The translations under genes were made by a program, and so were the position numbers. The notes below the pieces were generated by a model that saw only the letters and a list, made by a program, of their open reading frames with translations, had not been told where the DNA came from and did not search any database. Of a DNA stretch of 64,000 nucleotides, positions 1-64,000 are shown in pieces; position 1 is the first letter of the stretch, and each line of letters starts with the position of its first letter. The stretch is from Methanocellales archaeon (lineage in GTDB: Archaea > Halobacteriota > JAWCLZ01): contig JAWCMA010000001.1 in NCBI GenBank assembly GCA_038850285.1, forward strand, positions 27,880-91,879, written 5' to 3'.

Positions 1-3000
1 TTGTGCATATTCCGCGAAGAGGTGGTCTTCTATATTTTTGATTGCATTTCACGCAGCGCATCTGCTGCTTGGAGAAAGAATGTAAATTGCCAATTATATC
101 TGGCAGAAAGTGATGGTTTATTACTCGCTCAGCAACGTCTTTTTCATCCACTGCGCGTATTCTGCGGGCAAGTTTTAACTGTGCCTCCATTTTTTCCATC
201 ATTGTGGAAAGGGTTTTATATGCTGAAACCACTGGTCCCATTGCAATATTGCTAGTGCTATGGGTGAATTTAAACCCTTGATATTTATCCTGACCCTCGA
301 GTTTTGAGGCAATTATTGGGATCATCTGCTCGAATTCCTTTGGATTCCTGTGCTTAAGTGTGGCTTCATAGAATTCAAGTGGATAGCAAGCTGCTATATC
401 TATATTATGCGCTTCCTTATCAACCTCTTTGGGATCTACTCGAATGGTTAAAACCAAGGGGGCATCCATCTTTCCCCCGCGTTTCTCTGGTAAATATGAG
501 CAGGAGAAGTTAAGCAGTGCATCAAGCAGCAGCATAACGCTATCTTCATCTCCATCGCAATTCCGCCTCTTTGCCGCGTGGAAATAGGGATGAGCGTAGC
601 ATGCTGAGGCGCTGGTAAATCCTATGATTCTCCCAAGTACGCCAGCGCTGGTATGCGGTGCGAGTCCTATAATTAGTTTTCCTATCAAACCTTGAGGCTG
701 TTCAACTTTATAGTATGGTTCGAGTTTGTAGTATTTAACCAGTAAATCGTCTATGAAACTCGCAACTCTAACGAGGTACTTCCCAGCTGCTTGAGAGAGT
801 ATCACATCTTGCGGTTTTAATTCGACTAGCTGTTCCTCGCTCTTTAATGGCTCTCCTGCTGCATCATATTCATAGCCCAGGTCTCTAAGCTTGTCAATGG
901 ATAGGTTGATTTCTTTTGGTATGAAGTGAGTTAACGGTAAATCTGTTAGGTCATAGCGAATGGTGCCATCTTTGAAGACATATACATCGTGCTTTGCTCG
1001 CAATATGCCTTTCTCAATTGGCTCTGGGGTTTTATTTTTAGAGATGAGACCTGCGACACCCTTTAAAATTTCATAGTTCTCCTGCTCGTCTAAGGAGTGA
1101 AGGGCTTCTCTATATAATTCTTTTAAATTTATTTTCTGTCTAATGACGCTTGTAAGAATGCGGTGACAATGGGGACAAGTTTCAGTTGGGGATATCAAAT
1201 TGCAGTGGGAGCAGATATTCGCTGGAGCTGTGAATGAGCCGCATTTGCAGCGATTCTGAAAAGTTAGTTCTCCGCATTTAGGACATTTTCTAATTCCCAT
1301 TTCCACTTCGATCTCGCCAGCTCTATTTAAATTTGAATTAGAGTATTCCATTGCCTCCTGCAAGGATCTCCTTCTCCCTCCAGCCTCGCCTATTGGGAAA
1401 AGGACGTGTACAGGCGGCCTCATTTCTCTCTCCTTTGACTTCTCCGGCCTGCCCATTCGCCCCCCAATTCTAGTAGGTGCTCTTTCTCGTACTATTAATC
1501 CGCTTACAGCATTCACCGCTTCAACTGTGCTTTGAAATTCAAGCGAATTCCATTGCTTCTTTAAATTCTGATCCAGTCCCAAGCAGCGTATGAGTGCTTG
1601 GGGTTCTTCGATTATTATGCAATCGCGAAGTTTATGAGGCACTAGCAGTTTCTCTAAGATTTGCTTGATCTCTAGTTTTTTGGGCAGTAGCAAGCAGTTT
1701 TCTTCAAGTTTGCCATTTTCTGCTACGTATTGAGAGAGCGTTTGAAATTCATTTAAATCGATATCGTGCCATAGATAAGTATAGCTTGGATGAAGCGGTA
1801 TTCCTAGTTCTTCCGCCATTTGAACTGCTTGCTCTGCTTGCACTGGATTTATTATAGTCTGCTTTACTTCTTGCGTCCACCATTCGATGCAGTAACTCGA
1901 GGGTAGAAGTGGATGGTTGTTTTCCAGAAAATCGCCATAGTTTATTAAAATCTCTCCCACGTCTAAGATCTCTTTTACTTCTTTGCGAAGGGCATATGCT
2001 TGCTCCATTGATTGCACGCGTACAACATCGCCATTTGCGAGTTTAACAGTTGGCCCCTCGATGCCATCTACAGGTACAATTCCAGCGGCTTTACCTGGTT
2101 TCTCAAGCTTGAGCTGCGTACCAGTGGCGATGAAGTCATCGAGAAGTATCATGGTTGCGGGATGCACACCAGCTGCAGCGAACCCTGAGTTGCGAGCACG
2201 GCCATATCTCAATCTAAAGCCCCCTGCTCTAGATGGATGTGAAAATACCGGTCTACCTGCAATTAGATCATGCAGGAATTTCTCCTTTGGTTTCTCGAAT
2301 TCTTCATCCTCAATATCAACTGGGTTTCTACTGCTGGTGATTAGCATGTCAAGCCATTCCCAGTCGGTAAGCTTTAATTTTTCAACGTGTTTCTTAATCT
2401 TAGGGGCTTTGAGCACTATACCCTCTGCTATTACCAGTGCCATTCCACCTCTCACGCGGTTTGTCTCGATTCTCTCCAAGTTTCGATGCCCTGAGACTTC
2501 GATATCCTCTGTGGGTTCGCCATCGATGCATACTGGGCAGTTCTGCACCACTAAGCGAATTTCTTCTTCGGTGGGGAGATATTGCAGGTGCTGAGCTTGC
2601 TCATACAATGGGATTTCCTCAATGCAGCGCTCAATTTCATCTTTCCTAGGGCGATAGCGATCGATGCCTATTGTTCGGCGCACATAGTCTGCGGCTAAGA
2701 CTGAGAGGGCTTGAGCAGTGCCGCCTGCGCTTCTAATGGGACCTGCGTAGTAGATCTTCAGATAACTTGTACCGCAATCGTTTTTTCCCACACCCACTCT
2801 AGCGATGCCCTCGATGGGTGCGGCCACTACGCCCTCGGTTAAAATTGCTACCGCGGTGCGAATAGCTCCCTCGAGGGCTTGAATTTTGCTTTCAAATTTA
2901 GCGATTTTTTCACTTGCAATTTCATAGCCAATTTGAAGGGCAAGTTCCTCTCGGCTTAAGTTTAACTCTCGAATTCTCCTAGCTATGCCTGCGATTCCCA

Positions 3001-3157
3001 CTAGTTTTTCAACTCTATCCGCGAGATCAATTGCAGGCATTATTTCGATAGCGGGCTCTGGGTCGCTTCCGCGCTTTCTTGCTTCATTTGCAATGCTTAT
3101 AGCTCGAGCGAGTTCTTGCTCCAGAGATTTAAAATAGGCTTCAATTAAGTTTGGCAT
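1..3157 (-). CDS. polC: DNA polymerase II (PolD) large subunit DP2, partial; the C-terminus lies beyond the window start
   Basis: Reverse-complement translation from the ATG at 3155-3157 gives MPNLIEAYFKSLEQELARAISIANEARKRGSD... Diagnostic DP2 motifs are read directly from the sequence: GGFRLRYGRARNSGFAAAGVHPATMILLDDFIATGTQLK, YAHPYFHAAKRRNCDGDEDSVMLLLDALLNFS, and a Cys4 zinc finger CPKCGEL..CKCG..CSHCN..CPHC. No in-frame stop occurs before position 1, which is why it is missing from the ORF track. No intein-sized insertion is present in the covered part. Confidence 0.9.
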   Translation of the reverse strand, partial: MPNLIEAYFKSLEQELARAISIANEARKRGSDPEPAIEIMPAIDLADRVEKLVGIAGIARRIRELNLSREELALQIGYEIASEKIAKFESKIQALEGAIRTAVAILTEGVVAAPIEGIARVGVGKNDCGTSYLKIYYAGPIRSAGGTAQALSVLAADYVRRTIGIDRYRPRKDEIERCIEEIPLYEQAQHLQYLPTEEEIRLVVQNCPVCIDGEPTEDIEVSGHRNLERIETNRVRGGMALVIAEGIVLKAPKIKKHVEKLKLTDWEWLDMLITSSRNPVDIEDEEFEKPKEKFLHDLIAGRPVFSHPSRAGGFRLRYGRARNSGFAAAGVHPATMILLDDFIATGTQLKLEKPGKAAGIVPVDGIEGPTVKLANGDVVRVQSMEQAYALRKEVKEILDVGEILINYGDFLENNHPLLPSSYCIEWWTQEVKQTIINPVQAEQAVQMAEELGIPLHPSYTYLWHDIDLNEFQTLSQYVAENGKLEENCLLLPKKLEIKQILEKLLVPHKLRDCIIIEEPQALIRCLGLDQNLKKQWNSLEFQSTVEAVNAVSGLIVRERAPTRIGGRMGRPEKSKEREMRPPVHVLFPIGEAGGRRRSLQEAMEYSNSNLNRAGEIEVEMGIRKCPKCGELTFQNRCKCGSFTAPANICSHCNLISPTETCPHCHRILTSVIRQKINLKELYREALHSLDEQENYEILKGVAGLISKNKTPEPIEKGILRAKHDVYVFKDGTIRYDLTDLPLTHFIPKEINLSIDKLRDLGYEYDAAGEPLKSEEQLVELKPQDVILSQAAGKYLVRVASFIDDLLVKYYKLEPYYKVEQPQGLIGKLIIGLAPHTSAGVLGRIIGFTSASACYAHPYFHAAKRRNCDGDEDSVMLLLDALLNFSCSYLPEKRGGKMDAPLVLTIRVDPKEVDKEAHNIDIAACYPLEFYEATLKHRNPKEFEQMIPIIASKLEGQDKYQGFKFTHSTSNIAMGPVVSAYKTLSTMMEKMEAQLKLARRIRAVDEKDVAERVINHHFLPDIIGNLHSFSKQQMRCVKCNQKYRRPPLRGICT

Positions 3158-3251
3158 TGTGATTATCAATCATCGATCAACTAAAAAAAAGTTGTGATAT
3201 GGAAATTTTGCCATAGAAATTAATATATTTCAATAAGTCATATTTTGTATC

Positions 3252-3806
3252 ATGTCGATTGATCGCCAAGCTTTAAAGGAACTTGAACCCCGTGGAATTA
3301 CCCTTGTGCTAACCAAGGCAGAGAATTATCAAAGGGCAGTGCTTGAACTCATTGAATATCTTGTGAATGAGAGAAGAGAATTTGGGGTGTATGTAACTTT
3401 AAACAAGCCTTTCTTTTCCATGAAGAAACTGCTTGAACCTAGAATTGATTTGAGAAAGGTGATCTTCATCGATGGATTTACTAAACTCGCTGGGGGAAAA
3501 CCTGAGAAAATCGAAGGCGTGCTTTATATAACGAGTGTTGAGGATTTAACTGGAATGAGTTTTGCACTGGATCAAGCGGTTAAATCGATTCCAATTAGAG
3601 AGAAGTTTGTGTTCTTCGATTCTCTCTCAACTTTATTGCTCTATAATAAAACTGGCAGCGTGGCGAAGTTCATTCACTTTTTAACTGGAAAAATCAGGCT
3701 CTGGGATATTGATGGGATTTTTATCTCTCTGGGAGAGGAAGATGACCAGGTTATATCCAAACTCTCGATGTTCTGCGATAAAATTCTCCATCTAGATAGA
3801 GATTAA
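3252..3806 (+). CDS. RecA-superfamily (KaiC/RadB-like) fold protein with a degenerate Walker A
   Basis: 184 aa. A Walker-B-like FVFFDSLSTLL and a KaiC-like LYITSVED segment are present, but the P-loop position reads RGITLVLTKAENYQ with no GKT/S. Confidence 0.4.
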   Translation: MSIDRQALKELEPRGITLVLTKAENYQRAVLELIEYLVNERREFGVYVTLNKPFFSMKKLLEPRIDLRKVIFIDGFTKLAGGKPEKIEGVLYITSVEDLTGMSFALDQAVKSIPIREKFVFFDSLSTLLLYNKTGSVAKFIHFLTGKIRLWDIDGIFISLGEEDDQVISKLSMFCDKILHLDRD

Positions 3807-4181
3807 AGGCAGAATCTTCTGCTGAAGGTAATTTAAATACATTCTCTCGCGCTCAATTTCAACCCCTAAGTTCTCAATTTCACTTGAATAGGAGTTGATC
3901 TGCTGAGTATACTCTTCAGGCGCGTTCAATTTCAACTCCAGTAAAATTTCAATCGCTTTTTTAAGCTTTTCTCTTTTTTCTCCTAGGTCTCGAATTCTTT
4001 TTAAATATTGCTCTATGTTGCTTTGATGTTCATTCTCAAGTTTTTTAATTTTTATTAGCTGTTTCTCACTCTCGAGGTTTGGGATATCTATTTTAGGTGC
4101 CTCTTTTGCTTCGCTGATCTTTCCACCGCTAGCTTTCTCTCTCAGGAGAGTGATGAATCGCCTTTCCACTTCTCCTTCCAT
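3792..4181 (-). CDS. Small coiled-coil protein, paralog 1 of a three-member family in this window
   Basis: 129 aa. The shared motif KKLENEHQS..I..Y.KRI..L..(E)KLK.AIEIL..LKLN.P.EY...N.Y..EI..L..EI..E+.YL.YLQ.K.LP matches the ORFs at 29793..30074 and 25163..25891. Confidence 0.6.
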   Translation of the reverse strand: MEGEVERRFITLLREKASGGKISEAKEAPKIDIPNLESEKQLIKIKKLENEHQSNIEQYLKRIRDLGEKREKLKKAIEILLELKLNAPEEYTQQINSYSSEIENLGVEIERERMYLNYLQQKILPLISI

Positions 4182-4227
4182 GTGTAATTAATTTTTATGA
4201 ACATCTATTAATGCTCGGTGTTCACGT

Positions 4228-4743
4228 TTAATCCGAACCAGCTACGCTTTTAAGTCGTTTTACACCGCCAACTTCCTCTATAACTTTTACCACTTCCTCA
4301 GGCACAAGGTGCTCCCAAGGTTCATCATTTAACATTCGCCTTCTAATTTCTTTGCCCTCGTATTTATCGCGTTCAAAGAGGGGGGGATTGCGTACCTCTA
4401 TTCCCCACTCTTGGAATAGCCTTACAACTAGTGGATTATTGGAATAGATGCATTTGAATGGTGGAACTAAAGAGCGTACGTGTGAAACATAGATGGAATT
4501 CTTGCGCACATCTGGGATAGGAATTACATAGTAGGGTTTTTTCAATTCCTTAAGCGCTCTGGTGACCATTACCACTCTCTCGCCAGCTGTGAAGGGATCG
4601 CTGACTTCATGGCTCTTTTGAGCACTGCCAATTCCAATTATCAGTTCATCGAGCGCAGCATCGCTAGCGATTCGCTGTATAACTGCGTGGTGACCTAAGT
4701 GATATGGCTGAAATCGGCCTAGATAGAGAGCTCGAGTTACCAT
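4228..4743 (-). CDS. nadM: Nicotinamide-nucleotide adenylyltransferase (archaeal NMNAT)
   Basis: 171 aa with an HxGH nucleotidyltransferase motif (GRFQPYHLGH) and archaeal NadM-like length and sequence. Confidence 0.85.
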   Translation of the reverse strand: MVTRALYLGRFQPYHLGHHAVIQRIASDAALDELIIGIGSAQKSHEVSDPFTAGERVVMVTRALKELKKPYYVIPIPDVRKNSIYVSHVRSLVPPFKCIYSNNPLVVRLFQEWGIEVRNPPLFERDKYEGKEIRRRMLNDEPWEHLVPEEVVKVIEEVGGVKRLKSVAGSD

Positions 4744-4876
4744 TGTTTTATGAGATCATAGTTTTAATATATAAGCTCGCGGTTTTAAATGATAGTTGAA
4801 ACTAATCATAATTTTCGCATTCAACACTTATTATAATGCTATCTTCAAACCAAGTTAGACATCATCTTAACCATAC

Positions 4877-4936
4877 AAAAATAAAAATAAAAATAAAAAT
4901 AAAAATAAAAATAAAAATAAAAATAAAAATAAAATA
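4877..4936. repeat. (AAAAAT)~10 hexanucleotide microsatellite; it reads (ATTTTT)n on the transcribed minus strand, so it is a probable oligo-T terminator
   Basis: T occurs every 6 nt at 4882, 4888, ... 4930. The run begins immediately after the hdrA-mvhD stop at 4939 and lies upstream of the nadM start at 4743. Confidence 0.9.
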
Positions 4937-4938
4937 GT

Positions 4939-7683
4939 TTATTTCTTTGCGGCTAGCTTTACAACCTCAACCGTGCCATCGGGTTTCTTGGAAATACCAA
5001 GTCCAGCTGGTTTGAGGAGTGCTAGGAATTCTTTCATTGGAACTTGATCTCGATCATATCTAGCCTTTGCCTCCGCCAGTGGCACGATCTTTAGCTTGCC
5101 ATCGGAGATCTCAAGGGCAAGTCCCATTTTCTCCAACGATTCAACAATGCCTTTAGCTGGGAAGAATTTTTCAACAGGTGGAGGCACTTCTTTGGGTACA
5201 AGTCCAAGTCTCTTCTCCAAATATGGCCTCAATTTTTCATTCTCAGCTTTAATCCTCTCCACGCCGAGTTCCTTTATAACTCTATCCAGTTCCTTAATTG
5301 TATTAGCATAGACAGTGCTCATTGCAGCTGAGATCCACCGCCTCTGCATCCTCTCAGGGGTTAAGCCCTGCTTCACCAATTCTTCTTTAATCTTATCGAA
5401 CCTAGGCCCTGAGATCTTATTTCCTGATACATAGTGGCAGGTGCCAATTTCACATCCACCCATGAAGAAAGCTCCAGCTCCTCGCCTGAAGGCTTCATAG
5501 ATGAAGTCTCGGTCCACTCTTCCTGAGCACATTACTCTTATTACCCTTGCTGAAGTGGGCTGCTGAATTCGACTCACCCCTGCTAAGTCAGCTGCGCCAT
5601 AGGTACACCAATTGCAGATTATAGCAACTATAGTCTGCTCTGGATTGCGAGCAGTGGCTTCTCTTATTTGAGCCATGATTTGCGCGTCTGTGAAATGCAT
5701 TTGCTGCATTGCACTGCTAGGGCAATCGGCCACGCAGGTGCCGCAGCCATGGCATTGAGCTGGATTGATCTTCGCAAGCTTCTTCTCCCTACCTGGTACC
5801 TCTATCAGCGATATCGCTTTATATGCACATCTCTCCACGCACATACCGCAGCCTATGCAGAGTTTATCGTCCACAACTGCAACTATGGGATCGATCTTCC
5901 ATTTATCTTGAGACATAACTCTGGTTGCTCTAGATGCAGCGCCGTGTGCCTGCGACACGCTATAGGGAATATCTTTCAAGCCCTGGCAGCAGCCAGCTAA
6001 AAATATACCATCTGTGGCAAAGTCAATTGGCTTGAGTTTGGGGTGTGATTCTATGAAGAACCCGTGCTCGTCGGTTGGTACATTTAAGATCGCGCCGAGT
6101 TCACTTGAATCTGGATTGGGAACGCTTGCCTCTGCTAGAACAACCATTTCAACCTCGAGTTCCACAGGCTGATTTATGAAGGTATCAAATACCTTTATTA
6201 ATAGATTCTTATTTGGAAGTTCGATTATCTCAGAAGGCCTTCCGCGTACGAAGGTTATACCTTGATCGCGTGCTTTAATATAGAAGTCCTCGAAGCCCTT
6301 GAAGATGGTTCGCATATCCATATATACTATATAAATCTCAGCATCGGGCCAGTGATCTTTCCAGAGGTTCGCCAGTTTTAAGGTGAACATGCAGCAGAAG
6401 TTACTACAATACGGCTTGGCTATGCCCTTGGGATCCATTTCCCTGCTGCCAACGCAGGTTATGAATGCCACTTTCTTAGGTTCTTTTCCATCTGAAGCTC
6501 TAACCACGTGCCCCTCAAGCGGTCCAGAAGCACAAATCAATCGCTCGAGCTCAAGCGAGGTAATGACATTATCATACCTACCATAGCCATATTCTTTTTT
6601 CTGAGTGGCATCCCACATCGAATAGCCAGTGGCAACCACGATTGTGCCAACCTCGAGCTCAATGATTTCATCCTGCATGGTGAAGTCAATTGCCATGCGG
6701 TCTCCGCATGCTTCCACGCATTTGAAGCACTTGATGCAGTGCTTCAAGTCAATGGTATAGGTATTTGGAACAGCCTGCGGTAGAGGTATATATATTGCTT
6801 TTCTCGGGCCAAGGTTTACATCATATTCATTTGGCACTTCCACTGGGCAAGCTTTTGCACAATCGCCACATCCAGTGCATTTTTCCTTCCTCACATATTT
6901 GGCTTTTTTAAGAACTTCTACTTTGAAGTTACCTATGAAGCCGCTGACTTTTTTAACCTCAGAATAAGCCAGCAATTCAATGTTAGGGTGCCGCCCCACT
7001 TCAACCATTTTAGGTCCTTCTATGCAGATGGAGCAATCTAGGGTTGGGAAGGTTTTATCCAACTGAGCCATTCTGCCGCCAATTGATGGTTCCTTCTCAA
7101 CTAGGTATACTTTAAAGCCGTGGTCAGCGATATCAAGCGCTGCGTGTATACCTGCGACCCCTCCGCCTATTACCAGTGCTTTCTTGGTGATTGGCACGTA
7201 GAATGGCTCGAGTGGCTGGAGATATCTTGCCTTTGCAACTGCCATTCTAACGTAATCCTTCGCTTTCTCAGTTGCCTCCTCTTTATTAGCATAGTGAATC
7301 CAAGAGCAGAATTCTCTGACATTTGCCATTTCAAATAGAAATGGATTCAATCCTGCATCTTGACAGGTTTTTCTAAATGTTGGCTCATGCATCCTAGGGG
7401 AGCAAGCTGCTACTACAACGCGATTCAATTTATGCTCCTTAATTGCTTTCCTTATTTCAGCCTGCCCGACATCTGCACAAGTATATTTATTGGTTTGAAC
7501 CCAAACTACATCTGGTAGGGTTCTTGCATAAGCAGCAACTGCTTCCACATCGACTGTGCCAGCGATATTTGATCCGCAGTAGCAGGGGAATACGCCTATT
7601 CTAGGCTCAGTGATCTCTATGCCACCAGGTCCAATGCCAGCTACTTTTTCCTTTTCTTTAGCTTCAGCTTTAACCTCAGTCAC
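4939..7683 (-). CDS. hdrA: HdrA-like flavoprotein fused to an MvhD-like domain, with an extra C-terminal region of about 150 aa
   Basis: 914 aa. It contains the HdrA N-terminal 4-Cys domain (FPCYCGSNIAG..C..C), an FAD Rossmann fold (VIGGGVAGIHAA), an inserted ferredoxin (CTGCGDCAKACP..CIKCFKCVEACGD), a C-terminal 2×[4Fe-4S] ferredoxin (CIGCGMCVERC..CHGCGTCVADCP) and an MvhD-like segment (IVAIICNWCTYGAADLAGVS...VMCSGRVD...GGCEIGTCHY), followed by about 150 aa that I cannot assign. It overlaps the upstream polyferredoxin gene by 4 nt. Confidence 0.85.
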   Translation of the reverse strand: MTEVKAEAKEKEKVAGIGPGGIEITEPRIGVFPCYCGSNIAGTVDVEAVAAYARTLPDVVWVQTNKYTCADVGQAEIRKAIKEHKLNRVVVAACSPRMHEPTFRKTCQDAGLNPFLFEMANVREFCSWIHYANKEEATEKAKDYVRMAVAKARYLQPLEPFYVPITKKALVIGGGVAGIHAALDIADHGFKVYLVEKEPSIGGRMAQLDKTFPTLDCSICIEGPKMVEVGRHPNIELLAYSEVKKVSGFIGNFKVEVLKKAKYVRKEKCTGCGDCAKACPVEVPNEYDVNLGPRKAIYIPLPQAVPNTYTIDLKHCIKCFKCVEACGDRMAIDFTMQDEIIELEVGTIVVATGYSMWDATQKKEYGYGRYDNVITSLELERLICASGPLEGHVVRASDGKEPKKVAFITCVGSREMDPKGIAKPYCSNFCCMFTLKLANLWKDHWPDAEIYIVYMDMRTIFKGFEDFYIKARDQGITFVRGRPSEIIELPNKNLLIKVFDTFINQPVELEVEMVVLAEASVPNPDSSELGAILNVPTDEHGFFIESHPKLKPIDFATDGIFLAGCCQGLKDIPYSVSQAHGAASRATRVMSQDKWKIDPIVAVVDDKLCIGCGMCVERCAYKAISLIEVPGREKKLAKINPAQCHGCGTCVADCPSSAMQQMHFTDAQIMAQIREATARNPEQTIVAIICNWCTYGAADLAGVSRIQQPTSARVIRVMCSGRVDRDFIYEAFRRGAGAFFMGGCEIGTCHYVSGNKISGPRFDKIKEELVKQGLTPERMQRRWISAAMSTVYANTIKELDRVIKELGVERIKAENEKLRPYLEKRLGLVPKEVPPPVEKFFPAKGIVESLEKMGLALEISDGKLKIVPLAEAKARYDRDQVPMKEFLALLKPAGLGISKKPDGTVEVVKLAAKK

Positions 7684-8720
7684 TTACCACCACTACCCCT
7701 TATTTTTAATAATGTGTTAATCGTTCTATTATATCCTTCTGCTTGTAATTCCTTGGCATAAGCCCTAGTGCTAGTTAGATTGCCTAGAGCTCTAAACCAA
7801 GTGCCTGAATGCGCTTTTGTATGTCGAATTCTTTCCCTAGTTATTGTAATAGCGCCATTTGGGCATGCATTCTTACACGCGCCACATAATATGCAGTATT
7901 CACTTCGATAGACTAATGGTGAACCATGGAGTGCCCCGCAGGGACATGCATCTATGCAAACTGTGCAAACTTCAGGACACTTAGCTGTGTCTATGGTTAA
8001 GATGCCCTCGAAAGGAGTGGTAACAGCAAGTACTCCATTTGGACATACACCCTCGCACCAGCCACAGGTAACGCATTTATCTAGATCTACTTTAACCAAC
8101 TTTTCTCTTCGCTTCTCTCTATTGATAGCAATCGCACCCTCTGGGCATTTTTCAAGCGCTTTGAGGGTTTCATCGGTGAATTTATCATAGTTTATGTAAA
8201 CTCTATCCGTGATTTCAACGCCTGGAGCTTCGCATTTTCTGCATAAATTGCAGAGTTCATCGTTGATCTGGACATCTAAAATTTCAATTTCTCTCTCTCC
8301 ATCTTCATACTTCAAAGCTTCAAATTTGCATGTTTCTTGACAGAGAGTGCAAGTTGGATCGCATTTCTCTTGATTTACATATACCTCTCGAATTAACTTT
8401 GGAAAGTCATCCTGCAGCACAGGTGGAGATGGCTTACCGTCAATTCTGAACTCAATCGCGTGATATGGACAGACTTGCGAGCAAACTCCGCAGAAAGTGC
8501 ATTTATTTTCATCGATAACTGCCTTATTCTTCTTAATCAACTTGCCATCTTTGATCTCCGCGCCACTGATATTAATTGCCTCCTCAGGACAGGAGGTTTT
8601 GCATACCTCGCAGCCTTGACATTTAAGTAAATTATGAATTACCTCATGCAAGCGGAAATACATCTTTCGCTTAATTATTTGCTGCTCGTCTTTAACAAGC
8701 CTAATAGGTTTTCCTCTCAT
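7680..8720 (-). CDS. Polyferredoxin (multi-[4Fe-4S], MvhB/FwdF-like)
   Basis: 346 aa with about 7–8 CxxCxxCxxxCP-type motifs (CQGCEVCKTSCP, CTFCGVCSQVCP, CVTCGWCEGVCP, CILCGACKNACP and others). It is translationally coupled to hdrA-mvhD. Confidence 0.8.
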   Translation of the reverse strand: MRGKPIRLVKDEQQIIKRKMYFRLHEVIHNLLKCQGCEVCKTSCPEEAINISGAEIKDGKLIKKNKAVIDENKCTFCGVCSQVCPYHAIEFRIDGKPSPPVLQDDFPKLIREVYVNQEKCDPTCTLCQETCKFEALKYEDGEREIEILDVQINDELCNLCRKCEAPGVEITDRVYINYDKFTDETLKALEKCPEGAIAINREKRREKLVKVDLDKCVTCGWCEGVCPNGVLAVTTPFEGILTIDTAKCPEVCTVCIDACPCGALHGSPLVYRSEYCILCGACKNACPNGAITITRERIRHTKAHSGTWFRALGNLTSTRAYAKELQAEGYNRTINTLLKIRGSGGK

Positions 8721-8888
8721 GCAAACACCAGAATCTATTGATTAGCCATTGATCTTGATATACATCCATATAAATTAATTGATTTTTTTCAAATAGCAAG
8801 CCTTAATTAAACTATGAATAAAATCGATTCAAAAAGAAAATTGTATAAGCGTTGCGGTTAATTGATAAAAACTTGGGAGCGTTTATTG

Positions 8889-9947
8889 ATGACTGAAAAA
8901 AAGATACTCTATGCTGATTTGACTAAGAATAGCTTGAGTGTAAAAGTGGAGAAAATCGAGGCAATAGGCGGAGCTGCATTGGCATCGAGATTATTAAAGC
9001 AAGATTCATTGATATTTGCAACAGGAGTATTCTCAGGAACCCTTATACCTGCGGGAAGCGTTGTAGGTGTTTTCTCTCCAAATGGAGAGCATTACTTCCC
9101 AGGTAATTTTGGCACTCAAATGAGGCTAGCTGGTTTAGATGCCATTGTAATCAGCGGTAGAGCTGAGAGGCCAGTTGCACTTTGGATAGATGATGATGGC
9201 ATTGATATAGAGCGTGCTGATAAACTCTGGGGCCTAGATTGCTATGAAACAGTTGAGAGAATTTTAAAGGATGCAAATGACCCTACAATTGGAGTAGCAG
9301 TGATAGGCCCGGCTGGCGAGGAGCAGGTTAAATTTGCAAGCATTTACTGCGATGACCAGCTTGATATAAGTGGACTTGGCTATGCAATGGGCGCTAAACT
9401 TTTGAAAGCAGTTATTGTGAGGGGATCGAATGATGTTAAAGTAGCGCATGGAGATGATTTGATAAAGGCTATTTCAAAGAAAGAAGTGCCAAGTAAAATC
9501 AGAAAGGATTTAATTGCTAAAAAACTTCCCAAGAATAGCTCTTGCTTGCAGTGTAATATTGCATGTCGAGAGGTATTCAAGGCAAATGGATCGATAACAG
9601 CCATATTCCCAGAGGAAGCTGAAGCATTCAACGGGTACAAGGCTGAAGAAGTGATTGAAGCAATTGCTCTATGCAAGCGACTTGGACTTAATCCAATTTA
9701 CACTGGCGCTCTAGCTAGGGCAGTGAAGGCTGAGAAACTGAGTGAATTCATAAAGAGCCTTGCTGTTAAATCAGAAGCAGAAAAGGCGATAAAGGCAGTT
9801 AACATAAAAATAGAAAAACCATTGCCTGGAAAACTTGATAAATTATTTAATTCTCTAATGATATGCAAGCGCGCACCTTATGATGGAGACGAGCTTGCAA
9901 AGCTATACAAATTTGTGACTGGCGAAACGATGCCAAGGGAAGGGTGA
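8889..9947 (+). CDS. Truncated aldehyde:ferredoxin oxidoreductase-like protein: AOR domain 1 plus a CxxCxxxC motif, with the tungstopterin-binding domains missing (BamB-like position)
   Basis: The likely start is MTEKKILYADL at 8889; the ORF-track start at 8862 is a TTG. Residues 1-200 align with AOR domain 1 (AGLDAIVISGRAERPVALWI, IGPAGEEQVKFASI, GAKLLKAVIVRGS). The motif CLQCNIAC resembles the AOR [4Fe-4S] ligand motif. The protein is only about 350 aa, against about 600 aa for a full AOR. Confidence 0.65.
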   Translation: MTEKKILYADLTKNSLSVKVEKIEAIGGAALASRLLKQDSLIFATGVFSGTLIPAGSVVGVFSPNGEHYFPGNFGTQMRLAGLDAIVISGRAERPVALWIDDDGIDIERADKLWGLDCYETVERILKDANDPTIGVAVIGPAGEEQVKFASIYCDDQLDISGLGYAMGAKLLKAVIVRGSNDVKVAHGDDLIKAISKKEVPSKIRKDLIAKKLPKNSSCLQCNIACREVFKANGSITAIFPEEAEAFNGYKAEEVIEAIALCKRLGLNPIYTGALARAVKAEKLSEFIKSLAVKSEAEKAIKAVNIKIEKPLPGKLDKLFNSLMICKRAPYDGDELAKLYKFVTGETMPREG

Positions 9948-9952
9948 TAAAT

Positions 9953-10411
9953 ATGGGGACTAAATTTTTAGCTGCAGATCCAGCGCTTTGCATTGGTTGC
10001 CACACTTGCGAGCTGGTCTGCTCATATAAAAAAGAAAATGTTTTCAATCCCAAGAAAGCGCGAATTAAAGCAGTTAGCATACCTCCGCTTACAAGTGCTC
10101 AAGCGTGCAGACTTTGCAAACCAGCACCTTGCTTGATAAAATGCCCTAGAAGAGCAATTACTCAAGATGAGAAAACTCTGGTTATAAAAATAAATGAAGA
10201 TAAATGCGATGGCTGTGGTTGGTGCGTTGAAGCTTGTGAATTTGGAGCCATGTCCATGCATCTTGATAGAAAAAAGGCATTTGTCTGCGACCTATGCGAT
10301 GGCAAGCCAGCTTGCTTGGAATTCTGCCCAACTAAAGCAATAGATTTTGTTAGCGAGGAAGAACTAGCACGGAAGGTTCAATCAGCGTTCAGTATAGTAA
10401 AGGGTGTTTAA
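9953..10411 (+). CDS. Four-cluster [4Fe-4S] ferredoxin (BamC-like position)
   Basis: Motifs CIGCHTCELVC, CRLCKPAPCLIKCP, CDGCGWCVEACEF and CDLCDGKPACLEFCP. The start is an ATG at 9953, overlapping the upstream stop. Confidence 0.75.
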   Translation: MGTKFLAADPALCIGCHTCELVCSYKKENVFNPKKARIKAVSIPPLTSAQACRLCKPAPCLIKCPRRAITQDEKTLVIKINEDKCDGCGWCVEACEFGAMSMHLDRKKAFVCDLCDGKPACLEFCPTKAIDFVSEEELARKVQSAFSIVKGV

Positions 10412-10413
10412 CA

Positions 10414-11556
10414 TTGATCTCTAGGGAATTTATTAAAAAGATCTCAGCTATCCCAGGCGGCGAGCAAGCAAAGATGTGCTATAAATGTGCTGAGTGTACT
10501 TCAGTTTGCCCAGTTGCAAAGGAAACCAACTATGAGTTCAAGCCCCATGTCTTGATGGGGATGATCAACTACGGCTTAAAAGACTTAATACTCCCGTATC
10601 TCTGGTACTGCATAACTTGTGGTAAATGTACAGTGCTATGCCCTCAAGGTATTAATATTCAAGAAGTGGTTAGAAGCGCTAGGACTCAAGCAGTCCAGGT
10701 ACCATATGCCCATAAGGGTATCTTTCACACCATGCATAGAATAATGGCTAGAGGAAAGGCTCCTGATAGAACAAAATGGTTTGAAGAAGCTGGGATTGAT
10801 TTAAATAAAAAAGGAGACAAGCTTTTTTTCGTGAGCTGCATTCCACTGTATGAGCTGTTCTTCACGGATTTGAACTTCGATGCAAAGGAAATGGTGAGAA
10901 GCAGTGTGAAGATCTTGGAAAAATTGAATATAAACTATCAAATATTTGCTGATGAACGCTGCTGCGGTCACGATGTTTTTTGGGCTGGTGACTTTGAAAC
11001 ATTCAAGGAATTTGCAAATGTAAATGCAAAGCTATTCAAGGAACGTGGAGTGAAGGAGATAATTACATTTTGCCCAGAGTGCTATCGAACTTTTCTTTTA
11101 GATTATCCAAGGGTAATAAAGGGCTTTGACATAAAAGTTAAACATATCACTGAAGTAATAGCAGAAGGCATAAATAGCGGTAAAATCGAAATCGCTAGGT
11201 CTAACGAAATACTCACTTATCAAGATCCCTGCCGCCTCGGCAGGCATTGTGGTATTTACGATTCTCCAAGGATTATTATGGAGAAGCTTGGTAAATTTGT
11301 TGAGATGAAGAATACCAAGGAAAAAGCAGACTGCTGTGGGATAAGTGCTTGGCTTAGCTGCGAGCCTGAGACCAAGATATATAGGGAGCAGCGGTTGAGG
11401 GAAGCGAGGGAAACAGGTGCGCAAACATTGGTTACTGCTTGCCCCCACTGCTTGATTCATTTCTCTTGTTCAATCTGCGAGGACCAAAAGATACCAGTGC
11501 AGCATAACATCAAAGTTAAAGATATAGTTACACTTGTAGGGAGGCAGATGAAATGA
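10414..11556 (+). CDS. HdrD-like Fe-S protein: two [4Fe-4S] motifs plus two CCG domains (BamD-like position)
   Basis: 380 aa. The N-terminus has CAECTSVCP and CITCGKCTVLCP. The CCG signatures are ERCCGHDVFW...FCPECY and DPCRLGRHCG...DCCGISAW...CPHC. The TTG start is uncertain. Confidence 0.75.
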   Translation: MISREFIKKISAIPGGEQAKMCYKCAECTSVCPVAKETNYEFKPHVLMGMINYGLKDLILPYLWYCITCGKCTVLCPQGINIQEVVRSARTQAVQVPYAHKGIFHTMHRIMARGKAPDRTKWFEEAGIDLNKKGDKLFFVSCIPLYELFFTDLNFDAKEMVRSSVKILEKLNINYQIFADERCCGHDVFWAGDFETFKEFANVNAKLFKERGVKEIITFCPECYRTFLLDYPRVIKGFDIKVKHITEVIAEGINSGKIEIARSNEILTYQDPCRLGRHCGIYDSPRIIMEKLGKFVEMKNTKEKADCCGISAWLSCEPETKIYREQRLREARETGAQTLVTACPHCLIHFSCSICEDQKIPVQHNIKVKDIVTLVGRQMK

Positions 11557-14516
11557 AGGGATCGGTATTAGTTATAGGTGGAGGCATAGCTGGAATGGTT
11601 GCCTCTTTAGACCTAGCTGACATTGGCTATAAAGTTTATTTAGTCGAGAAACTCCCGAGCATAGGCGGGAGGATGGCTCAGCTTGATAAAACCATGCCCA
11701 CGCTAGATTGCTCAATGTGCATTGAAGCACCTAGAATGGTGGAGGTAGCGAGGCATCCAAATATAGAGTTGCTGACCTATGCTGAGGTGAAGCGAGTTAA
11801 AGGTAAACTTGGGGATTTCAAAGTCGAGGTAATTAAGAAGTCTCGATATGTTGATAAAACCAAATGCACTGGATGTGGCGACTGCGCTCAAGCCTGTCCA
11901 GTGGAAGTGCCAAATGAATACGATGCTAATACTAAATCGCGAAAGGCAATATATATTCCATTTCCCCAAGCTGTTCCAAATACATATACCATTGATATGA
12001 AGCACTGCATCAAATGCTTCAAATGCGTTGAAGCATGTGGAGATAGAATGGCAATTGATTTTACAATGCAGGATGAGATAGTGGAGTTAAACGTTGGTGC
12101 TATAATCGTAGCCACTGGATTTGATATGTACGATCCCTCGGTGCTGCGCAATTATGGCTATGGGGTCTTGGAAAATGTATTAACAGGACTGGAATATGAG
12201 CGCCTATTAAATGCTGCAGGTCCAACTGAGGGGGTTATCTTAAGGCAAGATGGCAAGCATCCTAAGCATATTGCATTCATTCAATGCGTTGGAAGTAGGG
12301 ATAGCAAGCACAAGAAATACTGCTCGCGCTTCTGCTGCGTTTACGCTGTGAAGGAAGCAATTTTAACTAAGGAACACGATCCTGAGGCTAAATGCACAAT
12401 ATTTTACATGGACATGAGAGCTCATGGAAAAGGACAGGAAGAGTTCTACAGGCGTGCAAAAGAGGAATTTGGCATTGAGTTTATCAGGAGCAAGCCCGCG
12501 TATATAGAGCAAATTGGGGATAAACTGCGAATTACTTACGAGGACACTAGTTCAAGTGAAGTTAGAACAATGGAAGTTGACATGGTTGTGTTGGCTAACG
12601 CAATAGTACCAAGCGTACCAACCTCGCTTAACATCGAAGTAGATGCAGATGGCTTTATCTCAGAGAAACTCGGAGATCCCTCGACCACGAATATCCCAGG
12701 GATATATGCAGCTGGAGTTTCACAAGCGCCAAGAGATATATCTGATTCAGTTGCAATGGGCAGCGCAGCAGCTGGTAAGGTATCTGCGGATTTGAGAGAA
12801 GCCAGAGGTACTGAGGTAGTGAAAAAAATACTACCGCCTGAGAGAGATGTAACTCGTGAACCACTTAGGATTGGCGTTTTCCTATGTCACTGCGGTATAA
12901 ACATCGCTGGCGTCGTTGATATGAAAGCACTTGAGGAATACTCTAGAACTCTACCTAATGTTGTATTTGTCCAACGTAATCTCTACACCTGCTCTGAAGA
13001 GGGCAATCGCCAGATTAGGGATGCCATTAAAGAATATAATTTGAATCGCGTTGTAGTAGCAGCTTGCACTCCGCGAACTCATGAAGCACTCTTTAGGGAA
13101 ACATGCATGCAAGCTGGATTGAATCCCTATTTACTTGAATTCGCAAGCACTAGAGAAATGTGTTCTTGGGTGCATATGCGCCAGCCTAAGGAGGCAACTG
13201 AGAAGGCTAAGGATATAGTGAGAATGGCAGTCGCTAGAGCAGCTTTGCTTGAGCCTCAGAAGCCAGGTGTAATTCCAGTCACGCCAAAGGTAGTGATAAT
13301 CGGCGGTGGCATAGCTGGCATGCAAGCAGCCTTGGGATGCGCGAGAAATGGTTTTCAAACCTATCTCATTGAGAAAAGCGCTGAACTCGGTGGAATGCTG
13401 GCTAAGCTTCGCTCTATGGTTCCCACTTATCTTGATCCAAGGGAAATTGTGAGGGAGAAAATTGCAGCAGTGAGGCAAAATCCATTGATAAAAGTTTATA
13501 CCAATACCGAGGTCAAGAATATCTCTGGCTTCATAGGAAACTTCATAGTGGAACTCTCAAATGGCGAAAAAATTGAAGCTGGGGCTATAGTGGTTGCCAC
13601 AGGTGGAAAGGAGTGGAAGCCTGATGTATATGACTATGGCAAAAATCCAAATGTTATGACCCAGCTTGAGTTTGAAGAAGCTCTTTTAAAGGGAGAAATA
13701 AAGCCAGGTGAGAGAATTGTTATGATACAATGCGTGGGATCTAGAGATGAAAAAAGGCCTTATTGCTCGAGGATTTGCTGCGGCGTTGCAGTTAAAAATG
13801 CTCTAGAGCTCAAAAAGCGATATCCTGAGAACCCAGTTTATATATTATATAATGATATGCGAACCCACGCTAAGGGAACGGAGGAACTATATCTAGAAGC
13901 TCGGGAGAAGGGAGTGGAATTTATTAGATTTGAACTTGAGAATAGACCAACTGTTAGAGGCAATAAGGTAACGGTCTTTGATAGTTTCCTGCAAACCGAG
14001 TTTGATATACCAGCGGATAAGATAGTGCTATCCAGCGCTATAGTGCCTGATGAAAATGCACCTCAGCTTGCGAAGATGCTTAAAGTGCCTCTTGATGTTA
14101 ATGGCTTCTTCCTTGAGGCTCACCTCAAACTCAGACCTGTTGACTTCGCCACTGATGGAATATTCGTAGCTGGTGTAGCACAGAGTCCAAAGGAGTATTA
14201 TGATTCAATTTCACAGGCAGATGCAGTGGTGGCTAGAGTGGCTAGATTACTAGCTAAGCCTGAGTTTGAAACAGAAGCTATTACTTCTATAGCTATGGAG
14301 GAACTCTGCATTGGCTGTGCTCGCTGCGTTGCATGCTGCCCATATACAGCTATTACCATGGTGATGAAGAACGGGAGATATGTTTCAAGTGTTAATCAAG
14401 CCCTCTGCAAAGGCTGCGGTACTTGCGTGGCTGAATGTCCAACTGGTGCTATGAAGGCAAGGCACTTCACCACTGAGCAGATTACAAAAATGATAGATGC
14501 AGCATTGGAGGAGTGA
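11553..14516 (+). CDS. Tandem (double-FAD-domain) HdrA-like flavoprotein (BamE-like position)
   Basis: 987 aa. Order: FAD domain 1 (VIGGGIAGMVAS) with an inserted ferredoxin, then an internal HdrA N-terminal-type 4-Cys domain (VFLCHCGINIAG), then FAD domain 2 (IIGGGIAGMQAA), then a C-terminal 2×[4Fe-4S] (CIGCARCVACCP..CKGCGTCVAECP). Its start is an ATGA overlap with the upstream gene. Confidence 0.85.
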   Translation: MKGSVLVIGGGIAGMVASLDLADIGYKVYLVEKLPSIGGRMAQLDKTMPTLDCSMCIEAPRMVEVARHPNIELLTYAEVKRVKGKLGDFKVEVIKKSRYVDKTKCTGCGDCAQACPVEVPNEYDANTKSRKAIYIPFPQAVPNTYTIDMKHCIKCFKCVEACGDRMAIDFTMQDEIVELNVGAIIVATGFDMYDPSVLRNYGYGVLENVLTGLEYERLLNAAGPTEGVILRQDGKHPKHIAFIQCVGSRDSKHKKYCSRFCCVYAVKEAILTKEHDPEAKCTIFYMDMRAHGKGQEEFYRRAKEEFGIEFIRSKPAYIEQIGDKLRITYEDTSSSEVRTMEVDMVVLANAIVPSVPTSLNIEVDADGFISEKLGDPSTTNIPGIYAAGVSQAPRDISDSVAMGSAAAGKVSADLREARGTEVVKKILPPERDVTREPLRIGVFLCHCGINIAGVVDMKALEEYSRTLPNVVFVQRNLYTCSEEGNRQIRDAIKEYNLNRVVVAACTPRTHEALFRETCMQAGLNPYLLEFASTREMCSWVHMRQPKEATEKAKDIVRMAVARAALLEPQKPGVIPVTPKVVIIGGGIAGMQAALGCARNGFQTYLIEKSAELGGMLAKLRSMVPTYLDPREIVREKIAAVRQNPLIKVYTNTEVKNISGFIGNFIVELSNGEKIEAGAIVVATGGKEWKPDVYDYGKNPNVMTQLEFEEALLKGEIKPGERIVMIQCVGSRDEKRPYCSRICCGVAVKNALELKKRYPENPVYILYNDMRTHAKGTEELYLEAREKGVEFIRFELENRPTVRGNKVTVFDSFLQTEFDIPADKIVLSSAIVPDENAPQLAKMLKVPLDVNGFFLEAHLKLRPVDFATDGIFVAGVAQSPKEYYDSISQADAVVARVARLLAKPEFETEAITSIAMEELCIGCARCVACCPYTAITMVMKNGRYVSSVNQALCKGCGTCVAECPTGAMKARHFTTEQITKMIDAALEE

Positions 14517-14519
14517 GAA

Positions 14520-14939
14520 ATGAGGGAGCCGAAGATAATTGGATTGCTGTGTAACTGGTGTTCCTATGCAGGTGCGGATCTTGCTGGGGTAAGTAGATTT
14601 CAATATCCCCCTAATATACGCGTGATCAGAGTAATGTGCACGGGTAGGGTTGATCCCTATTTCGTGATCCATGCATTTGAGAGGGGCGCTGATGGCGTTC
14701 TAGTAAGTGGCTGCCACATTGGCGATTGTCACTATTTAAAGGGCAATGAATTCATGGTTCAGCGCATGGAAAACCTCGCAAAGGCATTGCCTATGATAGG
14801 TATAAATCCAAAGCGCTTCATGTATACCTTCGTCTCAGCTGCAGAGGGCAAGCGCTTCTCTGAAGTTGTAACTCAATTCGTAAAGCAAGTGAAGGAAGCC
14901 ATGCTTGAGGATGAAAAAGCTAGGGCAGCGGGTTCATGA
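14520..14939 (+). CDS. mvhD: MvhD-like [2Fe-2S] protein (methyl-viologen-reducing hydrogenase delta subunit family; BamF-like position)
   Basis: 139 aa with the motif IIGLLCNWCSYAGADLAGVS..VIRVMCTGRVD..SGCHIGDCHY. Confidence 0.85.
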   Translation: MREPKIIGLLCNWCSYAGADLAGVSRFQYPPNIRVIRVMCTGRVDPYFVIHAFERGADGVLVSGCHIGDCHYLKGNEFMVQRMENLAKALPMIGINPKRFMYTFVSAAEGKRFSEVVTQFVKQVKEAMLEDEKARAAGS

Positions 14940-15176
14940 ATCCTTGATATTTATAATATGCATCAATGGATAAGCTAATTTTTTATCATAGCTAAGTCCA
15001 GCTTTCACCATTACACTTCCAATCTTCACGGTTACCTCGACCTTTAGCATTTCTCCATCTAACTCGCAGTAGCCAAATTTATTTAGCTTTTGCATCACAA
15101 GTTTTCTATCGATATTTACTTTTATCGATTCCACGTGGGGTTGAAGAGAGATGCTCTCTTCAATTGCCTTTTGCAA
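14934..15176 (-). CDS. Hypothetical small protein (80 aa)
   Basis: An ORF only, with no recognisable motifs. It lies in a 360-nt gap between mvhD and pssA. Confidence 0.25.
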   Translation of the reverse strand: MQKAIEESISLQPHVESIKVNIDRKLVMQKLNKFGYCELDGEMLKVEVTVKIGSVMVKAGLSYDKKLAYPLMHIINIKDS

Positions 15177-15303
15177 ACTCTCAATTGTTTCAATGCTAAC
15201 TGGTGTGCCTGTGAATTGATGGTAAAGAGCACCTAGTTTTATTCCAGCTTCAAAAAGCGCCCTATCCCTATCCCTAATAATTTTATTTTTTATATTTAAT
15301 TCT

Positions 15304-16014
15304 TTATTTTTTATGTCTAATCCTCCCTACTGTTGGACTCAAGATGTAAAGAGTGATCAATGCTAGCATAACATAGGAACCAAATTGAAGCAACTGCTTT
15401 ATATCGAGATAATATCCAGTCAAAGTTAACATTAAAACAGCTCCAAGGAGAAACATCAATCTTATATCGCGAATCTTTGGATAAGTAATCCTACTTATCA
15501 TAAGATAAGATAGAATTAAAAGCAAGGGAATGATTAAGTTAATATAAGTAGAGTCTTTAAATGCGAGTACAAATAATGCAACAAATAGCCCAGCTGCAGT
15601 TATGGGCATGCCAATGAAGCTATCGGTTTTAGGCAAGATATTAAATCTAGCAAGCCTTAGCATGCCGCAGATTAAAAAAAGAGCTGAGCAAATAGCAGTT
15701 AAAACACTAGAAAGAAGGATATAGCATATAGCCACTGGAGCCAAGCCGAAGGTTATGAGGTCTGCGAATGAATCCAAATTCCCTCCAAGGATGCCTTGCT
15801 TTAATTTTCTCGCAAGAAAGCCATCTAAGCTATCTAAGCAAGCCCCGATTAATATAAAAATCGAGGCAAGCGTTGCTTGACCTCTATCCTGCGATAACAA
15901 AAAAACCGCGCTTAAGCCGAAGAGAGCATTGAGAATAGTAAACAAATCTGGGAGCCTTAAATATTTAAATAGTGCCTCCACTTCCCTCACTCCTTCTTGC
16001 AAGCACAGTTTCAC
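15304..16014 (-). CDS. pssA: CDP-alcohol phosphatidyltransferase (archaetidylserine synthase-like)
   Basis: Signature D-G-x2-A-R-x8-G-x3-D-x3-D is seen as LDSLDGFLARKL...GGNLDSFADLITFG. It is a polytopic membrane protein. Confidence 0.8.
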   Translation of the reverse strand: MKLCLQEGVREVEALFKYLRLPDLFTILNALFGLSAVFLLSQDRGQATLASIFILIGACLDSLDGFLARKLKQGILGGNLDSFADLITFGLAPVAICYILLSSVLTAICSALFLICGMLRLARFNILPKTDSFIGMPITAAGLFVALFVLAFKDSTYINLIIPLLLILSYLMISRITYPKIRDIRLMFLLGAVLMLTLTGYYLDIKQLLQFGSYVMLALITLYILSPTVGRIRHKK

Positions 16015-16582
16015 CAGCTTTAACTTTAGCCCCTGGTTTAACTATGATTGTATAACTCCTAGGAATTGTAACATCCACGCGGGAGCCAAAGCTAATCATC
16101 CCAATTCTCTGCCCCCTTTCAAGTTTATCCCCGGCTTTGACATAGCAATGGATCCTCCTAGCAAATATTCCAGCTATCTGCACCACTTCGACCTCTCCAT
16201 CACTGGTTTCCAGCTTAATTATATTCCTCTCATTATTCACAGATTCCCTTTTAAAAGCAGGTAAAAACCTGCCTTTTATATATTCCACATTTTTCACCAC
16301 GCCAGCTAATGGCGATCTATTCACGTGAACATCGTGCAGATTCATAAATATAGTTATTCTATCGCTAGCCACATCTAGTATAACTCCATCTGCTGGAGCT
16401 AACAAACCATCTCCCTTGGGATAGCGCTCCGGGTCTCGGAAGAAGATCAATAGAGAGAAGAAAAATAAAAAAGCGATTATTTCAACTAAAAAAAGAGAGT
16501 ACCAAGTCGCGATTAATGCAATAGCAATGGAAGCAATCACCCAAGGATAGCCACTTCTAGCGATTAGCGCCACTTTTAACAC
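15965..16582 (-). CDS. pssD: Phosphatidylserine (archaetidylserine) decarboxylase-like proenzyme
   Basis: 205 aa with an N-terminal TM segment and a PSD-like MISFGSRVDV self-cleavage-type motif. It lies between artA and pssA. Confidence 0.7.
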   Translation of the reverse strand: MLKVALIARSGYPWVIASIAIALIATWYSLFLVEIIAFLFFFSLLIFFRDPERYPKGDGLLAPADGVILDVASDRITIFMNLHDVHVNRSPLAGVVKNVEYIKGRFLPAFKRESVNNERNIIKLETSDGEVEVVQIAGIFARRIHCYVKAGDKLERGQRIGMISFGSRVDVTIPRSYTIIVKPGAKVKAGETVLARRSEGSGGTI

Positions 16583-17375
16583 CTCTTAATTCAACTGTAA
16601 ACATATCTATAATATTTGATATGAACTCAAGGAGCTCTGGAAGGATTTTAAAAACATAGTGTGCAATTAATATTAGGGCAGCTAGTGAGGCGAATTTTGA
16701 TATCACGTGATGCGCAATATAAAAACTCTGTTCAGCGTTGCCAAACCACTCGTATCCATATGCAATGATAACAAAGACATTGCGGAATAAATTCAATATA
16801 TAAACAACTGGCACTGAGATCAAAAAAGCAAGTACTCTATTTCGCAGGGGTGCATTAACGCAGAGTGTTAATCCTGCGAAGAGCGCCATGCTCTCAATAG
16901 CAGTGCAGGCCAATATTATCTCCACAATTTGACTATGCAAGTAAATATGAATGGGATCAAGCTTAATCGCTGGTATAGAAAAGATATTCAGCAGCAACAT
17001 AGTTTGATCTGTGACAACACTTCTAAGCCAGAAATTCAAAGGCTCGACCTCTGCGAATAAGAAATAATATAAACCACTTAATGCAGCAACTCTAGTAGCG
17101 GTGATCAAACTATCATCATTCCTCTTCTCAGAGTAAGCCTTGTAGGAGAAACAGGCTATGCCAAAGCAGAAAAAAGCACCCAGTAGAGTTAAAACTGCGT
17201 TGAAATAATCACCAAGGTATAGGAATTTAAATGGCTGAGTTAACCAGTAGACACCATATAGCATCCAAGCTAAACCAGCGATGGAAATGATATTCAAGAT
17301 CGAGGCTATTACTAGCAAGCTCATTACTAGCCAGAGTAATACTACGATCATCTCTACCTGAAAAATATAGTCCAA
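16557..17375 (-). CDS. artA: Archaeosortase (exosortase/archaeosortase family, ArtA-like)
   Basis: 272 aa polytopic membrane protein with a conserved Cys in ACTAIES and an Arg in LNLFRN. It is encoded next to pssA/pssD, as in Haloferax. Confidence 0.6.
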   Translation of the reverse strand: MDYIFQVEMIVVLLWLVMSLLVIASILNIISIAGLAWMLYGVYWLTQPFKFLYLGDYFNAVLTLLGAFFCFGIACFSYKAYSEKRNDDSLITATRVAALSGLYYFLFAEVEPLNFWLRSVVTDQTMLLLNIFSIPAIKLDPIHIYLHSQIVEIILACTAIESMALFAGLTLCVNAPLRNRVLAFLISVPVVYILNLFRNVFVIIAYGYEWFGNAEQSFYIAHHVISKFASLAALILIAHYVFKILPELLEFISNIIDMFTVELRGVKSGANR

Positions 17376-17426
17376 TGTAATATATCTATTCCTGTGTTAT
17401 TATGGAATATCTATTCCTGTGTTATT

Positions 17427-18098
17427 ATGGAAAAATCAGAAAAAAATTATAATCTATATCCCCTGTTATTTTCCCTTTGGATGATGGATCTCCATATTCA
17501 CTCCTCCCTCTCGGATGGCAAAGCAGGGATATATGAAATACTAGAGGAAGCGGAGAGGAAAAAGCTAAGCCTAATTGCAATAACAGATCACGGCCCTGGA
17601 CACGTTTGCGGAGCCACTAATAGAGAGCTGAGAAAGCTAGCTAGAGAACTCAAAGCAATTAGAAATTCCTATAGAGTAAAAGTGTTAATTGGTGTTGAAG
17701 CGGAGATTGACGAAGATGGATCAACAAATTTAGATGAAGATATAGATTTTGATGTCATACTGGCCTCGATACATAGAGCTGTGGGTGTAGAAGACTACTT
17801 CACGCGACTAAAACTCGCGCTTGCTAAATCTAGAATCGATGTACTTGCCCACCACGGCTTATATCTACCTCAAATAGATGCTAGTTTAAATCAAGAATTA
17901 GTTGAAATACTCAAGGAGAAAAAAGTGGCAGTTGAGATAAATTCATTTCACAGACTCCCTGACCTTGATTTCCTAGCCATGTGCGCTAGAGCTGGGTTGA
18001 AATATACCATTGGCAGCGATGCACATTCACTTGAGAGAATAGGCGATGTAGCTTGGGGGGAGAAAATTGGCAAGAAAATCTTTGAGGATTTGAAATGA
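17427..18098 (+). CDS. PHP-domain phosphoesterase
   Basis: DLHIHSSLSDG and ITDHG PHP motifs. The ORF track starts at a GTG at 17394; an ATG lies at 17427, and the true start may be MMDLHIHS at about 17481. Confidence 0.7.
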   Translation: MEKSEKNYNLYPLLFSLWMMDLHIHSSLSDGKAGIYEILEEAERKKLSLIAITDHGPGHVCGATNRELRKLARELKAIRNSYRVKVLIGVEAEIDEDGSTNLDEDIDFDVILASIHRAVGVEDYFTRLKLALAKSRIDVLAHHGLYLPQIDASLNQELVEILKEKKVAVEINSFHRLPDLDFLAMCARAGLKYTIGSDAHSLERIGDVAWGEKIGKKIFEDLK

Positions 18099-18517
18099 AG
18101 GTAAAATACCCTAGATTAACAGTCGACGTGGTAATTCTATATAGAAATAAATTTGTATTCATCAAGCGGGGAAATGAGCCATACAGGGGTAGATATGCCC
18201 TTCCAGGCGGCTTCGTTGAAGCTGGGGAGAGAGTGGAAGAAGCAGCTATTCGCGAGGCGAGAGAAGAAACTGGCCTTGATATTAGACTTATAAAACTTTT
18301 AGGGGTATACTCCGATCCAGATCGCGATCCACGCGGCCACGTGGTTAGCATTTGCTATCTAGCTGAAGGCACTGGAGAACTTAAACCAAGCACTGATGCT
18401 TGCGAGGTTTTGACTTGCTCTCTTGATGCTGCTATGAAGTTAAACCTCGCGTTTGACCACGATAAAATTTTGAGAGACGCCATAGCTGAGCTTCGTAGAA
18501 TAGGGAAATATTTTTAA
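18095..18517 (+). CDS. NUDIX hydrolase
   Basis: Nudix box GGFVEAGERVEEAAIREAREETGL. Confidence 0.85.
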   Translation: MKVKYPRLTVDVVILYRNKFVFIKRGNEPYRGRYALPGGFVEAGERVEEAAIREAREETGLDIRLIKLLGVYSDPDRDPRGHVVSICYLAEGTGELKPSTDACEVLTCSLDAAMKLNLAFDHDKILRDAIAELRRIGKYF

Positions 18518-18635
18518 ATATTGAGGGATGAAATAAATTGGGGTTGGTAATACTAATTTAAGGGGTGATGCTTGTCCCTATGTAGGACTATCTATTACCA
18601 GCCTTGAAATTCGACGGTGATGGGGGTGTTCGAAA

Positions 18636-18983
18636 ATGGGCATCCATATTGTCGTTGAATTTCTGGGCGTTGACCCGGAAAAACTCTCTAGAGTTGAAAA
18701 TGTAAAGCGAATTTTAGAAAGAGTATTGATTAATTCTAAGTTGAATGTGGTTGCAAATGTTTTTCATCAATTCTCGCCACATGGGGTTTCTGGAGTTTTT
18801 CTACTTCGCGAATCTCACCTCAGCATTCATACTTGGCCAGAGTATGAATATGCAGCCATAGATATCTTCACATGCGGTAGAGAGGAAGATGCACTTGAAG
18901 CACTATACTTACTTATAAAAGAGTTCCAACCCAAGGAAGTTAAAAAGGAAATAATCAGGAGGGAAGTTTCATGGAAAAAATAA
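18636..18983 (+). CDS. speH: S-adenosylmethionine decarboxylase proenzyme (pyruvoyl-dependent)
   Basis: 115 aa with the processing-site motif ESHLSIHTWPE. Confidence 0.85.
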   Translation: MGIHIVVEFLGVDPEKLSRVENVKRILERVLINSKLNVVANVFHQFSPHGVSGVFLLRESHLSIHTWPEYEYAAIDIFTCGREEDALEALYLLIKEFQPKEVKKEIIRREVSWKK

Positions 18984-20047
18984 GAGAATATATCTTAAAT
19001 GAATTAGCCACTTCTAATAAAAGCATCTGGGAACTCCTAGATAGCGCTTACTCGCCCTTAAAAGATTTCTTGAAGACTTTGAAAAATTTAATTGAAAATG
19101 AGGTGATTGCAAGTAATGGTAAAACTTTTTATTTAACTGAGAAAGGCAAACAAGAAGCTACATTAATTGCATTAAATCCATTTAAAAGTAATCTCTGCCA
19201 GTATTGCAATGGGAAGAGAATTGCCATTGAGGGGAAATTTAAGGAGATATTAAGTGAGTTTAAAGAAATAGTTAAAACCCGGCCCCTTGTGGATTTAAAT
19301 TTCTTCCAAGGCTATGCGATTGAGGAAGATGTAGTGAGAAGAGTAGCTTTAATGCATCACTATGGCGATTTACATCGCAAGGATCTCATTTTAATTGGCG
19401 ATGATGATCTATTAAGCATAGCTCTCTCTCTAACTCAACTTCCATCTAGAGTCGTTGTTTTAGATATAGATGAAAAACTAGGGGAATTCATAGCACGAGT
19501 AAGCAGGGAACATCGCTTTGATATTGAATTTAGAAAATACAATGTAGCTGATCCATTACCAAAGGATCTAGTGGGAAACTTCGATGTTTTCTCCTCAGAG
19601 CCACTTGAAACCCTAACAGGGCTTAAAGCATTTGTTGCAAGAGGCGTGAGTTGCTTAAGGGAAAATGGCGCGGGCTACTTCGGCTTAACCTTTCTCGAGG
19701 CATCTTTTAAAAAATGGCTAGCAATACAGAAAACCATAAGCAAGATGAACTGCGTGATGACAGATGTAATCCGGGGATTCACAGCTTATCCAATGAACTA
19801 TGAAAACTTGGATTATGAATCATTTGTAGAAAAACTTAAGGTTCCAATTGAAAGAAACCCTGGTATTAATTGGTATAAATCTGCATTAATAAGAGTTGAA
19901 GCACTAGGCAAGCCAAAGCTAGTCATACCACCGAATAAAAAATTGCGTGTGAAACTTGTTGATCCAATGGAAGACCTCACATATCCAAATAAAAAATGCG
20001 CCGGTCGGGATTCGAACCCGAGTTTGGGGCTTGGCAAGCCCCAGTGA
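18971..20047 (+). CDS. bpsA: Branched-chain polyamine synthase (N4-bis(aminopropyl)spermidine synthase, DUF43 family)
   Basis: 358 aa. The assignment rests on the DUF43/BpsA-like fold and its position immediately downstream of speH. The last ~51 nt of the CDS are antisense to tRNA-Gly. Confidence 0.65.
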   Translation: MEKIREYILNELATSNKSIWELLDSAYSPLKDFLKTLKNLIENEVIASNGKTFYLTEKGKQEATLIALNPFKSNLCQYCNGKRIAIEGKFKEILSEFKEIVKTRPLVDLNFFQGYAIEEDVVRRVALMHHYGDLHRKDLILIGDDDLLSIALSLTQLPSRVVVLDIDEKLGEFIARVSREHRFDIEFRKYNVADPLPKDLVGNFDVFSSEPLETLTGLKAFVARGVSCLRENGAGYFGLTFLEASFKKWLAIQKTISKMNCVMTDVIRGFTAYPMNYENLDYESFVEKLKVPIERNPGINWYKSALIRVEALGKPKLVIPPNKKLRVKLVDPMEDLTYPNKKCAGRDSNPSLGLGKPQ

Positions 20048-20068
20048 TAACCACTACACTACCGGCGC
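19997..20068 (-). tRNA. tRNA-Gly (GCC)
   Basis: The reverse complement GCGCCGGTAGTGTAGTGGTTATCACTGGGGCTTGCCAAGCCCCAAACTCGGGTTCGAATCCCGACCGGCGCA folds as a cloverleaf with anticodon loop TTGCCAA. CCA is not encoded. Confidence 0.9.
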
Positions 20069-20116
20069 ATGTATATTTTTAGCTGGTGAGGTATAAAAAT
20101 TTGATCTTCAATTGAA

Positions 20117-20189
20117 TGCCCTGACCCGGACTCGAACCGGGGACAGCCAGATCTTCAGTCTGGCGCTCTCCCAACTGAGCTATCAGGGC
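20117..20189 (-). tRNA. tRNA-Phe (GAA)
   Basis: The reverse complement GCCCTGATAGCTCAGTTGGGAGAGCGCCAGACTGAAGATCTGGCTGTCCCCGGTTCGAGTCCGGGTCAGGGCA has anticodon loop CTGAAGA. Confidence 0.9.
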
Positions 20190-20232
20190 ATTTTGAGTTT
20201 AGTTTGTAAATTTTAATTAATAAAGGTTTTGA

Positions 20233-20421
20233 CTAAGGCGTTGGCGCCTTTGGCCACATTCCAAAATAGGCATTTAATATCATGGCTGCTATGGCTGCAA
20301 CTATACAGGCGATGACCACTGCCCTTGGACTGATTCTTATTGCACTTTCCTCGGTTTCAAAGTAGCGCATTAAACCAGCGCTTGACATTAAACCGCTTAC
20401 TTTCTCCCCTTTCCTAGGCAT
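20233..20421 (-). CDS. secG: Preprotein translocase subunit Sec61-beta (archaeal SecG)
   Basis: 62 aa with SGLMSSAGLMRYFE followed by a C-terminal TM helix. Confidence 0.8.
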   Translation of the reverse strand: MPRKGEKVSGLMSSAGLMRYFETEESAIRISPRAVVIACIVAAIAAMILNAYFGMWPKAPTP

Positions 20422-20463
20422 GGCTATCTTTATATTAATTCAATACTTCATTTAAATTTTGTC

Positions 20464-21561
20464 ATGCGAGAGTTAATAATCTCTGGAACAATTTTATGCG
20501 GAGCTAATTTCACTCCACTTGAAGGGTATATCTGCGTGGATAGGAAGAATGGTATCATTAAGGAAATTGGTGAGGGAAAAGCCCCATCCAAGATCAAGGG
20601 AATAATTATACCAAGCTTTATTAATGCTCATACTCACTTAGGGGACTCCATTGCCAAGGATATTCCCTTTAATGATCTCGACGAGCTTGTGAAGCCACCA
20701 TTTGGAATTAAGCATCAAATATTGAAATGCACGCCTACGCGGAAGTTATGTGCAGCAATGAGAAGCTCACTTAAAGACATGCTTTACACTGGCACTTCTC
20801 ACTTCATCGACTTTCGAGAAGGCGGTATTAAAGGCGTGAAAGCACTGCAGAGAGCCATGCAGGACTCAATCCTTGAAGGCTTAATTCTAGGAAGACCCGA
20901 GTCTGAGGAAGAGGCTGAGCACCTCTTGAATCATTGTCATGGCTTTGGAATCAGTGGAGCCAATGACTTTGAATTAGAATATCTAGAAAAACTCAGATAT
21001 CTAGCGAAGCGCAGGGGTAAATACTTTGCAATACACGCTGGGGAAAAAGATAGAAGTGATATCGACACAGCACTTTCTCTAGAACCAGATATTTTAGTTC
21101 ATATGACCCACGCGTTGCCGCGGGATCTTAAAAAGGTGGCTGATAAAGGCATACCCATTGTACTCTGCCCTAGATCGAACTTCGCAACTAGAGTAGCTGG
21201 TTTTTCAAAGCCAAATGTGAGGAAAATGATTGATCTAGGCATATGCTTGGGACTTGGTACTGATAATGTTTTGATCAATTCACCTTGCATGTTCACTGAG
21301 ATGGAATTCCTTTCAAAGATTTTCCTAGATGGAGAAATTGAGGTATTGAGGATGGCAACTTTAAATGGAGCAATTATTCTAGGCATGGAAAATCAAGTTG
21401 GTACAATTGAAACAGGGAAAGCTGCTTGTCTCATAGTAATAAATAAGAACTCAAACAACATAAGATATACGAAAAATTTACCTCGAACAATTGTGCGGAG
21501 AGCAAGACCTGATGACATAATTGCAGTTGTCAATAAAGGTAAGATACTAAGGAGTGATTGA
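20464..21561 (+). CDS. Metal-dependent amidohydrolase family protein
   Basis: INAHTHLGDS metal-binding motif; 365 aa. Confidence 0.7.
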   Translation: MRELIISGTILCGANFTPLEGYICVDRKNGIIKEIGEGKAPSKIKGIIIPSFINAHTHLGDSIAKDIPFNDLDELVKPPFGIKHQILKCTPTRKLCAAMRSSLKDMLYTGTSHFIDFREGGIKGVKALQRAMQDSILEGLILGRPESEEEAEHLLNHCHGFGISGANDFELEYLEKLRYLAKRRGKYFAIHAGEKDRSDIDTALSLEPDILVHMTHALPRDLKKVADKGIPIVLCPRSNFATRVAGFSKPNVRKMIDLGICLGLGTDNVLINSPCMFTEMEFLSKIFLDGEIEVLRMATLNGAIILGMENQVGTIETGKAACLIVINKNSNNIRYTKNLPRTIVRRARPDDIIAVVNKGKILRSD

Positions 21562-22014
21562 ATGGGTGAAAAATTCAATAGCATTTTAATTGCAACAGAT
21601 GGCTCACAGCATACTAAAAGTGCAGTTAAACACGGCCTAGCGCTTGCAAAACTTAGCAATGCAAAGGTATATGCAGTATATGTGATTGACATTGGCATGT
21701 TTGCCTCTATACCAATGGATACAACCTTGGAGAATATGCATGAACTCCTTAAGAAAGAGGGGGAACTTGCAACGAGGAGTGTCGAGGAAGAAGCAAAAGC
21801 GCTGGGTATTGAAATCGAGAAAATCATCCTCGAGGGTAATCCAGCGCAGGAAATTGTTAAATTCGCAAATGCCAATAATATTGATCTCATCGTTATGGGC
21901 ACGCTAGGCAAAAGTGGACTGGAGAGATTTCTCTTGGGCAGTGTGGCAGAGAAAGTTATAAGAACAGCTTCTTGCCCAGTAATGGTGGTAAGAAGCAGAG
22001 CTGGAGGAAAGTAA
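21562..22014 (+). CDS. Universal stress protein (UspA family)
   Basis: ILIATDGSQHT...VMGTLGKSGLERFLLGSVAEKV. Confidence 0.85.
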   Translation: MGEKFNSILIATDGSQHTKSAVKHGLALAKLSNAKVYAVYVIDIGMFASIPMDTTLENMHELLKKEGELATRSVEEEAKALGIEIEKIILEGNPAQEIVKFANANNIDLIVMGTLGKSGLERFLLGSVAEKVIRTASCPVMVVRSRAGGK

Positions 22015-22043
22015 AAATATAAGGAACAATAAGGAGCATAAAA

Positions 22044-22895
22044 ATGCCGCAGATCGATATTGCTGTTAAGGAAATAATGACTAAAAATGTAATATACGCT
22101 GAAGTACCTGGCTCGCGCGATGAAGTTTTGAAGATAATGAAGAAAAAAGGAATCAGCGGCTTGCCGGTGGTGAAGGGCAAGAAGCTGGTTGGAATAGTAA
22201 CAAGACGAGACATCTTAAGGCATCCTGAGGAAGAGCAAATTGCACTTTTGATGACTAGAAATCCAATAACTGTAACCCCTGAATCCAGCATTAAAGAAGC
22301 TGCTAAGCTGTTCTTAAATCATAAGATTCGCAGGCTTCCAGTGGTGACCAATTCCAATTTAGTGGGCATTGTTACTGTGACAGATTTAATTGCAGCAATG
22401 GGGGATATGAATATCACTAAAACTATTGAAAGCTATGTGGAGAATTCAGTTGTCGTGGTATGGGAAGAGACCCCGCTGCCAGTGGTGGCAGAGATCATGC
22501 GCTTGGCTAAAGTGGATGCATTGCCGGTGATTAACACTGCAAATGAACTCGTGGGGATAATCAGTGACACAGATCTAATTAAAGTAAGCAAAATAGAGGA
22601 CTCAGTAGAGAAATCAGATATGAGTGCTGGGAGTGATGAGGATGCTTGGACTTGGGAGAGTTTAAGGGATACAATGAGTTTGTACTATAGTGTCTCTAAG
22701 ATAAAATTCCCTGAGGTACCTGTGAAGGAGATAATGGTGAAGAAAGTGATCACAGCTGCGATGAACTCAGAGGTTAGTGATTGCGCTAAAAAAATGAGGC
22801 GATATAAAATCGAGCAGCTTCCAGTTGTAACTGCTCATCAAAAAATCACAGGTATGCTGAGAGACTCAGAATTAATACGAGCACTCCTTGAATAG
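22044..22895 (+). CDS. CBS-domain protein (four CBS repeats)
   Basis: Repeated segments of the type IMTKNVI..V......GISGLPVV..KLVGIVT..D. Confidence 0.8.
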   Translation: MPQIDIAVKEIMTKNVIYAEVPGSRDEVLKIMKKKGISGLPVVKGKKLVGIVTRRDILRHPEEEQIALLMTRNPITVTPESSIKEAAKLFLNHKIRRLPVVTNSNLVGIVTVTDLIAAMGDMNITKTIESYVENSVVVVWEETPLPVVAEIMRLAKVDALPVINTANELVGIISDTDLIKVSKIEDSVEKSDMSAGSDEDAWTWESLRDTMSLYYSVSKIKFPEVPVKEIMVKKVITAAMNSEVSDCAKKMRRYKIEQLPVVTAHQKITGMLRDSELIRALLE

Positions 22896-22953
22896 AGAAA
22901 ACCTTGAAAAAATAAAAATTTACTTTATAAAATTAAAAACTTTGTTTGATCAT

Positions 22954-23250
22954 TCATTTTTTCTTCATCTTTACTGCTGAGATGAACTCATCGATCCCAA
23001 TTGCTCCTAGAGTAGTGGTCTTCAAAGTCCCTCGCGAGCCAAGTTCAACTGCGACTCTAGCTATGGTTTTATTATCAGGTGCCTCGAGAATGTTCAAAAA
23101 GTCATATTCCCCTAGAAGTGCATATTGCGCGAGTATCTTCACACCCATAGCCTCAACTTCTTTATTGACTTCTTTTATCCTCTCAGGATTCTCTTTAATC
23201 GTCTCTAGACCCTTATCTGTTAGCGTAGTCAGCATAACGTAAACAGGCAT
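22954..23250 (-). CDS. GYD-domain protein
   Basis: 98 aa with MPVYVMLTTLTDKG...LGEYDF. Confidence 0.7.
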   Translation of the reverse strand: MPVYVMLTTLTDKGLETIKENPERIKEVNKEVEAMGVKILAQYALLGEYDFLNILEAPDNKTIARVAVELGSRGTLKTTTLGAIGIDEFISAVKMKKK

Positions 23251-23303
23251 AACATAACCTCCATTTTTTAAATATGAGCTAGAGCTATATAGATATTTTT
23301 AAT

Positions 23304-24122
23304 TTAAATGTAATTTTTTAAAATGTAATTTTTTTCGCGATCTAGATATTTTGCATAGAGCTTGGAACGTCTATCCTTGAAAACTTGAATCTCTCCCCTC
23401 ACTTTATCAATCATACTCAGGTCTACATCGCAGATCAACTCAGCTTCATCCTCTCCAGCTTCAGCTAAGAAGCTACCATCTGGAGCTGCAACGAGTGAGT
23501 GACCGAAATAACTCTGCTTACCAGATGCTCCAACTCTATTGCAGGCTGCAATGAAAAGCTGATTCTCAATTGCTCTAGACGCGAGCAATGTGCGCCAGAT
23601 ATTCAACCTAGGCTTAGGGAACTGAGCAGGCACAAAGATGATCTTCGAACCTTTAAGCGCAAGTATCCTCGCCACTTCTGGGAAGCGAATTTCATAGCAA
23701 ATCATAACACCAATTCTACAGAGTCTACTGCTAAAAGTTTTAATAGCACTGCCAGCGGAAAGATATTCATTCTCCCCCATAGGGCTGAAAAGATGGCACT
23801 TGCGATATTTACCAAGAATTCTACCCCCCTCAAGTACATAAGCACTGTTATAAATTTTTTGCTTTATCTCAGGAATGGATCCAGCAATAATGCAAGCTTG
23901 CTTGGTTCTTTCCATGATTAAATTAATTGCACGCTGGCAATCTTGAGGTGAAAGTTTTTTAATTATTCCATAGTTAAACCCAGCTAGCCACATCTCAGGA
24001 AGTAGAATAAAATCAGCTCCCTGCTTGATGCAGGATTCAATGCCGCGTATAGCTCTATTTAAATTCTCCACAATGGAATTGGATACCTCAATTTGAACAA
24101 GCCCAATTTTTACACGTCGCAT
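23304..24122 (-). CDS. Carbon-nitrogen hydrolase (nitrilase superfamily)
   Basis: E-K-C triad context: LPEMW, and a Cys in VMICYEIRFPE. Confidence 0.8.
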   Translation of the reverse strand: MRRVKIGLVQIEVSNSIVENLNRAIRGIESCIKQGADFILLPEMWLAGFNYGIIKKLSPQDCQRAINLIMERTKQACIIAGSIPEIKQKIYNSAYVLEGGRILGKYRKCHLFSPMGENEYLSAGSAIKTFSSRLCRIGVMICYEIRFPEVARILALKGSKIIFVPAQFPKPRLNIWRTLLASRAIENQLFIAACNRVGASGKQSYFGHSLVAAPDGSFLAEAGEDEAELICDVDLSMIDKVRGEIQVFKDRRSKLYAKYLDREKNYILKNYI

Positions 24123-24246
24123 AGCATTATGAGTTCTACTCCTTATTTATTTACCATGCCATTCTATTCTTACCATATCCCAAGTCTTTATCTATATCTA
24201 AATTATCCAAAAAGCTATTAACCAATACTTTCATAAAAAACTAATA

Positions 24247-24603
24247 ATGGAAGAAGAAAAAATCCAGAAACTCGCAAGGATGCTTGAGAAAGGCGGGAAG
24301 ATGCTAGCAGCTCACTGCGCTTGCAATGCACCGCTATTCAAATATCACAATGAAATAATCTGCGCTGCTTGTGGAAGGCAGTATGAAAAAAAAGGTGATG
24401 AATATATATTAAAAACCCCTGCAGTGGAAGCAACGGCACCGGCAGTGAAGGGAGACATGAGTTCAGTGGAGCTTGCAATAATTGAGAAACTCAATCAAAT
24501 TGCAAGTGATTTGAAGAATGAACGCGATCCAAGGAGAATTCAAGAGCAATTTCAGTGCATTGAACTCGGTGTTAAAATACTGCAGAGCTTGAGAAAAACC
24601 TAA
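24247..24603 (+). CDS. Zn-ribbon protein, UPF0148-like
   Basis: 118 aa with CACNAPLF...CAACG. Its stop abuts the tRNA-Ser 5' end. Confidence 0.45.
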   Translation: MEEEKIQKLARMLEKGGKMLAAHCACNAPLFKYHNEIICAACGRQYEKKGDEYILKTPAVEATAPAVKGDMSSVELAIIEKLNQIASDLKNERDPRRIQEQFQCIELGVKILQSLRKT

Positions 24604-24688
24604 GTCGAGGTATCCAAGCCTGGTATGGAGCAGGTTTGCTAAACCTGTGTCCCTATGGGACTCGGGGGTTCAAATCCCCCCCTCGGCG
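24604..24688 (+). tRNA. tRNA-Ser (GCU)
   Basis: GTCGAGGTATCCAAGCCTGGTATGGAGCAGGTTTGCTAAACCTGTGTCCCTATGGGACTCGGGGGTTCAAATCCCCCCTCGGCG with anticodon loop TTGCTAA and a long Ser-type variable arm. Confidence 0.9.
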
Positions 24689-24700
24689 TAATATAAAATA

Positions 24701-24742
24701 CAAGAATAAGAAATTAAGGATAGATTTATCCCTTATTCTTGA
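24701..24742. terminator. Perfect 10-bp inverted repeat (caagaataag ... cttattcttg) between the convergent tRNA-Ser and a small-ORF operon
   Basis: Read directly from the sequence, with a 22-nt loop. A possible bidirectional terminator or structural element. Confidence 0.3.
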
Positions 24743-24757
24743 TTGAGATGATCTCTG

Positions 24758-24949
24758 CTATTTTAAGTGCAGTTTCATTGGAATTGTCTTCGCTGATTTT
24801 TCAATCAAGGCATCCACGCCTAAGCTCTTAGCTATATTACTCAGTTTGTTGAAAATAGCACATAGCGCTAGGCCTTTGTCTAATGCTTCATCCTCAGCCT
24901 TGCCAATAAATATTTTTGTTCTTGCAATTGAAAAATGCTTTTCTAACAA
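24758..24949 (-). CDS. Hypothetical small protein (63 aa)
   Basis: An ORF that is the last of three co-directional minus-strand genes. Confidence 0.35.
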   Translation of the reverse strand: MLEKHFSIARTKIFIGKAEDEALDKGLALCAIFNKLSNIAKSLGVDALIEKSAKTIPMKLHLK

Positions 24950-24956
24950 AAATACT

Positions 24957-25154
24957 TCAACGTTGCAGCAAACCTGTTTCCACGTAAAACTCCTTCAATT
25001 CTTTTAGTTTCTTATATGCATCGTTCCAGTCTTCCTCTAAACTTAGGCGAGCTGCAATTTCTTTTATCTTCAGCAACTCCTCCTCAAGCAATTTAAAGGC
25101 TTCATCCAAGTTCATTTGCCTCATCTCAGCAATATTGCAATATCTCGCATCCAA
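24957..25154 (-). CDS. Hypothetical small protein (65 aa, helical and charged)
   Basis: An ORF 8 nt downstream of the membrane coiled-coil gene. Confidence 0.35.
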   Translation of the reverse strand: MDARYCNIAEMRQMNLDEAFKLLEEELLKIKEIAARLSLEEDWNDAYKKLKELKEFYVETGLLQR

Positions 25155-25162
25155 GTATCATT

Positions 25163-25891
25163 TCAATTCCCGCTTTCAACTGGCTTGATTCTTTTTAAAA
25201 AAGAAAATTCTCTATATCGCCTGAGGGTTGCAATTCCCAAGCACGTGAATATTATGATGTTGATTGCAATTAGCAATCCAACTGTTTTCACAGCACTGCC
25301 ACTTAATGCAAAGCTCAAGAGTAGCATGACTACTATGCTTAAAACCAAGCTGAATGCTGTTCTCTCTATCATATCCAAATGCTCTATATTTGGAAATATG
25401 ATTGCAAGTAATACATACCCTGGGAATAAGAGTAGCACTGGCAATGCAATTATTCTAAAGATGATCTCCTCGAAAGATGTTGCAAAAATCGCGGCATCAA
25501 TAAGTAGAGTTATGATTGCAATAGCAAACAAATCATGGCTATAGTTGAATTCTCTTTTGAAGAAGTTTCTATGCAGGTAATCCAGCAGCATTTTTTCCTG
25601 CCTTACGTGCTCCTGCAAGCTCTTTATTTGCTCTTCATACCCTCGTAGTTTACTGCTGCACTCAGGAGGAATAGATAGATTATTTAATTTGAGTACTTCA
25701 AGTGCATCTCGTAGCCTTGATTCCTCTATCCTTAGTCTCTGGATATCTGCAATGGCTTTTTTAATATTATGAACATGCTCTTTTTCCAGCAGCTTTAACT
25801 TGGGAATTATTTTATCAATAATCCATCCCCATTTTTTATTCAATTTGCCAATATAAATTTTTTTGCTATATAGACTGCTTAGCAATGGCAT
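25163..25891 (-). CDS. Membrane protein: an N-terminal coiled-coil domain (family paralog 3) fused to a C-terminal 4-TM domain
   Basis: The N-terminus LKLLEKEHVHNIKKAIADIQRL...LEVLKLNNLSIPPECSSKLRGYEEQIKSLQEHVRQEKMLLDYL is homologous to the ORFs at 3792..4181 and 29793..30074. The C-terminal half is hydrophobic. Confidence 0.6.
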   Translation of the reverse strand: MPLLSSLYSKKIYIGKLNKKWGWIIDKIIPKLKLLEKEHVHNIKKAIADIQRLRIEESRLRDALEVLKLNNLSIPPECSSKLRGYEEQIKSLQEHVRQEKMLLDYLHRNFFKREFNYSHDLFAIAIITLLIDAAIFATSFEEIIFRIIALPVLLLFPGYVLLAIIFPNIEHLDMIERTAFSLVLSIVVMLLLSFALSGSAVKTVGLLIAINIIIFTCLGIATLRRYREFSFLKRIKPVESGN

Positions 25892-27092
25892 AGGTTATGC
25901 TGGAATCAATAACTTTAACGTCAAACCACTTCCCGAGGGGGAGGTTTTCTTTGATCACAATATTTCTATAGCAATTGTCTCTCGCAATAGTTGTATTTTG
26001 CTTCCCTCTCTCAGTTGTGAGTACCTTCAGCTGCTTGCCTATTATTGACCTATAATATTCTGAGGTTATTTGATGGTGAAGCTGGGTCAAGATTCTAGAC
26101 CGCTGTTTTTTCAATCTCTCTAGCATGTCTGGCATTTCATAAGCTAAAGTATGGGGCCTAGGTGAGAAACGAGTGATGTTAACCTTTACGGGCTTGATTT
26201 CAAGTAGGTTTTTCTTGGTTAATTCAAAGTCCTCCTTACTCTCCCCTGGGAATCCAACTATGTAGTCTGTGGAGAGTAAGAGCTCTGGATAGCGAGCTCT
26301 AAAGGCATGCACAATTTCGCAATAATCTTCAATTCTATAGCCCCTATTCATTAGCTCTAATATTCTATTGGATCCTGATTGAACTGGTAAATGCAGGAAT
26401 TTAAAGACCTTGGGGGATGCAAAAGCATCTAATAACTCCTCGATGATTGGCTTTGCAGTCGCTGGATTCATCATTCCAACTCTGATCATAAAATCCCCTT
26501 TGATTTTAGAGATTTTCTTTATCAAAGCAGCTAGATTTGTGTTTAAATCAATGCCATAGGATGAAGTATCTTGAGCTGTGATTTGAATTTCCCTTGCCCC
26601 TTGTTCAACAAGTATTTTCACCTGTGCTTCAATTGCATCTGGATTATAGCTCCTTAATTTCCCTCTTGCCTTCTTCACTATGCAGTAAGAGCAAGCTCCC
26701 AAGCACCCCTCGCATATTGAGATATAACCTATAGCGCCAGTTATGCCACTCGGTGGAGTTCTATCTTCAGCTGCAATTTTGCTCCCGAGTTTTTCGCAGA
26801 TTTCATGTAAATTGCTGGGAGTAAGGGTTTCCACATTATAGTGCGCGAGAAGCTCAGGCTGGGCAGCTGGCAGGCACCCTGCGACTATCAATTTTTTCGA
26901 TGATAGATTTTTAATTCTCTTGAGCATTTTTCTCTCAGTGAACTTGGTAACCGTGCAGGTATTGATCACAGCTGCATCAGCTTGTTCAAAGCGATCAACT
27001 ATGGTAAATCCAGCTTTTTTTAATAGATTTTCCATCTTCTTAGCATCGCATAGATTAGAAATACATCCATAGTTCTCGATATATACCTTCAT
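25866..27092 (-). CDS. mtaB: tRNA methylthiotransferase (MiaB/MtaB family, radical SAM)
   Basis: The N-terminal MTTase domain has MKVYIENYGC..N..D; the radical SAM motif is CSYCIV; a TRAM-like C-terminus is present. Confidence 0.8.
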   Translation of the reverse strand: MKVYIENYGCISNLCDAKKMENLLKKAGFTIVDRFEQADAAVINTCTVTKFTERKMLKRIKNLSSKKLIVAGCLPAAQPELLAHYNVETLTPSNLHEICEKLGSKIAAEDRTPPSGITGAIGYISICEGCLGACSYCIVKKARGKLRSYNPDAIEAQVKILVEQGAREIQITAQDTSSYGIDLNTNLAALIKKISKIKGDFMIRVGMMNPATAKPIIEELLDAFASPKVFKFLHLPVQSGSNRILELMNRGYRIEDYCEIVHAFRARYPELLLSTDYIVGFPGESKEDFELTKKNLLEIKPVKVNITRFSPRPHTLAYEMPDMLERLKKQRSRILTQLHHQITSEYYRSIIGKQLKVLTTERGKQNTTIARDNCYRNIVIKENLPLGKWFDVKVIDSSITYAIAKQSI

Positions 27093-27140
27093 TTCAATAA
27101 TTTATTAACCCATTCAACATTTTATTTTTATTTTAGTTTT

Positions 27141-27848
27141 TTATTTTTTATGTTCAAGCATCCATTCTATGCTGCGGAGAATTCCATGTAGAGTAAATAT
27201 CTCCTGCTCAGTTAATTCTGCTCTCCCGCAGATCCTGCGGAGCATGAGCATTGTTTTCCTCCGCTTGTGCTTTGGATACTCTACTTTTTCAAGTAGCTGT
27301 TCTATGTGTGAATAAAACTGCTCAAGTGACCTATGAGATGCAAGCTCGATCTCTCCTCCTTCTACCTTGCTCAACTCATAAAGTATAACTCCAGCTGCTT
27401 GTGCTAAGTTCATAACTGGATACACAGGATTAGCTGGGATATTTACCACGATATCGCATTTCTCAATTACTTCATTAATCAACCCAGTGTCTTCCCTTCC
27501 GAAGAGCAGTGCAATCTTGCCTTTTTTCCCCTCAAGTTTTTTTCTCAATTGCTCTGGCGTTAGAACTGGTCTTCTTTTAAATTCGCATTTTCCGGATTTC
27601 ACTGCAGTTGTGGCTATGATCAATGAGACATCCATAATTGCTTCATCAAGGGTATCAACTTTCCTAGCTTTTTCTAATACATCGAAAGCATGAGAAGCCA
27701 TAGCGCGAGCGAAGTCGCCAAGCTGAGGAGGCTTGACTAAAACCAACTCTTCGAATCCAAAGTTCTTCATAACCCTAGCAATAGAGCCTATGTTTCCCTC
27801 GTATTTAGGTTCAACTAAAATAACCCTGAGATTTAACTTGCTCATCAC
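27141..27848 (-). CDS. SpoU/TrmH-family RNA 2'-O-methyltransferase (TrmJ-like)
   Basis: RVILVEPKYEGNIGSIARVMKNFG matches the SPOUT N-terminal motif. Confidence 0.65.
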   Translation of the reverse strand: MMSKLNLRVILVEPKYEGNIGSIARVMKNFGFEELVLVKPPQLGDFARAMASHAFDVLEKARKVDTLDEAIMDVSLIIATTAVKSGKCEFKRRPVLTPEQLRKKLEGKKGKIALLFGREDTGLINEVIEKCDIVVNIPANPVYPVMNLAQAAGVILYELSKVEGGEIELASHRSLEQFYSHIEQLLEKVEYPKHKRRKTMLMLRRICGRAELTEQEIFTLHGILRSIEWMLEHKK

Positions 27849-28273
27849 TCACCTTTAATTTTCTCAATAACCTTTACCTCTGAGATGCGAGTAGTAGGAT
27901 AATTCCCAGTTTTATCTTTCTCAGCTGATTTCACCATATCCCATATAGCTAAGAGAGCAGTAGTAGCTCCAGTGAGTGCCTCCATTTCAACCCCAGTTTT
28001 TCCCAGCGATTTAACCTCAACTTTTACCTCAATACTGCGCTTTGCAATCTTAAAACTCACATCCACGCTGGTGATTTGAAGAGGGTGGCAGAGTGGTATT
28101 AACTCTGGAGTGCGTTTCACAGCCATAATGGCTGCTACTCTAGCAATTGCAAGTACATTTCCCTTCTCAACCTTTCCCTCCTCTATGGCTTTAACTGTAC
28201 TTGGCTTGAGGTAGATCCTCCCGCTGGCAATTGCTTTTCTCTCAACATCGCTTTTCCTGCTTATATCCACCAT
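27845..28273 (-). CDS. moaC: Cyclic pyranopterin monophosphate synthase MoaC
   Basis: GKTGVEMEALTGATTALLAIWDM. The start was chosen at MVDISRKS; the ORF track extends to 28348 and would overlap nnr. Confidence 0.8.
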   Translation of the reverse strand: MVDISRKSDVERKAIASGRIYLKPSTVKAIEEGKVEKGNVLAIARVAAIMAVKRTPELIPLCHPLQITSVDVSFKIAKRSIEVKVEVKSLGKTGVEMEALTGATTALLAIWDMVKSAEKDKTGNYPTTRISEVKVIEKIKGE

Positions 28274-28316
28274 CTTAACTCTGTCCTCCTTAATATGGCT
28301 GAATTTAATCCTCAAG

Positions 28317-29765
28317 TCAAACCCTCTTGGCAAGTGGGATATTTTCAATTACATCTGTTGCGAGAATTCCATAGTTCTTCTGCTCATAAGCAATATCCCC
28401 TGCTCTACCGCAGATGAAAGCACCAACTGAAGCTGCTTCAACTGGCCTGAACTTATGGAAGAGAGCCCCCACTATCCCAGCTAATACATCCCCAGTGCCC
28501 CCAACAGTCATAGCTGCATTTCCAGTGCGATTTACCTTTACAGTTTCTCCATCGGAAATGATATCCATTCTGCCCTTGAGTAGTATCGTTAAGTTATTTT
28601 TACGCGAGAACTGCTGCACTATACCCATTCTCTCTCTCCAGTTTATAGGTAGCTCTATGCCGCTAATCACCTTAAACTCGCCAGAATGGGGAGTGATGAT
28701 TGCACTGGTATTCTTGGGAATTGGTAGGTCAAGTGCGTGGAGGGCATCTGCATCTATTACCACTTTTCTGCATAGAGGAATTATGGCTCTCACAGCTCGC
28801 TTTGTATTCTCGCCTCTTCCAAGTCCCATTCCAATTATAGTTACATCGTGTCTTTCAATTAAGCTGGAGATTGCCTGTACATCTGCTTCAATCAAATAAT
28901 CTGAGGAGAGGGGAGATACAATTAAATTTGGCGAGAAAGAAGCTATGGTATAGGCAACGCTCTTGGGAGCTGCAATTGTTACAACATCCGCGCCTGTTCG
29001 GAGTGCAGCAAGAGCAGTGAGCGCTGGAGCACCAGTGTGCGTCCCCCCTCCTATCACTAGCACTCTGCCATTGTCACCTTTATGGCTTTCTGGATCGCGT
29101 TCAAATCTCAGGTCTCCAGGGCCTACGAATAATTCTGCTTCTAATGGAATTCCTATGTCAGCAACTTCTATTTTCTCTTCCTTTATATTTAGCAAGCCCT
29201 TCTTGAGTTTATGGAAGGTAACTATTAAATCAGCGTCCACGCATTTCTCAGCTTCCCCTGAATCAGGATCTAATCCGCTTGGGATGTCGATCGCTATTAC
29301 AAATCCCTTGCTTTGATTGATCAGATCTATTGCAGTTGAAGCTGGCTCGCGAATTGCACCGCGTATTCCAGTTCCAAATATTCCATCTATAACCACATCT
29401 GCGTTTTTAATCAAAGCTCCAATTTTCTCAAGTTCTCGAGAATCCTCTACTTCAATTATTTCAACCCCGCAGAATTCAAGTACCTCGAAATTTTTCTTTG
29501 CCTCTGGAGTTCTTATTTCATTTCTTCTACCAAGTAGGATTACTTTTACATCATATCCCTTTAAATGCCTAGCTGCAACAAAGCCATCCCCGCCGTTATT
29601 CCCTAGACCTGCGATGATCACAACTCTACCTTGCTTATATCTCCTTCTAACTGCATTTGCCACGCTTGCCCCAGCGTTCTCCATGAGTTGAAGTCTGCTG
29701 ACACCGAGATATTCACAGTTCCTGTCAAGCGCGGCCATTTGCTTTGAGGTAATATAAGCCCTCAT
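28317..29765 (-). CDS. nnr: Bifunctional NAD(P)H-hydrate repair enzyme (YjeF N-terminal epimerase plus C-terminal dehydratase)
   Basis: GLGNNGGDGFVAARHL in the N-domain and GGGTHTGAPALTALAALRTGADVV in the C-domain. Confidence 0.85.
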   Translation of the reverse strand: MRAYITSKQMAALDRNCEYLGVSRLQLMENAGASVANAVRRRYKQGRVVIIAGLGNNGGDGFVAARHLKGYDVKVILLGRRNEIRTPEAKKNFEVLEFCGVEIIEVEDSRELEKIGALIKNADVVIDGIFGTGIRGAIREPASTAIDLINQSKGFVIAIDIPSGLDPDSGEAEKCVDADLIVTFHKLKKGLLNIKEEKIEVADIGIPLEAELFVGPGDLRFERDPESHKGDNGRVLVIGGGTHTGAPALTALAALRTGADVVTIAAPKSVAYTIASFSPNLIVSPLSSDYLIEADVQAISSLIERHDVTIIGMGLGRGENTKRAVRAIIPLCRKVVIDADALHALDLPIPKNTSAIITPHSGEFKVISGIELPINWRERMGIVQQFSRKNNLTILLKGRMDIISDGETVKVNRTGNAAMTVGGTGDVLAGIVGALFHKFRPVEAASVGAFICGRAGDIAYEQKNYGILATDVIENIPLAKRV

Positions 29766-29792
29766 GATTTATATATTATTTTATTTATTTTA

Positions 29793-30074
29793 TCAAGTGA
29801 ATATAGGCAGCACTTTATTCTGAAGATAATCGAGATAAATTTTCTCGTGCTGAATTTCATTCTCAAGCGATTTTATTTCCTCGGGATATTGATTCAATTT
29901 ATGGCTGTACTCAGGGGGTATGTTTAACTTCAATTGCTTTAATATCTCAATTGCAATTTTTAATTTCTCCTCCTCTGTCTTCAATTCCTGTATTCTCTTT
30001 GTATAGATGTCTATCTTCGATTGATGTTCACTCTCAAGTTTTTTAAGTTGAAGCACAAATGATTTTTCATCCAT
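29793..30074 (-). CDS. Small coiled-coil protein, paralog 2
   Basis: 93 aa with LKKLESEHQSKIDIYTKRIQEL...IEILKQLKLNIPPEYSHKLNQYPEEIKSLENEIQHEKIYLDYLQNKVLPI. Confidence 0.6.
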   Translation of the reverse strand: MDEKSFVLQLKKLESEHQSKIDIYTKRIQELKTEEEKLKIAIEILKQLKLNIPPEYSHKLNQYPEEIKSLENEIQHEKIYLDYLQNKVLPIFT

Positions 30075-30157
30075 ATTTAAGCCATAGGAATATATAGGCT
30101 AATAAAAGTTTCTTAACACCAAAATCTCTTTATAGGAAATGGAAAGTTGAAAAATAG

Positions 30158-31321
30158 ATGTCAAGTGCATATGTTGCTATTCTCCTCCTTGGAATCGTTA
30201 GCTTGATGGGAGATGTTGTTTACGAAGGCTCTCGCGGGCTAGTACCTGATTACTTCAATTTCCTAGGTGCAACTGCATTCATAATTGGATTGTCTGGGGG
30301 AATTGGAGATTTCTTAGGCTATGCTTTAAGACTGGTAAGTGGGTTTTTAGCAGATACCACGCGGGCTTACTGGTTCTTCATATTTCTAGGCTATGGATTG
30401 ATCATCGCGATCCCGCTTTTGGGATTTATATATAGTCTAGAGCTGGCTATAATTCTAGTTATTCTTGAGAGAATTGGAAAAGCCCTGCGCTCTCCATCCC
30501 GAGACACAGTGCTATCCATTTTGAGTAGAGATCTTGGAGCTGGAAAGGCCTTTGGAATTCATGAATTTTTAGATCAAATAGGCGCAGTTGCAGGCCCACT
30601 TATAGTTGCCTTTGTAATGTTTCATAGCTCCAATAACTACCAACAGACTTTTAGCTTGCTAATGCTGCCTTTCTTAGTCCTCATAATAGTGCTTTTTTAC
30701 ACCTATAGCAAGATAGGTTCTAAGATAGCTGAACCCACGAGTATTAGTAGTAGCAGAGTGCTCCAGAAGCCTTTTTATATTTATACATTCGCTGTCATGT
30801 TAAATACAGTTGGACTCATTCCAGCTGCATTGATTTTATATAGAGCATCTGTCATTCTTCAACCTGAGCATAAGCAGTGGATGGTTCCTTTGATTTACCT
30901 ACTCATACAGGGAATAGATGCAATCGCTGCTTTAATCGCTGGATATGCCTTTGATAAATTCGGAATTAAAATTCTAGCGCTGTCCTTCGCACTTTCAATC
31001 TTTCCACCTATATTTACACTCAGCTCTCAAGGCTTCGAAGCACTGATAATTGCCTCGATTTTCTTCGGAAGTATTCTTGGAATGCAGGAGTCTATCTATC
31101 GCGCTGCGGTATCGAAGCTAGCACCACTTGCCTCCAGAGGCACAGCCTATGGGGTATTCAACGCTGCCTATGGAATTTCTATTCTAATGAGCGGCGCGAT
31201 TTATGGCTTGATGATGGATTACAAAGCCACGCTTGCCTCCTTACTCTTATTCATATTTACAATGCAAACAGCTGCAATAGCTTCTTTAATGCTTGTTGAT
31301 GAAAAAAGAGCTATGGAATAG
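30158..31321 (+). CDS. MFS transporter
   Basis: About 12 predicted TM segments and an MFS-like loop motif (RDLGAGKA). Confidence 0.7.
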   Translation: MSSAYVAILLLGIVSLMGDVVYEGSRGLVPDYFNFLGATAFIIGLSGGIGDFLGYALRLVSGFLADTTRAYWFFIFLGYGLIIAIPLLGFIYSLELAIILVILERIGKALRSPSRDTVLSILSRDLGAGKAFGIHEFLDQIGAVAGPLIVAFVMFHSSNNYQQTFSLLMLPFLVLIIVLFYTYSKIGSKIAEPTSISSSRVLQKPFYIYTFAVMLNTVGLIPAALILYRASVILQPEHKQWMVPLIYLLIQGIDAIAALIAGYAFDKFGIKILALSFALSIFPPIFTLSSQGFEALIIASIFFGSILGMQESIYRAAVSKLAPLASRGTAYGVFNAAYGISILMSGAIYGLMMDYKATLASLLLFIFTMQTAAIASLMLVDEKRAME

Positions 31322-33134
31322 TTAATAGAAGAGCTAAGAGGGACAGTGAAATGGCTGCGATTATCACTGAGGCAGCAAAAGCCCCTCCTATTGCTATTAT
31401 TGTATTGGCTGCAGTGGCAAGTTGAGCAGTTTTATGAGCGCCGAATACATATACATCAACCATCTCGCTCCTGAGCCCTGCTTCAACTTCCTCTAGGTCT
31501 TCAAGTGCTTCAATTGCGAGTTGCTTAACTGCGTTTATCAGCCTATCGTGATCCATATATGCACCGATGAAAATTGCACCTGATTTTATATTAACAGTAT
31601 GGGTATCAGTGGTCATAACTTCAGCTTCATCTATACCAAGTGCTTTTACCTCTTCCACGATTTTATCCCTTAAGCCTTTTACCATGTTATTGCCATCAAT
31701 TAAGATATACGCAGTTCTCTGGCCAAGTACTTCCACTATCGCGAGTAAGATACCTAGCTCTCCCATGCCTTCTTCTCTGGTGAAAATAGGAGGCTGCTTT
31801 GCTATTCCAATTCTAATTTTGCCAAGTTCTTCCCTAGAGAGAACTTCCCAAGCTCGAGTGACTGCTTTAATTAAATCATAAGAGGCTTTACTTCCAGGTA
31901 GTATGATCCTTGCATATGGCTCTGTGCAGTTATGTGCATCTATAATTGCAGCATCCTTCGCTCCAGCCATTTTCACACTTGCTAGTGCTGCAAGTCCAAC
32001 TCCAAATTCGATATCTTCAGTGGACTTGGGAGATAGGGTGGAGATAAATAGAGCTGAATCGCTGAATCTCTGAGCTAGAATCTTCACATCCCCCTCAGCA
32101 ATGCGAATAGATCTAGTGGCAAGGTTTGAGTATTCCATTTTAGATAGAGCTTTTTTCACCACCTCTATGATCTTAACTACCTCGCTCTTTGAAACCAAGT
32201 TGAAATCGTGATAGGCTGTGCCGTGGGGCACGAATACTGCGAAGTCAAAGCTCTTTGAGATCAACTGAGGAAGTGCTCCTCCACCTATATCCTTCATAGG
32301 CCCTGGGTGTACCATTGGTATAACGAATATAGCTTTAATTCTCCCCTCACTGCATCTGAAGCTCAATATACTCACAGGTATATTCGCTTCTTCTCCAAGT
32401 TTTTGAAAGATCCTCTCGAGCTCTTCACTCCCTTCATTGGTTTTTGAAATAAAGCATCTTATGAAGTCAAGCCCGCTTATTCCAAATAACTTCCGAAAAG
32501 GCCTATCCATGAACTTTGCATATAAAAAAGCCGCTAGGGCGAAAATTATGCAGTATAGAAGGAGGAGTAGAAGTGACTCAGCGCTGGGATAATAAAGCCA
32601 GAGCAGAGGTATGGAAATCAAGGTTTGAAATGAGGCTGGGAATATCACTCTAGCTATCTCTTTGCTTGATATCGTGATTAAAATTAACATGCGAAATGCA
32701 AATATTATTCCTATCCCCATTATAAAAATAATTAAAACTTCTCCTCTATGTAGAGTTTTAGCCGCAATTGCACCGATTCCTAGTATTAATCCTAGGATCA
32801 CTCCACTTGCGAGTGATAGGAATGCAGAGCGATTCAAGGTAAAGCTTTTATCGAATCTTAGAGCTAGTGGTGTCAAAAAAGTTGAAAGAACCGCGGGTAG
32901 AGCTATGAGCAAGAGTCCAGCTGCTAAATCTTTGGTTAAACTGCCAAAGTTAAAAACCCCTGCGCCTGTAATTGCCGCAAGGAAAATTAAAAAAGCAATG
33001 CTATGCTTCCAATTGGGCGCGGTGAATGCATATTTTGCGAGTGCTGCAGCTCTTTCATCGATTTCTCTTTTCACAGCCATTATTAAACTAACTCCGCTGT
33101 TTTTATTTCTAGAGTACCTCGATTGCCATACCAC
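31311..33134 (-). CDS. Large membrane protein: N-terminal polytopic domain plus a cytoplasmic domain, possibly DUF2070-like
   Basis: 607 aa. Hydrophobic segments at both the N- and C-terminus flank a soluble middle region; no enzymatic motif was recognised. Confidence 0.4.
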   Translation of the reverse strand: MVWQSRYSRNKNSGVSLIMAVKREIDERAAALAKYAFTAPNWKHSIAFLIFLAAITGAGVFNFGSLTKDLAAGLLLIALPAVLSTFLTPLALRFDKSFTLNRSAFLSLASGVILGLILGIGAIAAKTLHRGEVLIIFIMGIGIIFAFRMLILITISSKEIARVIFPASFQTLISIPLLWLYYPSAESLLLLLLYCIIFALAAFLYAKFMDRPFRKLFGISGLDFIRCFISKTNEGSEELERIFQKLGEEANIPVSILSFRCSEGRIKAIFVIPMVHPGPMKDIGGGALPQLISKSFDFAVFVPHGTAYHDFNLVSKSEVVKIIEVVKKALSKMEYSNLATRSIRIAEGDVKILAQRFSDSALFISTLSPKSTEDIEFGVGLAALASVKMAGAKDAAIIDAHNCTEPYARIILPGSKASYDLIKAVTRAWEVLSREELGKIRIGIAKQPPIFTREEGMGELGILLAIVEVLGQRTAYILIDGNNMVKGLRDKIVEEVKALGIDEAEVMTTDTHTVNIKSGAIFIGAYMDHDRLINAVKQLAIEALEDLEEVEAGLRSEMVDVYVFGAHKTAQLATAANTIIAIGGAFAASVIIAAISLSLLALLLTIP

Positions 33135-33751
33135 TTTGACTTGGCCTCTTTGATATTTATGCGTTTCTTGAAAAATGGAGCATTGGTAACAAATGTTTCA
33201 TACTCTCCCCCCTCGCCAGCTATGTTAATGCGGTATTTACTTCGCAGTTTAAGTAAATCAGCTAAAGCTGCTTCATCTAGCTTTCTCCCGAGCCAGCTTT
33301 CATTTAACCCCTCGGCTGCAACGTGTATTATTACTATCTCCATTGTTTTCACCATATCTCGCAGCAGCAGCTCTTGATCTTTTTTCCAGAGTGGGGAGAG
33401 CATTTCAATTCCAAGTTCACTGCAAATATGTTTTATCCTAGAGGCTTGGTATTCTGAGGCAATTGCACCTGTGATTATTCCATCGATATTTGCACGGGAA
33501 ATAGCTATTTTTAAGTCCTCTAGTTCCTCTTCCTCAATCCCGCTGGATTCTTGCATTATAAGTGGAATTCCACAGGCTTTTGAGTATAGTTCAAGGAGAT
33601 GCAAATTATGAGAGTGATACATATAGGAATCTTCTCGCTTGGGGCGAATTGTTATTAACTTTGCGATGTTAACTCCATTTTGAAGCGCTAGATATATTGC
33701 GTAGGATGAGTCTTTTCCTCCTGAGGTTAACGCTCCATATTTTGCGGCCAT
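33083..33751 (-). CDS. dph6: Diphthine-ammonia ligase (Dph6, PP-loop ATPase of the MJ0570 family)
   Basis: PP-loop ALTSGGKDS and EGGEYETFV. The start was chosen at MAAKYGAL. Confidence 0.75.
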   Translation of the reverse strand: MAAKYGALTSGGKDSSYAIYLALQNGVNIAKLITIRPKREDSYMYHSHNLHLLELYSKACGIPLIMQESSGIEEEELEDLKIAISRANIDGIITGAIASEYQASRIKHICSELGIEMLSPLWKKDQELLLRDMVKTMEIVIIHVAAEGLNESWLGRKLDEAALADLLKLRSKYRINIAGEGGEYETFVTNAPFFKKRINIKEAKSKWYGNRGTLEIKTAELV

Positions 33752-33762
33752 AGAGGGATGCC

Positions 33763-34107
33763 TCAATGCTTTATTTCCTCTACCTCTATAACCTTTAAAG
33801 GTATGTCTTTTAATGCTTTGCCAATTTCTTTTTTAGCAATTCGCTTAGCATGCTCTTCATTCTCAGCATTGTATACTTTTATCTCCAATAGCAAGCCTAC
33901 GAGTGCAATGTTGCCTGCGAGGAAAACACTATCAAGGGGTTCCCCGCAAGCTGGACAAGGTGTTGTGCCCACTGCGACTTCAACATAGCTTTTATCAGGA
34001 TTCAAGCGCTTCCCTACTTCTGCCACTGCCACGTTCATTGCATCTTCAACGGTCTTGACATCCTTAACTATCCAACCTGCCTCTAGAACTACGTAGTAAT
34101 CAGGCAT
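33763..34107 (-). CDS. UPF0212/DUF555 family archaeal protein
   Basis: MPDYYVVLEAGWIVKDV...TPCPACGE...VGLLLEIKVYNAENEEHAKRIAK. Confidence 0.7.
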   Translation of the reverse strand: MPDYYVVLEAGWIVKDVKTVEDAMNVAVAEVGKRLNPDKSYVEVAVGTTPCPACGEPLDSVFLAGNIALVGLLLEIKVYNAENEEHAKRIAKKEIGKALKDIPLKVIEVEEIKH

Positions 34108-34109
34108 TT

Positions 34110-35708
34110 TTAATTCCTTCTCCCGAATATCTTGGTGAATAAATCATCAACTGCAGTCTTTTTGGCTTGTTTTTCTTTTTCTCTTTCTTTCTTTCTCTCT
34201 TCCTCTCTGTCCTTCTCTTCTTGCTTTTTTCTCTCAGTTATATCCACCGAAGCTCCTCCATGGTGCGTGCGCCTTATGCGTATTGAAACAAAGATCGGCT
34301 TTTCTATATCGCTGCTTACAATAAGTGCAACCCCTGGGGGAAGTTGCTTTATTTCTTCCTCCACTTCGCTGCTCACTCCTTCTAGGCCTTTCATTATTGC
34401 TTTTACGTCAAGTGGATTTGTCACCTTCAATATGATTTGAGTGTTACATTGTGAAAGTACATTTTTATCTATCCTCGCTGGTCTTTGGGTTACCACAATT
34501 AATCCCAGTCCAAATTTTCTTCCCTCGCTAGCTATTGTGCGCAGGATTTCAGAACTAGGTGTTTTAGTAAATCCTTTCTCGGGACAGTATCTATGGGCTT
34601 CTTCAACTATTATCACCCCAGGGGGTATTTTATTTGATTTTCTCGCTTCAAATAGCTCTCTGCAAAGCCTTGAAACGATTATTTGCTGAAGATCTGGATT
34701 CACTCCTTTCATATCCACTATGCTAGCTCTACCTCTTTGCATGAGTTCTTCTACAGATGTGGGTTTTTCTGAGAAGATACCGCTATTCTGCAGCATATCT
34801 AGGGCGCTTATCACTGACCACTTAGCCTTGCTATGCACGTGGCTGAGTTCTTTAATTATATCCTCTACTGTGTAATGTGCTTTTATAGCTTTGAGGTTTA
34901 AAATTGCTTCATAGAGCACACCCATTACTCTGCTTGGGTCGCGCGAGATCAACTCAGCTAGTTCTTGAGGTTCGAGATTTGAGCTATTTAATCTGAAGAG
35001 CTTGTCTGCAGTTGGATTTACTTTGAAATTAGCAGGGGTATATACAACAACTTGCGATGCATAGCTTTTCGGTTCAACTCCAAAGCGCTTCATTAATTGA
35101 CGTTGCTCTATATTTCTATTCTCAATTTTCAAAGTGGCATACTCGCCATGGGGGTCTATGATTATAATTGGAACATTTTTCTCAAGAAGTTCTTCTATTA
35201 TTACTCCAACCGTATAGGATTTACCTCCCCCAGTTTTAGCTATAATACTACAGTGCTTCTGAACCAGTTTATTTATATCCAGTTTTACTTCCAAGTCATG
35301 TCCTTCCAACAAGCCTATGTAGGCATCTCCTCTTTCAAGTCCGAGACAGCGAGTTATTAATTCATTATCTGCTTTGAAAACCTTTGTACCAGGGCTAAAT
35401 GGGGTTCTTGGAATTCTAAGCAGTTGATTTTCATCTCTATAGCCTATAACTACTACTTTTGCTATTTCCCTCTCCCCTCCACTGAGGATTTTCTTCCCCT
35501 CCACTAGCTCCATTGCTGATTCAACAGAATTCAAATCACTTGCTCGCGTTATTGAAACAACTTGTCCCAATACCCAGCCTTCGCTCTCGTGCCACATTTT
35601 GACATAGTCGTTTCTCCTCACTTGGTCTGGTGCTGAAACTAAAAACTTAAACTCGTGTGGCTTAGTTTCACCAAATACAACGCCTGCTAAGTCCCTCAAT
35701 TGCCTCAC
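34110..35708 (-). CDS. HerA-like (DUF87) FtsK/HerA-superfamily ATPase
   Basis: 532 aa. An N-terminal HAS-barrel-like region is followed by the Walker A IIAKTGGGKSYTVG, a Walker B IIIDPHGEY, and a Lys/Glu-rich tail. Confidence 0.75.
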   Translation of the reverse strand: MRQLRDLAGVVFGETKPHEFKFLVSAPDQVRRNDYVKMWHESEGWVLGQVVSITRASDLNSVESAMELVEGKKILSGGEREIAKVVVIGYRDENQLLRIPRTPFSPGTKVFKADNELITRCLGLERGDAYIGLLEGHDLEVKLDINKLVQKHCSIIAKTGGGKSYTVGVIIEELLEKNVPIIIIDPHGEYATLKIENRNIEQRQLMKRFGVEPKSYASQVVVYTPANFKVNPTADKLFRLNSSNLEPQELAELISRDPSRVMGVLYEAILNLKAIKAHYTVEDIIKELSHVHSKAKWSVISALDMLQNSGIFSEKPTSVEELMQRGRASIVDMKGVNPDLQQIIVSRLCRELFEARKSNKIPPGVIIVEEAHRYCPEKGFTKTPSSEILRTIASEGRKFGLGLIVVTQRPARIDKNVLSQCNTQIILKVTNPLDVKAIMKGLEGVSSEVEEEIKQLPPGVALIVSSDIEKPIFVSIRIRRTHHGGASVDITERKKQEEKDREEERKKEREKEKQAKKTAVDDLFTKIFGRRN

Positions 35709-35745
35709 TACCTCCAGTATACTCTAGCCTTCAAGGTTAAATATT

Positions 35746-36162
35746 CTATCTATGCTCCATCAGTCGCTTGCGATCCAAGATATGGAAGACTTCAAAGCCA
35801 AGTTTGATGAGCTCGCTTGAGATAAACCTTCGATGGCAGCGAAAGAATAGTAATTGTGAGCACATGATAGCTGTTTGCTTATTGCGTGCAATTTCAAGTA
35901 GAATTTGCAATCCTTTTTTAAATTCCTCAGTCTGAGTGTATTTAAGATACCCCCCACTTCTATATCCACCAAGTTCTTTGATATGGATATATTCAATCCC
36001 TGCTCTTTCAATGTTTTCCTTCAAGTTTTCTTTTTTAAAATGCTCGAATTTAGAAGTTGGAAATCGGCGTACATCTATAAGGGCTTTTATTCCATATTCC
36101 TTGAGCAGTGAAATAAACTCCTCTAAAGTGCGATTGCTAGTGCCAATTGTATATACCTTCAT
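35746..36162 (-). CDS. DUF488 family protein
   Basis: MKVYTIGTSNRTLEEFISLLKEYGIKALIDVRRFP...IHIKELGG. Confidence 0.75.
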   Translation of the reverse strand: MKVYTIGTSNRTLEEFISLLKEYGIKALIDVRRFPTSKFEHFKKENLKENIERAGIEYIHIKELGGYRSGGYLKYTQTEEFKKGLQILLEIARNKQTAIMCSQLLFFRCHRRFISSELIKLGFEVFHILDRKRLMEHR

Positions 36163-36212
36163 TAAAACTTAATATAAAATAAGAATTATTTATTTTTTCC
36201 GCAGGTTTGCCT

Positions 36213-36728
36213 TCAATCAATTTCTTCTTCCACTATAAGAGTTTTTTCCCCTCTCTGAAGTGCAACCTTGCCAGTGCGAACCATCTCCTTTATGCCAAAT
36301 TGCTTCAGCAGTTGACTCATTGCATTGATCTTATTCTCATCCCCAGTGACTTCAACGATCAAGCTATTTGGCGCTACATCGATTATCCTAGCCCTGAATA
36401 TATCAACTATTTGCATGATTTCTGATCGAGTTTTTTGATCAGCATTTACTTTAATCAGCGCAAGTTCTCGACCTACTGATTCTTCATCCTCTAGATAGCC
36501 AACTTTTATGACTTCAATTAACTTATTCACCTGCTTCATAACTTGATCAAGCACTCGCTGGTCACCTTCAACCACGATTGTCATCCTTGAAATCTTGGGA
36601 TTCTCAGTTACGCCCACAGCTAAACTATCAATATTGAAACCACGCCGCCTGAACAAGCCAGCTGTTCTCGCAAGCACGCCTGGTTTATTTTCAACAATAA
36701 CTGATAGAGTATGCTTCATCTCCATCAC
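36213..36728 (-). CDS. ilvH: Acetolactate synthase small (regulatory) subunit, ACT domain
   Basis: LSVIVENKPGVLARTAGLFRRRGFNIDSL. There is no ilvB-like gene anywhere in the window. Confidence 0.8.
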   Translation of the reverse strand: MMEMKHTLSVIVENKPGVLARTAGLFRRRGFNIDSLAVGVTENPKISRMTIVVEGDQRVLDQVMKQVNKLIEVIKVGYLEDEESVGRELALIKVNADQKTRSEIMQIVDIFRARIIDVAPNSLIVEVTGDENKINAMSQLLKQFGIKEMVRTGKVALQRGEKTLIVEEEID

Positions 36729-36790
36729 TCATCGCGTATATCGAAGATAGCAGTTGCATAATATCAATCTTTTGGCGCGAAACTAAATTT

Positions 36791-36862
36791 ATGCCCCAGT
36801 CGGGATTTGAACCCGAGTCTTAGGCTCCGCAGGCCCAAAGGATATCCGCTACCCCACTGGGG
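36791..36862 (-). tRNA. tRNA-Arg (GCG)
   Basis: The reverse complement GCCCCAGTGGGGTAGCGGATATCCTTTGGGCCTGCGGAGCCTAAGACTCGGGTTCAAATCCCGACTGGGGC(A) has anticodon loop CTGCGGA. Confidence 0.85.
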
Positions 36863-36975
36863 CTCTTTTTAAATTTGAACTGCATTACCATAAAGCTGTC
36901 TATTGCTTATGCATTAACATTGCAAAACAATATTGGATTTAAAAACCAATATCTTTATCTCATTCAAAACAAATA

Positions 36976-38067
36976 TTGCTGCCGAAAATCTCGGCAATTA
37001 TGAATAGAGAATTAAAACTTAAGCTTCTATGTCAAGGAATGCGAATAGACCCAAGTAGTGGTGTAGGAAAGGGGAGGACAGCTGGAGCTGGGCCATTGGG
37101 GCAGTTCATTATAATAGATGGGCGGGGAATCAATGTTCCAACCAGTGGAGAAGCGGAGAATTCCCCTTTCCTATTGGTGAAAGAGGGGGGAAAGTTAAAG
37201 ATCAAGGCTGAGGAGATAGAGATAGAGGTAAAGCTCCCTGAGCGCGTTAAATATTACAGTCAAATTACCTCAGATGGCATACCAATGAGAATGATAGCCC
37301 TGCGCCACGGAATAGATGTGCTTGCATCCACAGTTTATCAAAAATGCTTGAATTGGGAATATGGTAAAGCATGCAAATTCTGTGCAATTGAAACTTCCTT
37401 AGAAAAAGGTATAACAACGCTCTTAAAAACACCAGCTCAACTTGCTGAAGTTGCAGAGGCTGCTTGGAAAAATGGAGATGCAGTTCACGCAACACTTACA
37501 ACTGGCGTGCCTAATTACGAGGATAGGGGAGCCAAGCTCTTGGGAGAGGCAACAAAGGCTATTAAAAAAGCAGTACCAGAAATGAAAGTGCACGTGCAAC
37601 TAACTCCGCCTTTAAACTATGCTTATTTTGACTACCTCGCTGATTCTGGTGTTGATACCATTGGCTTGCATTTAGAAAGCGCTGATATTGAAGTTTTAAG
37701 CAAAATCTGCCCAGCAAAGGCTGAACTTGGAGTTGAACATTTTTATAATGCAATAAAATACTGCGTTGGTATATTTGGTGAAAACCAAGTTAGCTCTTTC
37801 TTGATCGCTGGCCTGGGAGAAAAGCAAAGTAGTATCTTCAAAGCCTGTGAGCGTCTATCTCAAATTGGCGCTGTTTCCTACATAGTTCCTTTTAGACCCC
37901 TGCCGAGTACGCCTCTCAGAAGCTGGAAAATGCCAAGCTATGAATACATGCACGAGGTCTATGTGGAATGCGGCTTAATTATGAAGCAATATGGCATAAA
38001 GCCTCATAGAAACAAAGCTGGGTGCGTGCGCTGCGGAGGATGCTCTTTAATTCAAGATTATATTTAA
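36976..38067 (+). CDS. Radical-SAM-like Fe-S protein with a non-canonical Cys spacing (Cx8Cx2C); function unknown
   Basis: 363 aa. An N-terminal domain of about 110 aa precedes CLNWEYGKACKFCAIE; the C-terminus ends CVRCGGCS. Confidence 0.4.
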   Translation: MLPKISAIMNRELKLKLLCQGMRIDPSSGVGKGRTAGAGPLGQFIIIDGRGINVPTSGEAENSPFLLVKEGGKLKIKAEEIEIEVKLPERVKYYSQITSDGIPMRMIALRHGIDVLASTVYQKCLNWEYGKACKFCAIETSLEKGITTLLKTPAQLAEVAEAAWKNGDAVHATLTTGVPNYEDRGAKLLGEATKAIKKAVPEMKVHVQLTPPLNYAYFDYLADSGVDTIGLHLESADIEVLSKICPAKAELGVEHFYNAIKYCVGIFGENQVSSFLIAGLGEKQSSIFKACERLSQIGAVSYIVPFRPLPSTPLRSWKMPSYEYMHEVYVECGLIMKQYGIKPHRNKAGCVRCGGCSLIQDYI

Positions 38068-38092
38068 ATCTTTTAACTACATAAAAACGTAT

Positions 38093-38377
38093 ATGGAAAA
38101 ATACAAAGAAAAATACAAAGTTAGAATGAAGCAGGCTGACCTACGTGGAATACCACCTTGCTATCTTAAAAATGCCATCGATGCCATACCATCGATTTTA
38201 AAAGAAATTCTCCACTCAGAGGGCTGCAGGGAAGAGGGAGATAAATTCAAGTTTGGAGGGGGATATGTGAAGATAAGCAGTGATGCAGTTCTTGAAATTG
38301 AAGGATTGAGCCAAACTGAGAAGGAAAAAATATTATCCAAACTTAAGATATTTGAAGTTCAACGAATAGAAACTTGA
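38093..38377 (+). CDS. Hypothetical protein (94 aa)
   Basis: ORF only. Confidence 0.35.
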   Translation: MEKYKEKYKVRMKQADLRGIPPCYLKNAIDAIPSILKEILHSEGCREEGDKFKFGGGYVKISSDAVLEIEGLSQTEKEKILSKLKIFEVQRIET

Positions 38378-38384
38378 GAGAAAT

Positions 38385-39467
38385 CTAGAGAAATTTAAAA
38401 GGCTTTTTAATATACCGCCCTCTTATTAAAATCTCCAAGCCGCATTTTGGGCATTTTTTATCCTCGCCAAGTATATAATCCACAACTTGATATCCAACTC
38501 TAACTATCAAAAGCTCGCCGCAGTTAGGGCAGTAGGTATTTTCATATCTATGTCCGTGAACATTGCCAATGTAGGGATACATTATGCCCTCTTTCTTCGC
38601 AGCTTCATACGCCCTCTCTAAGATTTCAACTTTAGTTGGTGGCTTGCGATAAAGAAATGCAGGATAGTAGCGAGTGAAGTGAATAGGAATATCAGGACCT
38701 GCATACTTTAAATGCTTATGAATTATCTCTTCAATGCAGGCTTCATCGTCATTGACTTCGGTGACAATTAGAAACACAAGTTCTAAATGTAAACCTAGTT
38801 TTTTCGCCTCCATCACATTTCTCCAGATAGCTTCTGCTTTCACTCCTCCGCAGAACTTTTCATAAACTTGAGCATCGCCTTTAATATCGATCTTTAACCC
38901 ATCTAAGCCAGCTTCTTTTAAATTGCGAAGTGCCTCTAAACTCATATAGCCATTGGATACAAAGCAATTGTAGAGTCCTTTTTCTCTAGAGAGCTTGAAA
39001 CAGTCAAGTGCAAATTCATATAGCAAAGTTGGCTCTTGAAAACTTATGCAAAGTCCATTATCGTTTGATCGAAGCGCCATATCAACAATTTCACTTGGCG
39101 AGAAAAACCTAGCTCTTCTTGGATCAGGCTCGGCCTTAGATAGCGAGTGATTCTGACACCATGGACACGAAAAGTTACAGCTCCAAGTGGAAAATGTAAG
39201 CGCTGTGGAGCCAGGGTAGTAGTGGAAAAATGGCTTGATTTCAATGGGCCTGCTCTCCACAGCTGAGATATCTCCGTACACAAGGGTATATAACTCGCCA
39301 TCTAGGTTAACGCGAGTTTTACAATAGCCTTTTCTACCATCGCTGATTTCGCAGCCCCGCATGCAGAGTTCGCATTTAACCTTGCCTTCAGGGAGTTGCT
39401 TGTAGAGTTTAGCTGGCCTCACAACTGGGAAGCTCGAAAGGAGTACCATTATTAATAAAATGGTCAT
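38385..39467 (-). CDS. AmmeMemoRadiSam-system-type radical SAM enzyme (PflA-like activase fold)
   Basis: AKLYKQLPEGKVKCELCMRGCEI..G..GYC..R; radical SAM motif CNFSCPWCQN; C-terminal CPNCG..CPKCG. The true start may be an internal GTG. Confidence 0.65.
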   Translation of the reverse strand: MTILLIMVLLSSFPVVRPAKLYKQLPEGKVKCELCMRGCEISDGRKGYCKTRVNLDGELYTLVYGDISAVESRPIEIKPFFHYYPGSTALTFSTWSCNFSCPWCQNHSLSKAEPDPRRARFFSPSEIVDMALRSNDNGLCISFQEPTLLYEFALDCFKLSREKGLYNCFVSNGYMSLEALRNLKEAGLDGLKIDIKGDAQVYEKFCGGVKAEAIWRNVMEAKKLGLHLELVFLIVTEVNDDEACIEEIIHKHLKYAGPDIPIHFTRYYPAFLYRKPPTKVEILERAYEAAKKEGIMYPYIGNVHGHRYENTYCPNCGELLIVRVGYQVVDYILGEDKKCPKCGLEILIRGRYIKKPFKFL

Positions 39468-39546
39468 TTAAAGCTTATTCTTTTCCTAATTTAAAATCAA
39501 TTTGAGTCAAAATTCTTATTTTTAAGTAAATTTAATTGATAGGTAT

Positions 39547-40380
39547 ATGAAGCAGAAGCTGGAATTCTACAAGCTGCAGGCGAATGGCAATGATTTCATT
39601 TTAATCGATGAATTCAAAGAAATAGTAATTCCTGATGGAGAAAAAGCTAAGTTTGCAGTGAAATACTGCAATAGGAGATTTGGAATAGGTGGCGATGGGG
39701 TTTTATTTCTAGGCAGCTCTGAAATAGCTGATTTAAAAATGCGTCTTTTTCAACAGGATGAATCTGAAGCTGAGATGTGCGGCAATGGCGTGCGGTGCTT
39801 GGTAAAACATGCCATCGATAAAGGCTATGTAAAACTCGGGAGGTGCACTGTTGAGACTTTGGCAGGTGTAATTGCAGTTGAAACGCGAAGAGAACTTGGG
39901 AAAATCTTGGCAAAGGTAAATATAGGCAAGCCTAAATTCGACTGCAAATCCATCCCTGCCCTAGGAGAGGGTGAGTTTTTGGAGAGGGAAGTAGAGGGAT
40001 ATAAGATTTCAGCAGTGAATACAGGTGTTCCTCACGCAGTGATCTTCGTCTCCGATCTCGAGTTTCCAATAAATACAATTGCCCCGAAGATTAGGTATTC
40101 CAAAGTCTTTCCAAAGGGAGCGAATGTTAATTTTGTCAAGCTTGAAGAAAAAAGCCTGAGGATTAGAACATATGAGCGTGGAGTTGAGGATGAAACCCTC
40201 AGTTGTGGAACAGGTGCTGTTGCTAGTGCAGCGATAGCTAATAGACTTGGATTGATTGGAAATGAAGTTGATGTATATACAAAGGGTGGTTTGCTTAGAA
40301 TTTTTCTAAAAGATGGAAATGCATATCTCGAGGGAACTTGCGAAACTGTCTATCGCGGAGAGATTATGGAAAATGTATAA
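39547..40380 (+). CDS. dapF: Diaminopimelate epimerase
   Basis: Catalytic cysteines in MCGNGVRC and SCGTGAVASA. Confidence 0.85.
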   Translation: MKQKLEFYKLQANGNDFILIDEFKEIVIPDGEKAKFAVKYCNRRFGIGGDGVLFLGSSEIADLKMRLFQQDESEAEMCGNGVRCLVKHAIDKGYVKLGRCTVETLAGVIAVETRRELGKILAKVNIGKPKFDCKSIPALGEGEFLEREVEGYKISAVNTGVPHAVIFVSDLEFPINTIAPKIRYSKVFPKGANVNFVKLEEKSLRIRTYERGVEDETLSCGTGAVASAAIANRLGLIGNEVDVYTKGGLLRIFLKDGNAYLEGTCETVYRGEIMENV

Positions 40381-40459
40381 TTTTTTTAGTGTTTTTTCGA
40401 AAGGACAAGATTGACACTTTATTTGACAACTATATCTATATATCAATTGATTTAAATAG

Positions 40460-40765
40460 TTGCAGAAAATAAATTGTAATGGTGAATACCAAATGAAGCC
40501 CGGTGAGATACCGGTAAAGAGTATAGAGTTGAAGAGGGGGAAATTCGAGGTATATAGAGTTGGAAACATGCGATTCGAGCGGTTATCAGACTGCGGAGAG
40601 CCTGGGAAGGACCTGTGGATTGGATTCATCGAGAGTGGCGATAAAGATATACCTGTTTATGCTCGAAAAGGGGAGGGCTTTACATTAGAGGAAATTAGGA
40701 AATGCTGGGAATCAACGGGGAAATTTTTAGATAGCGTTGAGAAAAAAGTTAAGAAGACCAAATAA
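40460..40765 (+). CDS. Hypothetical protein (101 aa)
   Basis: ORF only. Confidence 0.35.
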   Translation: MQKINCNGEYQMKPGEIPVKSIELKRGKFEVYRVGNMRFERLSDCGEPGKDLWIGFIESGDKDIPVYARKGEGFTLEEIRKCWESTGKFLDSVEKKVKKTK

Positions 40766-40863
40766 TTTTAATAAATTTATATTTCTCCCCATTGCTGGAA
40801 AAAGTCTACATTGCTGGAAAAGTCTATTATCCTATAGCTCAATTCTTTTTTCCAAGTGAGAAT

Positions 40864-41841
40864 ATGAAGATGAAAACCCTAATTTTAACTTCTCAAGATG
40901 TGAAGAAAGTAATAAAAATGGAGCAAGTGATTGAAGCAATGGAAGAATGCTTTAGAGAACACGGCTTGGGAAAAACGATTATGCCTGCGAAGGTCTACAT
41001 CAATCTACCGCAATACGCTGGGGATTTCAGAGCCATGCCTAGCTATATTAAAGATGTTGCTGGAGTGAAATGGGTGAATGTTCATTTGAATAATCGAGAG
41101 AAAAATCTCCCAACGGTTATGGCAGTTTATATCTATAGCGATCCAACCACTGGTTTTCCCCTCGCTATAATGGATGGAACCTTGATAACAAGCTATAGAA
41201 CTGGTGCTGGAGCAGCAGTTGCCTCGAAGTACCTCGCGAGGGGGGATTCAAAAACACTGGGCTTAGTGGGCTGCGGTGTTCAAGCTTATACCCAGCTACT
41301 TGCCATCAGCAAGCTCTTTCAACTTGAGGAAGTGAAGATATATGATATCTCAAGTAAAGCAATGGATGAATTCGCAGAGAGAAATAAAGATTTCAACATC
41401 TCTAAAACTTCCCTCAAAAACGCAGTTGCCTGTGATATTGTTTCCACCACTACACCCTCTAGGTCTCCAATTGTGAAACGCGCTTGGATTAAAAAGGGCA
41501 CGCATATAAATGCAATTGGCGCAGACGCACCTGGCAAAGAAGAGCTTGACCCTAAGATTTTGCTCGACGCAAAAGTAGTGGTAGACGACTACGAACAAGC
41601 GTGGCACAGCGGGGAAATCAATGTACCTGCTAGTAAAAAAATCTTGACCCGCAAGGATATCTATGCTTCCCTAGGAGAGATCGTAGCGGGAATTAAAAAA
41701 GGCCGCATTGGTAAAGAGATAACGGTTTTTGACTCAACTGGACTAGCAATTCAAGATGCAGTTACCGCGAGAACTATTTATACTGCTGCGAAGCAGATGA
41801 ATTTGGGAATGGAAGTAGATCTAATTGGGGAGGGCACATGA
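40864..41841 (+). CDS. Ornithine cyclodeaminase/mu-crystallin family protein (possible archaeal alanine dehydrogenase)
   Basis: OCD-family Rossmann motif LGLVGCGVQA. The start was chosen at MKMKTLILT; the ORF-track TTG at 40792 lies inside a tandem duplication. Confidence 0.75.
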   Translation: MKMKTLILTSQDVKKVIKMEQVIEAMEECFREHGLGKTIMPAKVYINLPQYAGDFRAMPSYIKDVAGVKWVNVHLNNREKNLPTVMAVYIYSDPTTGFPLAIMDGTLITSYRTGAGAAVASKYLARGDSKTLGLVGCGVQAYTQLLAISKLFQLEEVKIYDISSKAMDEFAERNKDFNISKTSLKNAVACDIVSTTTPSRSPIVKRAWIKKGTHINAIGADAPGKEELDPKILLDAKVVVDDYEQAWHSGEINVPASKKILTRKDIYASLGEIVAGIKKGRIGKEITVFDSTGLAIQDAVTARTIYTAAKQMNLGMEVDLIGEGT

Positions 41842-42509
41842 TTTATAGAAAATGGCGCCACATTACTAAGTTAGATCCAGATCGAAAGATCACTCAAGGT
41901 GATATCGATAGAATAGCGACTAGTGGCACAGATGCAATAATGATCGGCGGTACTCAGAAAATAACTCCAGCGAAGGTGAAGCGCTTGATATCCATGCTCA
42001 AGAGGCATAAAATTCCTAAAATACTTGAGCCATCGAAGCCAGAAGCAGTATGCTATGAAGATGTAGATGCAGTCTTTGTGCCAAGTGTTATAAATACTCA
42101 AGATATAACTTGGCTGATAGGCAAGCATCGAGAATGGGTGCAGCACTACCAAGTGAGGTGGGAAAAAATCGTACCAGAGGCATATATAGTGCTAAACCCT
42201 GACTCAGCAGTTGCAAATCTCACTAAATCGAGAACAAATCTAAGCAAAGAAGAAGTCGCAGCCTACGCTAGACTCGCGGAGAATTACTTTAAATTTCCAA
42301 TAGTATACATAGAATATAGCGGTAAATATGGAGATCCAGAAGTCGTGAAAGCTGCGAAGGAGAGCTTGAAAAAAGCCGCTTTATTCTACGGCGGGGGGAT
42401 AGCCTCTAGAGAGCAAGCCCTTGAGATGAAGAAATACGCGGATACCATTATAGTTGGAAATGCAGTTTATGAGGCTGGGTTTGAAAGATTCCTTGAGACA
42501 ATAGTTTAA
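41838..42509 (+). CDS. Geranylgeranylglyceryl phosphate synthase (PcrB family)
   Basis: 223 aa with AIMIGGTQ and a C-terminal YGGGI; ATGA overlap with the upstream gene. Confidence 0.75.
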   Translation: MIYRKWRHITKLDPDRKITQGDIDRIATSGTDAIMIGGTQKITPAKVKRLISMLKRHKIPKILEPSKPEAVCYEDVDAVFVPSVINTQDITWLIGKHREWVQHYQVRWEKIVPEAYIVLNPDSAVANLTKSRTNLSKEEVAAYARLAENYFKFPIVYIEYSGKYGDPEVVKAAKESLKKAALFYGGGIASREQALEMKKYADTIIVGNAVYEAGFERFLETIV

Positions 42510-42583
42510 GCTGCTAATTATAAGCTAATTATTAAGCTAAATTAAGCTAATTATTAAGCTAATTTATTAAATATTAAATACCC
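42507..42583. repeat. About 5 imperfect tandem copies of AAGCTAATTATT
   Basis: Read directly: taagctgctaattat aagctaattatt aagctaaatt aagctaattatt aagctaatttatt. Confidence 0.8.
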
Positions 42584-42605
42584 AAAAGCTTTATATTAAT
42601 TTAAG

Positions 42606-43019
42606 ATGAATCCCATTTCCCTTATACCTGCTTTATTCATATTTGCAGTAATTGCAATCTTCATCCTCTTCATAGCTTTAGCTATATTCAGTGCAGCGAA
42701 CTTCGGTGGGTTAATAATGATAGGCCCCATTCCAATTGCATTTGGATCTACAACTGAGGTCACAACTATAGCAATGGTGATTGGACTCCTACTTATCATA
42801 GTTTACTTCCTATTCCTCTTCCTCCTCCGACGTGGAATGGAAAGGGAAATGGAGAAGCCAGAGCAGCTTGAGCGAAGAACAGAGGTCAAGGGAGGGGGCG
42901 TGGTAATGATAGGCCCCATTCCCGTAATATTTGGCTCAGACATGAGGTATGCTTCCTTGGCAATAGCACTAACTATAATTTTAATGCTCCTCGCGCTGAT
43001 ATTGATGTTTGCAATATAG
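42606..43019 (+). CDS. DUF131-family membrane protein with an internal duplication
   Basis: GGLIMIGPIPIAFGS and GGGVVMIGPIPVIFGS repeats flanked by TM segments. Confidence 0.65.
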   Translation: MNPISLIPALFIFAVIAIFILFIALAIFSAANFGGLIMIGPIPIAFGSTTEVTTIAMVIGLLLIIVYFLFLFLLRRGMEREMEKPEQLERRTEVKGGGVVMIGPIPVIFGSDMRYASLAIALTIILMLLALILMFAI

Positions 43020-43092
43020 CTCATTTAATTGCAAGTTTCTTCATTTAATTTTTGCAAGTTTCTTTATACTTGAACTGGTAATTCTATTAACA

Positions 43093-43914
43093 ATGGAGCT
43101 AAAAAGACTTGCAATTGTCACAAAACCTAGCTCGAGAGAAGCAGTTGAAATAGCTAGGAAAATAATAGCTGCATTTGAAGGAAAAGTGGATTTCACTTTA
43201 GACCCAAAAACTGCTCTAGCTCTTGGTATTGCTAAAGGCAAGCCTATTAGAAGGATGGATGTAGATTTAATAGTGGTTATCGGCGGGGATGGCACAGTTC
43301 TGCGCACTCTCCAAAGGCTAATTAAACCAGTTCCAGTGATTGGAATTAACATAGGCGAGGTGGGATTTTTAGCGGATTTGAATCCAGACAATGCTATTGC
43401 AGGGATCAACTCCCTGCTTCAAGGCTTTGAAGTAGAGAAGCGAATGCGCCTAGCTGTTAGCATAAATGAAAGATCACTCCCCCCAGCGGTGAATGAAGCA
43501 GTAATTGTAACAGCTAGACCCGCAAAGATAAGCCATTTTAAACTCTCGATTGATAATCGAAAACTCGATGAATTTCGAGCTGATGGTGTGGTTATAGCAA
43601 CCCCAACTGGCTCAACAGCATATGCAATGAGCGCAGGTGGACCAATAATTGATCCCAGAGTAGATGCCTTTATCATAGTACCACTTGCACCATTTAAACT
43701 CTCAGCTAGACCTTGGGTGGTGCCAGCTGAGAGCGAGATCTCAGTTGAAATACTCCGCCCTGATAAGGAATCAGTTTTGGTTGTTGATGGCCAATTCAAG
43801 CAAATTGTTAGAATGAATGATAAAATCAAATTCACTAAATCAAAATCTCCAGCGTTTTTCGTTAAAACCTCCAAGGATTTTTACTCCAAGGTTAGAGATA
43901 AACTTGTGATCTAG
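43093..43914 (+). CDS. nadK: NAD+ kinase
   Basis: GGDGT motif (VIGGDGTVLR) and NE/D short motif. The start was chosen at MELKRLAIV. Confidence 0.85.
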   Translation: MELKRLAIVTKPSSREAVEIARKIIAAFEGKVDFTLDPKTALALGIAKGKPIRRMDVDLIVVIGGDGTVLRTLQRLIKPVPVIGINIGEVGFLADLNPDNAIAGINSLLQGFEVEKRMRLAVSINERSLPPAVNEAVIVTARPAKISHFKLSIDNRKLDEFRADGVVIATPTGSTAYAMSAGGPIIDPRVDAFIIVPLAPFKLSARPWVVPAESEISVEILRPDKESVLVVDGQFKQIVRMNDKIKFTKSKSPAFFVKTSKDFYSKVRDKLVI

Positions 43915-43962
43915 AGAAATTAATTGTGATCTAAATGGAGAAATTAAAGTAATGTGATCTAA

Positions 43963-44388
43963 ATGGAGAAATTAAAGGCATATTTCGCTGGAGCCATGAA
44001 AGGAGGGAGGAAATATCTTGAGGAATATAAAGCAATTGTAAAACAGCTCCGGGATATGAACATCGATGTGCTCACTCAACATGTGATTGATAATTCACTT
44101 GATCTTGGCTTGACCAAGCAGCAGATCTTCCAACGAGACTTAAAATCCCTTCGAGAGGCGGATTTCGTGGTTGCTGAGGTCTCAATGCCAAGTTTGGGCG
44201 TTGGCTATGAAGTCTGCGAGGCTCTTCATTTAGGGAAGCCAACGCTATGCCTATGCCGTGAAGAGGTCGATCTATCTACATTGATAAATGGAAATCCCTC
44301 TCCCCTCATTAGAATACAGAGATATCGCGATGTTCAAGAATGTGCTTCTATAATAAAGGAATTCATAAGAGAGTTCATCCAACGCTAG
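43963..44388 (+). CDS. Nucleoside 2-deoxyribosyltransferase-like / DNPH1-like protein
   Basis: YFAGAM...DFVVAEVSMPSLGVGYEVCEALHLGKPTL. Confidence 0.55.
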   Translation: MEKLKAYFAGAMKGGRKYLEEYKAIVKQLRDMNIDVLTQHVIDNSLDLGLTKQQIFQRDLKSLREADFVVAEVSMPSLGVGYEVCEALHLGKPTLCLCREEVDLSTLINGNPSPLIRIQRYRDVQECASIIKEFIREFIQR

Positions 44389-44428
44389 ATGGAAAAAGAT
44401 TTATCGCTCTGCACCATCTTAGAAAAAT

Positions 44429-45073
44429 ATGGCTGGCTATCTTGAGAAAATAGAGGAAGCTGCGAAGAAATTCATGGAAAACTCTAAACCAGCTCATGAT
44501 TTTGACCACGTGAAGCGAGTGCTGCGCCTTGTAGAGCGAATAGGTAAAGCTGAAAATGGTGATCTTGAGATTCTACGTGCAGCTGCGTTTCTCCACGACA
44601 TTGGAAGAATAGAGGAGGAAAAAACAGGGGAATGCCACGCTGAAAAAGGAGCACTTCTTGCTAGGAAAATTTTAATGGACTGCGGCTTTCCAGAGAGCAA
44701 GATAGAAGCTGTGCTACACTGTATAGAGAGCCATAGATTCAGGGGCAATTTAAAGCCACATAGCTTGGAGGCAAAAATTCTCTATGATGCTGATAAACTC
44801 GATGCAATTGGGGCAATAGGAATAGCCAGAGCATATTCATTTGGAGGGGAAAGAGGCCAGAAATTATATACCAATAGCACCAAGGTGAATAAATTTGAAT
44901 TGAAAAAACAAATTGATCTAGAGCATACCCCTGTGGTGGAATTCGCTATAAAGCTGGGTAAAATAAAAGAGCACTTGTACACTAAAACAGCGCGGGAAAT
45001 CGCTAGAGGGAGACATAGGTTCATGGTTAAATTTTATGAGCGGTTGCAAAAAGAGGTCGAGGGCGAGCTTTAG
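44429..45073 (+). CDS. HD-domain phosphohydrolase
   Basis: H...HD motif: FDHVKRV...AAFLHDIGR. Confidence 0.8.
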   Translation: MAGYLEKIEEAAKKFMENSKPAHDFDHVKRVLRLVERIGKAENGDLEILRAAAFLHDIGRIEEEKTGECHAEKGALLARKILMDCGFPESKIEAVLHCIESHRFRGNLKPHSLEAKILYDADKLDAIGAIGIARAYSFGGERGQKLYTNSTKVNKFELKKQIDLEHTPVVEFAIKLGKIKEHLYTKTAREIARGRHRFMVKFYERLQKEVEGEL

Positions 45074-45112
45074 CTCGTGGGAAATTTTATATCTAAATAG
45101 TTCTAATTCTGC

Positions 45113-45499
45113 TTGGGTGCAATTGTTTTGACTAGCGAGATATCGCTGGTGAAGGGTGAGGGTAGAACAAAAATTTGCTTGTTAGCTAGAAAAATAGGCA
45201 GAGATTTAATTATAACCATAACAGGTGGGAGAGAGCACGCGGGTGCAATTGGGATTGGGTTATTTATAAATGACAAGGCAACTTCCTCGGTTATAACCCT
45301 TCCAAATCACAGGGAAGATGCAATAGCGAAGCAAGCAGCTGAGGAAATAGCTAAGGAGCTGAGGACAAATACAGTGGTTATAGCAGGTATTCACTTGGAT
45401 AATATTACTAGAGAGGAAATAGATGAAGTGGTAAAGAATTCAAAGACATTAGTCGCTGAACTTATCGCTGAATTTAAGAGAAGGGAGGGGGGAGTTTGA
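45113..45499 (+). CDS. Small protein co-transcribed with ubiX/ubiD (possible LpdD-like prFMN partner)
   Basis: 128 aa with a 4-nt overlap with the ubiX start. Assigned by context only. Confidence 0.3.
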   Translation: MGAIVLTSEISLVKGEGRTKICLLARKIGRDLIITITGGREHAGAIGIGLFINDKATSSVITLPNHREDAIAKQAAEEIAKELRTNTVVIAGIHLDNITREEIDEVVKNSKTLVAELIAEFKRREGGV

Positions 45500-46053
45500 G
45501 AATCGCAGTTGCAATCACAGGTGCAAGTGGAGTGCTATATGGCATTCGATTACTTGAGGTACTTAGAAACCATCGAGAGGTTGAAAGCCATTTTATCGTC
45601 TCCAAAAATGCTAAGCAGATAATTAAGATAGAGAGCAATAAAACCATTGAGGAGATAAAAGCACTGGCGAATTATTCATATGAAGAGGATGAATTACTAG
45701 CACCCATAGCAAGTGGTTCCTTTGAGTTGGATGCCATGGTTATAATACCCTGCAGCATGAAAACCCTAGCTGCGATTGCAAATGGCTATGCAGATAATCT
45801 GATAACTAGAGCAGCTGACGTTTGCCTTAAGGAAGAGCGTAGGTTAATACTCGTGACCAGAGAAACTCCACTTAGCACGATGCACCTTGAGAACATGCTT
45901 AAAGCTAGAAAAGCCGGTGCGATTATCATGCCAGCTTCACCAGCATTTTACATTAAATATGAAAAAGTAGAGGATTTAATTGATTTCATCGTAGGCAGAG
46001 TACTCGATCTTCTCCACCTTGAGCATAGCTTATATAAAAGGTGGGGCGAATGA
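45496..46053 (+). CDS. ubiX: Flavin prenyltransferase UbiX
   Basis: MRIAVAITGASGVLYGIRLL...PCSMKTLAAIANG. Confidence 0.85.
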   Translation: MRIAVAITGASGVLYGIRLLEVLRNHREVESHFIVSKNAKQIIKIESNKTIEEIKALANYSYEEDELLAPIASGSFELDAMVIIPCSMKTLAAIANGYADNLITRAADVCLKEERRLILVTRETPLSTMHLENMLKARKAGAIIMPASPAFYIKYEKVEDLIDFIVGRVLDLLHLEHSLYKRWGE

Positions 46054-47309
46054 GCTTGAGGGATTTTTTAGAGAAATTAAGGCTAGAGGGACTGCTCCTC
46101 AACATCGAGGAAAGGGTTTCACCTGAATTTGAAGCGCCTAAAATCGCTAGAGAGCACTCTAAACCGATTTTCTTCAAAGATGTGGCTGGGAAAAAAGCAG
46201 TGATGAATGTAATTTCAAGTCGGGAAATACTAGCACTTGCTCTAGGAGTAAGGAAAGAGGAAATAGTGAGATATCTCGCCGGGGTAAAGCCTGAGGGTGA
46301 AATAAAAATTGTGGAAGAGATGCCTTTTCTGGAGAGGCAATTCAAAGCTGATTTATCTAAGCTCCCTATAATGCGGCATTATCGAGAGGATGCAGGTAAA
46401 TATATAACCGCTGGAGTTGTGATTTCGAGACTTGGCGAGGAATACAATGCCTCGGTGCATCGCATGCTTGTGCTTGATAAGAGAACCCTTGCGGTTAGAT
46501 TAGTGCCACCTAGGCATTGCTATCTAATGCATAAAAAAGCCGCGGAGCAACGTAGGGAGCTACCGGTTGGAGTTGCAATTGGAGTGGACCCTCTTTTCTT
46601 GCTTGCAGCATGCACTAGAGTGCCTGAGTGCAGGGAATTTCAATATACTAGTGCACTATCTGGCAAACCACTTGAGCTTTATGAGCTTGAGAATGGAGTT
46701 CAAGTGCCAGATGCTGAAATAGTATTAGAAGGCTATGTAGACCCTGAGGCTAGAGCTAGAGAGGGGCCATTTGTGGATATAACTGGTACTTTAGATATAG
46801 TCAGAGAGGAACCAGTGATAAAGCTTAATAGAATATACATGCGTAGAGATGCAATCTATCAAGGTATACTCCCAGGTGGAAGTGAGCATAAACTATTGAT
46901 GGGCGTGCCATATGAACCTAAAATTTATAAAACAGTTGGCGAGGTTGCTCGAGTGAGAAATGTATTACTCACTGAGGGGGGGTGCTGTTATTTCCACGCG
47001 GTGGTGCAAATAGAAAAGCAAACTGAGGGCGATGGCAAAAATGCAATTCTAGCTACCTTCACTGCTCATCCGAGTTTGAAGCACGTTGTAGTGGTTGATG
47101 ATGACATCGATATTTATAATCAAGTGGAAGTGGAATATGCAATTGCCACGCGCGTGCGGGGAGATAGAGATATATTGATAATACCCCGCGCTAGGGGTTC
47201 ATCTTTAGATCCAGCTATTGCAGAGGATGGAACTACTACCAAAGTAGGGATAGATGCCACGAAGCCTTTGATTGGAAGAGAGAAGTTCAAGCGAGTTGAA
47301 ATGGAATAG
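46041..47309 (+). CDS. UbiD-family prFMN-dependent decarboxylase (possibly trans-anhydromevalonate-5-phosphate decarboxylase of the archaeal mevalonate pathway)
   Basis: 422 aa with a UbiD-like fold and coupling to ubiX. Confidence 0.7.
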   Translation: MGRMSLRDFLEKLRLEGLLLNIEERVSPEFEAPKIAREHSKPIFFKDVAGKKAVMNVISSREILALALGVRKEEIVRYLAGVKPEGEIKIVEEMPFLERQFKADLSKLPIMRHYREDAGKYITAGVVISRLGEEYNASVHRMLVLDKRTLAVRLVPPRHCYLMHKKAAEQRRELPVGVAIGVDPLFLLAACTRVPECREFQYTSALSGKPLELYELENGVQVPDAEIVLEGYVDPEARAREGPFVDITGTLDIVREEPVIKLNRIYMRRDAIYQGILPGGSEHKLLMGVPYEPKIYKTVGEVARVRNVLLTEGGCCYFHAVVQIEKQTEGDGKNAILATFTAHPSLKHVVVVDDDIDIYNQVEVEYAIATRVRGDRDILIIPRARGSSLDPAIAEDGTTTKVGIDATKPLIGREKFKRVEME

Positions 47310-47374
47310 CTTTAGGTTTTCAATAGCTAGTTTTTAATAGCTCTAGGTTTTTCAATAGCTAGTTTTTAATAGCT
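47310..47374. repeat. Tandem duplication (2 × ~32 bp) CTAGGTTTTTCAATAGCTAGTTTTTAATAGCT spanning the trm1 3' end
   Basis: Copy 2 encodes the Trm1 C-terminus (..LKTSY*). Copy 1 is a downstream ghost copy that includes the stop codon. Confidence 0.85.
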
Positions 47375-48437
47375 CTAGGATTTCCTTCAAATTTGCATTG
47401 GTTTTGAAGCCAATGCTTGAGAAATGCGTTCTACTTGCTTTAAAACCACACTTCATAAGTTTCTCTATAACCTCTTCTATTTTAAGGGGTGCTATTTTGA
47501 GTATTTTGCATAACTTATGATGGTTATAATAAGAGAAAACTTGGATTTCTTCCCTGCATAGTGAGAGTAATTTCCTAGCTTGCTCTTTCTTCCCGAGCTC
47601 TTTTTTCTCAACTTCCTTGAGAGTTTTGCTTAAGAATCTTTTATCCCCTAGCTCGCCCAACCAGAGGATACCTCCAGCTTTCAAAATCCCCCCACAGTTT
47701 GGGCACTTAGCTGGTAATTGTGGAATGATTCCCTTGATAGATGCTCTATATAGGCATGTGAAGCAGTGCACGAAATAGCCAAGTTTTTCTAATGTTAAAT
47801 CTGCCTTCGCTGCTCCCTTCTCTATCTTTATGTAAACTCTATAGTAATGCTGCTCTGCATATGAAAGCAGAGGCTTTGCTGCTTTATCATATTTCGCGAG
47901 CTCACGCGCGATTTTACCTATCAATATTCGCACTCCAACTTCATTGTAGTACTCAGTTTTAAGTGGAAATGCTTGATAATTGCGAATCCCTGCTTTGAGA
48001 TGTGAACCGCATAGTGGGGCTGTATCTGTTGCAGTAATGCAGAGCAGTTTTCTAGCTGATCTACAAGCTGCATCGAGAAATGGCACTGGAGATCCAAAGG
48101 GGTCGATATCAACGATGTCGAAGTGCTCCTTAATGAGGAGTATGTTTGCATTCATATTGCTTGGCCAGGCTAGGTCTTCTAAGCGATTGAGAGCTATATT
48201 TTGCTTAATTGCCTCGTAAGCGCTGGTATCTATATCATTCACAGTGCATTTGAGTCCAACTTCCTTAGCAATTCTAATTCCGCGAATCCCACTTGCAGCT
48301 AAAGCATCGAGAAATGTCATACCTAGGTTGGAGAAGGCTGCTATGCATGCTATGCTTATATCTCTATTTAGCTCCATTTTTGGGTTGTAGAAAACTTTAC
48401 TTGGTTTAATCACCACTTGACCTTCTTTAATCAGCAT
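47352..48437 (-). CDS. trm1: tRNA (guanine26-N2)-dimethyltransferase Trm1
   Basis: SAM-binding LDALAASGIRGIR and a C-terminal Zn motif CFTCLY...CPNCGG. Confidence 0.85.
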   Translation of the reverse strand: MLIKEGQVVIKPSKVFYNPKMELNRDISIACIAAFSNLGMTFLDALAASGIRGIRIAKEVGLKCTVNDIDTSAYEAIKQNIALNRLEDLAWPSNMNANILLIKEHFDIVDIDPFGSPVPFLDAACRSARKLLCITATDTAPLCGSHLKAGIRNYQAFPLKTEYYNEVGVRILIGKIARELAKYDKAAKPLLSYAEQHYYRVYIKIEKGAAKADLTLEKLGYFVHCFTCLYRASIKGIIPQLPAKCPNCGGILKAGGILWLGELGDKRFLSKTLKEVEKKELGKKEQARKLLSLCREEIQVFSYYNHHKLCKILKIAPLKIEEVIEKLMKCGFKASRTHFSSIGFKTNANLKEILELLKTSY

Positions 48438-48939
48438 TCAATCTCCCCGCTATCTCCCTCGCAAGGGAATCTCTATTATGCTCATTAAGCACATATACCT
48501 CGAAGGTGGATCGAATTCTCTGGATTAAAGGGTGTGTGGAACGCTGGTGAAATGTAACTAGCATGGATTTATTACTCTGCAGTGCAGTTTCAACTGCTAA
48601 TAGGAAGTCCTTTGAATACAGCTCCATTGGAGCAATTTCATCTATAACTATTAAATCACAATTCAAGGCATTCTTAATCGCTTCTACTCCAACTTCATTT
48701 AAATCCCTTAGGTTCACCTTGTATTTGCCAACAATTGGGCCCTCTTTTTGATTCACATGTGCAAGTATGCCTTTTTTACCAGTTGCGATATCAACTATTT
48801 CAAATCCAACTCTCTGCCTCCCAACTCTTATATCTCCGCTTATCATCCCACCTGCTTTTTTGCTTATGCTTGAGATCACTTTTTTGCAGAGAGTTGACTT
48901 TCCAATCCCAGGCCTGCCTGTGATAGCAATTCTAATCAT
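48427..48939 (-). CDS. Nucleoside-triphosphatase THEP1 (MJ1559 family)
   Basis: Walker A ITGRPGIGKST and Walker B LIVIDEI; 170 aa. Confidence 0.8.
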   Translation of the reverse strand: MIRIAITGRPGIGKSTLCKKVISSISKKAGGMISGDIRVGRQRVGFEIVDIATGKKGILAHVNQKEGPIVGKYKVNLRDLNEVGVEAIKNALNCDLIVIDEIAPMELYSKDFLLAVETALQSNKSMLVTFHQRSTHPLIQRIRSTFEVYVLNEHNRDSLAREIAGRLNAD

Positions 48940-48982
48940 GCAAAAGCAATATCACAGCGCAGGCATATTTAGATTATGAATT

Positions 48983-50140
48983 ATGAATATGATTTCAATT
49001 AAGATCAAGCAAGATGTGCTCTTCTGGATCTATTTCTCCATCTTTTTAATTTCACTCAGCTTAGGCGCTTATAATCCGCTCATCCCACTTTATGCTCAGC
49101 AACTTGGTGCTTCTTACTTGGACTTAGGAATAATTGGATCTGTTTGGGCTCTGCCCTATGTATTCCTCCCTATTTTAATAGGGATGTTTTCTCAGAAGAT
49201 AAATAGACAATGGATATTTTTCACTGGAATTGGAAGTAGTGCTTTAACTGCAGCTCTATTTCCATTTGCTCAAAATGTATCTCATTTAATTGCAATTCGA
49301 ATCTTTGGAGGCATAGCCTATGCATTTATGTGGCCAGTAGTAGAGGCAATAATCTCAGACATCACCACCAACGAGGCTAGAGCAAAAGCAATGGGTAGAT
49401 ATAGCTTCTCCTGGGGAATTGGCTTCTTAATTGGGCCAGCGATTGGGGGATTTGTTCTTGAAAAAAGCGGTTTTAATTTACTCTTCTTAATCTCCTTCTT
49501 AATTGGCCTCCTCGCAAGTATTATTGCAGTTAATTGCTTGAAAATTCCAAGTGCTAGGGGGGAAGTTGTATTTTCTCAGATTAATTTTTCAATGAAAACT
49601 CTTGCATCGCTCTATCTCGCAATAGCTAGTTACAGCTTAGCACTTGGCACTGTTTTCTCCCTCTTCCCTGCTTATGCCAGTGTGAAAGGTATTACTTCCC
49701 TGGAGATTGGCATTCTCTTCGCAGTTCTAGGCTTAGTTAGAGTAGTGGTTTTCCTTCAATCTGAAGCGATTTCGAAGATTGGGGAGAAAAAAGCTATATT
49801 AATTGCCTTGCTAGCGCAATCTTTGATATTGCCATTGCTACCTTATCTCCAGAGTTTCTTAGCCTTGCTTTTTGGCGTGGCTTTGCTTGGGATAACTCTA
49901 GGCATTCTCTCGCCCATAACCATAGCTGCAGTTTCAAAGATGATCCCTAGGGAAAAAATTGGACTTGCGATTGGTGCAGTTGAAACCACCTTTGGCATAG
50001 GGTGGACTCTAGGTCCGCTAATCGGGGGAATTGCAGCTCAAAATCTAGGCGAGGAATATCCATATATAATAGCGGGTTTCATCAGCTTATTCGTTGCAAT
50101 TCCAATTACTAGAGAAATCCTAAAGCATAAATATGGATAA
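48983..50140 (+). CDS. MFS transporter
   Basis: 12 TM segments and the MFS motif GRYSFSWGIGFLIGP. Confidence 0.7.
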   Translation: MNMISIKIKQDVLFWIYFSIFLISLSLGAYNPLIPLYAQQLGASYLDLGIIGSVWALPYVFLPILIGMFSQKINRQWIFFTGIGSSALTAALFPFAQNVSHLIAIRIFGGIAYAFMWPVVEAIISDITTNEARAKAMGRYSFSWGIGFLIGPAIGGFVLEKSGFNLLFLISFLIGLLASIIAVNCLKIPSARGEVVFSQINFSMKTLASLYLAIASYSLALGTVFSLFPAYASVKGITSLEIGILFAVLGLVRVVVFLQSEAISKIGEKKAILIALLAQSLILPLLPYLQSFLALLFGVALLGITLGILSPITIAAVSKMIPREKIGLAIGAVETTFGIGWTLGPLIGGIAAQNLGEEYPYIIAGFISLFVAIPITREILKHKYG

Positions 50141-50158
50141 GATTAAAAACCAACTGCT

Positions 50159-50644
50159 ATGAAACAGCTCTGGGCTCCTTGGCGAATGAAATACATAAAA
50201 TCTAAAAAAAAGCAGAAATGCTTCCTCTGCCTTGAGTCAAAAAAGGATGAAGAACTAGTGATATATAAAGGTGAGAAGTGCTTCGTTATCTTAAATGCCT
50301 ATCCCTATAACAATGGACATATCATGATAGCTCCCTATCGACATATCTTGAGGCTTCAGGACTTAAGTGAGGAGGAAACTCGAGAGTTCTTCGATCTAAC
50401 TAAGCAAAGCTTGGCAGTTTTGGATCAAACGATGAAGCCAGAGGGCTACAATATCGGCATCAACTTAGGTAAAGCAGCTGGAGCTGGAGAGGCACATTTG
50501 CACCTCCACGTAGTACCAAGGTGGGTAGGTGATACAAACTTCATGCCCATCTTAGCAGATGTCAAGGTAATGCCTGAGCATCTAGATCGAAACTGCAAAA
50601 TATTGAGAAGGGCATTTAAGAAGCATGGCACTGGAAGTATTTGA
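50159..50644 (+). CDS. HIT-family hydrolase
   Basis: Histidine triad HLHLHVVPR. Confidence 0.75.
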   Translation: MKQLWAPWRMKYIKSKKKQKCFLCLESKKDEELVIYKGEKCFVILNAYPYNNGHIMIAPYRHILRLQDLSEEETREFFDLTKQSLAVLDQTMKPEGYNIGINLGKAAGAGEAHLHLHVVPRWVGDTNFMPILADVKVMPEHLDRNCKILRRAFKKHGTGSI

Positions 50645-51170
50645 AGAGAGAAACGAGTCGAATTTCTCAGGCAGCATTATTCACATCGATACAGTTGGGA
50701 ATATTAGAAATGAGTTCACTAATTCTAGAAGATACTCTGAGTTATCGCCTTTTATTGTTGGATTAATCGATAGAAATAAACTCAAAATTATGTATGCCCT
50801 AGATAAACCAAGCATATCATTATTTCGCGGTCGAGTAATTGCGTTGATCAATGAATTCCAGAAGCCATACTTTGCCTTCAATGCAACGGTTGTTCAAGCA
50901 GTTCTATATCACTTCACTGGCCAGAAGATCGATATAGCTGGAGAGCTAAATAGAAAAGCCTTTGAAAGTAGGCTATTTGCAATCCACGCTTTAAACATAC
51001 CTCAATATGGCGATCCCTTCTCTGATCAAGATAAACTCTGCACTCAAGCTTGGCTCAAGGGAGAGATTGAGAAATGCGTGGCACACGTTAGAGCTTGTCT
51101 CTTAAAAGAACGGGATATATTTATAAAGCGCGGGTTTCGAAAGCCTGAGGAAATAAAGTTGAGGAGGTGA
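50625..51170 (+). CDS. Hypothetical protein (181 aa)
   Basis: ORF only. Confidence 0.35.
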   Translation: MALEVFEERNESNFSGSIIHIDTVGNIRNEFTNSRRYSELSPFIVGLIDRNKLKIMYALDKPSISLFRGRVIALINEFQKPYFAFNATVVQAVLYHFTGQKIDIAGELNRKAFESRLFAIHALNIPQYGDPFSDQDKLCTQAWLKGEIEKCVAHVRACLLKERDIFIKRGFRKPEEIKLRR

Positions 51171-51294
51171 AGGGGTTTAAAAGAGAAGTCTAAGGTTTAA
51201 AAGTGTAAAGGAGCTTAAAAAAGAAGTGAATTAATATTTTAAGAACTGATAAAAAGTGTGAATGTTAAAAAATTAAAAATGGAAAAGGTGTGAA

Positions 51295-51519
51295 ATGCGT
51301 GTAACGAGAAAACTTGAAACTGGCGATTCCTACTTCGATGTCTATTTCTGCGATGAATGCGGGAGAGAAGTGAATCCAATGATGTGCGTGGAAATAAGAC
51401 TGCCATTTAACCATGAATCAATACTATGGTGCCTTGCGTGCTTGAGAAAACTGGGTTTATATAATGTTATTATGCGCTATCAAAGTCACTTCGCAGATAA
51501 AGATAGAGTGTGGAGATAA
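51295..51519 (+). CDS. Small Zn-ribbon protein (74 aa)
   Basis: CDECG...C..C Cys4 pattern. Confidence 0.4.
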   Translation: MRVTRKLETGDSYFDVYFCDECGREVNPMMCVEIRLPFNHESILWCLACLRKLGLYNVIMRYQSHFADKDRVWR

Positions 51520-51533
51520 CTTGAGGAGATAAC

Positions 51534-52139
51534 TTGAGGGAAGAAGTTGTATTTCCAAGTGAGGAGGGCCTCTTATATGGCACGCTTTTTGGGGTTGGCG
51601 AGCTAGGTGTGGTGCTCTGTCCTCCTCATCCTTTATATGGTGGTTCTAGGTTTGACCATCGCTTAATTGAAATTGCACTTGAACTTGAGAGAAATGGAAT
51701 AACTGCCCTCACTTTTGACTACCGCAGAGAGTTCGCCCGTGGGAGAGGTGAAATTCAAGATGCAATATCTGCACTTCGCTATTTTCGAACCCGAGTTAAA
51801 AAAATTGGTATCTTTGGGTATTCATTTGGAGCAGTGGTTGCCTCCAACGCTGCCTTTAAATTTGATTTAAGCATAAGTGGAAGTGCATTCCTCGCGATTT
51901 TGAAGCAAACTGATGATATTCAAGCTATGGTGAATCAAAGGTCACCCAAGCTCTTCATACATGGAAAAAGAGATCAGATCGCTCCCTATGCTGAGTTCGA
52001 GGAGCTATATCAAAGTGCAAGCGAACCTAAGCAGTGCTTGATTCTTGAAGACGAAGACCACTTTTTCCACCATAGCGTTGAAGAAATTGCTATCTCAGTG
52101 GCGAAATTCTTCAAAAGGTGCTTCGAATTTTATAAATAA
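51534..52139 (+). CDS. Alpha/beta hydrolase (dienelactone hydrolase-like esterase)
   Basis: Nucleophile elbow GYSFGA and a His near the C-terminus. Confidence 0.7.
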   Translation: MREEVVFPSEEGLLYGTLFGVGELGVVLCPPHPLYGGSRFDHRLIEIALELERNGITALTFDYRREFARGRGEIQDAISALRYFRTRVKKIGIFGYSFGAVVASNAAFKFDLSISGSAFLAILKQTDDIQAMVNQRSPKLFIHGKRDQIAPYAEFEELYQSASEPKQCLILEDEDHFFHHSVEEIAISVAKFFKRCFEFYK

Positions 52140-52160
52140 CTCTATATTTTAACCATAGTT

Positions 52161-53783
52161 CTATAGCTTTTTAACTACCCTCTCTATAACTTCACTTGGG
52201 CTGATTGCTTCAAGTGTTCTAGCTGTTATATCCTCTAGCATGACCTCAATTGCCAATTTAAGGGCTTGCTCATCCACATATAAAATTCGATGTGCATTTG
52301 TCTCTCTACTTCTAGCTGAGAAATAAAAGGGAAGCGTCAGGGCAGAGGCAAGCTGAAGGCATTTATATATAGCGCGTGGAGAAGCGTGCACTAATTGATC
52401 TTCTTCCACGAATTCCTTTACGAAGATTTTAAGGCTCAAGGTAACTCTCTTGATTTGATCCTCTAGGAACTGTATCTTAGCTGGCTTGTATTTCCACATC
52501 CCAGTGTTTATGGCATAGATCAAGGTTACGTGGTCTCTAATTAGCTTTGGAGTTATCTCTTCATATCTACCTACACCTAAAGCGTGTCTCTCAATTGACT
52601 CCACTATAGAGAGGAATCTATCCTTGGTCATGCGGTGCAAGCGGCAGAAGCAGCGGTCTTCAATTGCACGGAAATTTGGATCAGGCACGGTTAATCTATA
52701 GCCCCTTCTCTCTACTTTTACATTGTAATTTGCATTCAAGAAGGAGGTGAAAACATATGGTCCAATTGTTTCATGCGCTGATTCATATTTCAATGGCTTT
52801 TGCTCCATCGCGAGTTTGAGTCTCTCCACCATTCCACGTTCATGGAAGAACCACTCATTGAACTCCGGGACTAAGAAGACCATTTTCTTGCCTTCGTAGT
52901 ACTGCCCCATTTGGAGAAACATATATGGAGTTATGCCCCCGCAGTATCTATATCTCCCAGGTATGCCATGTGGCTCGAGCTGGAGTTTTTCATTGCCCAT
53001 CACAAAATCTATACTGGAATAAGTTTTTCCAGTTCCAATATCCCCGAAGAAAGCAAGGTGAAAGCCTGTACTTGTGAGGCGCTCGCCATTTGGCTTGAGT
53101 ACTTCCACATCTGCAATTCCAAATAACTGGCTCCATGAGAGGAGTACGTCTATAGCTGCCACCCCACCATATTCCTCGCAGTATCTATAAATCGAGGTCA
53201 AGTCAATTTGCTTCGCGAATTCAATAACTTTCTCTTCATCAATTTCCTTGAGATAATTCTTCAAGCACGAGTCCATTTTTTTGACCAATATCTGCTCGCT
53301 GGGCTTGGTCTCTTCTTTTATAGTGGTCTTGGTTTTTCTTCTTATGTACTCCATGAGGTGCTTTGCATTTGGCACTATGTATCGAGCGAAGTGATGTTTA
53401 TAGCTCTCCACCGGGCGGATTTGAATTTGATAGGATTCTTCTTTTTCATGGAGAGCAATGAAGAAGTAATGCTCATAGGTATGCAGCAAGCTTGAAATTG
53501 CATCTTTAATTAACTTTTCATCCGCATAAGTTTTGTCAGCTTCAATCACAATTCCATCAGGTGCTATTTCTATTACATCTCGAATTATCTCTCTCCCAAT
53601 TGCCATTCTAGCATTTCTCACTAGTTCTTCCCATTCTTCTCTACCGAAGAGGAAGGTGCCAGCTTCATCGTTTATGCTACGAGTCGCTAGTTCCTCTGCA
53701 GTAAAAATGCCTATGCTATTGAGATCTTTCATTCGCTTTCTACCTATTCCAGAGATTTCAAGCAGCTCCATTTCGAGGATCAC
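52161..53783 (-). CDS. Uncharacterised protein: an N-terminal helix-hairpin-helix motif plus a central P-loop NTPase domain
   Basis: 540 aa. The N-terminus ELLEISGIGRKRMKDLNSIGIFTAEELA is HhH and RadA-N-like. The Walker A FFGDIGTGKTYS sits at about residue 250. The gene lies co-directionally downstream of the DNA ligase. Confidence 0.5.
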   Translation of the reverse strand: MILEMELLEISGIGRKRMKDLNSIGIFTAEELATRSINDEAGTFLFGREEWEELVRNARMAIGREIIRDVIEIAPDGIVIEADKTYADEKLIKDAISSLLHTYEHYFFIALHEKEESYQIQIRPVESYKHHFARYIVPNAKHLMEYIRRKTKTTIKEETKPSEQILVKKMDSCLKNYLKEIDEEKVIEFAKQIDLTSIYRYCEEYGGVAAIDVLLSWSQLFGIADVEVLKPNGERLTSTGFHLAFFGDIGTGKTYSSIDFVMGNEKLQLEPHGIPGRYRYCGGITPYMFLQMGQYYEGKKMVFLVPEFNEWFFHERGMVERLKLAMEQKPLKYESAHETIGPYVFTSFLNANYNVKVERRGYRLTVPDPNFRAIEDRCFCRLHRMTKDRFLSIVESIERHALGVGRYEEITPKLIRDHVTLIYAINTGMWKYKPAKIQFLEDQIKRVTLSLKIFVKEFVEEDQLVHASPRAIYKCLQLASALTLPFYFSARSRETNAHRILYVDEQALKLAIEVMLEDITARTLEAISPSEVIERVVKKL

Positions 53784-53991
53784 TATAGATTGTTTTTTGA
53801 AGATAAAAACTTTTACATAGGGGAAAAAAGAAATAAAGAAATTGGACTATGGGTTTGTGTTTAGATTGTAGAATTAAACTTGAAGCTAAACTAGCTGAGG
53901 AGGATATATTTTTTGAGTTTTTAGAGGCTTTTCAAGAGAAGCCTAAGCACGTTGGAGAGATCTGCGAATGCTGTGGAAGGCAATTCTTTGA

Positions 53992-55716
53992 TTAGCCTCT
54001 GGCTCTCTGCTGTTCATACATTTCGATGATCTCCTTCACTGTATTTGCATCTCCAGCGCTTTTATCCTGCCTTATGAATCCCACCGCGCGGGGGAAGCGC
54101 AGAGCGTAACCTATTTCTTTTTCAGTTCTCCCGCAAGTGTGAAGGGGGGAGCGGGTTATTTCATCAGCCATAACTGTTATGACGTACTTCGGTTCAACCC
54201 ATACATCTGGGATGATGAGGGAATCTACTCTAGCGTGGCGATGTGGAATTGCAATTTCATCAAGCATCCCCTTGAGTTTTACCCAGTTTTCCTCGCTGAA
54301 TCCAGATCCAACTTTTGCAATTGTCTTGAAGGTATCGCTTTCTTCATCGTAAACTGAGCATAAGATAGCTCCAATTCCAAGTTTTGCTCTAAAGCCCTTT
54401 CCCTTGAAATAGCCCACTATACAGACATCTATAGTATCAGCTAGTTCGCCTTTGTAGCTTCTCTTGAGCTTTATCCAGTTAAAATTTCGAGCACCTGCAG
54501 AATATGGAGCATCTAATCTCTTTGCAACAACTCCCTCCAGGCCTTTTTCCACGAATTCCTCGAAATAGTTTTTAATCTCCGTGGGATCGCCTGTGTAGAT
54601 CACCTTTGCAACATCTATTGGTCCATCTGATGTGATTATTTGCTCCATTTTCTCGCGGCGCTCAATATATGGCTTTTGAGTATAATCCACTCCATCCACA
54701 AATAGTAGTTCGAATGCAAAGAGCTTCAAGGGATATTCCTTGGCTAGTTCCTCCACGCCGTGTTTGCGCTTGCGTGTTATTGTAACTTGAAATGGAAAGA
54801 GCTCTCCTGTTTCTTCATTATATGCAAGGGCTTCTCCTTCTATAATTGCTTGCTTCGCTTTAATTTGCCTCTTAGCTGCTTCCACGATCTCTGGGAACAT
54901 CGCGGTGGTGCGCTCGAGATTTCTCGAGAAAATTTCCACCTTATCTCCATCTTTATGTATCTGGCATCTAAAGCCATCGTATTTAGGTTCAATCGCAGCT
55001 TTACCTATCTTTTGAACTATATCCTCGGATGAGGGGAGGCGCTCGCAAAGTGCCATTCTAATTGGGGAGAAAACCTTTATTTTGAATTCCCTTATTCCCT
55101 TTTCTCCCTTCTCAAAGAGGGTTTTAGCTACTAGTCCTAGGTCTGAGCATAGGTTATATGCTCGCTCAAGTTCAGGTCGAAATTTTCTAGTTCCAGCTTT
55201 AGCTTGTGCTAGAGCGTCTAATATGGTTGGATCTCCTATTCCAAGTCTTAGCCTTCCTGCTACGAATCTAGCGATATATTTTGATTCAATGGGTGAAGCA
55301 TTGGAAAATAAATTAGCTAGAATTGTTATCTTTTTCTCAACGCTTCCTTCACCAGTTGTTAGAGCCACTTTTAAAAGTCGGTCGTAAACCTCGCTTACCT
55401 CCAACTCTGAGCCTTTGCTTCTGGAAAATTTCTCAGCTACGATTCCCAAGTCACCTGCATTCTTGAATTCCTCCTCAACCCTCTGGAGAGTTACTCCAGC
55501 TGATTGAGAAATCGCTCGAATAAGCAATTTCTCGCTAACCCCCATTTCAACTCCGCGAAATGGAGGTAGAATTTGCTCTTGACATAGATATATTATCTTC
55601 TCAATTTCATTGCTATCCGCTTTCTTGAAAAGCTCAGCTAGAATATTGAACATCTCTAGCCTCTTTGTAGTTGCCTCGAGTTTTTCAAAGTAACTTGCTA
55701 GCTCTGAAAATTTCAT
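53992..55716 (-). CDS. lig: ATP-dependent DNA ligase (replicative Lig1-type)
   Basis: Adenylation motif I EPKYDGFRCQIH, plus DNA-binding and OB domains; 574 aa. Confidence 0.9.
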   Translation of the reverse strand: MKFSELASYFEKLEATTKRLEMFNILAELFKKADSNEIEKIIYLCQEQILPPFRGVEMGVSEKLLIRAISQSAGVTLQRVEEEFKNAGDLGIVAEKFSRSKGSELEVSEVYDRLLKVALTTGEGSVEKKITILANLFSNASPIESKYIARFVAGRLRLGIGDPTILDALAQAKAGTRKFRPELERAYNLCSDLGLVAKTLFEKGEKGIREFKIKVFSPIRMALCERLPSSEDIVQKIGKAAIEPKYDGFRCQIHKDGDKVEIFSRNLERTTAMFPEIVEAAKRQIKAKQAIIEGEALAYNEETGELFPFQVTITRKRKHGVEELAKEYPLKLFAFELLFVDGVDYTQKPYIERREKMEQIITSDGPIDVAKVIYTGDPTEIKNYFEEFVEKGLEGVVAKRLDAPYSAGARNFNWIKLKRSYKGELADTIDVCIVGYFKGKGFRAKLGIGAILCSVYDEESDTFKTIAKVGSGFSEENWVKLKGMLDEIAIPHRHARVDSLIIPDVWVEPKYVITVMADEITRSPLHTCGRTEKEIGYALRFPRAVGFIRQDKSAGDANTVKEIIEMYEQQRARG

Positions 55717-55778
55717 TCACACCACATGGGATATCTTTTATAATCACGTCTAATAATTCTAATGGTGTAATCACAAGT

Positions 55779-56957
55779 ATGGCAAGCATCGAAGACCGAG
55801 TCCTTCTACTACTTTCAATCAAAGAGCCTGGGAAGAAAATCGATTTTGAGCATATAAGGGAAAAGATAGTTAGAGATGAGAAATCAAGGGATAAATCAAG
55901 GGATAAATCAAGGGATAAATCAAGGGATAGAGATACGATAGAGGATACAATAGAGAATGCAGCAGGTGGTTTAGTTAATGAATTGAAGAAGTGCCTTGAA
56001 ACTCTAGCGAGGCAGGGGTTAATTAAGGAAGAAAGAGGCAGCTATGCTATAACTGAGAAAGGGGAAAGGAGAATTCTAGAGCGGTTAAAGCAAGTGGGCG
56101 GGGATTTGAATCTATCCTATCGCTTGGTCTTGAAGGCCAAGAAATACTATCCAGTTATTGGAGAAGCAATGCTTCCATTCCTCAGGGATAGAGCTGTTAG
56201 TGTGATCAAAGTTTTCAGCGATGAAGTTGAGCCGTTGAGTAAAATAAAGCCACTCTTCGTTAGATATGCTCGCTATAAACCTATTCCAGTTTTCATAGAG
56301 ATCAAAGACCTTGAGACTTTATTGAGATACGTTGACCAACACGCCATTGATTTCATACCATATGTTCACAGACTTCAAGCTAGAGAGCCTGACTGGTTCA
56401 TCCTTGATCTCGACGCGGGTGAAGAACTTCAAAAGCACCCTATGAGTTTTGAGCTGATTAAAAATGTGGCTCAAAAGGCAGTTGAGGTACTAGAGGAAAA
56501 TGAAATCGAGCCTTGCATAAAATTTAGCGGCTCGAGAGGGATTCAAATCTGGGCAAAGTTTGATAATAGCAAGCTTCAAAGCGAGGGGGATTTATTTGCA
56601 GTTTATAGAAGACTTGCTGTGACTGTGCAGCAAAAAACTGAGCAAAAACTTCAGAAGGAGTTTAAAAACTTGATCAACCCCAACAAGCCAATTACCACTT
56701 CCCAAGTTGCTAAGAAAGAAGAAAGAGCTGATCAAATTTTGATAGACTGGAGCTCTATGAAGCCAAATGGAGATGTTAGAGCGCCCTTCAGCATGCACTA
56801 TAAAACTGCTTTAATCTCAACTCCTATACCTAAATCACATCTCCTTGAATTTGAAATTCAAGAAGCTCAGCCTGAGTATGTGATGAGAAATCTAGCTAAA
56901 TTAACCTCCGCCTTTGAACTTAGAGCTTCTAATCCGACTAAGCTGCTGAGGAATTGA
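55779..56957 (+). CDS. LigD-type polymerase/primase domain (AEP superfamily PolDom) with an N-terminal wHTH-like region and a KSRD×4 low-complexity linker
   Basis: The three PolDom motifs are read directly: WFILDLDAGEE (DxD), IKFSGSRGIQIWAKF (SGxRG) and ILIDWSSMKPNGDVRAPFSMH (IDWS...APFS). The ATG at 55779 was chosen; the ORF track's upstream extension overlaps the ligase start. Confidence 0.8.
   Translation: MASIEDRVLLLLSIKEPGKKIDFEHIREKIVRDEKSRDKSRDKSRDKSRDRDTIEDTIENAAGGLVNELKKCLETLARQGLIKEERGSYAITEKGERRILERLKQVGGDLNLSYRLVLKAKKYYPVIGEAMLPFLRDRAVSVIKVFSDEVEPLSKIKPLFVRYARYKPIPVFIEIKDLETLLRYVDQHAIDFIPYVHRLQAREPDWFILDLDAGEELQKHPMSFELIKNVAQKAVEVLEENEIEPCIKFSGSRGIQIWAKFDNSKLQSEGDLFAVYRRLAVTVQQKTEQKLQKEFKNLINPNKPITTSQVAKKEERADQILIDWSSMKPNGDVRAPFSMHYKTALISTPIPKSHLLEFEIQEAQPEYVMRNLAKLTSAFELRASNPTKLLRN
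55881..55928. repeat. 4 × 12-bp in-frame tandem repeat AAATCAAGGGAT encoding (KSRD)4
   Basis: Read directly within the PolDom gene. Confidence 0.9.
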
Positions 56958-56958
56958 A

Positions 56959-58197
56959 ATGAGGATATATAGCTTAAGCAGTAGCAATAGATGTGTCTTC
57001 TGCAAGGGATCTAAATTCCTCTGCGGCAAAGAGCGATGTCCCATTCTTGTGAAGCTATATGCGCAGCAGCAAACTAAGCCATTGATCGATTCCCTGAGTT
57101 TAGAGGGCTCCTCACCCCCTGGGGTTTTCATTGGTAGAATTGGCTATCCCTATGTTTCAATAGGTCCTTTAGTTCCACCTATCCAAGGTGATACTTTTCT
57201 ATTAGATACCCCTGAGCTCTGGGTGGGCAAGAGCATAGATGAAATAGTGAATTTCAGATTCCAGCTCGTTAGAGGGAAATATAGAGTGAATGTGAGAAAC
57301 GTTGAGGGTGAAAGGATAGTTGAGGCTACTCGAGAACTCGCTATGGCTTTAAACCCAGCTGATGTGGAGGTTGAGTTTCATAAAAAACCCCGGGTAGAAA
57401 TAGCGCTTGATGATGAAGTGCAGCCTCACGGCCCGAGTGCACCTTTGAAGAAGATTGATGTAAATTCAATTAAAATAGACAGGAGAATTGAAAAAGCATA
57501 TAGCGATACTGATTTAAAGGCAAGTGAAGCGGTTTTGAATCTCTATAGAAGTGGAGTGTTGATATCCAAAATACAGCGTGCCTTCAGCGCAGGCGTATTA
57601 GGGGAGAAAAAAGCTAGGCGATTTGTGCCAACTAGGTGGAGCATCACCGCGGTTGATAGCATTATCTCAAGTACATTGATGGAAAGAGTTAAAGCAAATC
57701 CCTTGATAAATGAATTCCAAATTTATGAATCAATCTCACTTGATAATAGATTCATCGTGATCCTCATGCCATTTTCTTGGAGCTATGAATTAATTGAAGC
57801 TTGGTATCCAAATACAATTTGGAACCCAACTGGTAGAGAAACTGTGATATTCTCTGACCACGAGGGCTTCTCAGGGAGAACCACTTACGCGAAAATTGGA
57901 GGATGCTATTACGCCGCGAGACTAGCTGTTTGCGAATATCTTGAAAAAATAGGGAGGCAAGCTAGAGTATTAATTCTTCGGGAAGCGCATCCTGGCTATA
58001 TAATGCCAGTTGGCGTGTGGAATGTGCGGGAGAGTGTAAGAAATGCTCTTCGAAGCGCACCTCATAGGTTTAGCAGTTTGAGGGAGGTATTCAATTATAT
58101 CACAGCCAAGCTCTGCATACCTATTCAAAAGTGGCTGCTTCATAGTACGCTACTCAAGCAGCTGCTCCATCAAAGGACTCTTGAGGATTATACTTAG
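56959..58197 (+). CDS. nreA: NreA-like archaeal DNA-repair protein (DUF650/DUF651 architecture)
   Basis: 412 aa with an N-terminal Cys cluster CVFCKGSKFLCGKERCP. It lies in a ligase neighbourhood, as nreA typically does. Confidence 0.45.
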   Translation: MRIYSLSSSNRCVFCKGSKFLCGKERCPILVKLYAQQQTKPLIDSLSLEGSSPPGVFIGRIGYPYVSIGPLVPPIQGDTFLLDTPELWVGKSIDEIVNFRFQLVRGKYRVNVRNVEGERIVEATRELAMALNPADVEVEFHKKPRVEIALDDEVQPHGPSAPLKKIDVNSIKIDRRIEKAYSDTDLKASEAVLNLYRSGVLISKIQRAFSAGVLGEKKARRFVPTRWSITAVDSIISSTLMERVKANPLINEFQIYESISLDNRFIVILMPFSWSYELIEAWYPNTIWNPTGRETVIFSDHEGFSGRTTYAKIGGCYYAARLAVCEYLEKIGRQARVLILREAHPGYIMPVGVWNVRESVRNALRSAPHRFSSLREVFNYITAKLCIPIQKWLLHSTLLKQLLHQRTLEDYT

Positions 58198-58206
58198 AGG
58201 GGAAAT

Positions 58207-59019
58207 ATGCAAGTGAGAATTAGGGAGATAAAATGTAAAACTGCACTCTCTCCCTCTCTTTTACCTGGCTATGACTATGCTTTAAATCCATATAGAGGCT
58301 GCGAGCATGCTTGCATATACTGCTATTCCCCCTCAGTGCTTAGATGCAGGGAAAAATGGGGGACATTTGTAGAGCCAAAGGTGAATATAGCTCGCGTACT
58401 ATCTCGAGAGCTAAGGGATAAGCCAAAGGGAGTTGTTGGAATAAGCAGTGTCACTGATCCCTATCAGCCTCTGGAGAGGAAATATGAGCTGACAAGGAGA
58501 TGCTTGGAATTACTTTTGAAGTATAATTTTCCCATCTCAATTCAAACCAAATCAGCATTAGTAATGCGAGACCTAGATTTGATCAAGCAGTTTTCTAATA
58601 AAGACGTTGGGTTAACAATCACCACCATTGAAGATGAATTGCGGAGGAAATATGAACCCATTGCGAGTAGCGTGAAAGAGCGATTGCTTGCTTTGAGAAA
58701 GATAGCTGAGTGTGGAATCACCAGCTGGGTCTTTATTGGTCCCATAATGCCATTTATAAGCGATAGAAATGGCTCTCTTGAAGAGCTGCTTAGAGCAATT
58801 GCAGATTCAGGGGTGAGCTACATCTTAATCGATAAATTGAGAATGAAGCCAGGGATCTGGGATAATATTGAAAAATTCCTCGTTGATTATGATGCAACAT
58901 TGATTCCTAGTTACAAGGAGATATTATTCAAGCGGGATGATAGTTACTTTATTAATGTGAGGCGTAGAGTAATGGAGCTATGCAAGCAGCTAGGTTTGAA
59001 GTGCGAGTCTTGCTTTTAG
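58207..59019 (+). CDS. Radical SAM protein of the spore-photoproduct-lyase / DNA-photolyase-like family (COG1533-like)
   Basis: CEHACIYC CxxxCxxC motif near the N-terminus; 270 aa; sits 9 nt after nreA. Confidence 0.6.
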   Translation: MQVRIREIKCKTALSPSLLPGYDYALNPYRGCEHACIYCYSPSVLRCREKWGTFVEPKVNIARVLSRELRDKPKGVVGISSVTDPYQPLERKYELTRRCLELLLKYNFPISIQTKSALVMRDLDLIKQFSNKDVGLTITTIEDELRRKYEPIASSVKERLLALRKIAECGITSWVFIGPIMPFISDRNGSLEELLRAIADSGVSYILIDKLRMKPGIWDNIEKFLVDYDATLIPSYKEILFKRDDSYFINVRRRVMELCKQLGLKCESCF

Positions 59020-59029
59020 GCATTAGCAT

Positions 59030-59215
59030 TCATTTCTTCTTCAAGCCCTTGAGCATTTCCTCGATTTTTGGCTCAGTAACGATGTGGCCTAGCAAGCGAA
59101 CCTCTACTTCAATGCTGCCGCATTTGGGGCATTTTTCAGGTCGCTCGACAGCTAAGAATTCGTGGCTGCATTTCTTGCATAGCCAGTTTGGCATAGGAGA
59201 AATATTAAGCTGCAA
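59030..59215 (-). CDS. Small Zn-ribbon protein (61 aa)
   Basis: CKKC...CPKCG. Confidence 0.4.
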   Translation of the reverse strand: MQLNISPMPNWLCKKCSHEFLAVERPEKCPKCGSIEVEVRLLGHIVTEPKIEEMLKGLKKK

Positions 59216-59272
59216 GGCTAATAAATATTTGGTAAAAATATTTGGTATATTTTTGGAATTAATCTAGGACTT

Positions 59273-59620
59273 TTAATTGAGGACTTTAAAGTCTTTCAAT
59301 TCGCTCTCCAGCTCGGCTTTCTTTTGATTTAATGCTTCAAATTCAGCATCGAGTTCATTTAACAGGGTTTTAAATGTCTTTTTCGCTACTTCGATGCTCT
59401 GGACGAAGCCTATGCTGACATAATTGTCCTTTATAGCTGTAAACTGAATCCCTTTTTTATTATCTATCCTCACCACTTTTTCAACTATTTTTGTAGAAAT
59501 TTCTTTCTCAAAAGTTACATCTAGGGTTATATTGCTTTCTGAAAAACAAGTGATTTTAAAATTGAAGCGAATTCCACTCTTTGGTAACTTATATTTATAT
59601 ATATTTTCCTCTTGCTGCAT
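59273..59620 (-). CDS. Hypothetical protein with a C-terminal coiled coil (115 aa)
   Basis: ORF only. Confidence 0.35.
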   Translation of the reverse strand: MQQEENIYKYKLPKSGIRFNFKITCFSESNITLDVTFEKEISTKIVEKVVRIDNKKGIQFTAIKDNYVSIGFVQSIEVAKKTFKTLLNELDAEFEALNQKKAELESELKDFKVLN

Positions 59621-60002
59621 TTCATCACTAAGCAGCTCAAATGAAATATAAATGTTTTAAAATTATTAAATTTTTGTTAAAATTATCAATTTTAAGAATC
59701 AAATTTGATATTATGTTAGTTTTTTCAATTTTGATAAAATTAATTTTAAGAATCAAGTTTGATTTTTGAATCAACAGCTTTATCTCAAGTCTAATTCAAA
59801 AATTTAATTTGGATTGAAATAATGCAAAGCACAGAAAGATATTATATAATTGGCTTGCTGTCCTTCACTATAGGAGAATTGATTCTCAGCTTGGTTGAAA
59901 GCGATTTCAAATTCCCCAGCTATATCGTAGTTTCCACCTTGTATACATATTTCTTCATAAAAGCTGCAAAAGCAGCGTTTAAAAAAGCCAAGACGAAAAA
60001 TT

Positions 60003-61310
60003 ATGAACTCTGAAGATGCAGTTTCAGATGCAATTGGATTCATTTCAATATTTGCCTTAACCATTGCCTCAGTGGGATTTATATTCACATTGAGCTTGCC
60101 TGAAATCCTCGATTCCCAAGAGGTTGTTAAACTACAAAATATTGAGCAAGCATTCACAGTGCTTGATTCAAAAATTAGCTTAAGCGCACTAGGCGAGTCA
60201 CCATCTCAAGTTGTAGCACTAGATACCTCCAGCGGAAGCGCTGCAATTTTAAGCGATAGTTCACTGAAAATCCTAATGCGTCAGAGCGGAGTGGATCATA
60301 TGATTTACAACAGCACCCTTGGAACTCTACTTTATGAATTAAATGGCGAAGAAATCGCATATGAAGGAGGCGGAGTGTGGAGGAAATATGCAAATGGAGG
60401 TGTGGTGATGGTAAGCCCTCCTGAGTTTCATTACAATGGCGAGACCCTTACCTTTCCAATTATAAGATTGAATGGCAGTGCTAGAGTTGCAGGTGGCATT
60501 GCAACACTGCATGCTAATTCAGAAGGGATAACTGTATTCTTCCAAAATACAACTGCAAATCCGCTATTCCAAAACCCTGTTTATGGGAGTACTACCATTG
60601 TAATTGTTAAAAGCAAATACTATAAAGCTTGGGCGGAGTATATGCAGGAGCGCACTGAATTTCATGGCGTGGTTGCTCACGATAATCTAAGCGAAGTAGC
60701 AGCTTATTTAAATTCAAGGCCAGCTCCATCGATGAACTTCACCATCCCGCTTGATATAATTGGTCTAAATACCTCTAACTCCACGCCAGTCAGCAATTTT
60801 ACATTTGAATTCTATAATGTGACCAGCAACTTCGAGCTTGAATTAATAGGCAGCAATTCTCAAGGAAGGAATTTGAGTATCACCATGCAAAAGAAATCAG
60901 GAGAGGGGACAGAGGGCATTGCGGTAGCTATATCTTATCAAGAGCAAGCCAAAGAAATTGAAAATTGGGAAGCAGTAAAATGGATTGCAATTGAAAATGA
61001 AACAGCCTTTATCAACCTTTTGAATACCTCCATAAATCTAAGTTATACAAGCAATGATAATTCCTGGAGCTGGCTCTATGAAGAGGTACCATATAATAAA
61101 AGCTATACCAAAGGCATGCAAATTGATCTACCCCTTGCAATTCAGCATTACTTCCGCTTGCTCGGCCCTACTTTCACATTTAATTATGGCTCAAAACATC
61201 AAGGATTTAATGAAACCTCGGGCAGGGTTTATCTTCAATATGAATGCATGCCTCCTGTGATTACCTTTTTACATATAGTGGAACATAAAGTGAATTTAAA
61301 TATAGTATAG
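60003..61310 (+). CDS. Archaeal type IV pilin-like surface glycoprotein (Pilin_N / class III signal peptide)
   Basis: N-terminal DAVSDAIGFISIFALTIASVGF matches the archaeal pilin N-terminal motif. The protein carries at least 15 N-x-S/T sequons. Confidence 0.6.
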   Translation: MNSEDAVSDAIGFISIFALTIASVGFIFTLSLPEILDSQEVVKLQNIEQAFTVLDSKISLSALGESPSQVVALDTSSGSAAILSDSSLKILMRQSGVDHMIYNSTLGTLLYELNGEEIAYEGGGVWRKYANGGVVMVSPPEFHYNGETLTFPIIRLNGSARVAGGIATLHANSEGITVFFQNTTANPLFQNPVYGSTTIVIVKSKYYKAWAEYMQERTEFHGVVAHDNLSEVAAYLNSRPAPSMNFTIPLDIIGLNTSNSTPVSNFTFEFYNVTSNFELELIGSNSQGRNLSITMQKKSGEGTEGIAVAISYQEQAKEIENWEAVKWIAIENETAFINLLNTSINLSYTSNDNSWSWLYEEVPYNKSYTKGMQIDLPLAIQHYFRLLGPTFTFNYGSKHQGFNETSGRVYLQYECMPPVITFLHIVEHKVNLNIV

Positions 61311-61355
61311 CTATTTCTAGAAAAGCTAATTGCCAATGAATATCTTTTTGAAATT

Positions 61356-61841
61356 ATGCATGCGAAAAGGCGCTTGAAGAGCTATAAATTCGATGGCGAG
61401 GTCAATTCCCTCTGGTACTGGCATAAAGTAAAAAATCCCATTCGAGTGATAATAAACTTTCTCGTGATCTACATCTGCCGCTTCATGCCCTCGCTCAGGC
61501 TAAAGAATCTGCTCTATCGCGCTATTGGGATTAAAGTGGGTAGAAATGTAGCTATAGGTCTAGGCGCAATGCTTGATATCTTCTTCCCGGAGCTTATTGA
61601 AATAGGTGAAAACAGCATAATTGGCTATAACTCAGTAATTCTTGCACACGAGTTTTTGATCAAAGAACTGCGCGTTGGCGAGGTGAAAATTGGCAGAAAT
61701 GTACTCATAGGGGCAAATGTAACCATTTTACCTGGAATTGAAATCAAAGACGGCGCAATTATATCAGCTATGTCTCTGGTGAATACAGATCTAACCTCAA
61801 ATTGCTTCGCCGGGGGAGTACCAGCTAGGGAGATAAAATGA
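61356..61841 (+). CDS. Hexapeptide-repeat (LbH) acetyltransferase
   Basis: Repeated [LIV]G.N..IG hexads (IGIKVGRNVAIG, IGENSIIGYNSVI, IGRNVLIGANVTI). Confidence 0.75.
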   Translation: MHAKRRLKSYKFDGEVNSLWYWHKVKNPIRVIINFLVIYICRFMPSLRLKNLLYRAIGIKVGRNVAIGLGAMLDIFFPELIEIGENSIIGYNSVILAHEFLIKELRVGEVKIGRNVLIGANVTILPGIEIKDGAIISAMSLVNTDLTSNCFAGGVPAREIK

Positions 61842-62422
61842 TGAAGCTCTGGGAGAAGCTTGTATCAGGGAAAGCGCTATCTATCATCGCAATTATAAAT
61901 GCAGGTGGAACTGCATTTGGATTCTATTACTATCGCCATCAACTAGCGGGCAGTTCACCCTGGCTATGGATCTTCATCCCAGACTGCCCGCTTTACACTC
62001 TTTTTTTCTTAATCTGGTATTTATTAACCTCAATCAAAAGGGAAAGTCATCTTTTCAGCCTTCTAACTGCAGCTGGCTTGATGAAATATGGATTCTGGAC
62101 CACATTGGTAGTCGCGCTATATCGCGATTATTTCCTCAGCTATAATTATCCCCTCTATGCCACTCTTTTCTTACTTCACATTGGCATGGCATTGGAGTCA
62201 ATTTTAATCCTGCCAAGCGTTGAAACCAGAAAAATGCAAGTTCTCGCCGTCCTCCTCTGGTTCCTGCTTAATGATTATGCGGATTATTATCTAAATACAT
62301 ATCCCTACATTCCAACTTCATTTTTAGATTTAATTAAAAATATCACCATAGCCTCTACCTTCGGATCCATAGCAATTGCAGTGCTCCTTGCAAAAAAACT
62401 TGCTCATCTACGCGCATATTGA
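61838..62422 (+). CDS. DUF1405-family membrane protein
   Basis: YYYRHQL...WLWIFIPDCPLY, with 4–5 TM segments. Confidence 0.55.
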   Translation: MMKLWEKLVSGKALSIIAIINAGGTAFGFYYYRHQLAGSSPWLWIFIPDCPLYTLFFLIWYLLTSIKRESHLFSLLTAAGLMKYGFWTTLVVALYRDYFLSYNYPLYATLFLLHIGMALESILILPSVETRKMQVLAVLLWFLLNDYADYYLNTYPYIPTSFLDLIKNITIASTFGSIAIAVLLAKKLAHLRAY

Positions 62423-63582
62423 ACACTTGCTTGCCAAAATCTCTCAAAAAATCTAGGATGAGCAACAGCGTGAATATGGGTATATTGAGCAATCGTGTTC
62501 TGCGCTATAATTCCATCTTTCTTTCCAGCAATTCCCTCCCCGCGCTTTACTTCAAATGCAAATTTTACATCATCCTCGACATATGCGCGGGAATAGTGAT
62601 ATTCATGGCCTCTTAAGATGTCGCCTTCCTCTGCAATTATGCAGTTCTCCCTTGCCCTTAACTCAACATAGCCTGCAAGTTTTTGCCCCATTTTAATATT
62701 AACGGGCACCACGCCTGCCATTTCATATCTCTTGCCTTTGATCTCTATCCATTGAGAAAGATAGATTAAACCCCCGCATTCGCCATATATTGGCATGCCT
62801 TCTTCAGCAGCTTTTTTAATGACCTGAAGCATTTGCTTATTCCTCGAGAGCTGCTCAGCATATAACTCTGGATACCCTCCGCCTATTAATAGTCCATTTA
62901 CCTCCGGGAGCTCATCATTCAAAGGAGAGAAATATATGATTTGAGCTCTCCTCTCAAGTTCTTCCAAGTTATAGGGATGATAAAAGCAAAAAGCTTGATC
63001 CCTCGCTACTCCAATTACAGGCTTATTTTCAACTTCCTTCTGAGTATTTTTAACTTCAAATTTGCATTCCCTTCCTAGCTTGATTATTCCCTCGATGTTT
63101 AAATATTGCGCGATCTCCAGGAGCTTTTCCACCCCTAGATTTAATTCATCTTCAAATCTAGCTCCAGCGAGCTGCTTTCTCTGGATCTCGACTTCTGAGA
63201 GGCGCGGTATTCTCCCCAGCAGGGTTTTCCCTGCTATAACTTTAATTGCTTCATTGCACTCAACAACAGCTATCACAGGTAAATTCAAAACCTCAGCAAT
63301 CTCCTTGCTTTCCGCGATATTTCTCTCGCCCTCGACCACTGCGAAGTCGAATTCATCCTTTTTCCTAGAATAAACATATCTAACTCCATTTCTGCCCATG
63401 GTGAAGATATCAAGGTTTTCCGCAGCTGTTTTCGCCAATAGAGAGGGATGACTTGGATGCGCGTAATCCGGGCCTGTTTTAAATGGCATCACTCTATAGC
63501 CCATATTTTTAAGCCTAGCTATCAACGCAAGTGCAATAGCTTTTCTCTGCTGGGTGTTGCCAGCTACCATGAATCCCTTCAT
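62404..63582 (-). CDS. cbiA: Cobyrinate a,c-diamide synthase (CbiA/CobB family) with an atypical nucleotide-binding loop
   Basis: FKTGPDY, and a GATase Cys in IYGECGGLIYL. The Walker-A position reads VAGNTQQRKA instead of GT.SGVGKT. The start was chosen at MKGFMVAG (ATGA overlap with cobQ). Confidence 0.7.
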   Translation of the reverse strand: MKGFMVAGNTQQRKAIALALIARLKNMGYRVMPFKTGPDYAHPSHPSLLAKTAAENLDIFTMGRNGVRYVYSRKKDEFDFAVVEGERNIAESKEIAEVLNLPVIAVVECNEAIKVIAGKTLLGRIPRLSEVEIQRKQLAGARFEDELNLGVEKLLEIAQYLNIEGIIKLGRECKFEVKNTQKEVENKPVIGVARDQAFCFYHPYNLEELERRAQIIYFSPLNDELPEVNGLLIGGGYPELYAEQLSRNKQMLQVIKKAAEEGMPIYGECGGLIYLSQWIEIKGKRYEMAGVVPVNIKMGQKLAGYVELRARENCIIAEEGDILRGHEYHYSRAYVEDDVKFAFEVKRGEGIAGKKDGIIAQNTIAQYTHIHAVAHPRFFERFWQASVQYARR

Positions 63583-64000
63583 CTCGCGCTTACCCCTGCT
63601 ATTTTGAAGATCTGGTCTATATCCACGCTGCACCTCACCAGATCTGCTAGTGCTTTAAAGGGATCTCTCTTTATACTGAGGTTAATATCAATATCTCTGC
63701 ATCCCTTTTGCTCCTTGAGGTACTGCAGAAAAGCCAGCCTAAAGTGTTCATTCTCAAATAAGCCGTGGAGATATGTCCCGAGAGTTAATCCTGAGTCATC
63801 GATGCAGCCATCGCTGCCAAAGATATGCCTCTTAGGTTGAGTTTCCGTCACTCCCATGTGTATCTCATAGCCCCATATATATCTATCCTTAATTCGACCT
63901 AAGATTGGCCCAAAGCCTCGAATTTTTTTGCGCACTTGCTTTGTTTGCTTTTCATAGCGCTCGAATCTAGTTAGAGCTGGTAGCAATCCGAGACCGCGAA
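63579..64000 (-). CDS. cobQ: Cobyric acid synthase CobQ, C-terminal GATase part (partial; continues past the window end)
   Basis: GYEIHMGVT and GTYLHGLFEN are CobQ-type GATase motifs. The ORF is open to the window edge. Confidence 0.7.
   Translation of the reverse strand, partial: RGLGLLPALTRFERYEKQTKQVRKKIRGFGPILGRIKDRYIWGYEIHMGVTETQPKRHIFGSDGCIDDSGLTLGTYLHGLFENEHFRLAFLQYLKEQKGCRDIDINLSIKRDPFKALADLVRCSVDIDQIFKIAGVSAR

Follow-up and report, generated by a model that had tools for sequence, protein, structure and literature searches.

Three related genes and their surroundings

The 64-kb stretch of Methanocellales-like archaeal DNA analyzed here, referred to as the window, contains three open reading frames on the minus strand that a preliminary description had grouped by a shared domain: A (3792..4181), B (29793..30074) and the N-terminal part of C (25163..25891). 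That grouping holds. A domain of ∼88 residues is common to the three proteins, with pairwise BLASTP E-values of 7e-30, 9e-19 and 3e-10. All three sequences are rich in Lys, Glu and Leu and patterned in heptads, and the ORFs of B and A are short (93 and 129 aa), as would be expected if the similarity merely reflected coiled-coil composition or if the small ORFs were not genes. We give this reading practically no weight, because it is refuted by shuffling controls of two kinds (plain and heptad-class), by the specificity of a whole-library profile search and by the dN/dS values of the three proteins. The alignments among A, B and C score 13–28 SD above shuffles that preserve heptad-class composition, which places the similarity beyond coiled-coil bias, and dN/dS across orthologues of the three is 0.05–0.16, indicating that all are genuine genes under purifying selection. 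A, B and C are true paralogues. When the copies are compared as DNA repeats, likeness is weak and confined to the A–B pair (70–75% over 64–129 nt), so the duplications are old and reflect neither recent copying nor gene conversion. A search of the window with the family HMM found no fourth copy.

Paralogue A (129 aa, 3792..4181, minus strand; identical to P0002) consists of a short N-terminal helix, a disordered linker and the shared domain. The helix (residues 3–17, EVERRFITLLREK, 4131..4175, minus strand) is amphipathic, with a hydrophobic moment of 0.74, and is modeled by AlphaFold2 (AF2) with a pLDDT of ∼60; similar segments are found in paralogue types D, E, G and H. It is followed by a flexible linker (residues 18–33, 4083..4130, minus strand; pLDDT <50 at residues 18–32) that differs in length and sequence among orthologues, and then by the shared domain (residues 39–129, 3795..4067, minus strand), delimited by alignment and by the AF2 model. 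The dN/dS of A against its orthologues at loci L002, L004 and L012 is 0.05–0.10. Convergent with A is a gene on the plus strand for a DUF7504 protein (3252..3806; Pfam DUF7504, 6.9e-09), which overlaps the 3′ end of A by 15 nt; the adjacency is kept in L002, L003, L004 and L012 and is missing in L011. Directly upstream of A and on the same strand is a cytidylyltransferase-like gene (4228..4743, minus strand; Pfam CTP_transf_like), probably encoding an NMN adenylyltransferase (NMNAT) as judged by its sequence, whose position beside A is kept in L002, L004, L011 and L012.

Paralogue B (93 aa, 29793..30074, minus strand; identical to P0001; dN/dS = 0.12) comprises the shared domain alone and is the first gene of a cluster that ends with C. 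The intervening genes (25866..29765, minus strand), all assigned by Pfam and on the same strand, are nnr (28317..29765), moaC (27845..28348), a SpoU methylase gene (27141..27848) and a gene for a MiaB-like radical-SAM methylthiotransferase (25866..27092). The order B, nnr, moaC, spoU, MiaB-like, C is conserved in another species (L001). The neighbors of A, B and C in the window are unrelated housekeeping genes (NMNAT, PolD, nnr, moaC and tRNA-modification enzymes), so the context names no process, which counts against the scaffold reading developed below.

A membrane anchor in paralogue C

Paralogue C (25163..25891, minus strand) is 242 aa in length, or 226 aa if translation starts at the TTG at 25843, and its dN/dS is 0.16 (orthologues P0012 to P0017). 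The shared domain occupies residues 25–112 (25556..25819, minus strand), as defined by BLASTP against B and A and by an HMM score of 144 bits; B is the copy in the window to which C is most similar. The 4-TM domain that had been noted in this copy is supported both by hydropathy peaks and by Pfam, which place four transmembrane (TM) helices within residues 121–221 (25229..25531, minus strand). Residues 125–227 match DUF1616 (PF07760) with 48.0 bits and E = 1.2e-12, above the gathering cut-off of 31.6, and PF07760 is also present in the orthologues P0012 to P0017.

DUF1616 (COG4743) describes archaeal membrane proteins with two or four TM segments and an extracellular Ig-like domain that are predicted to be associated with the S-layer (Makarova et al. 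2015, PMC5898192). The likeness of C to this family lies in its C-terminal half, which aligns only with the TM region at the N-terminal end of the profile (positions 2–119 of 307). The full DUF1616 architecture of TM segments and a ∼200-aa extracellular Ig-like region is not found in C, which stops 15 residues past TM4 and so lacks the extracellular domain that forms most of DUF1616, but adds at its N-terminus a predicted cytoplasmic domain lying outside the profile. Nothing in A or B corresponds to DUF1616. The C-terminal tail of C contains six Lys or Arg residues and, given the four TM segments, this basic tail indicates an N-in/C-in topology, from which the shared domain of C is predicted to be cytoplasmic.

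Fold and conserved residues of the shared domain

The coiled coil anticipated in the preliminary description appears in the AF2 models as a single antiparallel helical hairpin. The B model (overall pLDDT 95.1) has helices at residues 3–47 and 54–92 joined by a six-residue loop, NIPPEY, and contains no strand; in the A model (m00e64e57fb80), the hairpin helices span residues 34–82 and 89–127 with pLDDT >94. As modeled, the domain is therefore an intramolecular antiparallel coiled coil. A hydrophobic seam runs along the hairpin, with 86% of a/d heptad positions hydrophobic versus 21% elsewhere. Further hydrophobic positions (42, 44, 79, 80, 83 and 89) form a second stripe away from this intramolecular seam.

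The most conserved residues (B numbering) are E14, E16, H17, E77, Y80/Y83, L84 and P90, although these conservation statistics are based on few, closely related sequences because the family is very small. The heptad pairing places most of them toward the hairpin's open end, and the invariant residues H17 and E77 occupy core positions. A hairpin with a buried invariant His and Glu could have some other role, for example, as part of a bundle that binds a ligand or a metal. We considered reading E14-x-x-H17 as a ferritin-like diiron ExxH motif, and dropped this because heptad pairing separates H17 from E77 of helix 2 by about three core layers.

An unnamed family restricted to one clade

The hairpin could not be assigned to a named domain when it was first noticed, and searches of curated collections lead to the same conclusion. 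The best Pfam-A matches reach 15–20 bits against cut-offs of 25–32 and are all to unrelated coiled-coil regions; the best NCBIfam match has E = 0.008, with cut-offs of at least 300 bits; and every PADLOC and PHROGs match has E = 0.001 or worse. A sequence-profile search of the PDB returned as its best match the Habc domain of Vti1a (E = 0.0057, 19.8 bits), followed by IF1 (E = 0.013), and we judge these short coiled-coil stretches to be composition noise. By sequence criteria, the hairpin domain is an unnamed family without a curated match in Pfam, NCBIfam, PHROG, PADLOC or the PDB.

Among 1.84 billion representative proteins, relatives make up only 12 clusters (50% identity), and every named cluster comes from an uncultured Methanocellales-like metagenome-assembled genome (MAG). 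One short contig was added by a scan of metagenome contigs, and a scan of viral contigs found nothing of the family. On this evidence, the distribution of the family is limited to a single small Methanocellales-related clade. Within it, the neighborhoods of the other copies distinguish at least eight paralogue types, which group by genomic context, each at a fixed syntenic site. Neither the clade restriction nor these additional types formed part of the preliminary description.

Three kinds of appendage occur: the 4-TM DUF1616-type anchor of C; a single TM segment serving as a C-terminal tail anchor in P0025, a separate paralogue type whose membrane fusion is independent of that in C; and the N-terminal amphipathic helix with disordered linker seen in A and several other types. 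Several types have membrane-related genes as neighbors: a polyprenyl synthetase gene 8–30 nt downstream of the paralogue in three species, the end of the fpo/nuo membrane-arm genes, and glycan or GT2/GtrA genes.

Possible roles of the hairpin proteins

The reading that we favor, at a probability of roughly 40%, is that the family consists of oligomerizing hairpin modules anchored on the inner side of the membrane, forming a membrane-proximal set of scaffolds or adaptors rather than enzymes. On the cytoplasmic side, the hairpins would associate into helical bundles, either homo- or hetero-oligomeric, with the conserved patch and the second hydrophobic stripe as contact surfaces. C may serve as an integral-membrane docking or nucleation subunit, with B as its likeliest soluble partner because B carries no appendage, heads the same conserved cluster and is the most C-like copy in the window. 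A might use its N-terminal helix to attach to the membrane or to some other partner; the N-terminal helices are acid-rich and modeled with a pLDDT of only ∼60, and their target could be a protein partner instead of lipid. A role for the soluble copies in a membrane-localized process is made more plausible by the TM fusion in P0025, the conserved B…C cluster, and the amphipathic helix and linker of A. The membrane-related neighbors of several other types also speak for the scaffold reading.

Somewhat less probable, though the closest competitor, is that these proteins are a fast-evolving, lineage-specific set of small soluble coiled coils with no common membrane role, acting, for example, in generic oligomerization or as prefoldin-style chaperones. 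The fusion in C would then be an isolated case of domain shuffling, uninformative on A and B. Against this stand the two independent membrane fusions within about a dozen clusters and the conserved gene cluster that B and C share. Strong purifying selection and the fixed synteny of each type are not what would be expected of drifting orphans, and the chaperone variant is further weakened by the failure of prefoldin membership (see below).

We consider it rather unlikely that the hairpins serve KaiC-like ATPases of the RecA superfamily as partner or adaptor subunits. In this model the open-end patch would bind the ATPase, which would in turn be positioned at the membrane by the TM or amphipathic appendages, in a mode broadly like that of ArlX with the KaiC-like ArlH. 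KaiC-superfamily genes do adjoin three of the about eight paralogue types. Type E lies 100–180 nt upstream of a 289–293-aa AF_0136_N+KaiC ATPase gene at five loci in at least three species, type G lies 80–110 nt downstream of a gene for a 247-aa KaiC-like ATPase and, more weakly, type A is convergent with the DUF7504 gene, whose product has a weak, degenerate KaiC-like match that is sub-threshold (E = 0.0045). However, a KaiC-like neighbor is absent for B, C and D, type A in L011 has no DUF7504 neighbor, and an HMM of the neighboring ATPases detects no KaiC-like gene in the window. The order and orientation of the genes differ in each of the three cases, and in three neighborhoods of AF_0136_N–KaiC orthologues (50–60% identity) from Methanosarcinales and other Halobacteriota no hairpin-like small gene adjoins the ATPase. 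Some adjacency is also expected by chance because KaiC-like genes are numerous in archaeal genomes. This weak KaiC link is not seen beyond the clade.

A more ambitious extension of the scaffold reading, which we regard as a long shot, treats the paralogues as a toolkit of adaptors specific to the clade. Through the same E14/E16/H17/Y83 patch, all of them would enter one shared hetero-oligomeric lattice on the cytoplasmic face of the membrane, anchored by C and the tail-anchored type, and every paralogue would bring its own client there, whether KaiC-like signaling ATPases, glycan-synthesis enzymes, the Fpo complex or polyprenyl synthetase. If true, this would be a previously undescribed membrane-organizing system in a thermophilic methanogen-related lineage. 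If the simpler scaffold reading is right, a small clade has evolved its own membrane-tethered coiled-coil modules, and the family offers a compact example of how duplicates of one helical hairpin acquire different anchors, here four TM segments, a TM tail or an amphipathic helix. The work has no bearing on a long-standing open question and is an ordinary orphan-family finding; it defines an unnamed domain family that is a candidate for Pfam and corrects ‘hypothetical protein’ annotations in these MAGs.

Comparison with known systems

Archaeal prefoldin (GimC) differs from the hairpin family in that the beta-hairpins by which its alpha and beta subunits assemble into a barrel are replaced, in the AF2 models, by the six-residue loop. 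The prefoldin profile TIGR00293 gives E = 0.7 and 10 bits against a cut-off of 53.9, and there is no match to a Pfam prefoldin profile; membership in that family is ruled out by this E-value and by the loop. We know of no prefoldin with TM fusions.

Resemblance to ESCRT-III, CdvB and PspA–Vipp1, whose α1–α2 helices also form a hairpin and which are membrane-binding polymers, goes no further than a generic hairpin. The family described here has two helices rather than at least five, α3–α5 being absent, identity is ∼12%, and neither Snf7 nor PspA_IM30 matches the hairpin domain in Pfam at E-values up to 1.

In the crenarchaeal archaellum, ArlX (FlaX) is a coiled-coil scaffold anchored in the membrane, and it binds the KaiC-like ArlH. 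We detected no sequence relation between ArlX and the hairpin family, archaellum genes are not nearby, and none of the three copies in the window has KaiC adjacency. The likeness is one of concept: as in ArlX, a cytoplasmic coiled coil is anchored by TM segments, and some members of the hairpin family lie near genes for KaiC-like ATPases.

A shared hairpin domain in three window genes

Three ORFs on the minus strand of the window, A (3792..4181, 129 aa), B (29793..30074, 93 aa) and C (25163..25891, 242 aa), share an ungapped domain of ~88 residues. The preliminary description had claimed all three ORFs, on that strand and at those positions, and a domain common to them; each ORF was found where it had been placed, and the kinship is borne out by BLASTP, with 53% identity between A and B (E 7e-30), 48% between B and C (E 9e-19) and 30% between A and C (E 3e-10). 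The finding is real and its description correct. Comparison of A, B and C with orthologues in related genomes gives dN/dS values of 0.05-0.16 at dS 0.7-3.2 (Nei-Gojobori), which marks all of them as true protein-coding genes maintained by purifying selection. Similarity at the nucleotide level is weak and retained by A and B only; the duplications are therefore old within the clade.

An AlphaFold2 model of B, built with the family alignment, is a single antiparallel hairpin of two helices, 3-47 and 54-92 (mean pLDDT 95.1, pTM 0.79), whose joining loop is the conserved N-I-P-x-E-Y. The hairpin recurs in the AlphaFold2 model of A, with helices at 34-82 and 89-127 (pLDDT >94); ahead of it come residues 3-17, a short N-terminal helix (pLDDT ~60), and residues 18-32, a disordered linker (pLDDT <50). 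Over 20 family members, the a/d heptad seam is regular, with 86% hydrophobic residues vs 21% at other positions. Invariant polar residues occupy the seam at H17 and E77 (residue numbers of B), E14, E16, K37, E55 and Y83 are likewise invariant, and a second hydrophobic set (positions 42, 44, 79, 80, 83 and 89) lies off the seam. The best-conserved patch consists of two motifs, L-E-x-E-H where helix 1 begins and Y-L-Q-x-[RK]-[VI]-L-P where helix 2 ends; under an antiparallel pairing of i + j ~105, deduced from the heptad pattern and not from coordinates, the two would meet at the hairpin's open end.

The membrane-fused copy

Hydropathy of C peaks four times, at residues 121-139, 147-165, 178-196 and 203-221, and its C-terminal tail has six K/R residues; the positive-inside rule then predicts that both termini are cytoplasmic, and the hairpin with them. 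The start of C is ambiguous (ATG 25891 or TTG 25843), and the hairpin domain is unaffected either way.

Directly downstream of C lies a small gene of ~55 aa (MRQMNLDEAFKLLEEELLKIKE...EDWNDAYKKLKELKEFY; 24957..25124, minus strand), for which neither kinship to the hairpin family by HMM nor a Pfam match was found. Its counterpart in the related locus L001 (11870..12040, ~80% identical by eye) is separated from C by a 50-aa TM gene and SpoVG. On the plus strand, the gene at 24247..24603 encodes a zinc-ribbon protein with a helical tail, from the Sjogren autoantigen p27 (UPF0148-like) family, and tRNA-Ser(GCT) follows directly at 24604..24688.

Paralogue types, neighborhoods and distribution

Clustering of the hairpin regions reproduces the paralogue groups, types A to H, each with its own conserved neighborhood, and no fewer than three or four types occur within single MAGs. 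Type A occurs in the arrangement cytidylyltransferase-like gene (probable NMNAT) -> A <- DUF7504 -> PolD DP2, while B and C are the first gene and the last family gene of a cluster, B-nnr-moaC-spoU-MiaB-like-C, with the same order in L001. In three species, type D precedes a polyprenyl synthetase gene by 8-30 nt. Type E follows the fpo/nuo J-K-L-M-N genes, upstream of a 289-293-aa AF_0136_N+KaiC-like ATPase; type F (P0025, a hairpin with a C-terminal TM tail anchor) is upstream of sugar-nucleotide modification genes; type G is just downstream of a 247-aa KaiC-like ATPase; and type H (P0022) is near a GT2/GtrA gene.

The window DUF7504 gene (3252..3806, plus strand) and A are convergent, with a 15-nt overlap at the 3' end of A. 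The DUF7504 product matches the middle of the KaiC ATPase profile below threshold (E 0.0045), no Walker A motif was found on sequence inspection, and it may be a degenerate KaiC/RecA-like protein. In L010 (3371..3790), L014 and L015 (6001..6435) and L016 (6001..6417), an E-type member directly follows the last of the antiporter-like fpo/nuo subunit genes, the position taken in Methanosarcina by the small lineage-specific fpoO. Beside the D-type hairpin and polyprenyl synthetase pair of L007 (MAG JZ-2_201705_bins_257) is a divergent Cas6 endoribonuclease gene (2158..3105).

When 5.8 billion proteins were searched by word index, 11 relatives emerged. HMMER, run exhaustively with a profile against 1.84 billion cluster representatives, recovered 12 clusters of the family and, besides them, a single spurious TPR protein. 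All named matches are from uncultured 'Methanocellales archaeon' MAGs or the same contigs labelled 'Halobacteria archaeon'. The family occurs in three species-level MAGs among 185,579 species genomes scanned, and metagenome and viral scans made essentially no additions. The hairpin is an unnamed, clade-restricted domain family.

The window is archaeal by gene content (PolD DP2, HdrA-like genes, MvhD). Its dense redox cluster (4939..14939) encodes two very large HdrA-like fusion proteins, one of 914 aa (4939..7683, minus strand), whose version in relatives carries an FlpD/MvhD part, and one of 987 aa (11553..14516, plus strand), together with a poly-ferredoxin, a truncated AFOR-like protein, an HdrBC-like CCG protein and a separate MvhD (14520..14939). 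Three adjacent minus-strand genes (15304..17375) resemble the ArtA-PssA-PssD lipid-anchoring module of Haloferax: 15304..16014 encodes a CDP-alcohol phosphatidyltransferase, 15965..16582 a phosphatidylserine decarboxylase and 16557..17375 a membrane protein of the exosortase/archaeosortase family. At 18636..20047 (plus strand), genes for SAM decarboxylase and, after it, a branched-chain polyamine synthase (BpsA_C, E 3e-72) suggest a thermophilic host.

A possible membrane-proximal role

From the hairpin fold, selection, the fixed synteny of types, two independent TM fusions and the N-terminal helix and linker of most soluble types, we infer, with a probability of roughly 0.4, that the hairpins form a cytoplasmic, membrane-proximal set of oligomerization or adaptor modules with their anchors. 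Intermolecular surfaces would be provided by the off-seam hydrophobic stripe and by the conserved patch at the open end, and C, plus type F in relatives, would be the integral anchors. B would be the likeliest partner of C, since it has no appendage, is the window copy most similar to C and belongs to the same conserved cluster. A may be tethered through its N-terminal amphipathic helix; similar segments recur in other types, such as KKKGFIEGLKKEF in P0022, and resemble MinD-type membrane-targeting helices, a likeness that we treat as a lead only.

The family has a generic fold, and coiled-coil orphan families confined to one lineage are common. It is conceivable, if somewhat doubtful given two separate TM fusions, that the family is a generic soluble coiled coil and its fusion incidental. 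The main rival reading, a partnership of the family with KaiC-like ATPases, is improbable: three paralogue types adjoin KaiC-superfamily genes, but with a different orientation in each case, B and C have no such neighbor, no KaiC-like gene was found within the window, and the orthologous ATPases examined in other orders lack an adjacent hairpin gene.

Comparison with known families

The alternative membrane tethers of the family form an interesting pattern. Membership in the prefoldins fails on profile match and the missing beta-hairpin, and membership in ESCRT-III/PspA on profile match and helix count. For DUF1616, membership extends to the TM half of C only: residues 125-227 match the Pfam profile above cut-off, over just positions 2-119 of 307. 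DUF1616/COG4743 proteins are described as associated with the membrane through 2 or 4 TMs, with an Ig-like domain outside the cell, and are predicted to be S-layer proteins (PMC5898192); one of them is an AglB-dependent glycoprotein in Haloferax volcanii (PMC8241124). C keeps only the TM module and has a predicted N-terminal cytoplasmic hairpin in place of the rest. The hairpin domain would work like other helical-hairpin modules while belonging to none of them.

Follow-up and report, generated by a model that had tools for sequence, protein, structure and literature searches.

The 64-kb stretch of DNA analysed here (the window), from an uncultured archaeon labelled Methanocellales, carries an operon of five genes, all on the + strand and overlapping or only a few bases apart (8889–14939; Table 1). 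We consider it somewhat better than an even chance, at about 55%, that this operon encodes an HdrA-type flavin-based bifurcating complex built on the BamBCDEF plan, in which the AOR subunit would be a cofactor-less relic acting as an electron arm. The case turns on the first gene product, the mini-AOR. As judged by sequence comparison, it keeps the fold core of an AOR, including each of the four residues that ligate the AOR [4Fe-4S] cluster, while the elements that bind the bis-metallopterin and Mg, as well as the second-shell catalytic elements, are lost. With the iron-sulfur site kept and the tungsten-cofactor site gone, the mini-AOR is most likely an electron wire or a scaffold and not an enzyme.

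Table 1. Features of the mini-AOR locus, with positions in the window and the basis of their assignment.
Feature	Position	Strand	Assignment
mini-AOR, 352 aa	8889..9947	+	Pfam AFOR_N; pruned AOR/WOR large-subunit core
WorS-type ferredoxin, 152 aa	9953..10411	+	Pfam Fer4 families; PDB matches
HdrD-like subunit, 380 aa	10414..11556	+	Pfam CCG x2, Fer4_8
Fused double HdrA, 987 aa	11553..14516	+	NCBIfam HdrA2/HdrA models; two FAD/TrxR-like halves
MvhD-type [2Fe-2S] adaptor, 139 aa	14520..14939	+	Pfam FlpD E 4.9e-52; NCBIfam VhuD 3.7e-31
Polyferredoxin, FwdF/VhuB-like, 346 aa	7680..8720	-	Pfam Fer4 repeats; NCBIfam FwdF 8e-47
HdrA2-type HdrA-MvhD fusion, 914 aa	4939..7683	-	NCBIfam NF040770; Pfam FlpD aa 685-807
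Divergent intergenic control region	8721..8888	no strand	Conservation across orthologs

The ORFs and their Pfam assignments bear out the five-gene cluster of a preliminary description made from the sequence alone, including the agreement with BamB-C-D-E-F in gene order and domains that was recognised there. The five genes are indeed packed together, but the conserved unit is larger than that description had it: synteny in both clades of orthologous loci (see below) defines seven genes, the five-gene operon and a divergent one whose first gene codes the polyferredoxin and whose second gene codes the HdrA-MvhD fusion. The fusion aligns over aa 28–810 with positions 1–775 (of 777) of the HdrA2 model NF040770, scoring 1067.1 bits against a curated cutoff of 1100, and carries a Lys- and Glu-rich C-terminal tail of ~100 aa. 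The intergenic region between the two operons features repeats of TTAATTGAT and, on each of the two strands, TATA-like boxes. Its mean column identity is 90% (six orthologs), ranking within the top 0.3–2% among 150-nt windows of the 10-kb locus, and a search of Rfam gave no match. A motif perhaps common to the intergenic regions of both clades was set aside, as its spacing differs and it may be due to chance. The genes surrounding the locus are archaeal housekeeping genes. No mcr, mtr or fwd genes were found within the 64-kb window, no hydrogenase or formate dehydrogenase genes at the locus, and no substrate-related genes either here or at the orthologous loci.

The Pfam profile AFOR_N matches the mini-AOR at aa 5–179 (E = 7e-39), in agreement with the earlier recognition of AOR domain 1 in this ORF, and a short piece of AFOR_C (profile positions 52–137 of 385) matches aa 202–277 (E = 2.6e-7). 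By its domain 1 and overall fold the protein belongs to the AOR/WOR family. HMMER alignment places its CLQCNIAC motif (C219/C222/C226) on the PfAOR cluster ligands C288/C291/C295, as had been supposed for this motif, and C326 aligns with the Cys of the DSLxxCxF motif (C494 in PfAOR). The mini-AOR is more than the "domain 1 plus Cys motif" described at first; it is the pruned core of a whole AOR in which the [4Fe-4S] site still has all four Cys. Domains 2 and 3 are no longer complete and the tungstopterin site has disappeared, but the two pterin-binding domains did not vanish altogether as had been stated, since remnants of both are retained, the fourth Cys among them.

The difference from a full-length AOR amounts to ~240 residues, lost in at least eight separate internal blocks (12, 6, 45, 7, 21, 34, 33 and 81 aa). 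The predicted structure is confident and compact, the segments at the deletion junctions having low pLDDT and being the least conserved. Within the pterin/Mg site, PfAOR R76 and R182, which we take to be phosphate contacts, are replaced by V58 and L158, and the M91–G95 loop bearing Asn93 is deleted. Neither of the DxxGL(C/D) motifs keeps its Asp, D338 having become K263 and that of the PfAOR D489 motif N321. From the second-shell catalytic residues of AOR (Glu313, Tyr427 and His448; PMC13328260, PMC12096430), the first is exchanged (E313 to A244) and the regions that carry the other two are deleted.

The ferredoxin has 16 Cys arranged in four CxxCxxCxxxC-type motifs, predicting four [4Fe-4S] clusters. 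Its initiation codon is most likely ATG 9953, five bases past the mini-AOR stop, a choice based on the SD sequence and on ortholog length (152 aa), the alternative being the overlapping GTG 9944. The mini-AOR stop is clean, as reported previously (TGA, then an in-frame TAA), but the overlap with the next start that was also reported probably does not exist. The best PDB matches of the ferredoxin are small subunits of W-AORs (9mqx_E, E = 5e-32; AorA 8c0z_C; WOR5-S), and it is 37–48% identical to ferredoxins adjoining full-length AORs. The particular kinship to BamB and BamC that had been proposed is not reflected in the bit scores: the ferredoxin is nearer to the WorS-type subunits (176 bits for AorA and 148 for 9mqx_E versus 61 for BamC) and the mini-AOR nearer to PfAOR (135 bits versus 89 for BamB, only its fifth-best PDB match).

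The HdrD-like subunit combines an HdrC-like 2x[4Fe-4S] N-terminus with two complete CCG motifs that have all ten cysteines (C142/183/184/220/223 and C273/307/308/343/346). It is matched by Pfam CCG (E = 3e-25) and best, in NCBIfam, by TfrB over aa 17–376 (2e-39). We predict it to be the catalytic subunit, with the high-potential acceptor site. The operon would then already hold a substrate site, and the different substrate module invoked previously would not be needed. The fused HdrA is BamE-like, as the preliminary description held. Its first half is a TrxR/FAD domain with a DCSMC pair (C53/C56) and an inserted 2x[4Fe-4S] ferredoxin domain; the second half has an HdrA N-terminal domain (CHCGINI at 445), a second TrxR/FAD domain and a C-terminal 2x[4Fe-4S] ferredoxin domain. 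It matches M. wolfeii HdrA (5odc_A) at E = 5e-221, and the phmmer alignment runs in three segments. The HdrA elements (HA4-type CxnCxxxCC, N5 lysine, N-terminal domain, with Cys197, and ferredoxin domains) are present once or twice, the N5 lysine in both TrxR halves (K267, K748). The fifth gene product is an MvhD, as expected for a BamF counterpart (FlpD, E = 5e-52), but of the short canonical form that consists of the FlpD domain only and not of the extended BamF type.

The survey of related genomes that had been suggested found the AOR gene to be short in all orthologs and in a second clade. The length is 352 aa in every ortholog (independent assemblies, at least five samples) and dN/dS is 0.10–0.15, the value of 0.15 comparing with 0.03–0.12 for the neighbouring genes. 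The mini-AOR is under purifying selection and always adjoins a WorS-type four-cluster ferredoxin. In the second clade the mini-AORs are 378–381 aa long and 33% identical to those of the first; they lie within the same seven-gene layout and also show the AOR fold and the cluster site. C219, C222, C226 and C326 are invariant in both clades, with well conserved flanking segments, while the linkers drift. In clade 2 the CCG cysteine C220 of the HdrD-like subunit is replaced by Asp and the ferredoxin misses one cysteine (15 versus 16), so the chemistry may differ across the family. A metagenome scan with the mini-AOR alignment, counted as a negative control only, returned general AORs with at most 43% identity, none with HdrA or MvhD nearby; likewise, neither was found within 8 kb in any of 80 ordinary AOR loci. 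The closest full-length AORs (P0006, P0009 and P0150) were considered and rejected as relatives of the operon, being ordinary WorS-WorL pairs without Hdr genes, and no full-length ancestor operon was found among their contexts. The nearest outgroups of the fused HdrA (51–56% identity) have GltD-like, FrhB/Fdh or HdrD modules as partners, never an AOR.

In the complex that we propose, the mini-AOR and the ferredoxin would together form a cofactor-less Fe-S low-potential arm of five clusters. Like Bam(BC)2, this arm would dock on the fused HdrA at the ferredoxin domain inserted in half 1, and the low-potential electron leaving the bifurcating FAD would pass along it. As there is no tungsten site, it would end at the mini-AOR cluster, which could pass electrons to a dockable acceptor, either a soluble ferredoxin or the co-regulated polyferredoxin/HdrA2 pair; the mini-AOR may also hold the complex together. 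In free-standing AORs the same [4Fe-4S] cluster exchanges electrons with ferredoxin. The high-potential electron would travel through an E4-type cluster to the HdrD-like subunit, where both CCG motifs, predicted to bind non-cubane clusters, are intact and would serve the reduction of a disulfide. In a methanogenic host this would most plausibly be CoM-S-S-CoB, a substrate suggested only by the "Methanocellales" label of the MAGs. The short MvhD would link an input module encoded outside the operon.

This scheme follows the cryo-EM structure of BCRII, in which electrons pass from the inserted ferredoxin domain to BamC, the BamB [4Fe-4S] cluster and the W cofactor, E4 feeds BamD, and the fused HdrA releases its low-potential electrons through BamBC (bioRxiv 10.64898/2026.04.10.717634). 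Which subunits touch, which clusters are occupied and which way the electrons flow are proposed here by analogy with that one preprint structure, and because the mini-AOR and the ferredoxin are not closest to BamB and BamC the docking geometry may differ. It also counts against the scheme that in canonical HdrA the inserted ferredoxin domain passes electrons straight to ferredoxin, with no evident need for an extra five-cluster arm.

The ability of canonical HdrA to reduce ferredoxin without an extra arm is also one of three arguments for regarding the mini-AOR as mainly a structural pseudoenzyme, kept because the complex could not assemble without the AOR body, its cluster having a structural role or being a dead end for electrons. 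The others are that among the seven genes it is under the weakest constraint (dN/dS 0.15; 33% between-clade identity versus 56% for the fused HdrA) and that in BCRII four BamBC modules ring the BamDE core. Such a role is nevertheless unlikely in our estimate, because the four cluster cysteines and their surroundings are kept in both clades despite drifting linkers and the ferredoxin partner retains 15–16 Cys. Were the mini-AOR structural, low-potential electrons would exit from the inserted ferredoxin domain of HdrA or from the ferredoxin subunit.

Two readings give the AOR body a new task. A doubtful one sees, in methanogen relatives, a BCRII-like machine working "beyond the redox window", with two HdrA modules, one ultra-conserved promoter region and hierarchical coupling, where the AOR cluster would be a very-low-potential exit to a new acceptor or substrate and the mini-AOR a repurposed active or docking site. 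The two HdrA-type modules would be HdrA2-polyferredoxin and fused HdrA-HdrD-MvhD. The second, which we hold to be improbable, has the mini-AOR still catalytic: the pterin cavity would expose the [4Fe-4S] cluster or bind another cofactor, and low-potential electrons from FAD would reduce a new substrate. The BCRII arm does bring extremely low-potential electrons to a substrate site, the pruned fold has been kept over deep divergence, and a further invariant Cys, C262, lies close to the cluster motif (no Cys separates it from C226). C262 is, however, also common in ordinary AORs, and no conserved set of polar or catalytic residues besides the cluster ligands was found in the mini-AOR. The segments at the deletion junctions, moreover, are its least conserved parts and have low pLDDT, and the locus lacks substrate-related genes.

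The preliminary description raised the possibility that a catalytic subunit is recruited in trans, i.e. of a split AOR whose tungstopterin site is supplied by a separately encoded AFOR_C protein (domains 2 and 3). We judge this very unlikely since the missing residues are scattered over at least eight deletions and do not form one detachable block. Parts of domains 2 and 3, with the fourth Cys, are also still present in the mini-AOR itself, and the cofactor-contacting residues of domain 1 (R76, the Asn93 loop, R182) are themselves lost. A tblastn search with 14 AORs in all six frames matched only 8889–9821 in the window. The same search disposes of a frameshifted or split gene hiding a full-length AOR, which the preliminary description had listed as an outcome that would overturn it. 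That the mini-AOR is ~250 aa shorter than any characterised AOR could suggest a decaying fragment or an assembly artefact, but this reading is already refuted by its constant length in independent assemblies, the dN/dS values (0.10–0.15), the second clade with 378–381 aa in the same operon, the lack of a downstream AOR-like frame and the confident, compact structure model; in agreement with the preliminary description, the gene is not decayed. A true class II reductase of benzoyl-CoA (or of another aromatic ring), with which the BamB-C-D-E-F order and domain content agree, is refuted at the level of its defining features: a W-pterin site, a counterpart of BamB Cys322, BamGHI and an extended BamF are all lacking, and the locus is one of archaeal housekeeping genes.

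We infer the function of the mini-AOR operon and regard it as a probable variant of both the AOR/WOR family and the Hdr/Bam-type bifurcating complexes. Every known AOR/WOR member has a W- or Mo-bis-metallopterin according to a 2025 review (PMC12096430), and literature searches turned up no AOR of an Hdr cluster described as truncated or as lacking the pterin. The mini-AOR would be a conserved branch of the family without cofactor that has kept the Fe-S cluster and the polyferredoxin partner, illustrating how redox enzymes turn into electron-transfer pseudoenzymes. The Bam-type architecture is likewise not confined to aromatic-degrading bacteria, a stripped-down form of it occurring in archaea labelled Methanocellales. 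Now that the BCRII structure is known, a low-potential HdrA arm ending in a bare cluster would also provide a test case for the route and the recipient of the electrons that such arms deliver.

One of the closest characterised systems is Bam[(BC)2DEFGHI]2 of Geobacter metallireducens, which has the same order of AOR-family protein, polyferredoxin, HdrD-like protein, fused double HdrA and MvhD. Compared by its published description (bioRxiv 10.64898/2026.04.10.717634), a motif map and the 5odc_A alignment, BamE is asymmetric in the same way, with an inserted ferredoxin domain and the Cys pair (C59/C62 in BamE, C53/C56 in the protein studied here) in half 1 and the C-terminal ferredoxin domain in half 2, but the second N5 site of BamE is Gln whereas both halves here have the lysine. 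BamB has the full AOR length and binds W-MPT, the W being ligated by Cys322 (PMC12096430); the mini-AOR lacks the W-bis-MPT site and has ~300 residues fewer. The ferredoxin is WorS-like with four clusters, instead of the three of BamC. The MvhD has neither the winged-helix extension nor the Sec of BamF, and no input module of the BamGHI kind (HydBC/NuoEFG-like) was found at the window locus or at orthologous loci. Both CCG motifs of the HdrD-like subunit are intact, while in most BamD homologues the distal cluster is disrupted.

Relative to the W-AORs with a WorS subunit (Aromatoleum AorAB 8c0z, P. furiosus WOR5 6x1o and the bifurcating WOR 9mqx), the mini-AOR is devoid of the pterin domains and catalytic residues. 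Its gene precedes that of the small subunit (L then S, not the common S then L), and both lie inside an Hdr operon. HdrABC-MvhAGD and the Fdh/Elp-Hdr-Fmd complexes resemble the mini-AOR system in their HdrA cofactor motifs, MvhD adaptor, HdrB/C-type CCG protein and polyferredoxin low-potential wires. In these methanogen supercomplexes, however, HdrA is not a fused pseudo-heterodimer, HdrB and HdrC are not joined into an HdrD-like protein, and the wire is FmdF or MvhB instead of an AOR relic with WorS. ANME clusters likewise have HdrA fusions of at least ~1000 aa, HdrD-like proteins and MvhD, with complementary loss of the N-terminal domain and Cys197 in the fusions (Chadwick et al. 2022, PMC9012536). 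The domain order is reversed here, the Cys197-bearing half coming first, and an AOR-family partner is not mentioned in that survey (zero matches for "aldehyde"). Finally, the divergent pair at 4939–8720 resembles the Methanosarcina-type HdrA2 with its adjacent polyferredoxin, matching NF040770 end to end with the polyferredoxin alongside; it differs by a score slightly under the curated cutoff, by the extra ~100-aa tail and by its head-to-head arrangement with the mini-AOR operon.

The five-gene operon resembling BamBCDEF of Geobacter class II benzoyl-CoA reductase (BCRII) was found where the preliminary description had placed it, as supported by ORFs and Pfam/NCBIfam assignments (see table). 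Its first gene encodes a 352-aa protein of the AOR family (mini-AOR) whose AFOR_C match covers only positions 52-137 of the 385 in the Pfam profile. The gene starts at ATG 8889, a choice based on orthologs that open with MTEK, MIEK or MSEK, and ends with TGA followed by TAA. This clean stop had been correctly described, but not its overlap by the next start: the sequence indicates that the ferredoxin most likely initiates at ATG 9953 and not at 9944. ATG 9953 is preceded by a Shine-Dalgarno-like GGGTGA and yields a 152-aa protein, the length found in orthologs.

Features of the five-gene operon, of its fused HdrA and of the divergent genes
Feature	Position	Strand	Assignment
Mini-AOR, AOR family	8889-9947	+	AFOR_N aa 5-179 (E 7e-39) and short AFOR_C aa 202-277 (Pfam)
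Ferredoxin, 16 Cys	9944/9953-10411	+	Pfam/NCBIfam
HdrD/TfrB-like	10414-11556	+	HdrC-type di-cluster domain and two CCG domains (Pfam/NCBIfam)
Fused HdrA, 987 aa	11553-14516	+	Two HdrA-like FAD halves (Pfam/NCBIfam)
Fused HdrA segment 1	aa 5-353		TrxR domain and inserted ferredoxin domain; M. wolfeii (Mw) HdrA 146-497 (phmmer)
Fused HdrA segment 2	aa 437-594		N-terminal domain; Mw 3-160 (phmmer)
Fused HdrA segment 3	aa 810-983		TrxR2 end and C-terminal ferredoxin domain (phmmer)
MvhD	14520-14939	+	FlpD E 5e-52 (Pfam)
Polyferredoxin, FwdF/VhuB-like		opposite	
HdrA-MvhD fusion, HdrA2-type		opposite	NF040770, 1067 bits (cutoff 1100)

The ortholog profile matches Pyrococcus furiosus AOR (PfAOR, 1aor) in two pieces. 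Domain 1 is matched directly, and mini-AOR aa 207-279 align with PfAOR 276-355, which puts C219/C222/C226 opposite C288/C291/C295, three ligands of its cluster. When 13 full-length AORs are aligned with it in MAFFT, C326 (NSLMICKR) of the mini-AOR meets the DSLxxCxF cysteine that serves as fourth ligand; the four cysteines are invariant in 18 sequences. Domain 1 and the surroundings of these ligands are the best conserved parts, the junction linkers the least. About 240 residues of full-length AORs are missing from the mini-AOR, in eight blocks: two in domain-1 loops (12 and 6 aa), five of 45, 7, 21, 34 and 33 aa, and the last 81 aa at the C-terminus. As judged from the profile and MAFFT alignments, its cofactor site is gone. 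R76 and R182, which we take to be phosphate contacts in the PfAOR structure, are replaced by V58 and L158, E313 is replaced by A244, both DxxGL(C/D) motifs have lost their Asp (K263 and N321 instead), and the segments bearing Tyr427 and His448 are absent. Also deleted is the PfAOR M91-G95 loop, in which the Asn93 carbonyl binds the bridging Mg2+ (PMC12096430, PMC13328260; see the same sources for the roles of Asn93/Ala183 and Glu313/His448/Tyr427). A W/Mo-bis-metallopterin cofactor is present in all known AOR family members according to a review (PMC12096430). The comparison with full-length AORs agrees with the initial proposal that domain 1 is AOR-like, that the CLQCNIAC motif resembles the cluster ligands and that the known catalytic site is lost.

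A search of 5.8 billion proteins recovered five mini-AOR clusters at 90% identity, 71-100% identical, all of 352 aa and from independent assemblies; three GTDB species representatives bear the label Methanocellales archaeon. The dN/dS ratio (Nei-Gojobori) of the mini-AOR is 0.15 against two orthologs with unsaturated dS, compared with 0.08-0.12 for the ferredoxin and 0.025-0.07 for the Hdr genes and the polyferredoxin. The mini-AOR is under constraint, yet it is the most relaxed gene of the set. In tblastn with 14 AORs, none of the window's reading frames yielded a further AOR-like sequence. Constant length, dN/dS and the lack of a second AOR-like frame refute a pseudogene or frameshift, in line with the first reading of the gene. 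Among 1.84 billion cluster representatives searched exhaustively by HMM, only two clusters are true mini-AORs, that of the window and P0149 (378 aa), which aligns over its full length at E 8e-39; all remaining matches were full-length AORs or contig fragments. P0298, a 381-aa relative of P0149 (the two forming clade 2), is found on 59%-GC contigs in an arrangement identical to that of the window: divergent polyferredoxin and HdrA-MvhD, then mini-AOR, ferredoxin (136 aa), HdrD-like protein (396 aa), fused HdrA (985-989 aa) and MvhD. The AOR gene is short in all orthologs and also in clade 2. AORs of reduced size (417-429 aa; P0242, L016 3928-5217; P0223, L017 3831-5120) also make up a second family, unrelated to the first, in which a CxxCxxxC motif is combined with a distal Cys, a 111-aa ferredoxin lies upstream and Hdr genes are lacking nearby; AOR shrinkage therefore occurred more than once.

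The best solved relatives of the ferredoxin are small subunits of tungsten AORs (9mqx_E 5e-32, AorA 2e-27, WOR5-S 5e-22), BamC scoring far lower in the profile search (61 bits versus 148-176 bits), and it is 37-48% identical to ferredoxins adjoining full-length AORs. The mini-AOR likewise scores higher with PfAOR (135 bits) than with BamB (89 bits). By these scores, the pair therefore looks like a degenerate module of AOR large and small subunits (WorL-WorS) and not a BamBC descendant: the likeness to Bam noted initially holds for gene order and domain plan, but the first two proteins are not specifically BamB- and BamC-like. The nearest full-length AORs lie in ordinary WorS-WorL contexts and none of 80 metagenome AOR loci has HdrA or MvhD within 8 kb; association of the AOR family with Hdr genes is unusual. 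In one locus (L026 6469-11803), a 626-aa, full-length AOR precedes a WorS ferredoxin 48% identical to that of the window, the L-then-S order being shared; an FAD pyridine-nucleotide-disulfide oxidoreductase and convergent HdrB-like (CCG) and HdrC-like genes flank the pair. The AOR-Hdr association may have a full-length relative here. In clade 2 the ferredoxin (L018 11161-11571) has no second Cys in the third cluster motif (CETIGWC), which recalls BamC with its three clusters.

The divergent polyferredoxin and HdrA-MvhD genes accompany the operon in all orthologs as well as in clade 2, although the flanking genes differ in one relative. Beyond its MvhD domain the HdrA2-MvhD protein has a Lys/Glu-rich tail of ~100 aa (4939-5250, - strand), outside the HdrA2 model, with two short repeats, …GLALEISDGKLKIVPL… and …GLGISKKPDGTVEVVKL…. 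The 168-bp intergenic region (8721-8888) is 85-92% identical to its orthologs versus 75-85% for the whole 10-kb locus, ranking in the top 0.3-2% of 150-nt windows and above almost all coding sequence of the locus. This conservation speaks for common regulation of the two operons. The region, which has no Rfam match, has TTAATTGAT as a direct repeat at 8775 and 8858, GTTTATTGAT at 8881 overlapping the start codon and, on each strand, TATA-like boxes; it probably holds a regulator-binding site common to both operons. The clade-2 intergenic sequence GATTGATTTTTCAGATTGCAATAG (L018 9697-9720) resembles AATTGATTTTTTTCAAATAGCAAG of the window (8777-8800) with a spacing differing by 1-2 nt, so the likeness could be due to chance.

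Elsewhere in the window, a DNA-repair cluster (53992-58197) encodes an ATP-dependent DNA ligase (-), a LigD-polymerase-like protein (+) and NreA (+). Three large ORFs have no NCBIfam match at E 1e-10: 31311-33134 (-, 607 aa), 52161-53783 (-, 540 aa) and 60003-61310 (+, 435 aa). A 358-aa ORF (18971-20047) overlaps by its 3′ end the opposite-strand tRNA-Gly(GCC) (19996-20069), adjoined by tRNA-Phe (20116-20190); the ORF, called mechanically, is probably longer than the real gene.

All statements on the function of the complex are deduced from its sequence, from synteny and predicted folds, and from a single preprint. In the cryo-EM structure of Geobacter BCRII, bifurcation takes place at the TrxR1 FAD of BamE, a fused HdrA dimer; one electron, of high potential, passes through E4 to BamD, the low-potential one through E3, the inserted ferredoxin domain (E5/E6), BamC and the BamB [4Fe-4S] cluster to the W cofactor, and the BamGHI input module is linked through BamF (MvhD) (bioRxiv 10.64898/2026.04.10.717634). 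By analogy, ferredoxin and mini-AOR would form a low-potential arm of five [4Fe-4S] clusters devoid of the terminal tungsten site, the HdrD-like subunit would be the high-potential, catalytic acceptor, and the short MvhD would join an input module encoded elsewhere. CoM-S-S-CoB is a plausible putative substrate because of the TfrB/Hdr similarity and the Methanocellales label. The simplest candidate acceptors of the low-potential arm are a soluble ferredoxin or the co-regulated polyferredoxin/HdrA2 pair. The main rival to an electron-transferring mini-AOR is a purely structural role; a new catalytic use of its exposed cluster is conceivable. Supply of the tungstopterin site by a separate protein in trans, initially suggested, is disfavoured by deletions scattered over the mini-AOR and by loss of the domain-1 cofactor contacts themselves. 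A true benzoyl-CoA reductase is ruled out on defining features. The searchable literature yielded no description of an AOR without pterin, nor of archaeal Hdr clusters with a partner from the AOR family.

Fused HdrAs of ~1000 aa are widespread (Bathyarchaeia, Asgard archaea, Thermoplasmata, Methanolliviera, Chloroflexi), and the nearest outgroups of the one studied here are partnered with other modules, without AOR. The latter aligns with M. wolfeii HdrA in three segments. Its motif map places DCSMC (C53/C56, equivalent to Mw C194/C197) and the inserted ferredoxin cysteines (105-162) in half 1 only, CHCGINI at 445 and the C-terminal ferredoxin cysteines at 919-962, while QCVGSRD...YCSxxCCxxxxK (HA4-type cluster and N5 lysine) occurs in both halves (K267, K748). 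Both CCG motifs of the HdrD-like protein are complete, and it has two CxxCxxCxxxCP motifs; in its clade-2 counterpart (L018 11580-12770) C220 of the first CCG motif is replaced by Asp, reminiscent of the modified distal cluster of BamD. The fused HdrA has the complementary pseudo-heterodimer pattern of ANME HdrA fusions (Chadwick et al., PMC9012536) and the layout described for BamE (bioRxiv 10.64898/2026.04.10.717634). It differs from BamE in that the lysine contacting FAD N5 in bifurcating HdrA is found in both halves (aa 267 and 748), whereas the second site of BamE is Gln.

Follow-up and report, generated by a model that had tools for sequence, protein, structure and literature searches.

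Why should short head-to-tail duplications accumulate where one gene ends and the next begins? The question was raised by a sequence-only reading of a 64-kb stretch of DNA (the window, meaning that whole stretch) from a MAG of an uncultured Methanocellales archaeon, in which six such duplications (sites 1 to 6) were listed. The analysis presented here indicates that the duplications are real and ordinary in kind, and that, as the evidence stands, the phenomenon is what would be expected to follow from mutation and selection of known kinds.

Tandem repeats across the window

All six duplications were recovered by TRF and by direct reading of the sequence, at essentially the coordinates first reported. 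Run on the 64-kb window, with loci kept at a period of at least 10 and a score of at least 50, TRF returned 15 tandem-repeat loci, against a mean of 0.26 and a maximum of 2 across 50 dinucleotide shuffles, so that the surplus beyond chance is large. Nine of these loci were absent from the earlier list (15282, 23306, 34172, 38096, 48394, 51512, 53300, 55881, and 59223). The description of the repeats as lying exactly at gene boundaries is literally true of sites 4, 5, and 6 and of the loci at 51512 and 15282, whereas the remaining boundary loci fall within very short spacers. No further copy of any repeat unit was found elsewhere in the window, and Rfam covariance models at gathering score detected only four tRNAs there, leaving the repeats without a match to a known structured RNA family. 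Several gene labels of the sequence-only reading were wrong and have been corrected here by NCBI protein identity or strand.

The density had been called unusual, which holds relative to distant genomes but not within the clade. The window carries 2.3 repeat loci per 10 kb and related contigs carry 1.6, compared to about 0.45 for a set made up of other archaea plus E. coli (P = 7e-5 and 2e-3, respectively), in a small comparator sample of about 224 kb that was unmatched for spacer content and GC. The window is thus roughly 5-fold denser than these comparators and does not differ from its relatives (P = 0.2), and a moderate clade-wide excess of short tandem duplications is possible. Something beyond a generic background rate may act at such a density.

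Architecture of the duplicated junctions

Site 1 (17382 to 17431) is a perfect 2 x 25 nt duplication of ATATCTATTCCTGTGTTATTATGGA, 100% identical between copies, in the spacer from which an archaeosortase-like gene (16557 to 17375, minus strand) and a PHP gene diverge. It had been thought to contain the start region of the PHP gene, but the actual start is ATG 17481, as NCBI protein P0246 matches its 205-aa product at 100% identity, and the repeat lies 50 to 100 nt upstream. The exact self-match spans 51 nt, giving 1 nt of junction microhomology. Related contigs L030 and L032 have a single copy, and L029 carries a 17 x 2.3 duplication of its own at the same spot. Site 2 (40790 to 40826), a 19 + 18 nt duplication of CATTGCTGGAAAA(A)GTCTA, was correctly recognized as a duplication of about 18 bp, but instead of marking the start of the OCD-family gene it ends 37 nt before it, in the upstream spacer; this gene carries the annotation alanine dehydrogenase, and its start codon is ATG 40864 (P0121, 325 aa, 100% identical). 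The window is 22 nt longer here than L025, which is without the extra copy.

Two further repeats flank the DUF131 gene. Site 6 (42508 to 42580) starts inside the PcrB stop codon (42507 to 42509) and was confirmed by TRF and sequence as about five copies of a 12-nt unit, (T)AAGCTAATTAT(T), followed by 2.3 copies of the 7-nt unit TATTAAA; the BRE/TATA-like AAAGCTTTATATT of the DUF131 gene comes immediately after it. Relative to L018, which carries one copy, the window is extended by 53 nt, and L025 to L027 carry two copies of TTTGCGAATTATTAA, so that copy number is 1, 2, or about 5 depending on lineage. Site 3 (43021 to 43064), upstream of nadK, likewise proved to be the imperfect 2 x ~22 nt duplication described earlier (87%, TCATTTAAT..TTGCAAGTTTCT), bounded by the DUF131 stop (43017 to 43019), which it just follows, and the nadK TTTATAC box, of which it falls just short, with nadK starting at 43093. 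Two TTGCAAGTTTCT copies are present in L018 as well, where the spacer is different, and L001 has one.

Site 4, at the junction of nadK with a DNPH1-like gene on the plus strand, had been read as 2 x 28 bp, and the proposed duplication of ribosome-binding site and start is borne out, but with three head-to-tail copies rather than two (43905 to 43924, 43925 to 43952, and 43953 to 43977; 20 + 28 + 25 nt, spanning 43905 to 43977). Each copy carries the junction of nadK stop, GTGATC ribosome-binding motif, and ATG; the nadK stop used lies in copy 1 (TAG, 43912 to 43914) and the DNPH1-like ATG (43963) in copy 3, and each neighboring gene retains one intact junction copy. The window is 43 to 48 nt longer than L018, L001, and L019, where 0 to 2 nt part the nadK stop from the next ATG (TCTAAATGG) versus 48 nt in the window. 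As the earlier reading also anticipated, the middle copy gives rise to a predicted mini-ORF, MEKLK* (43935 to 43952, plus strand, ATGGAGAAATTAAAGTAA), read from the sequence with a GTGATC ribosome-binding motif of its own. The suggestion that such duplications can alter start-codon choice and leader peptides agrees with the changed start-codon context here, with the gap widened from 0 to 2 nt to 48 nt and a mini-ORF added. A possible TAAA microhomology is present at this site.

Stop-start overlap or abutment with translational coupling by termination-reinitiation is described for archaea (PMC6728339, PMC10666635). The ancestral nadK/DNPH1-like junction (TAAATG, 0 to 2 nt) is tight in this way, as is the single unit TAA-C-TTG at the junction of a small ORF and a dienelactone-hydrolase (DLH) gene, whereas site 4 in the window, with 48 nt and a putative mini-ORF, is no longer tight. 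It is possible that tight stop-start translational coupling between nadK and its downstream gene was lost through the expansion of site 4.

Site 5 (47305 to 47384) had been described as duplicating the last codons and stop of trm1. The end of trm1 is indeed duplicated, but the array consists of 2.5 copies of 32 nt with five AATAGCT cores, and it covers both convergent stops, that of UbiD (47307 to 47309, the gene on the plus strand that ends at 47309) and that of trm1 (47352 to 47354; gene at 47352 to 48437, minus strand), together with the last ~10 trm1 codons. The window exceeds L001 by 43 nt; in L001 and L019 there are just two cores resembling AATAGCT, and the UbiD and Trm1 stops lie a few nucleotides from each other. 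Both convergent genes nevertheless retain a stop, the C terminus of Trm1 keeps its length, and the Trm1 lengths are within 1 aa of each other.

The additional loci are of similar character. At 51512 to 51539 (plus strand), GGAGATAACTTGA occurs 2.2 times, and what is duplicated is the TAA that ends a small zinc-ribbon ORF, a ribosome-binding motif (GGAGAT), and the TTG (51534) with which the dienelactone-hydrolase gene starts; both L001 and L019 are single-copy here, and the junction microhomology is 2 nt. On the minus strand, a 21 nt x 1.9 duplication (15282 to 15321) takes in the stop (15304) of a CDP-alcohol phosphatidyltransferase gene along with the N-terminal part of an MptD/DHNA-like gene, with a 23 x 2.0 repeat at the orthologous junction of L030, and a perfect 15 nt x 1.9 duplication (23306 to 23334) forms the extreme 3' end of a CN_hydrolase gene, where it encodes KNYILKNYI*. 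The latter is not present in L030, and L029 has a different 13 x 1.9 duplication just 3' of the orthologous stop. Three repeats are in frame: a perfect 12 nt x 2.1 duplication right behind ATG 38093 (38096 to 38120, plus strand), encoding (EKYK)2; a perfect 12 nt x 4.1 coding repeat (55881 to 55929, plus strand), encoding (KSRD)4; and a 24 nt x 1.9 repeat (53300 to 53345, minus strand; 82%) within a coding region, an older or weaker example. A perfect 13 nt x 1.9 duplication (59223 to 59247) occupies a spacer with minus-strand genes on both sides.

Recent origin and placement at gene ends

Comparison with relatives (79 to 91% DNA identity, with L018 about 91 to 94% identical) shows fewer or single copies at sites 2, 4, 5, and 6, at 51512, and at 23306. 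Extra copies are missing from L018 at sites 4 and 6, from L001 and L019 at sites 4, 5, and 51512, and from L025 at site 2; at sites 2, 4, 5, and 6 the extra copies are therefore recent insertions in the lineage of the window, in keeping with their proposed nature as lineage-specific head-to-tail duplications of local sequence. Three window-specific insertions exceed 40 nt relative to L001, two of which are the arrays of sites 4 and 5, while the remaining one (51173, 74 nt) has no more than an imperfect short repeat in it. In the time after L018 split off (~6% divergence), at least three duplication events occurred on the window side of the 4.7 kb compared and none in L018; L018 and L023 have few duplications of their own. 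TRF and reading of the sequence show each copy joined directly, head to tail, to the next, and nothing foreign intervenes.

Duplications recur at the same junctions in other lineages (L029 at site 1 and 23306, L025 to L027 at site 6, and L030 at 15282), several of them independently, and both strong repeats of L029 coincide with window loci (approximately P = 0.025). Such recurrence hints at hot spots or function. Against the best-sampled lineage (L019, L025, and L030), the overlap of loci is 1 to 2, with about 1.9 expected by chance.

We favor the explanation, at a probability of about 0.8, that these are recent short tandem duplications, ordinary mutations of the class most common among short insertions, that are seen at gene ends through selection and not through targeting. 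Twelve of the 15 loci lie in a spacer or across a gene end (null 0.21, P = 1.8e-6), as do 13 of 14 repeat loci in relatives. Only two clean repeats are gene-interior, with periods of 12 and 24, both divisible by three; a third interior locus is a TTTC low-complexity tract with a 68% match. Repeats in terminal codons have periods of 12, 15, 21, and 21, and those that are purely intergenic or at junctions have periods of 13, 13, 18/19, 22, 23, 25, 28, and 32. We propose that the copies may have arisen locally, through (i) re-alignment of the nascent strand during replication (slippage or template switching), (ii) filling in and rejoining of a staggered break, or (iii) further expansion of an existing array. 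With about 90% of the genome coding, a duplication within a gene would shift the frame or insert residues and be purged, while one in a spacer or over a stop or start codon would spare both genes, copy 1 holding the end of the upstream gene and the final copy the start of the downstream one. Purifying selection in such a genome would account for placement at gene ends with no need for a targeting mechanism. Of the slippage or repair bias invoked in the sequence-only reading, the excess over outside comparators stands, but no special bias is needed for gene-end placement. Three elements of this account are inferred: whether slippage or break repair was the route, that the copies are neutral, and any influence on expression.

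Junction microhomology at perfect two-copy events is just 1 to 2 nt, and only site 5 has a pre-existing direct repeat (AATAGCT x 2 in L001). Such short microhomology is a poor fit to simple slippage, which would act between direct repeats already in place.

Insertions are typically copies of neighboring sequence (reviewed in PMC11385596), and short insertions that copy adjacent sequence have been documented mainly in eukaryotic genomes (Messer & Arndt 2007, as cited in PMC11385596). The window resembles those cases in its local head-to-tail copies of 12 to 32 nt with little junction homology, missing in sister lineages, and in that, among long insertions in pairwise alignments, these are the most numerous class; it differs in that the genome is a very compact archaeal one, where the survivors cluster at gene ends and part abutting or overlapping genes. 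As in prokaryotic minisatellites (VNTR), sites 5, 6, and 55881 are multicopy with near-identical units, and copy number at site 6 varies between relatives; unlike them, most loci here are two-copy, and the near-identical assemblies L019, L020, and L021 show no difference in repeat copy number and differ by 1 nt in an A-run. In yeast, rad27/FEN1 mutants display a duplication signature of flap-processing. The duplications here may be likened, by mutation outcome alone, to that signature and to repair of patch-mediated breaks, the latter proposed as the source of such duplications in rice (Vaughn & Bennetzen 2014, as cited in PMC11385596), in their size of tens of bp and low junction homology.

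Alternative explanations and biological meaning

Peculiarities of repair or replication could have raised the rate of microhomology-poor 12- to 32-nt duplications throughout the clade, with selection shaping only their placement, a reading that we entertain tentatively. The density gradient from the window through its relatives to outside genomes, the 1 to 2 nt of junction microhomology, and the three or more events in 4.7 kb of window since the L018 split all speak for it, and candidate processes include staggered breaks filled in and joined by Ku/LigD, strand-displacement synthesis with flaps left behind, and weak flap processing. The characterized NHEJ system of Methanocella paludicola, also of the Methanocellales, has a polymerase that performs strand displacement (PMC4797286), which provides a lead only. 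The comparators are, however, few and unmatched, the candidate repair genes lie outside what the window can show, the scarcity of own duplications in L018 and L023 does not fit, and weaker selection or longer AT-rich spacers would equally give an excess. A bolder version, in which a several-fold raised, microhomology-independent duplication of 12 to 32 nt is the main force parting abutting or overlapping genes in this low-GC clade, with junction hot spots, we regard as rather unlikely. Some repeats might instead be functional cis-elements, such as transcription factor sites located upstream of promoters (sites 1, 3, and 6), additional oligo-T terminators (site 5), or tunable promoter spacing. 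The recurrence of repeats at the same junctions in other lineages, including site 3 in L018 and the pair of L029 loci, would favor function, as would the BRE/TATA-like motif adjoining site 6 and the four T4-T5 tracts that site 5 adds downstream of UbiD. Yet the units are conserved in neither sequence nor copy number (L018, the closest relative, has one copy at site 6 and no extras at site 4), a regulon motif would recur elsewhere in the window, which no unit does, and overlap with the best-sampled lineage is at chance level. Neither the conserved sequence and copy number nor the shared motif of a conserved cis-regulatory direct repeat was found, and junction recurrence leaves a weak residual case; we consider a regulatory role improbable.

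The remaining two readings we judge highly improbable. Target-site duplications are typically 2 to 15 bp. Origin of the repeats as such duplications, from insertion or excision of mobile elements, would suit loci between genes, which are common landing places, and the exactly two perfect copies of site 1, but units of 18 to 32 nt exceed the usual size and sites 4, 5, and 6 hold 2.5 to 5 copies. No element remnant or terminal inverted repeat was found between or around the copies, and no related contig examined has an element at these sites. The earlier proposal of relics of insertion or excision is thus not supported, given 3- to 5-copy arrays, 12- to 32-nt units, the lack of foreign residue, and units confined to a single locus in the window. 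An artefact of assembly or sequencing deserves consideration because the source is a MAG, and absence from independent assemblies had been named as what would refute the duplications. The Logan assembly of SRR27730043, made with a different assembler, instead holds sites 2 and 4 base for base (contig L024, 99.94% identical and gap-free, at site 2; contig L034, identical, at site 4), which excludes a one-off error in assembling the MAG at these two sites. This comparison covers sites 2 and 4, the two for which it could be made, and both assemblies may derive from the same reads, such that read-level error is not fully excluded; however, unrelated assemblies of relatives hold analogous duplications, and placement that respects reading frames would not be expected of an artefact.

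The practical gain lies in annotation: ORF callers are led astray where start regions are duplicated, as the longest ORFs of the PHP, alanine dehydrogenase, and nadK genes start too early, within or upstream of the repeats, and duplications at gene ends yield mini-ORFs and changed protein C termini. For evolution, the comparison with relatives yields unusually clean snapshots of stop-start junctions, abutting or a few bases apart, becoming spacers in one step with both genes undamaged, which bears on changes in translational coupling and operon spacing. Should the excess seen in the clade extend to whole genomes, it would be a mutational signature worth linking to the repair genes of Methanocellales. 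Were the duplication rate indeed raised in this clade, it would supply new spacers, duplicated ribosome-binding sites and starts, leader mini-ORFs, altered C termini, and duplicated promoter-proximal elements.

Repeat loci and gene map of the window

The tandem duplications in this window are real, lineage-specific and far more numerous than expected by chance. TRF over the whole window, combined with direct reading, recovered all six duplications listed in the sequence-only reading: site 1 (17382-17431, a perfect 2x25 nt), site 2 (40790-40826, 19 + 18 nt), site 3 (43021-43064, an imperfect 2x~22 nt), site 4 (43905-43977, three copies of 20, 28 and 25 nt rather than the two originally counted), site 5 (47305-47384, 2.5x32 nt around five AATAGCT cores) and site 6 (42508-42580, a 12-nt unit repeated about five times, then TATTAAA x2.3). 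At a TRF score of at least 50 and a period of at least 10, the window contained 15 repeat loci, whereas 50 dinucleotide-preserving shuffles averaged 0.26 and never exceeded 2. Further loci of like kind, named by start coordinate, include 15282, 23306, 38096, 51512, 55881 and 59223. Five loci fall within 40.7-47.4 kb versus 1.6 expected (P = 0.02), a weak clustering signal. Locus 55881 (55881-55929) is a perfect 12-nt x4.1 in-frame repeat encoding (KSRD)4 in a protein starting at ATG 55780, and is followed by another, imperfect GATAGAGGATAC repeat.

Pfam calls in the window included PcrB, DUF131, NAD kinase, UbiD, Trm1, PHP and an OCD-family enzyme, and an Rfam search of the window returned tRNAs only. 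NCBI proteins labeled "MAG: Methanocellales archaeon" match two of the window's products at 100% identity, the 325-aa alanine dehydrogenase and the 205-aa PHP protein. This map shifts several of the gene boundaries first proposed: the PHP gene, thought to start within site 1, begins at 17481, leaving site 1 in the divergent spacer 50-100 nt upstream; the OCD-family start placed at site 2 lies at 40864, 37 nt past it; and the plus-strand gene ending at 47309, taken for trm1, is UbiD, with trm1 being the convergent minus-strand gene (47352-48437).

A check in an independent assembly, as originally proposed, covered sites 2 and 4, where Logan contigs of SRR27730043 from the same strain (L024 and L034) carry both duplications: the sequence across site 2 is 99.94% identical to the window with no gaps, and that across the triple copy of site 4 is 100% identical, though Logan and the MAG may rest on the same reads. 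Because Logan repeats these two sites, and because relatives assembled from unrelated samples show duplications of an analogous sort, an assembly artefact is unlikely. Exact-protein look-ups with Trm1, the alanine dehydrogenase (P0121) and DUF131 gave no match.

State of the duplications in related lineages

Five related lineages were recovered. L018 (BLAST identity 91%; 94% across aligned columns) spans window 41297-46032; L001, from a GTDB Methanocellales MAG, is 80% identical and spans 43051-54057; L019-22, L025-28 and L030-32 (about 79-85%) jointly span 7541-24691, 30765-42988 and 43052-53953; L023 and L029 are 81-83% identical; and L024 and L034, the Logan contigs, belong to the window's own strain. 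A JGI metagenome scan with nadK found no relative closer than 57% identity. A naive test of each alignment gap against flanks of equal length proved unsuitable, as gap length rarely matches repeat period, and duplications were therefore judged by TRF and alignment reading.

Same-locus comparison showed the duplications themselves to be lineage-specific, with fewer copies in relatives at sites 2, 4, 5, 6 and 51512. Site 4 is a single junction in every relative (nadK stop to next ATG of 0-2 nt; TGTGGTCTAAATGGAG in L018), leaving the window 43-48 bases longer. At site 5, the convergent UbiD/Trm1 stops of L001 and L019 are separated by a few bases with two AATAGCT-like cores. Although the window is 43 bases longer here, the length of Trm1 shifts by a single residue. 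Site 6 has one unit in L018, two in L025-27 and about five in the window, site 2 is single-copy in L025, and locus 51512 is single-copy in L001 and L019. Site 3 has two copies in L018 as well and one in L001. In the window-L001 alignment, the arrays of sites 4 and 5 account for two of the three window-specific insertions >40 nt; the third (74 nt, 51173-51246) has an imperfect short repeat only. Since relatives have fewer copies or shorter junctions, the window duplications are derived and mostly very recent. No copy-number polymorphism was found among the near-identical assemblies L019, L020 and L021.

Two neighboring features were also observed. The 74-nt insertion, whose imperfect repeat is GGTTTAAAAG(A/T)G, lies in the spacer after 50625-51170, and a small zinc-ribbon-like ORF (51295-51519) is found downstream of it. 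The order AlaDH-PcrB-DUF131-nadK is common to the window and L018 and is broken in the ~80% lineages (42606-43019 region), where the gene before nadK is a thermosome (Cpn60/TCP1) gene or a different one on the minus strand and an NrdD gene comes after DUF131; the breakpoint of the rearrangement is at the site 3 spacer.

Placement at gene ends and origin of the repeats

With gene starts refined, about 90% of the window is coding. Spacers and stretches ≤30 nt from a gene end contain 12 of the 15 loci, against 21% expected under random placement (P = 1.8e-6); clade relatives, too, have 13 of their 14 repeat loci in spacers or at boundaries. The three interior loci comprise two clean repeats with periods of 12 and 24, both divisible by three, and a TTTC low-complexity tract (68% match, scored at period 16). 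Periods are 12, 15, 21 and 21 for repeats inside terminal codons, and 13, 13, 18/19, 22, 23, 25, 28 and 32 for those confined to intergenic or junction sequence. This placement, together with the periods, is the signature of purifying selection on duplications arising anywhere. A boundary-spanning duplication would be harmless, with each neighboring gene retaining its own end: at site 4, nadK ends within copy one and its downstream neighbor starts within copy three. The mini-ORF MEKLK* reported there does exist, left over from the middle copy with its own GTGATC motif, which we take to be a ribosome-binding site from its complementarity to the 16S rRNA 3' end. Similar boundary logic is seen at 51512 (TAA stop, GGAGAT motif, TTG start) and in the two convergent stops of site 5.

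Relics of insertion and excision, as the sequence-only reading had entertained, fit poorly: copy numbers of 2.5-5, the length of the units, a lack of remnants and the uniqueness of each unit within the window led us to reject transposon footprints, and that uniqueness equally disposes of dispersed repeats or MITEs. That the direct repeats are functional might be argued from the recurrence of other lineages' duplications at the same junctions (sites 1 and 23306 in L029, site 6 in L025-27, site 3 in L018, 15282 in L030), but is not supported by conservation. Different units make up the duplications at L029 1047-1085 and 7022-7046 (junctions of window 17382 and 23306), L030 7796-7843 (15282) and L025 about 11650-11700 (42513). 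Both strong repeats of L029 fall at window loci (about P = 0.025), and in the best-sampled lineage overlap with window loci is at chance level. Junction recurrence may stem from tolerant spacers, from hot spots or from the homogenisation of old arrays. The 79-85% lineage also has duplications or AT-rich expansions where the window has none, at the PHP/NUDIX (L030 10618-10682, 15x4.4), Usp/CBS (L030 14629-14669, 15x2.7) and HIT/next-gene (L019 17495-17545) junctions; at the last, a 20-nt gene overlap is still present in the window (50625-50644).

Perfect two-copy events have junction microhomology of 1-2 nt only, and a pre-existing direct repeat amounts to 7 nt at site 5 and possibly 4 nt at site 4. 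We infer that two processes are mixed here: duplications arising de novo, when a template misaligned or staggered breaks were filled in and joined, and later slippage that enlarged the arrays. Hairpin-associated slippage was rejected, as duplication ends lack consistent inverted repeats. According to the review PMC11385596, which cites the primary work, an insertion is typically a copy of the sequence next to it. An NHEJ system has been characterised in Methanocella paludicola of the order Methanocellales (PMC4797286), although any tie between it and the window duplications is only a lead. A perfect hexanucleotide microsatellite, (AAAAAT)x9.7 at 4877-4934, separates the stop of a 914-aa gene (4939-7683, minus) from the start of 4228-4743 (minus), and could tune promoter spacing in the fashion of a contingency locus.

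Consequences for genes and density in the clade

Close stop-start spacing was probably lost at two co-directional junctions, and termination-reinitiation coupling has been reported to need such tight spacing (PMC6728339, PMC10666635). Ribosome-binding sites and start codons would be doubled with a leader mini-ORF arising, UbiD would gain downstream oligo-T tracts, the CN_hydrolase C-terminus would be lengthened, and several gene starts would mislead ORF callers. The CN_hydrolase gene (23304-23340 end, minus strand) is 11 aa longer than in L030; a 2-nt length difference removes the ancestral stop, and reading continues into the duplicated spacer to end in KNYILKNYI*. The MptD/DHNA-like gene (14940-15326, minus strand) aligns in one frame with its L030 orthologue, which starts with ATG (MKDRDRALFEAG) where the window has ATT ATT (IIRDRDRALFEAG); there is no canonical in-frame start upstream and the first canonical one costs about 35 conserved residues; a non-canonical start or decay of the gene may explain this.

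The density, described at first as unusual, is so against outsiders and not within the clade: the window has 2.3 repeat loci per 10 kb versus about 0.45 in comparators outside the clade (P = 7e-5; roughly 224 kb of other archaeal loci, 50 kb of E. coli K-12 and 21 kb of Methanolobus zinderi), and does not differ from the 1.6 of clade relatives (86.7 kb non-redundant; P = 0.2). A few-fold clade-wide excess of duplications is plausible, judged against a comparator set that is small and unmatched for spacer content. Our literature search found no paper on such a pattern in Methanocellales or archaea generally. The clade may have a raised duplication rate or hot spots; in kind the phenomenon is ordinary mutation and selection in a compact genome.
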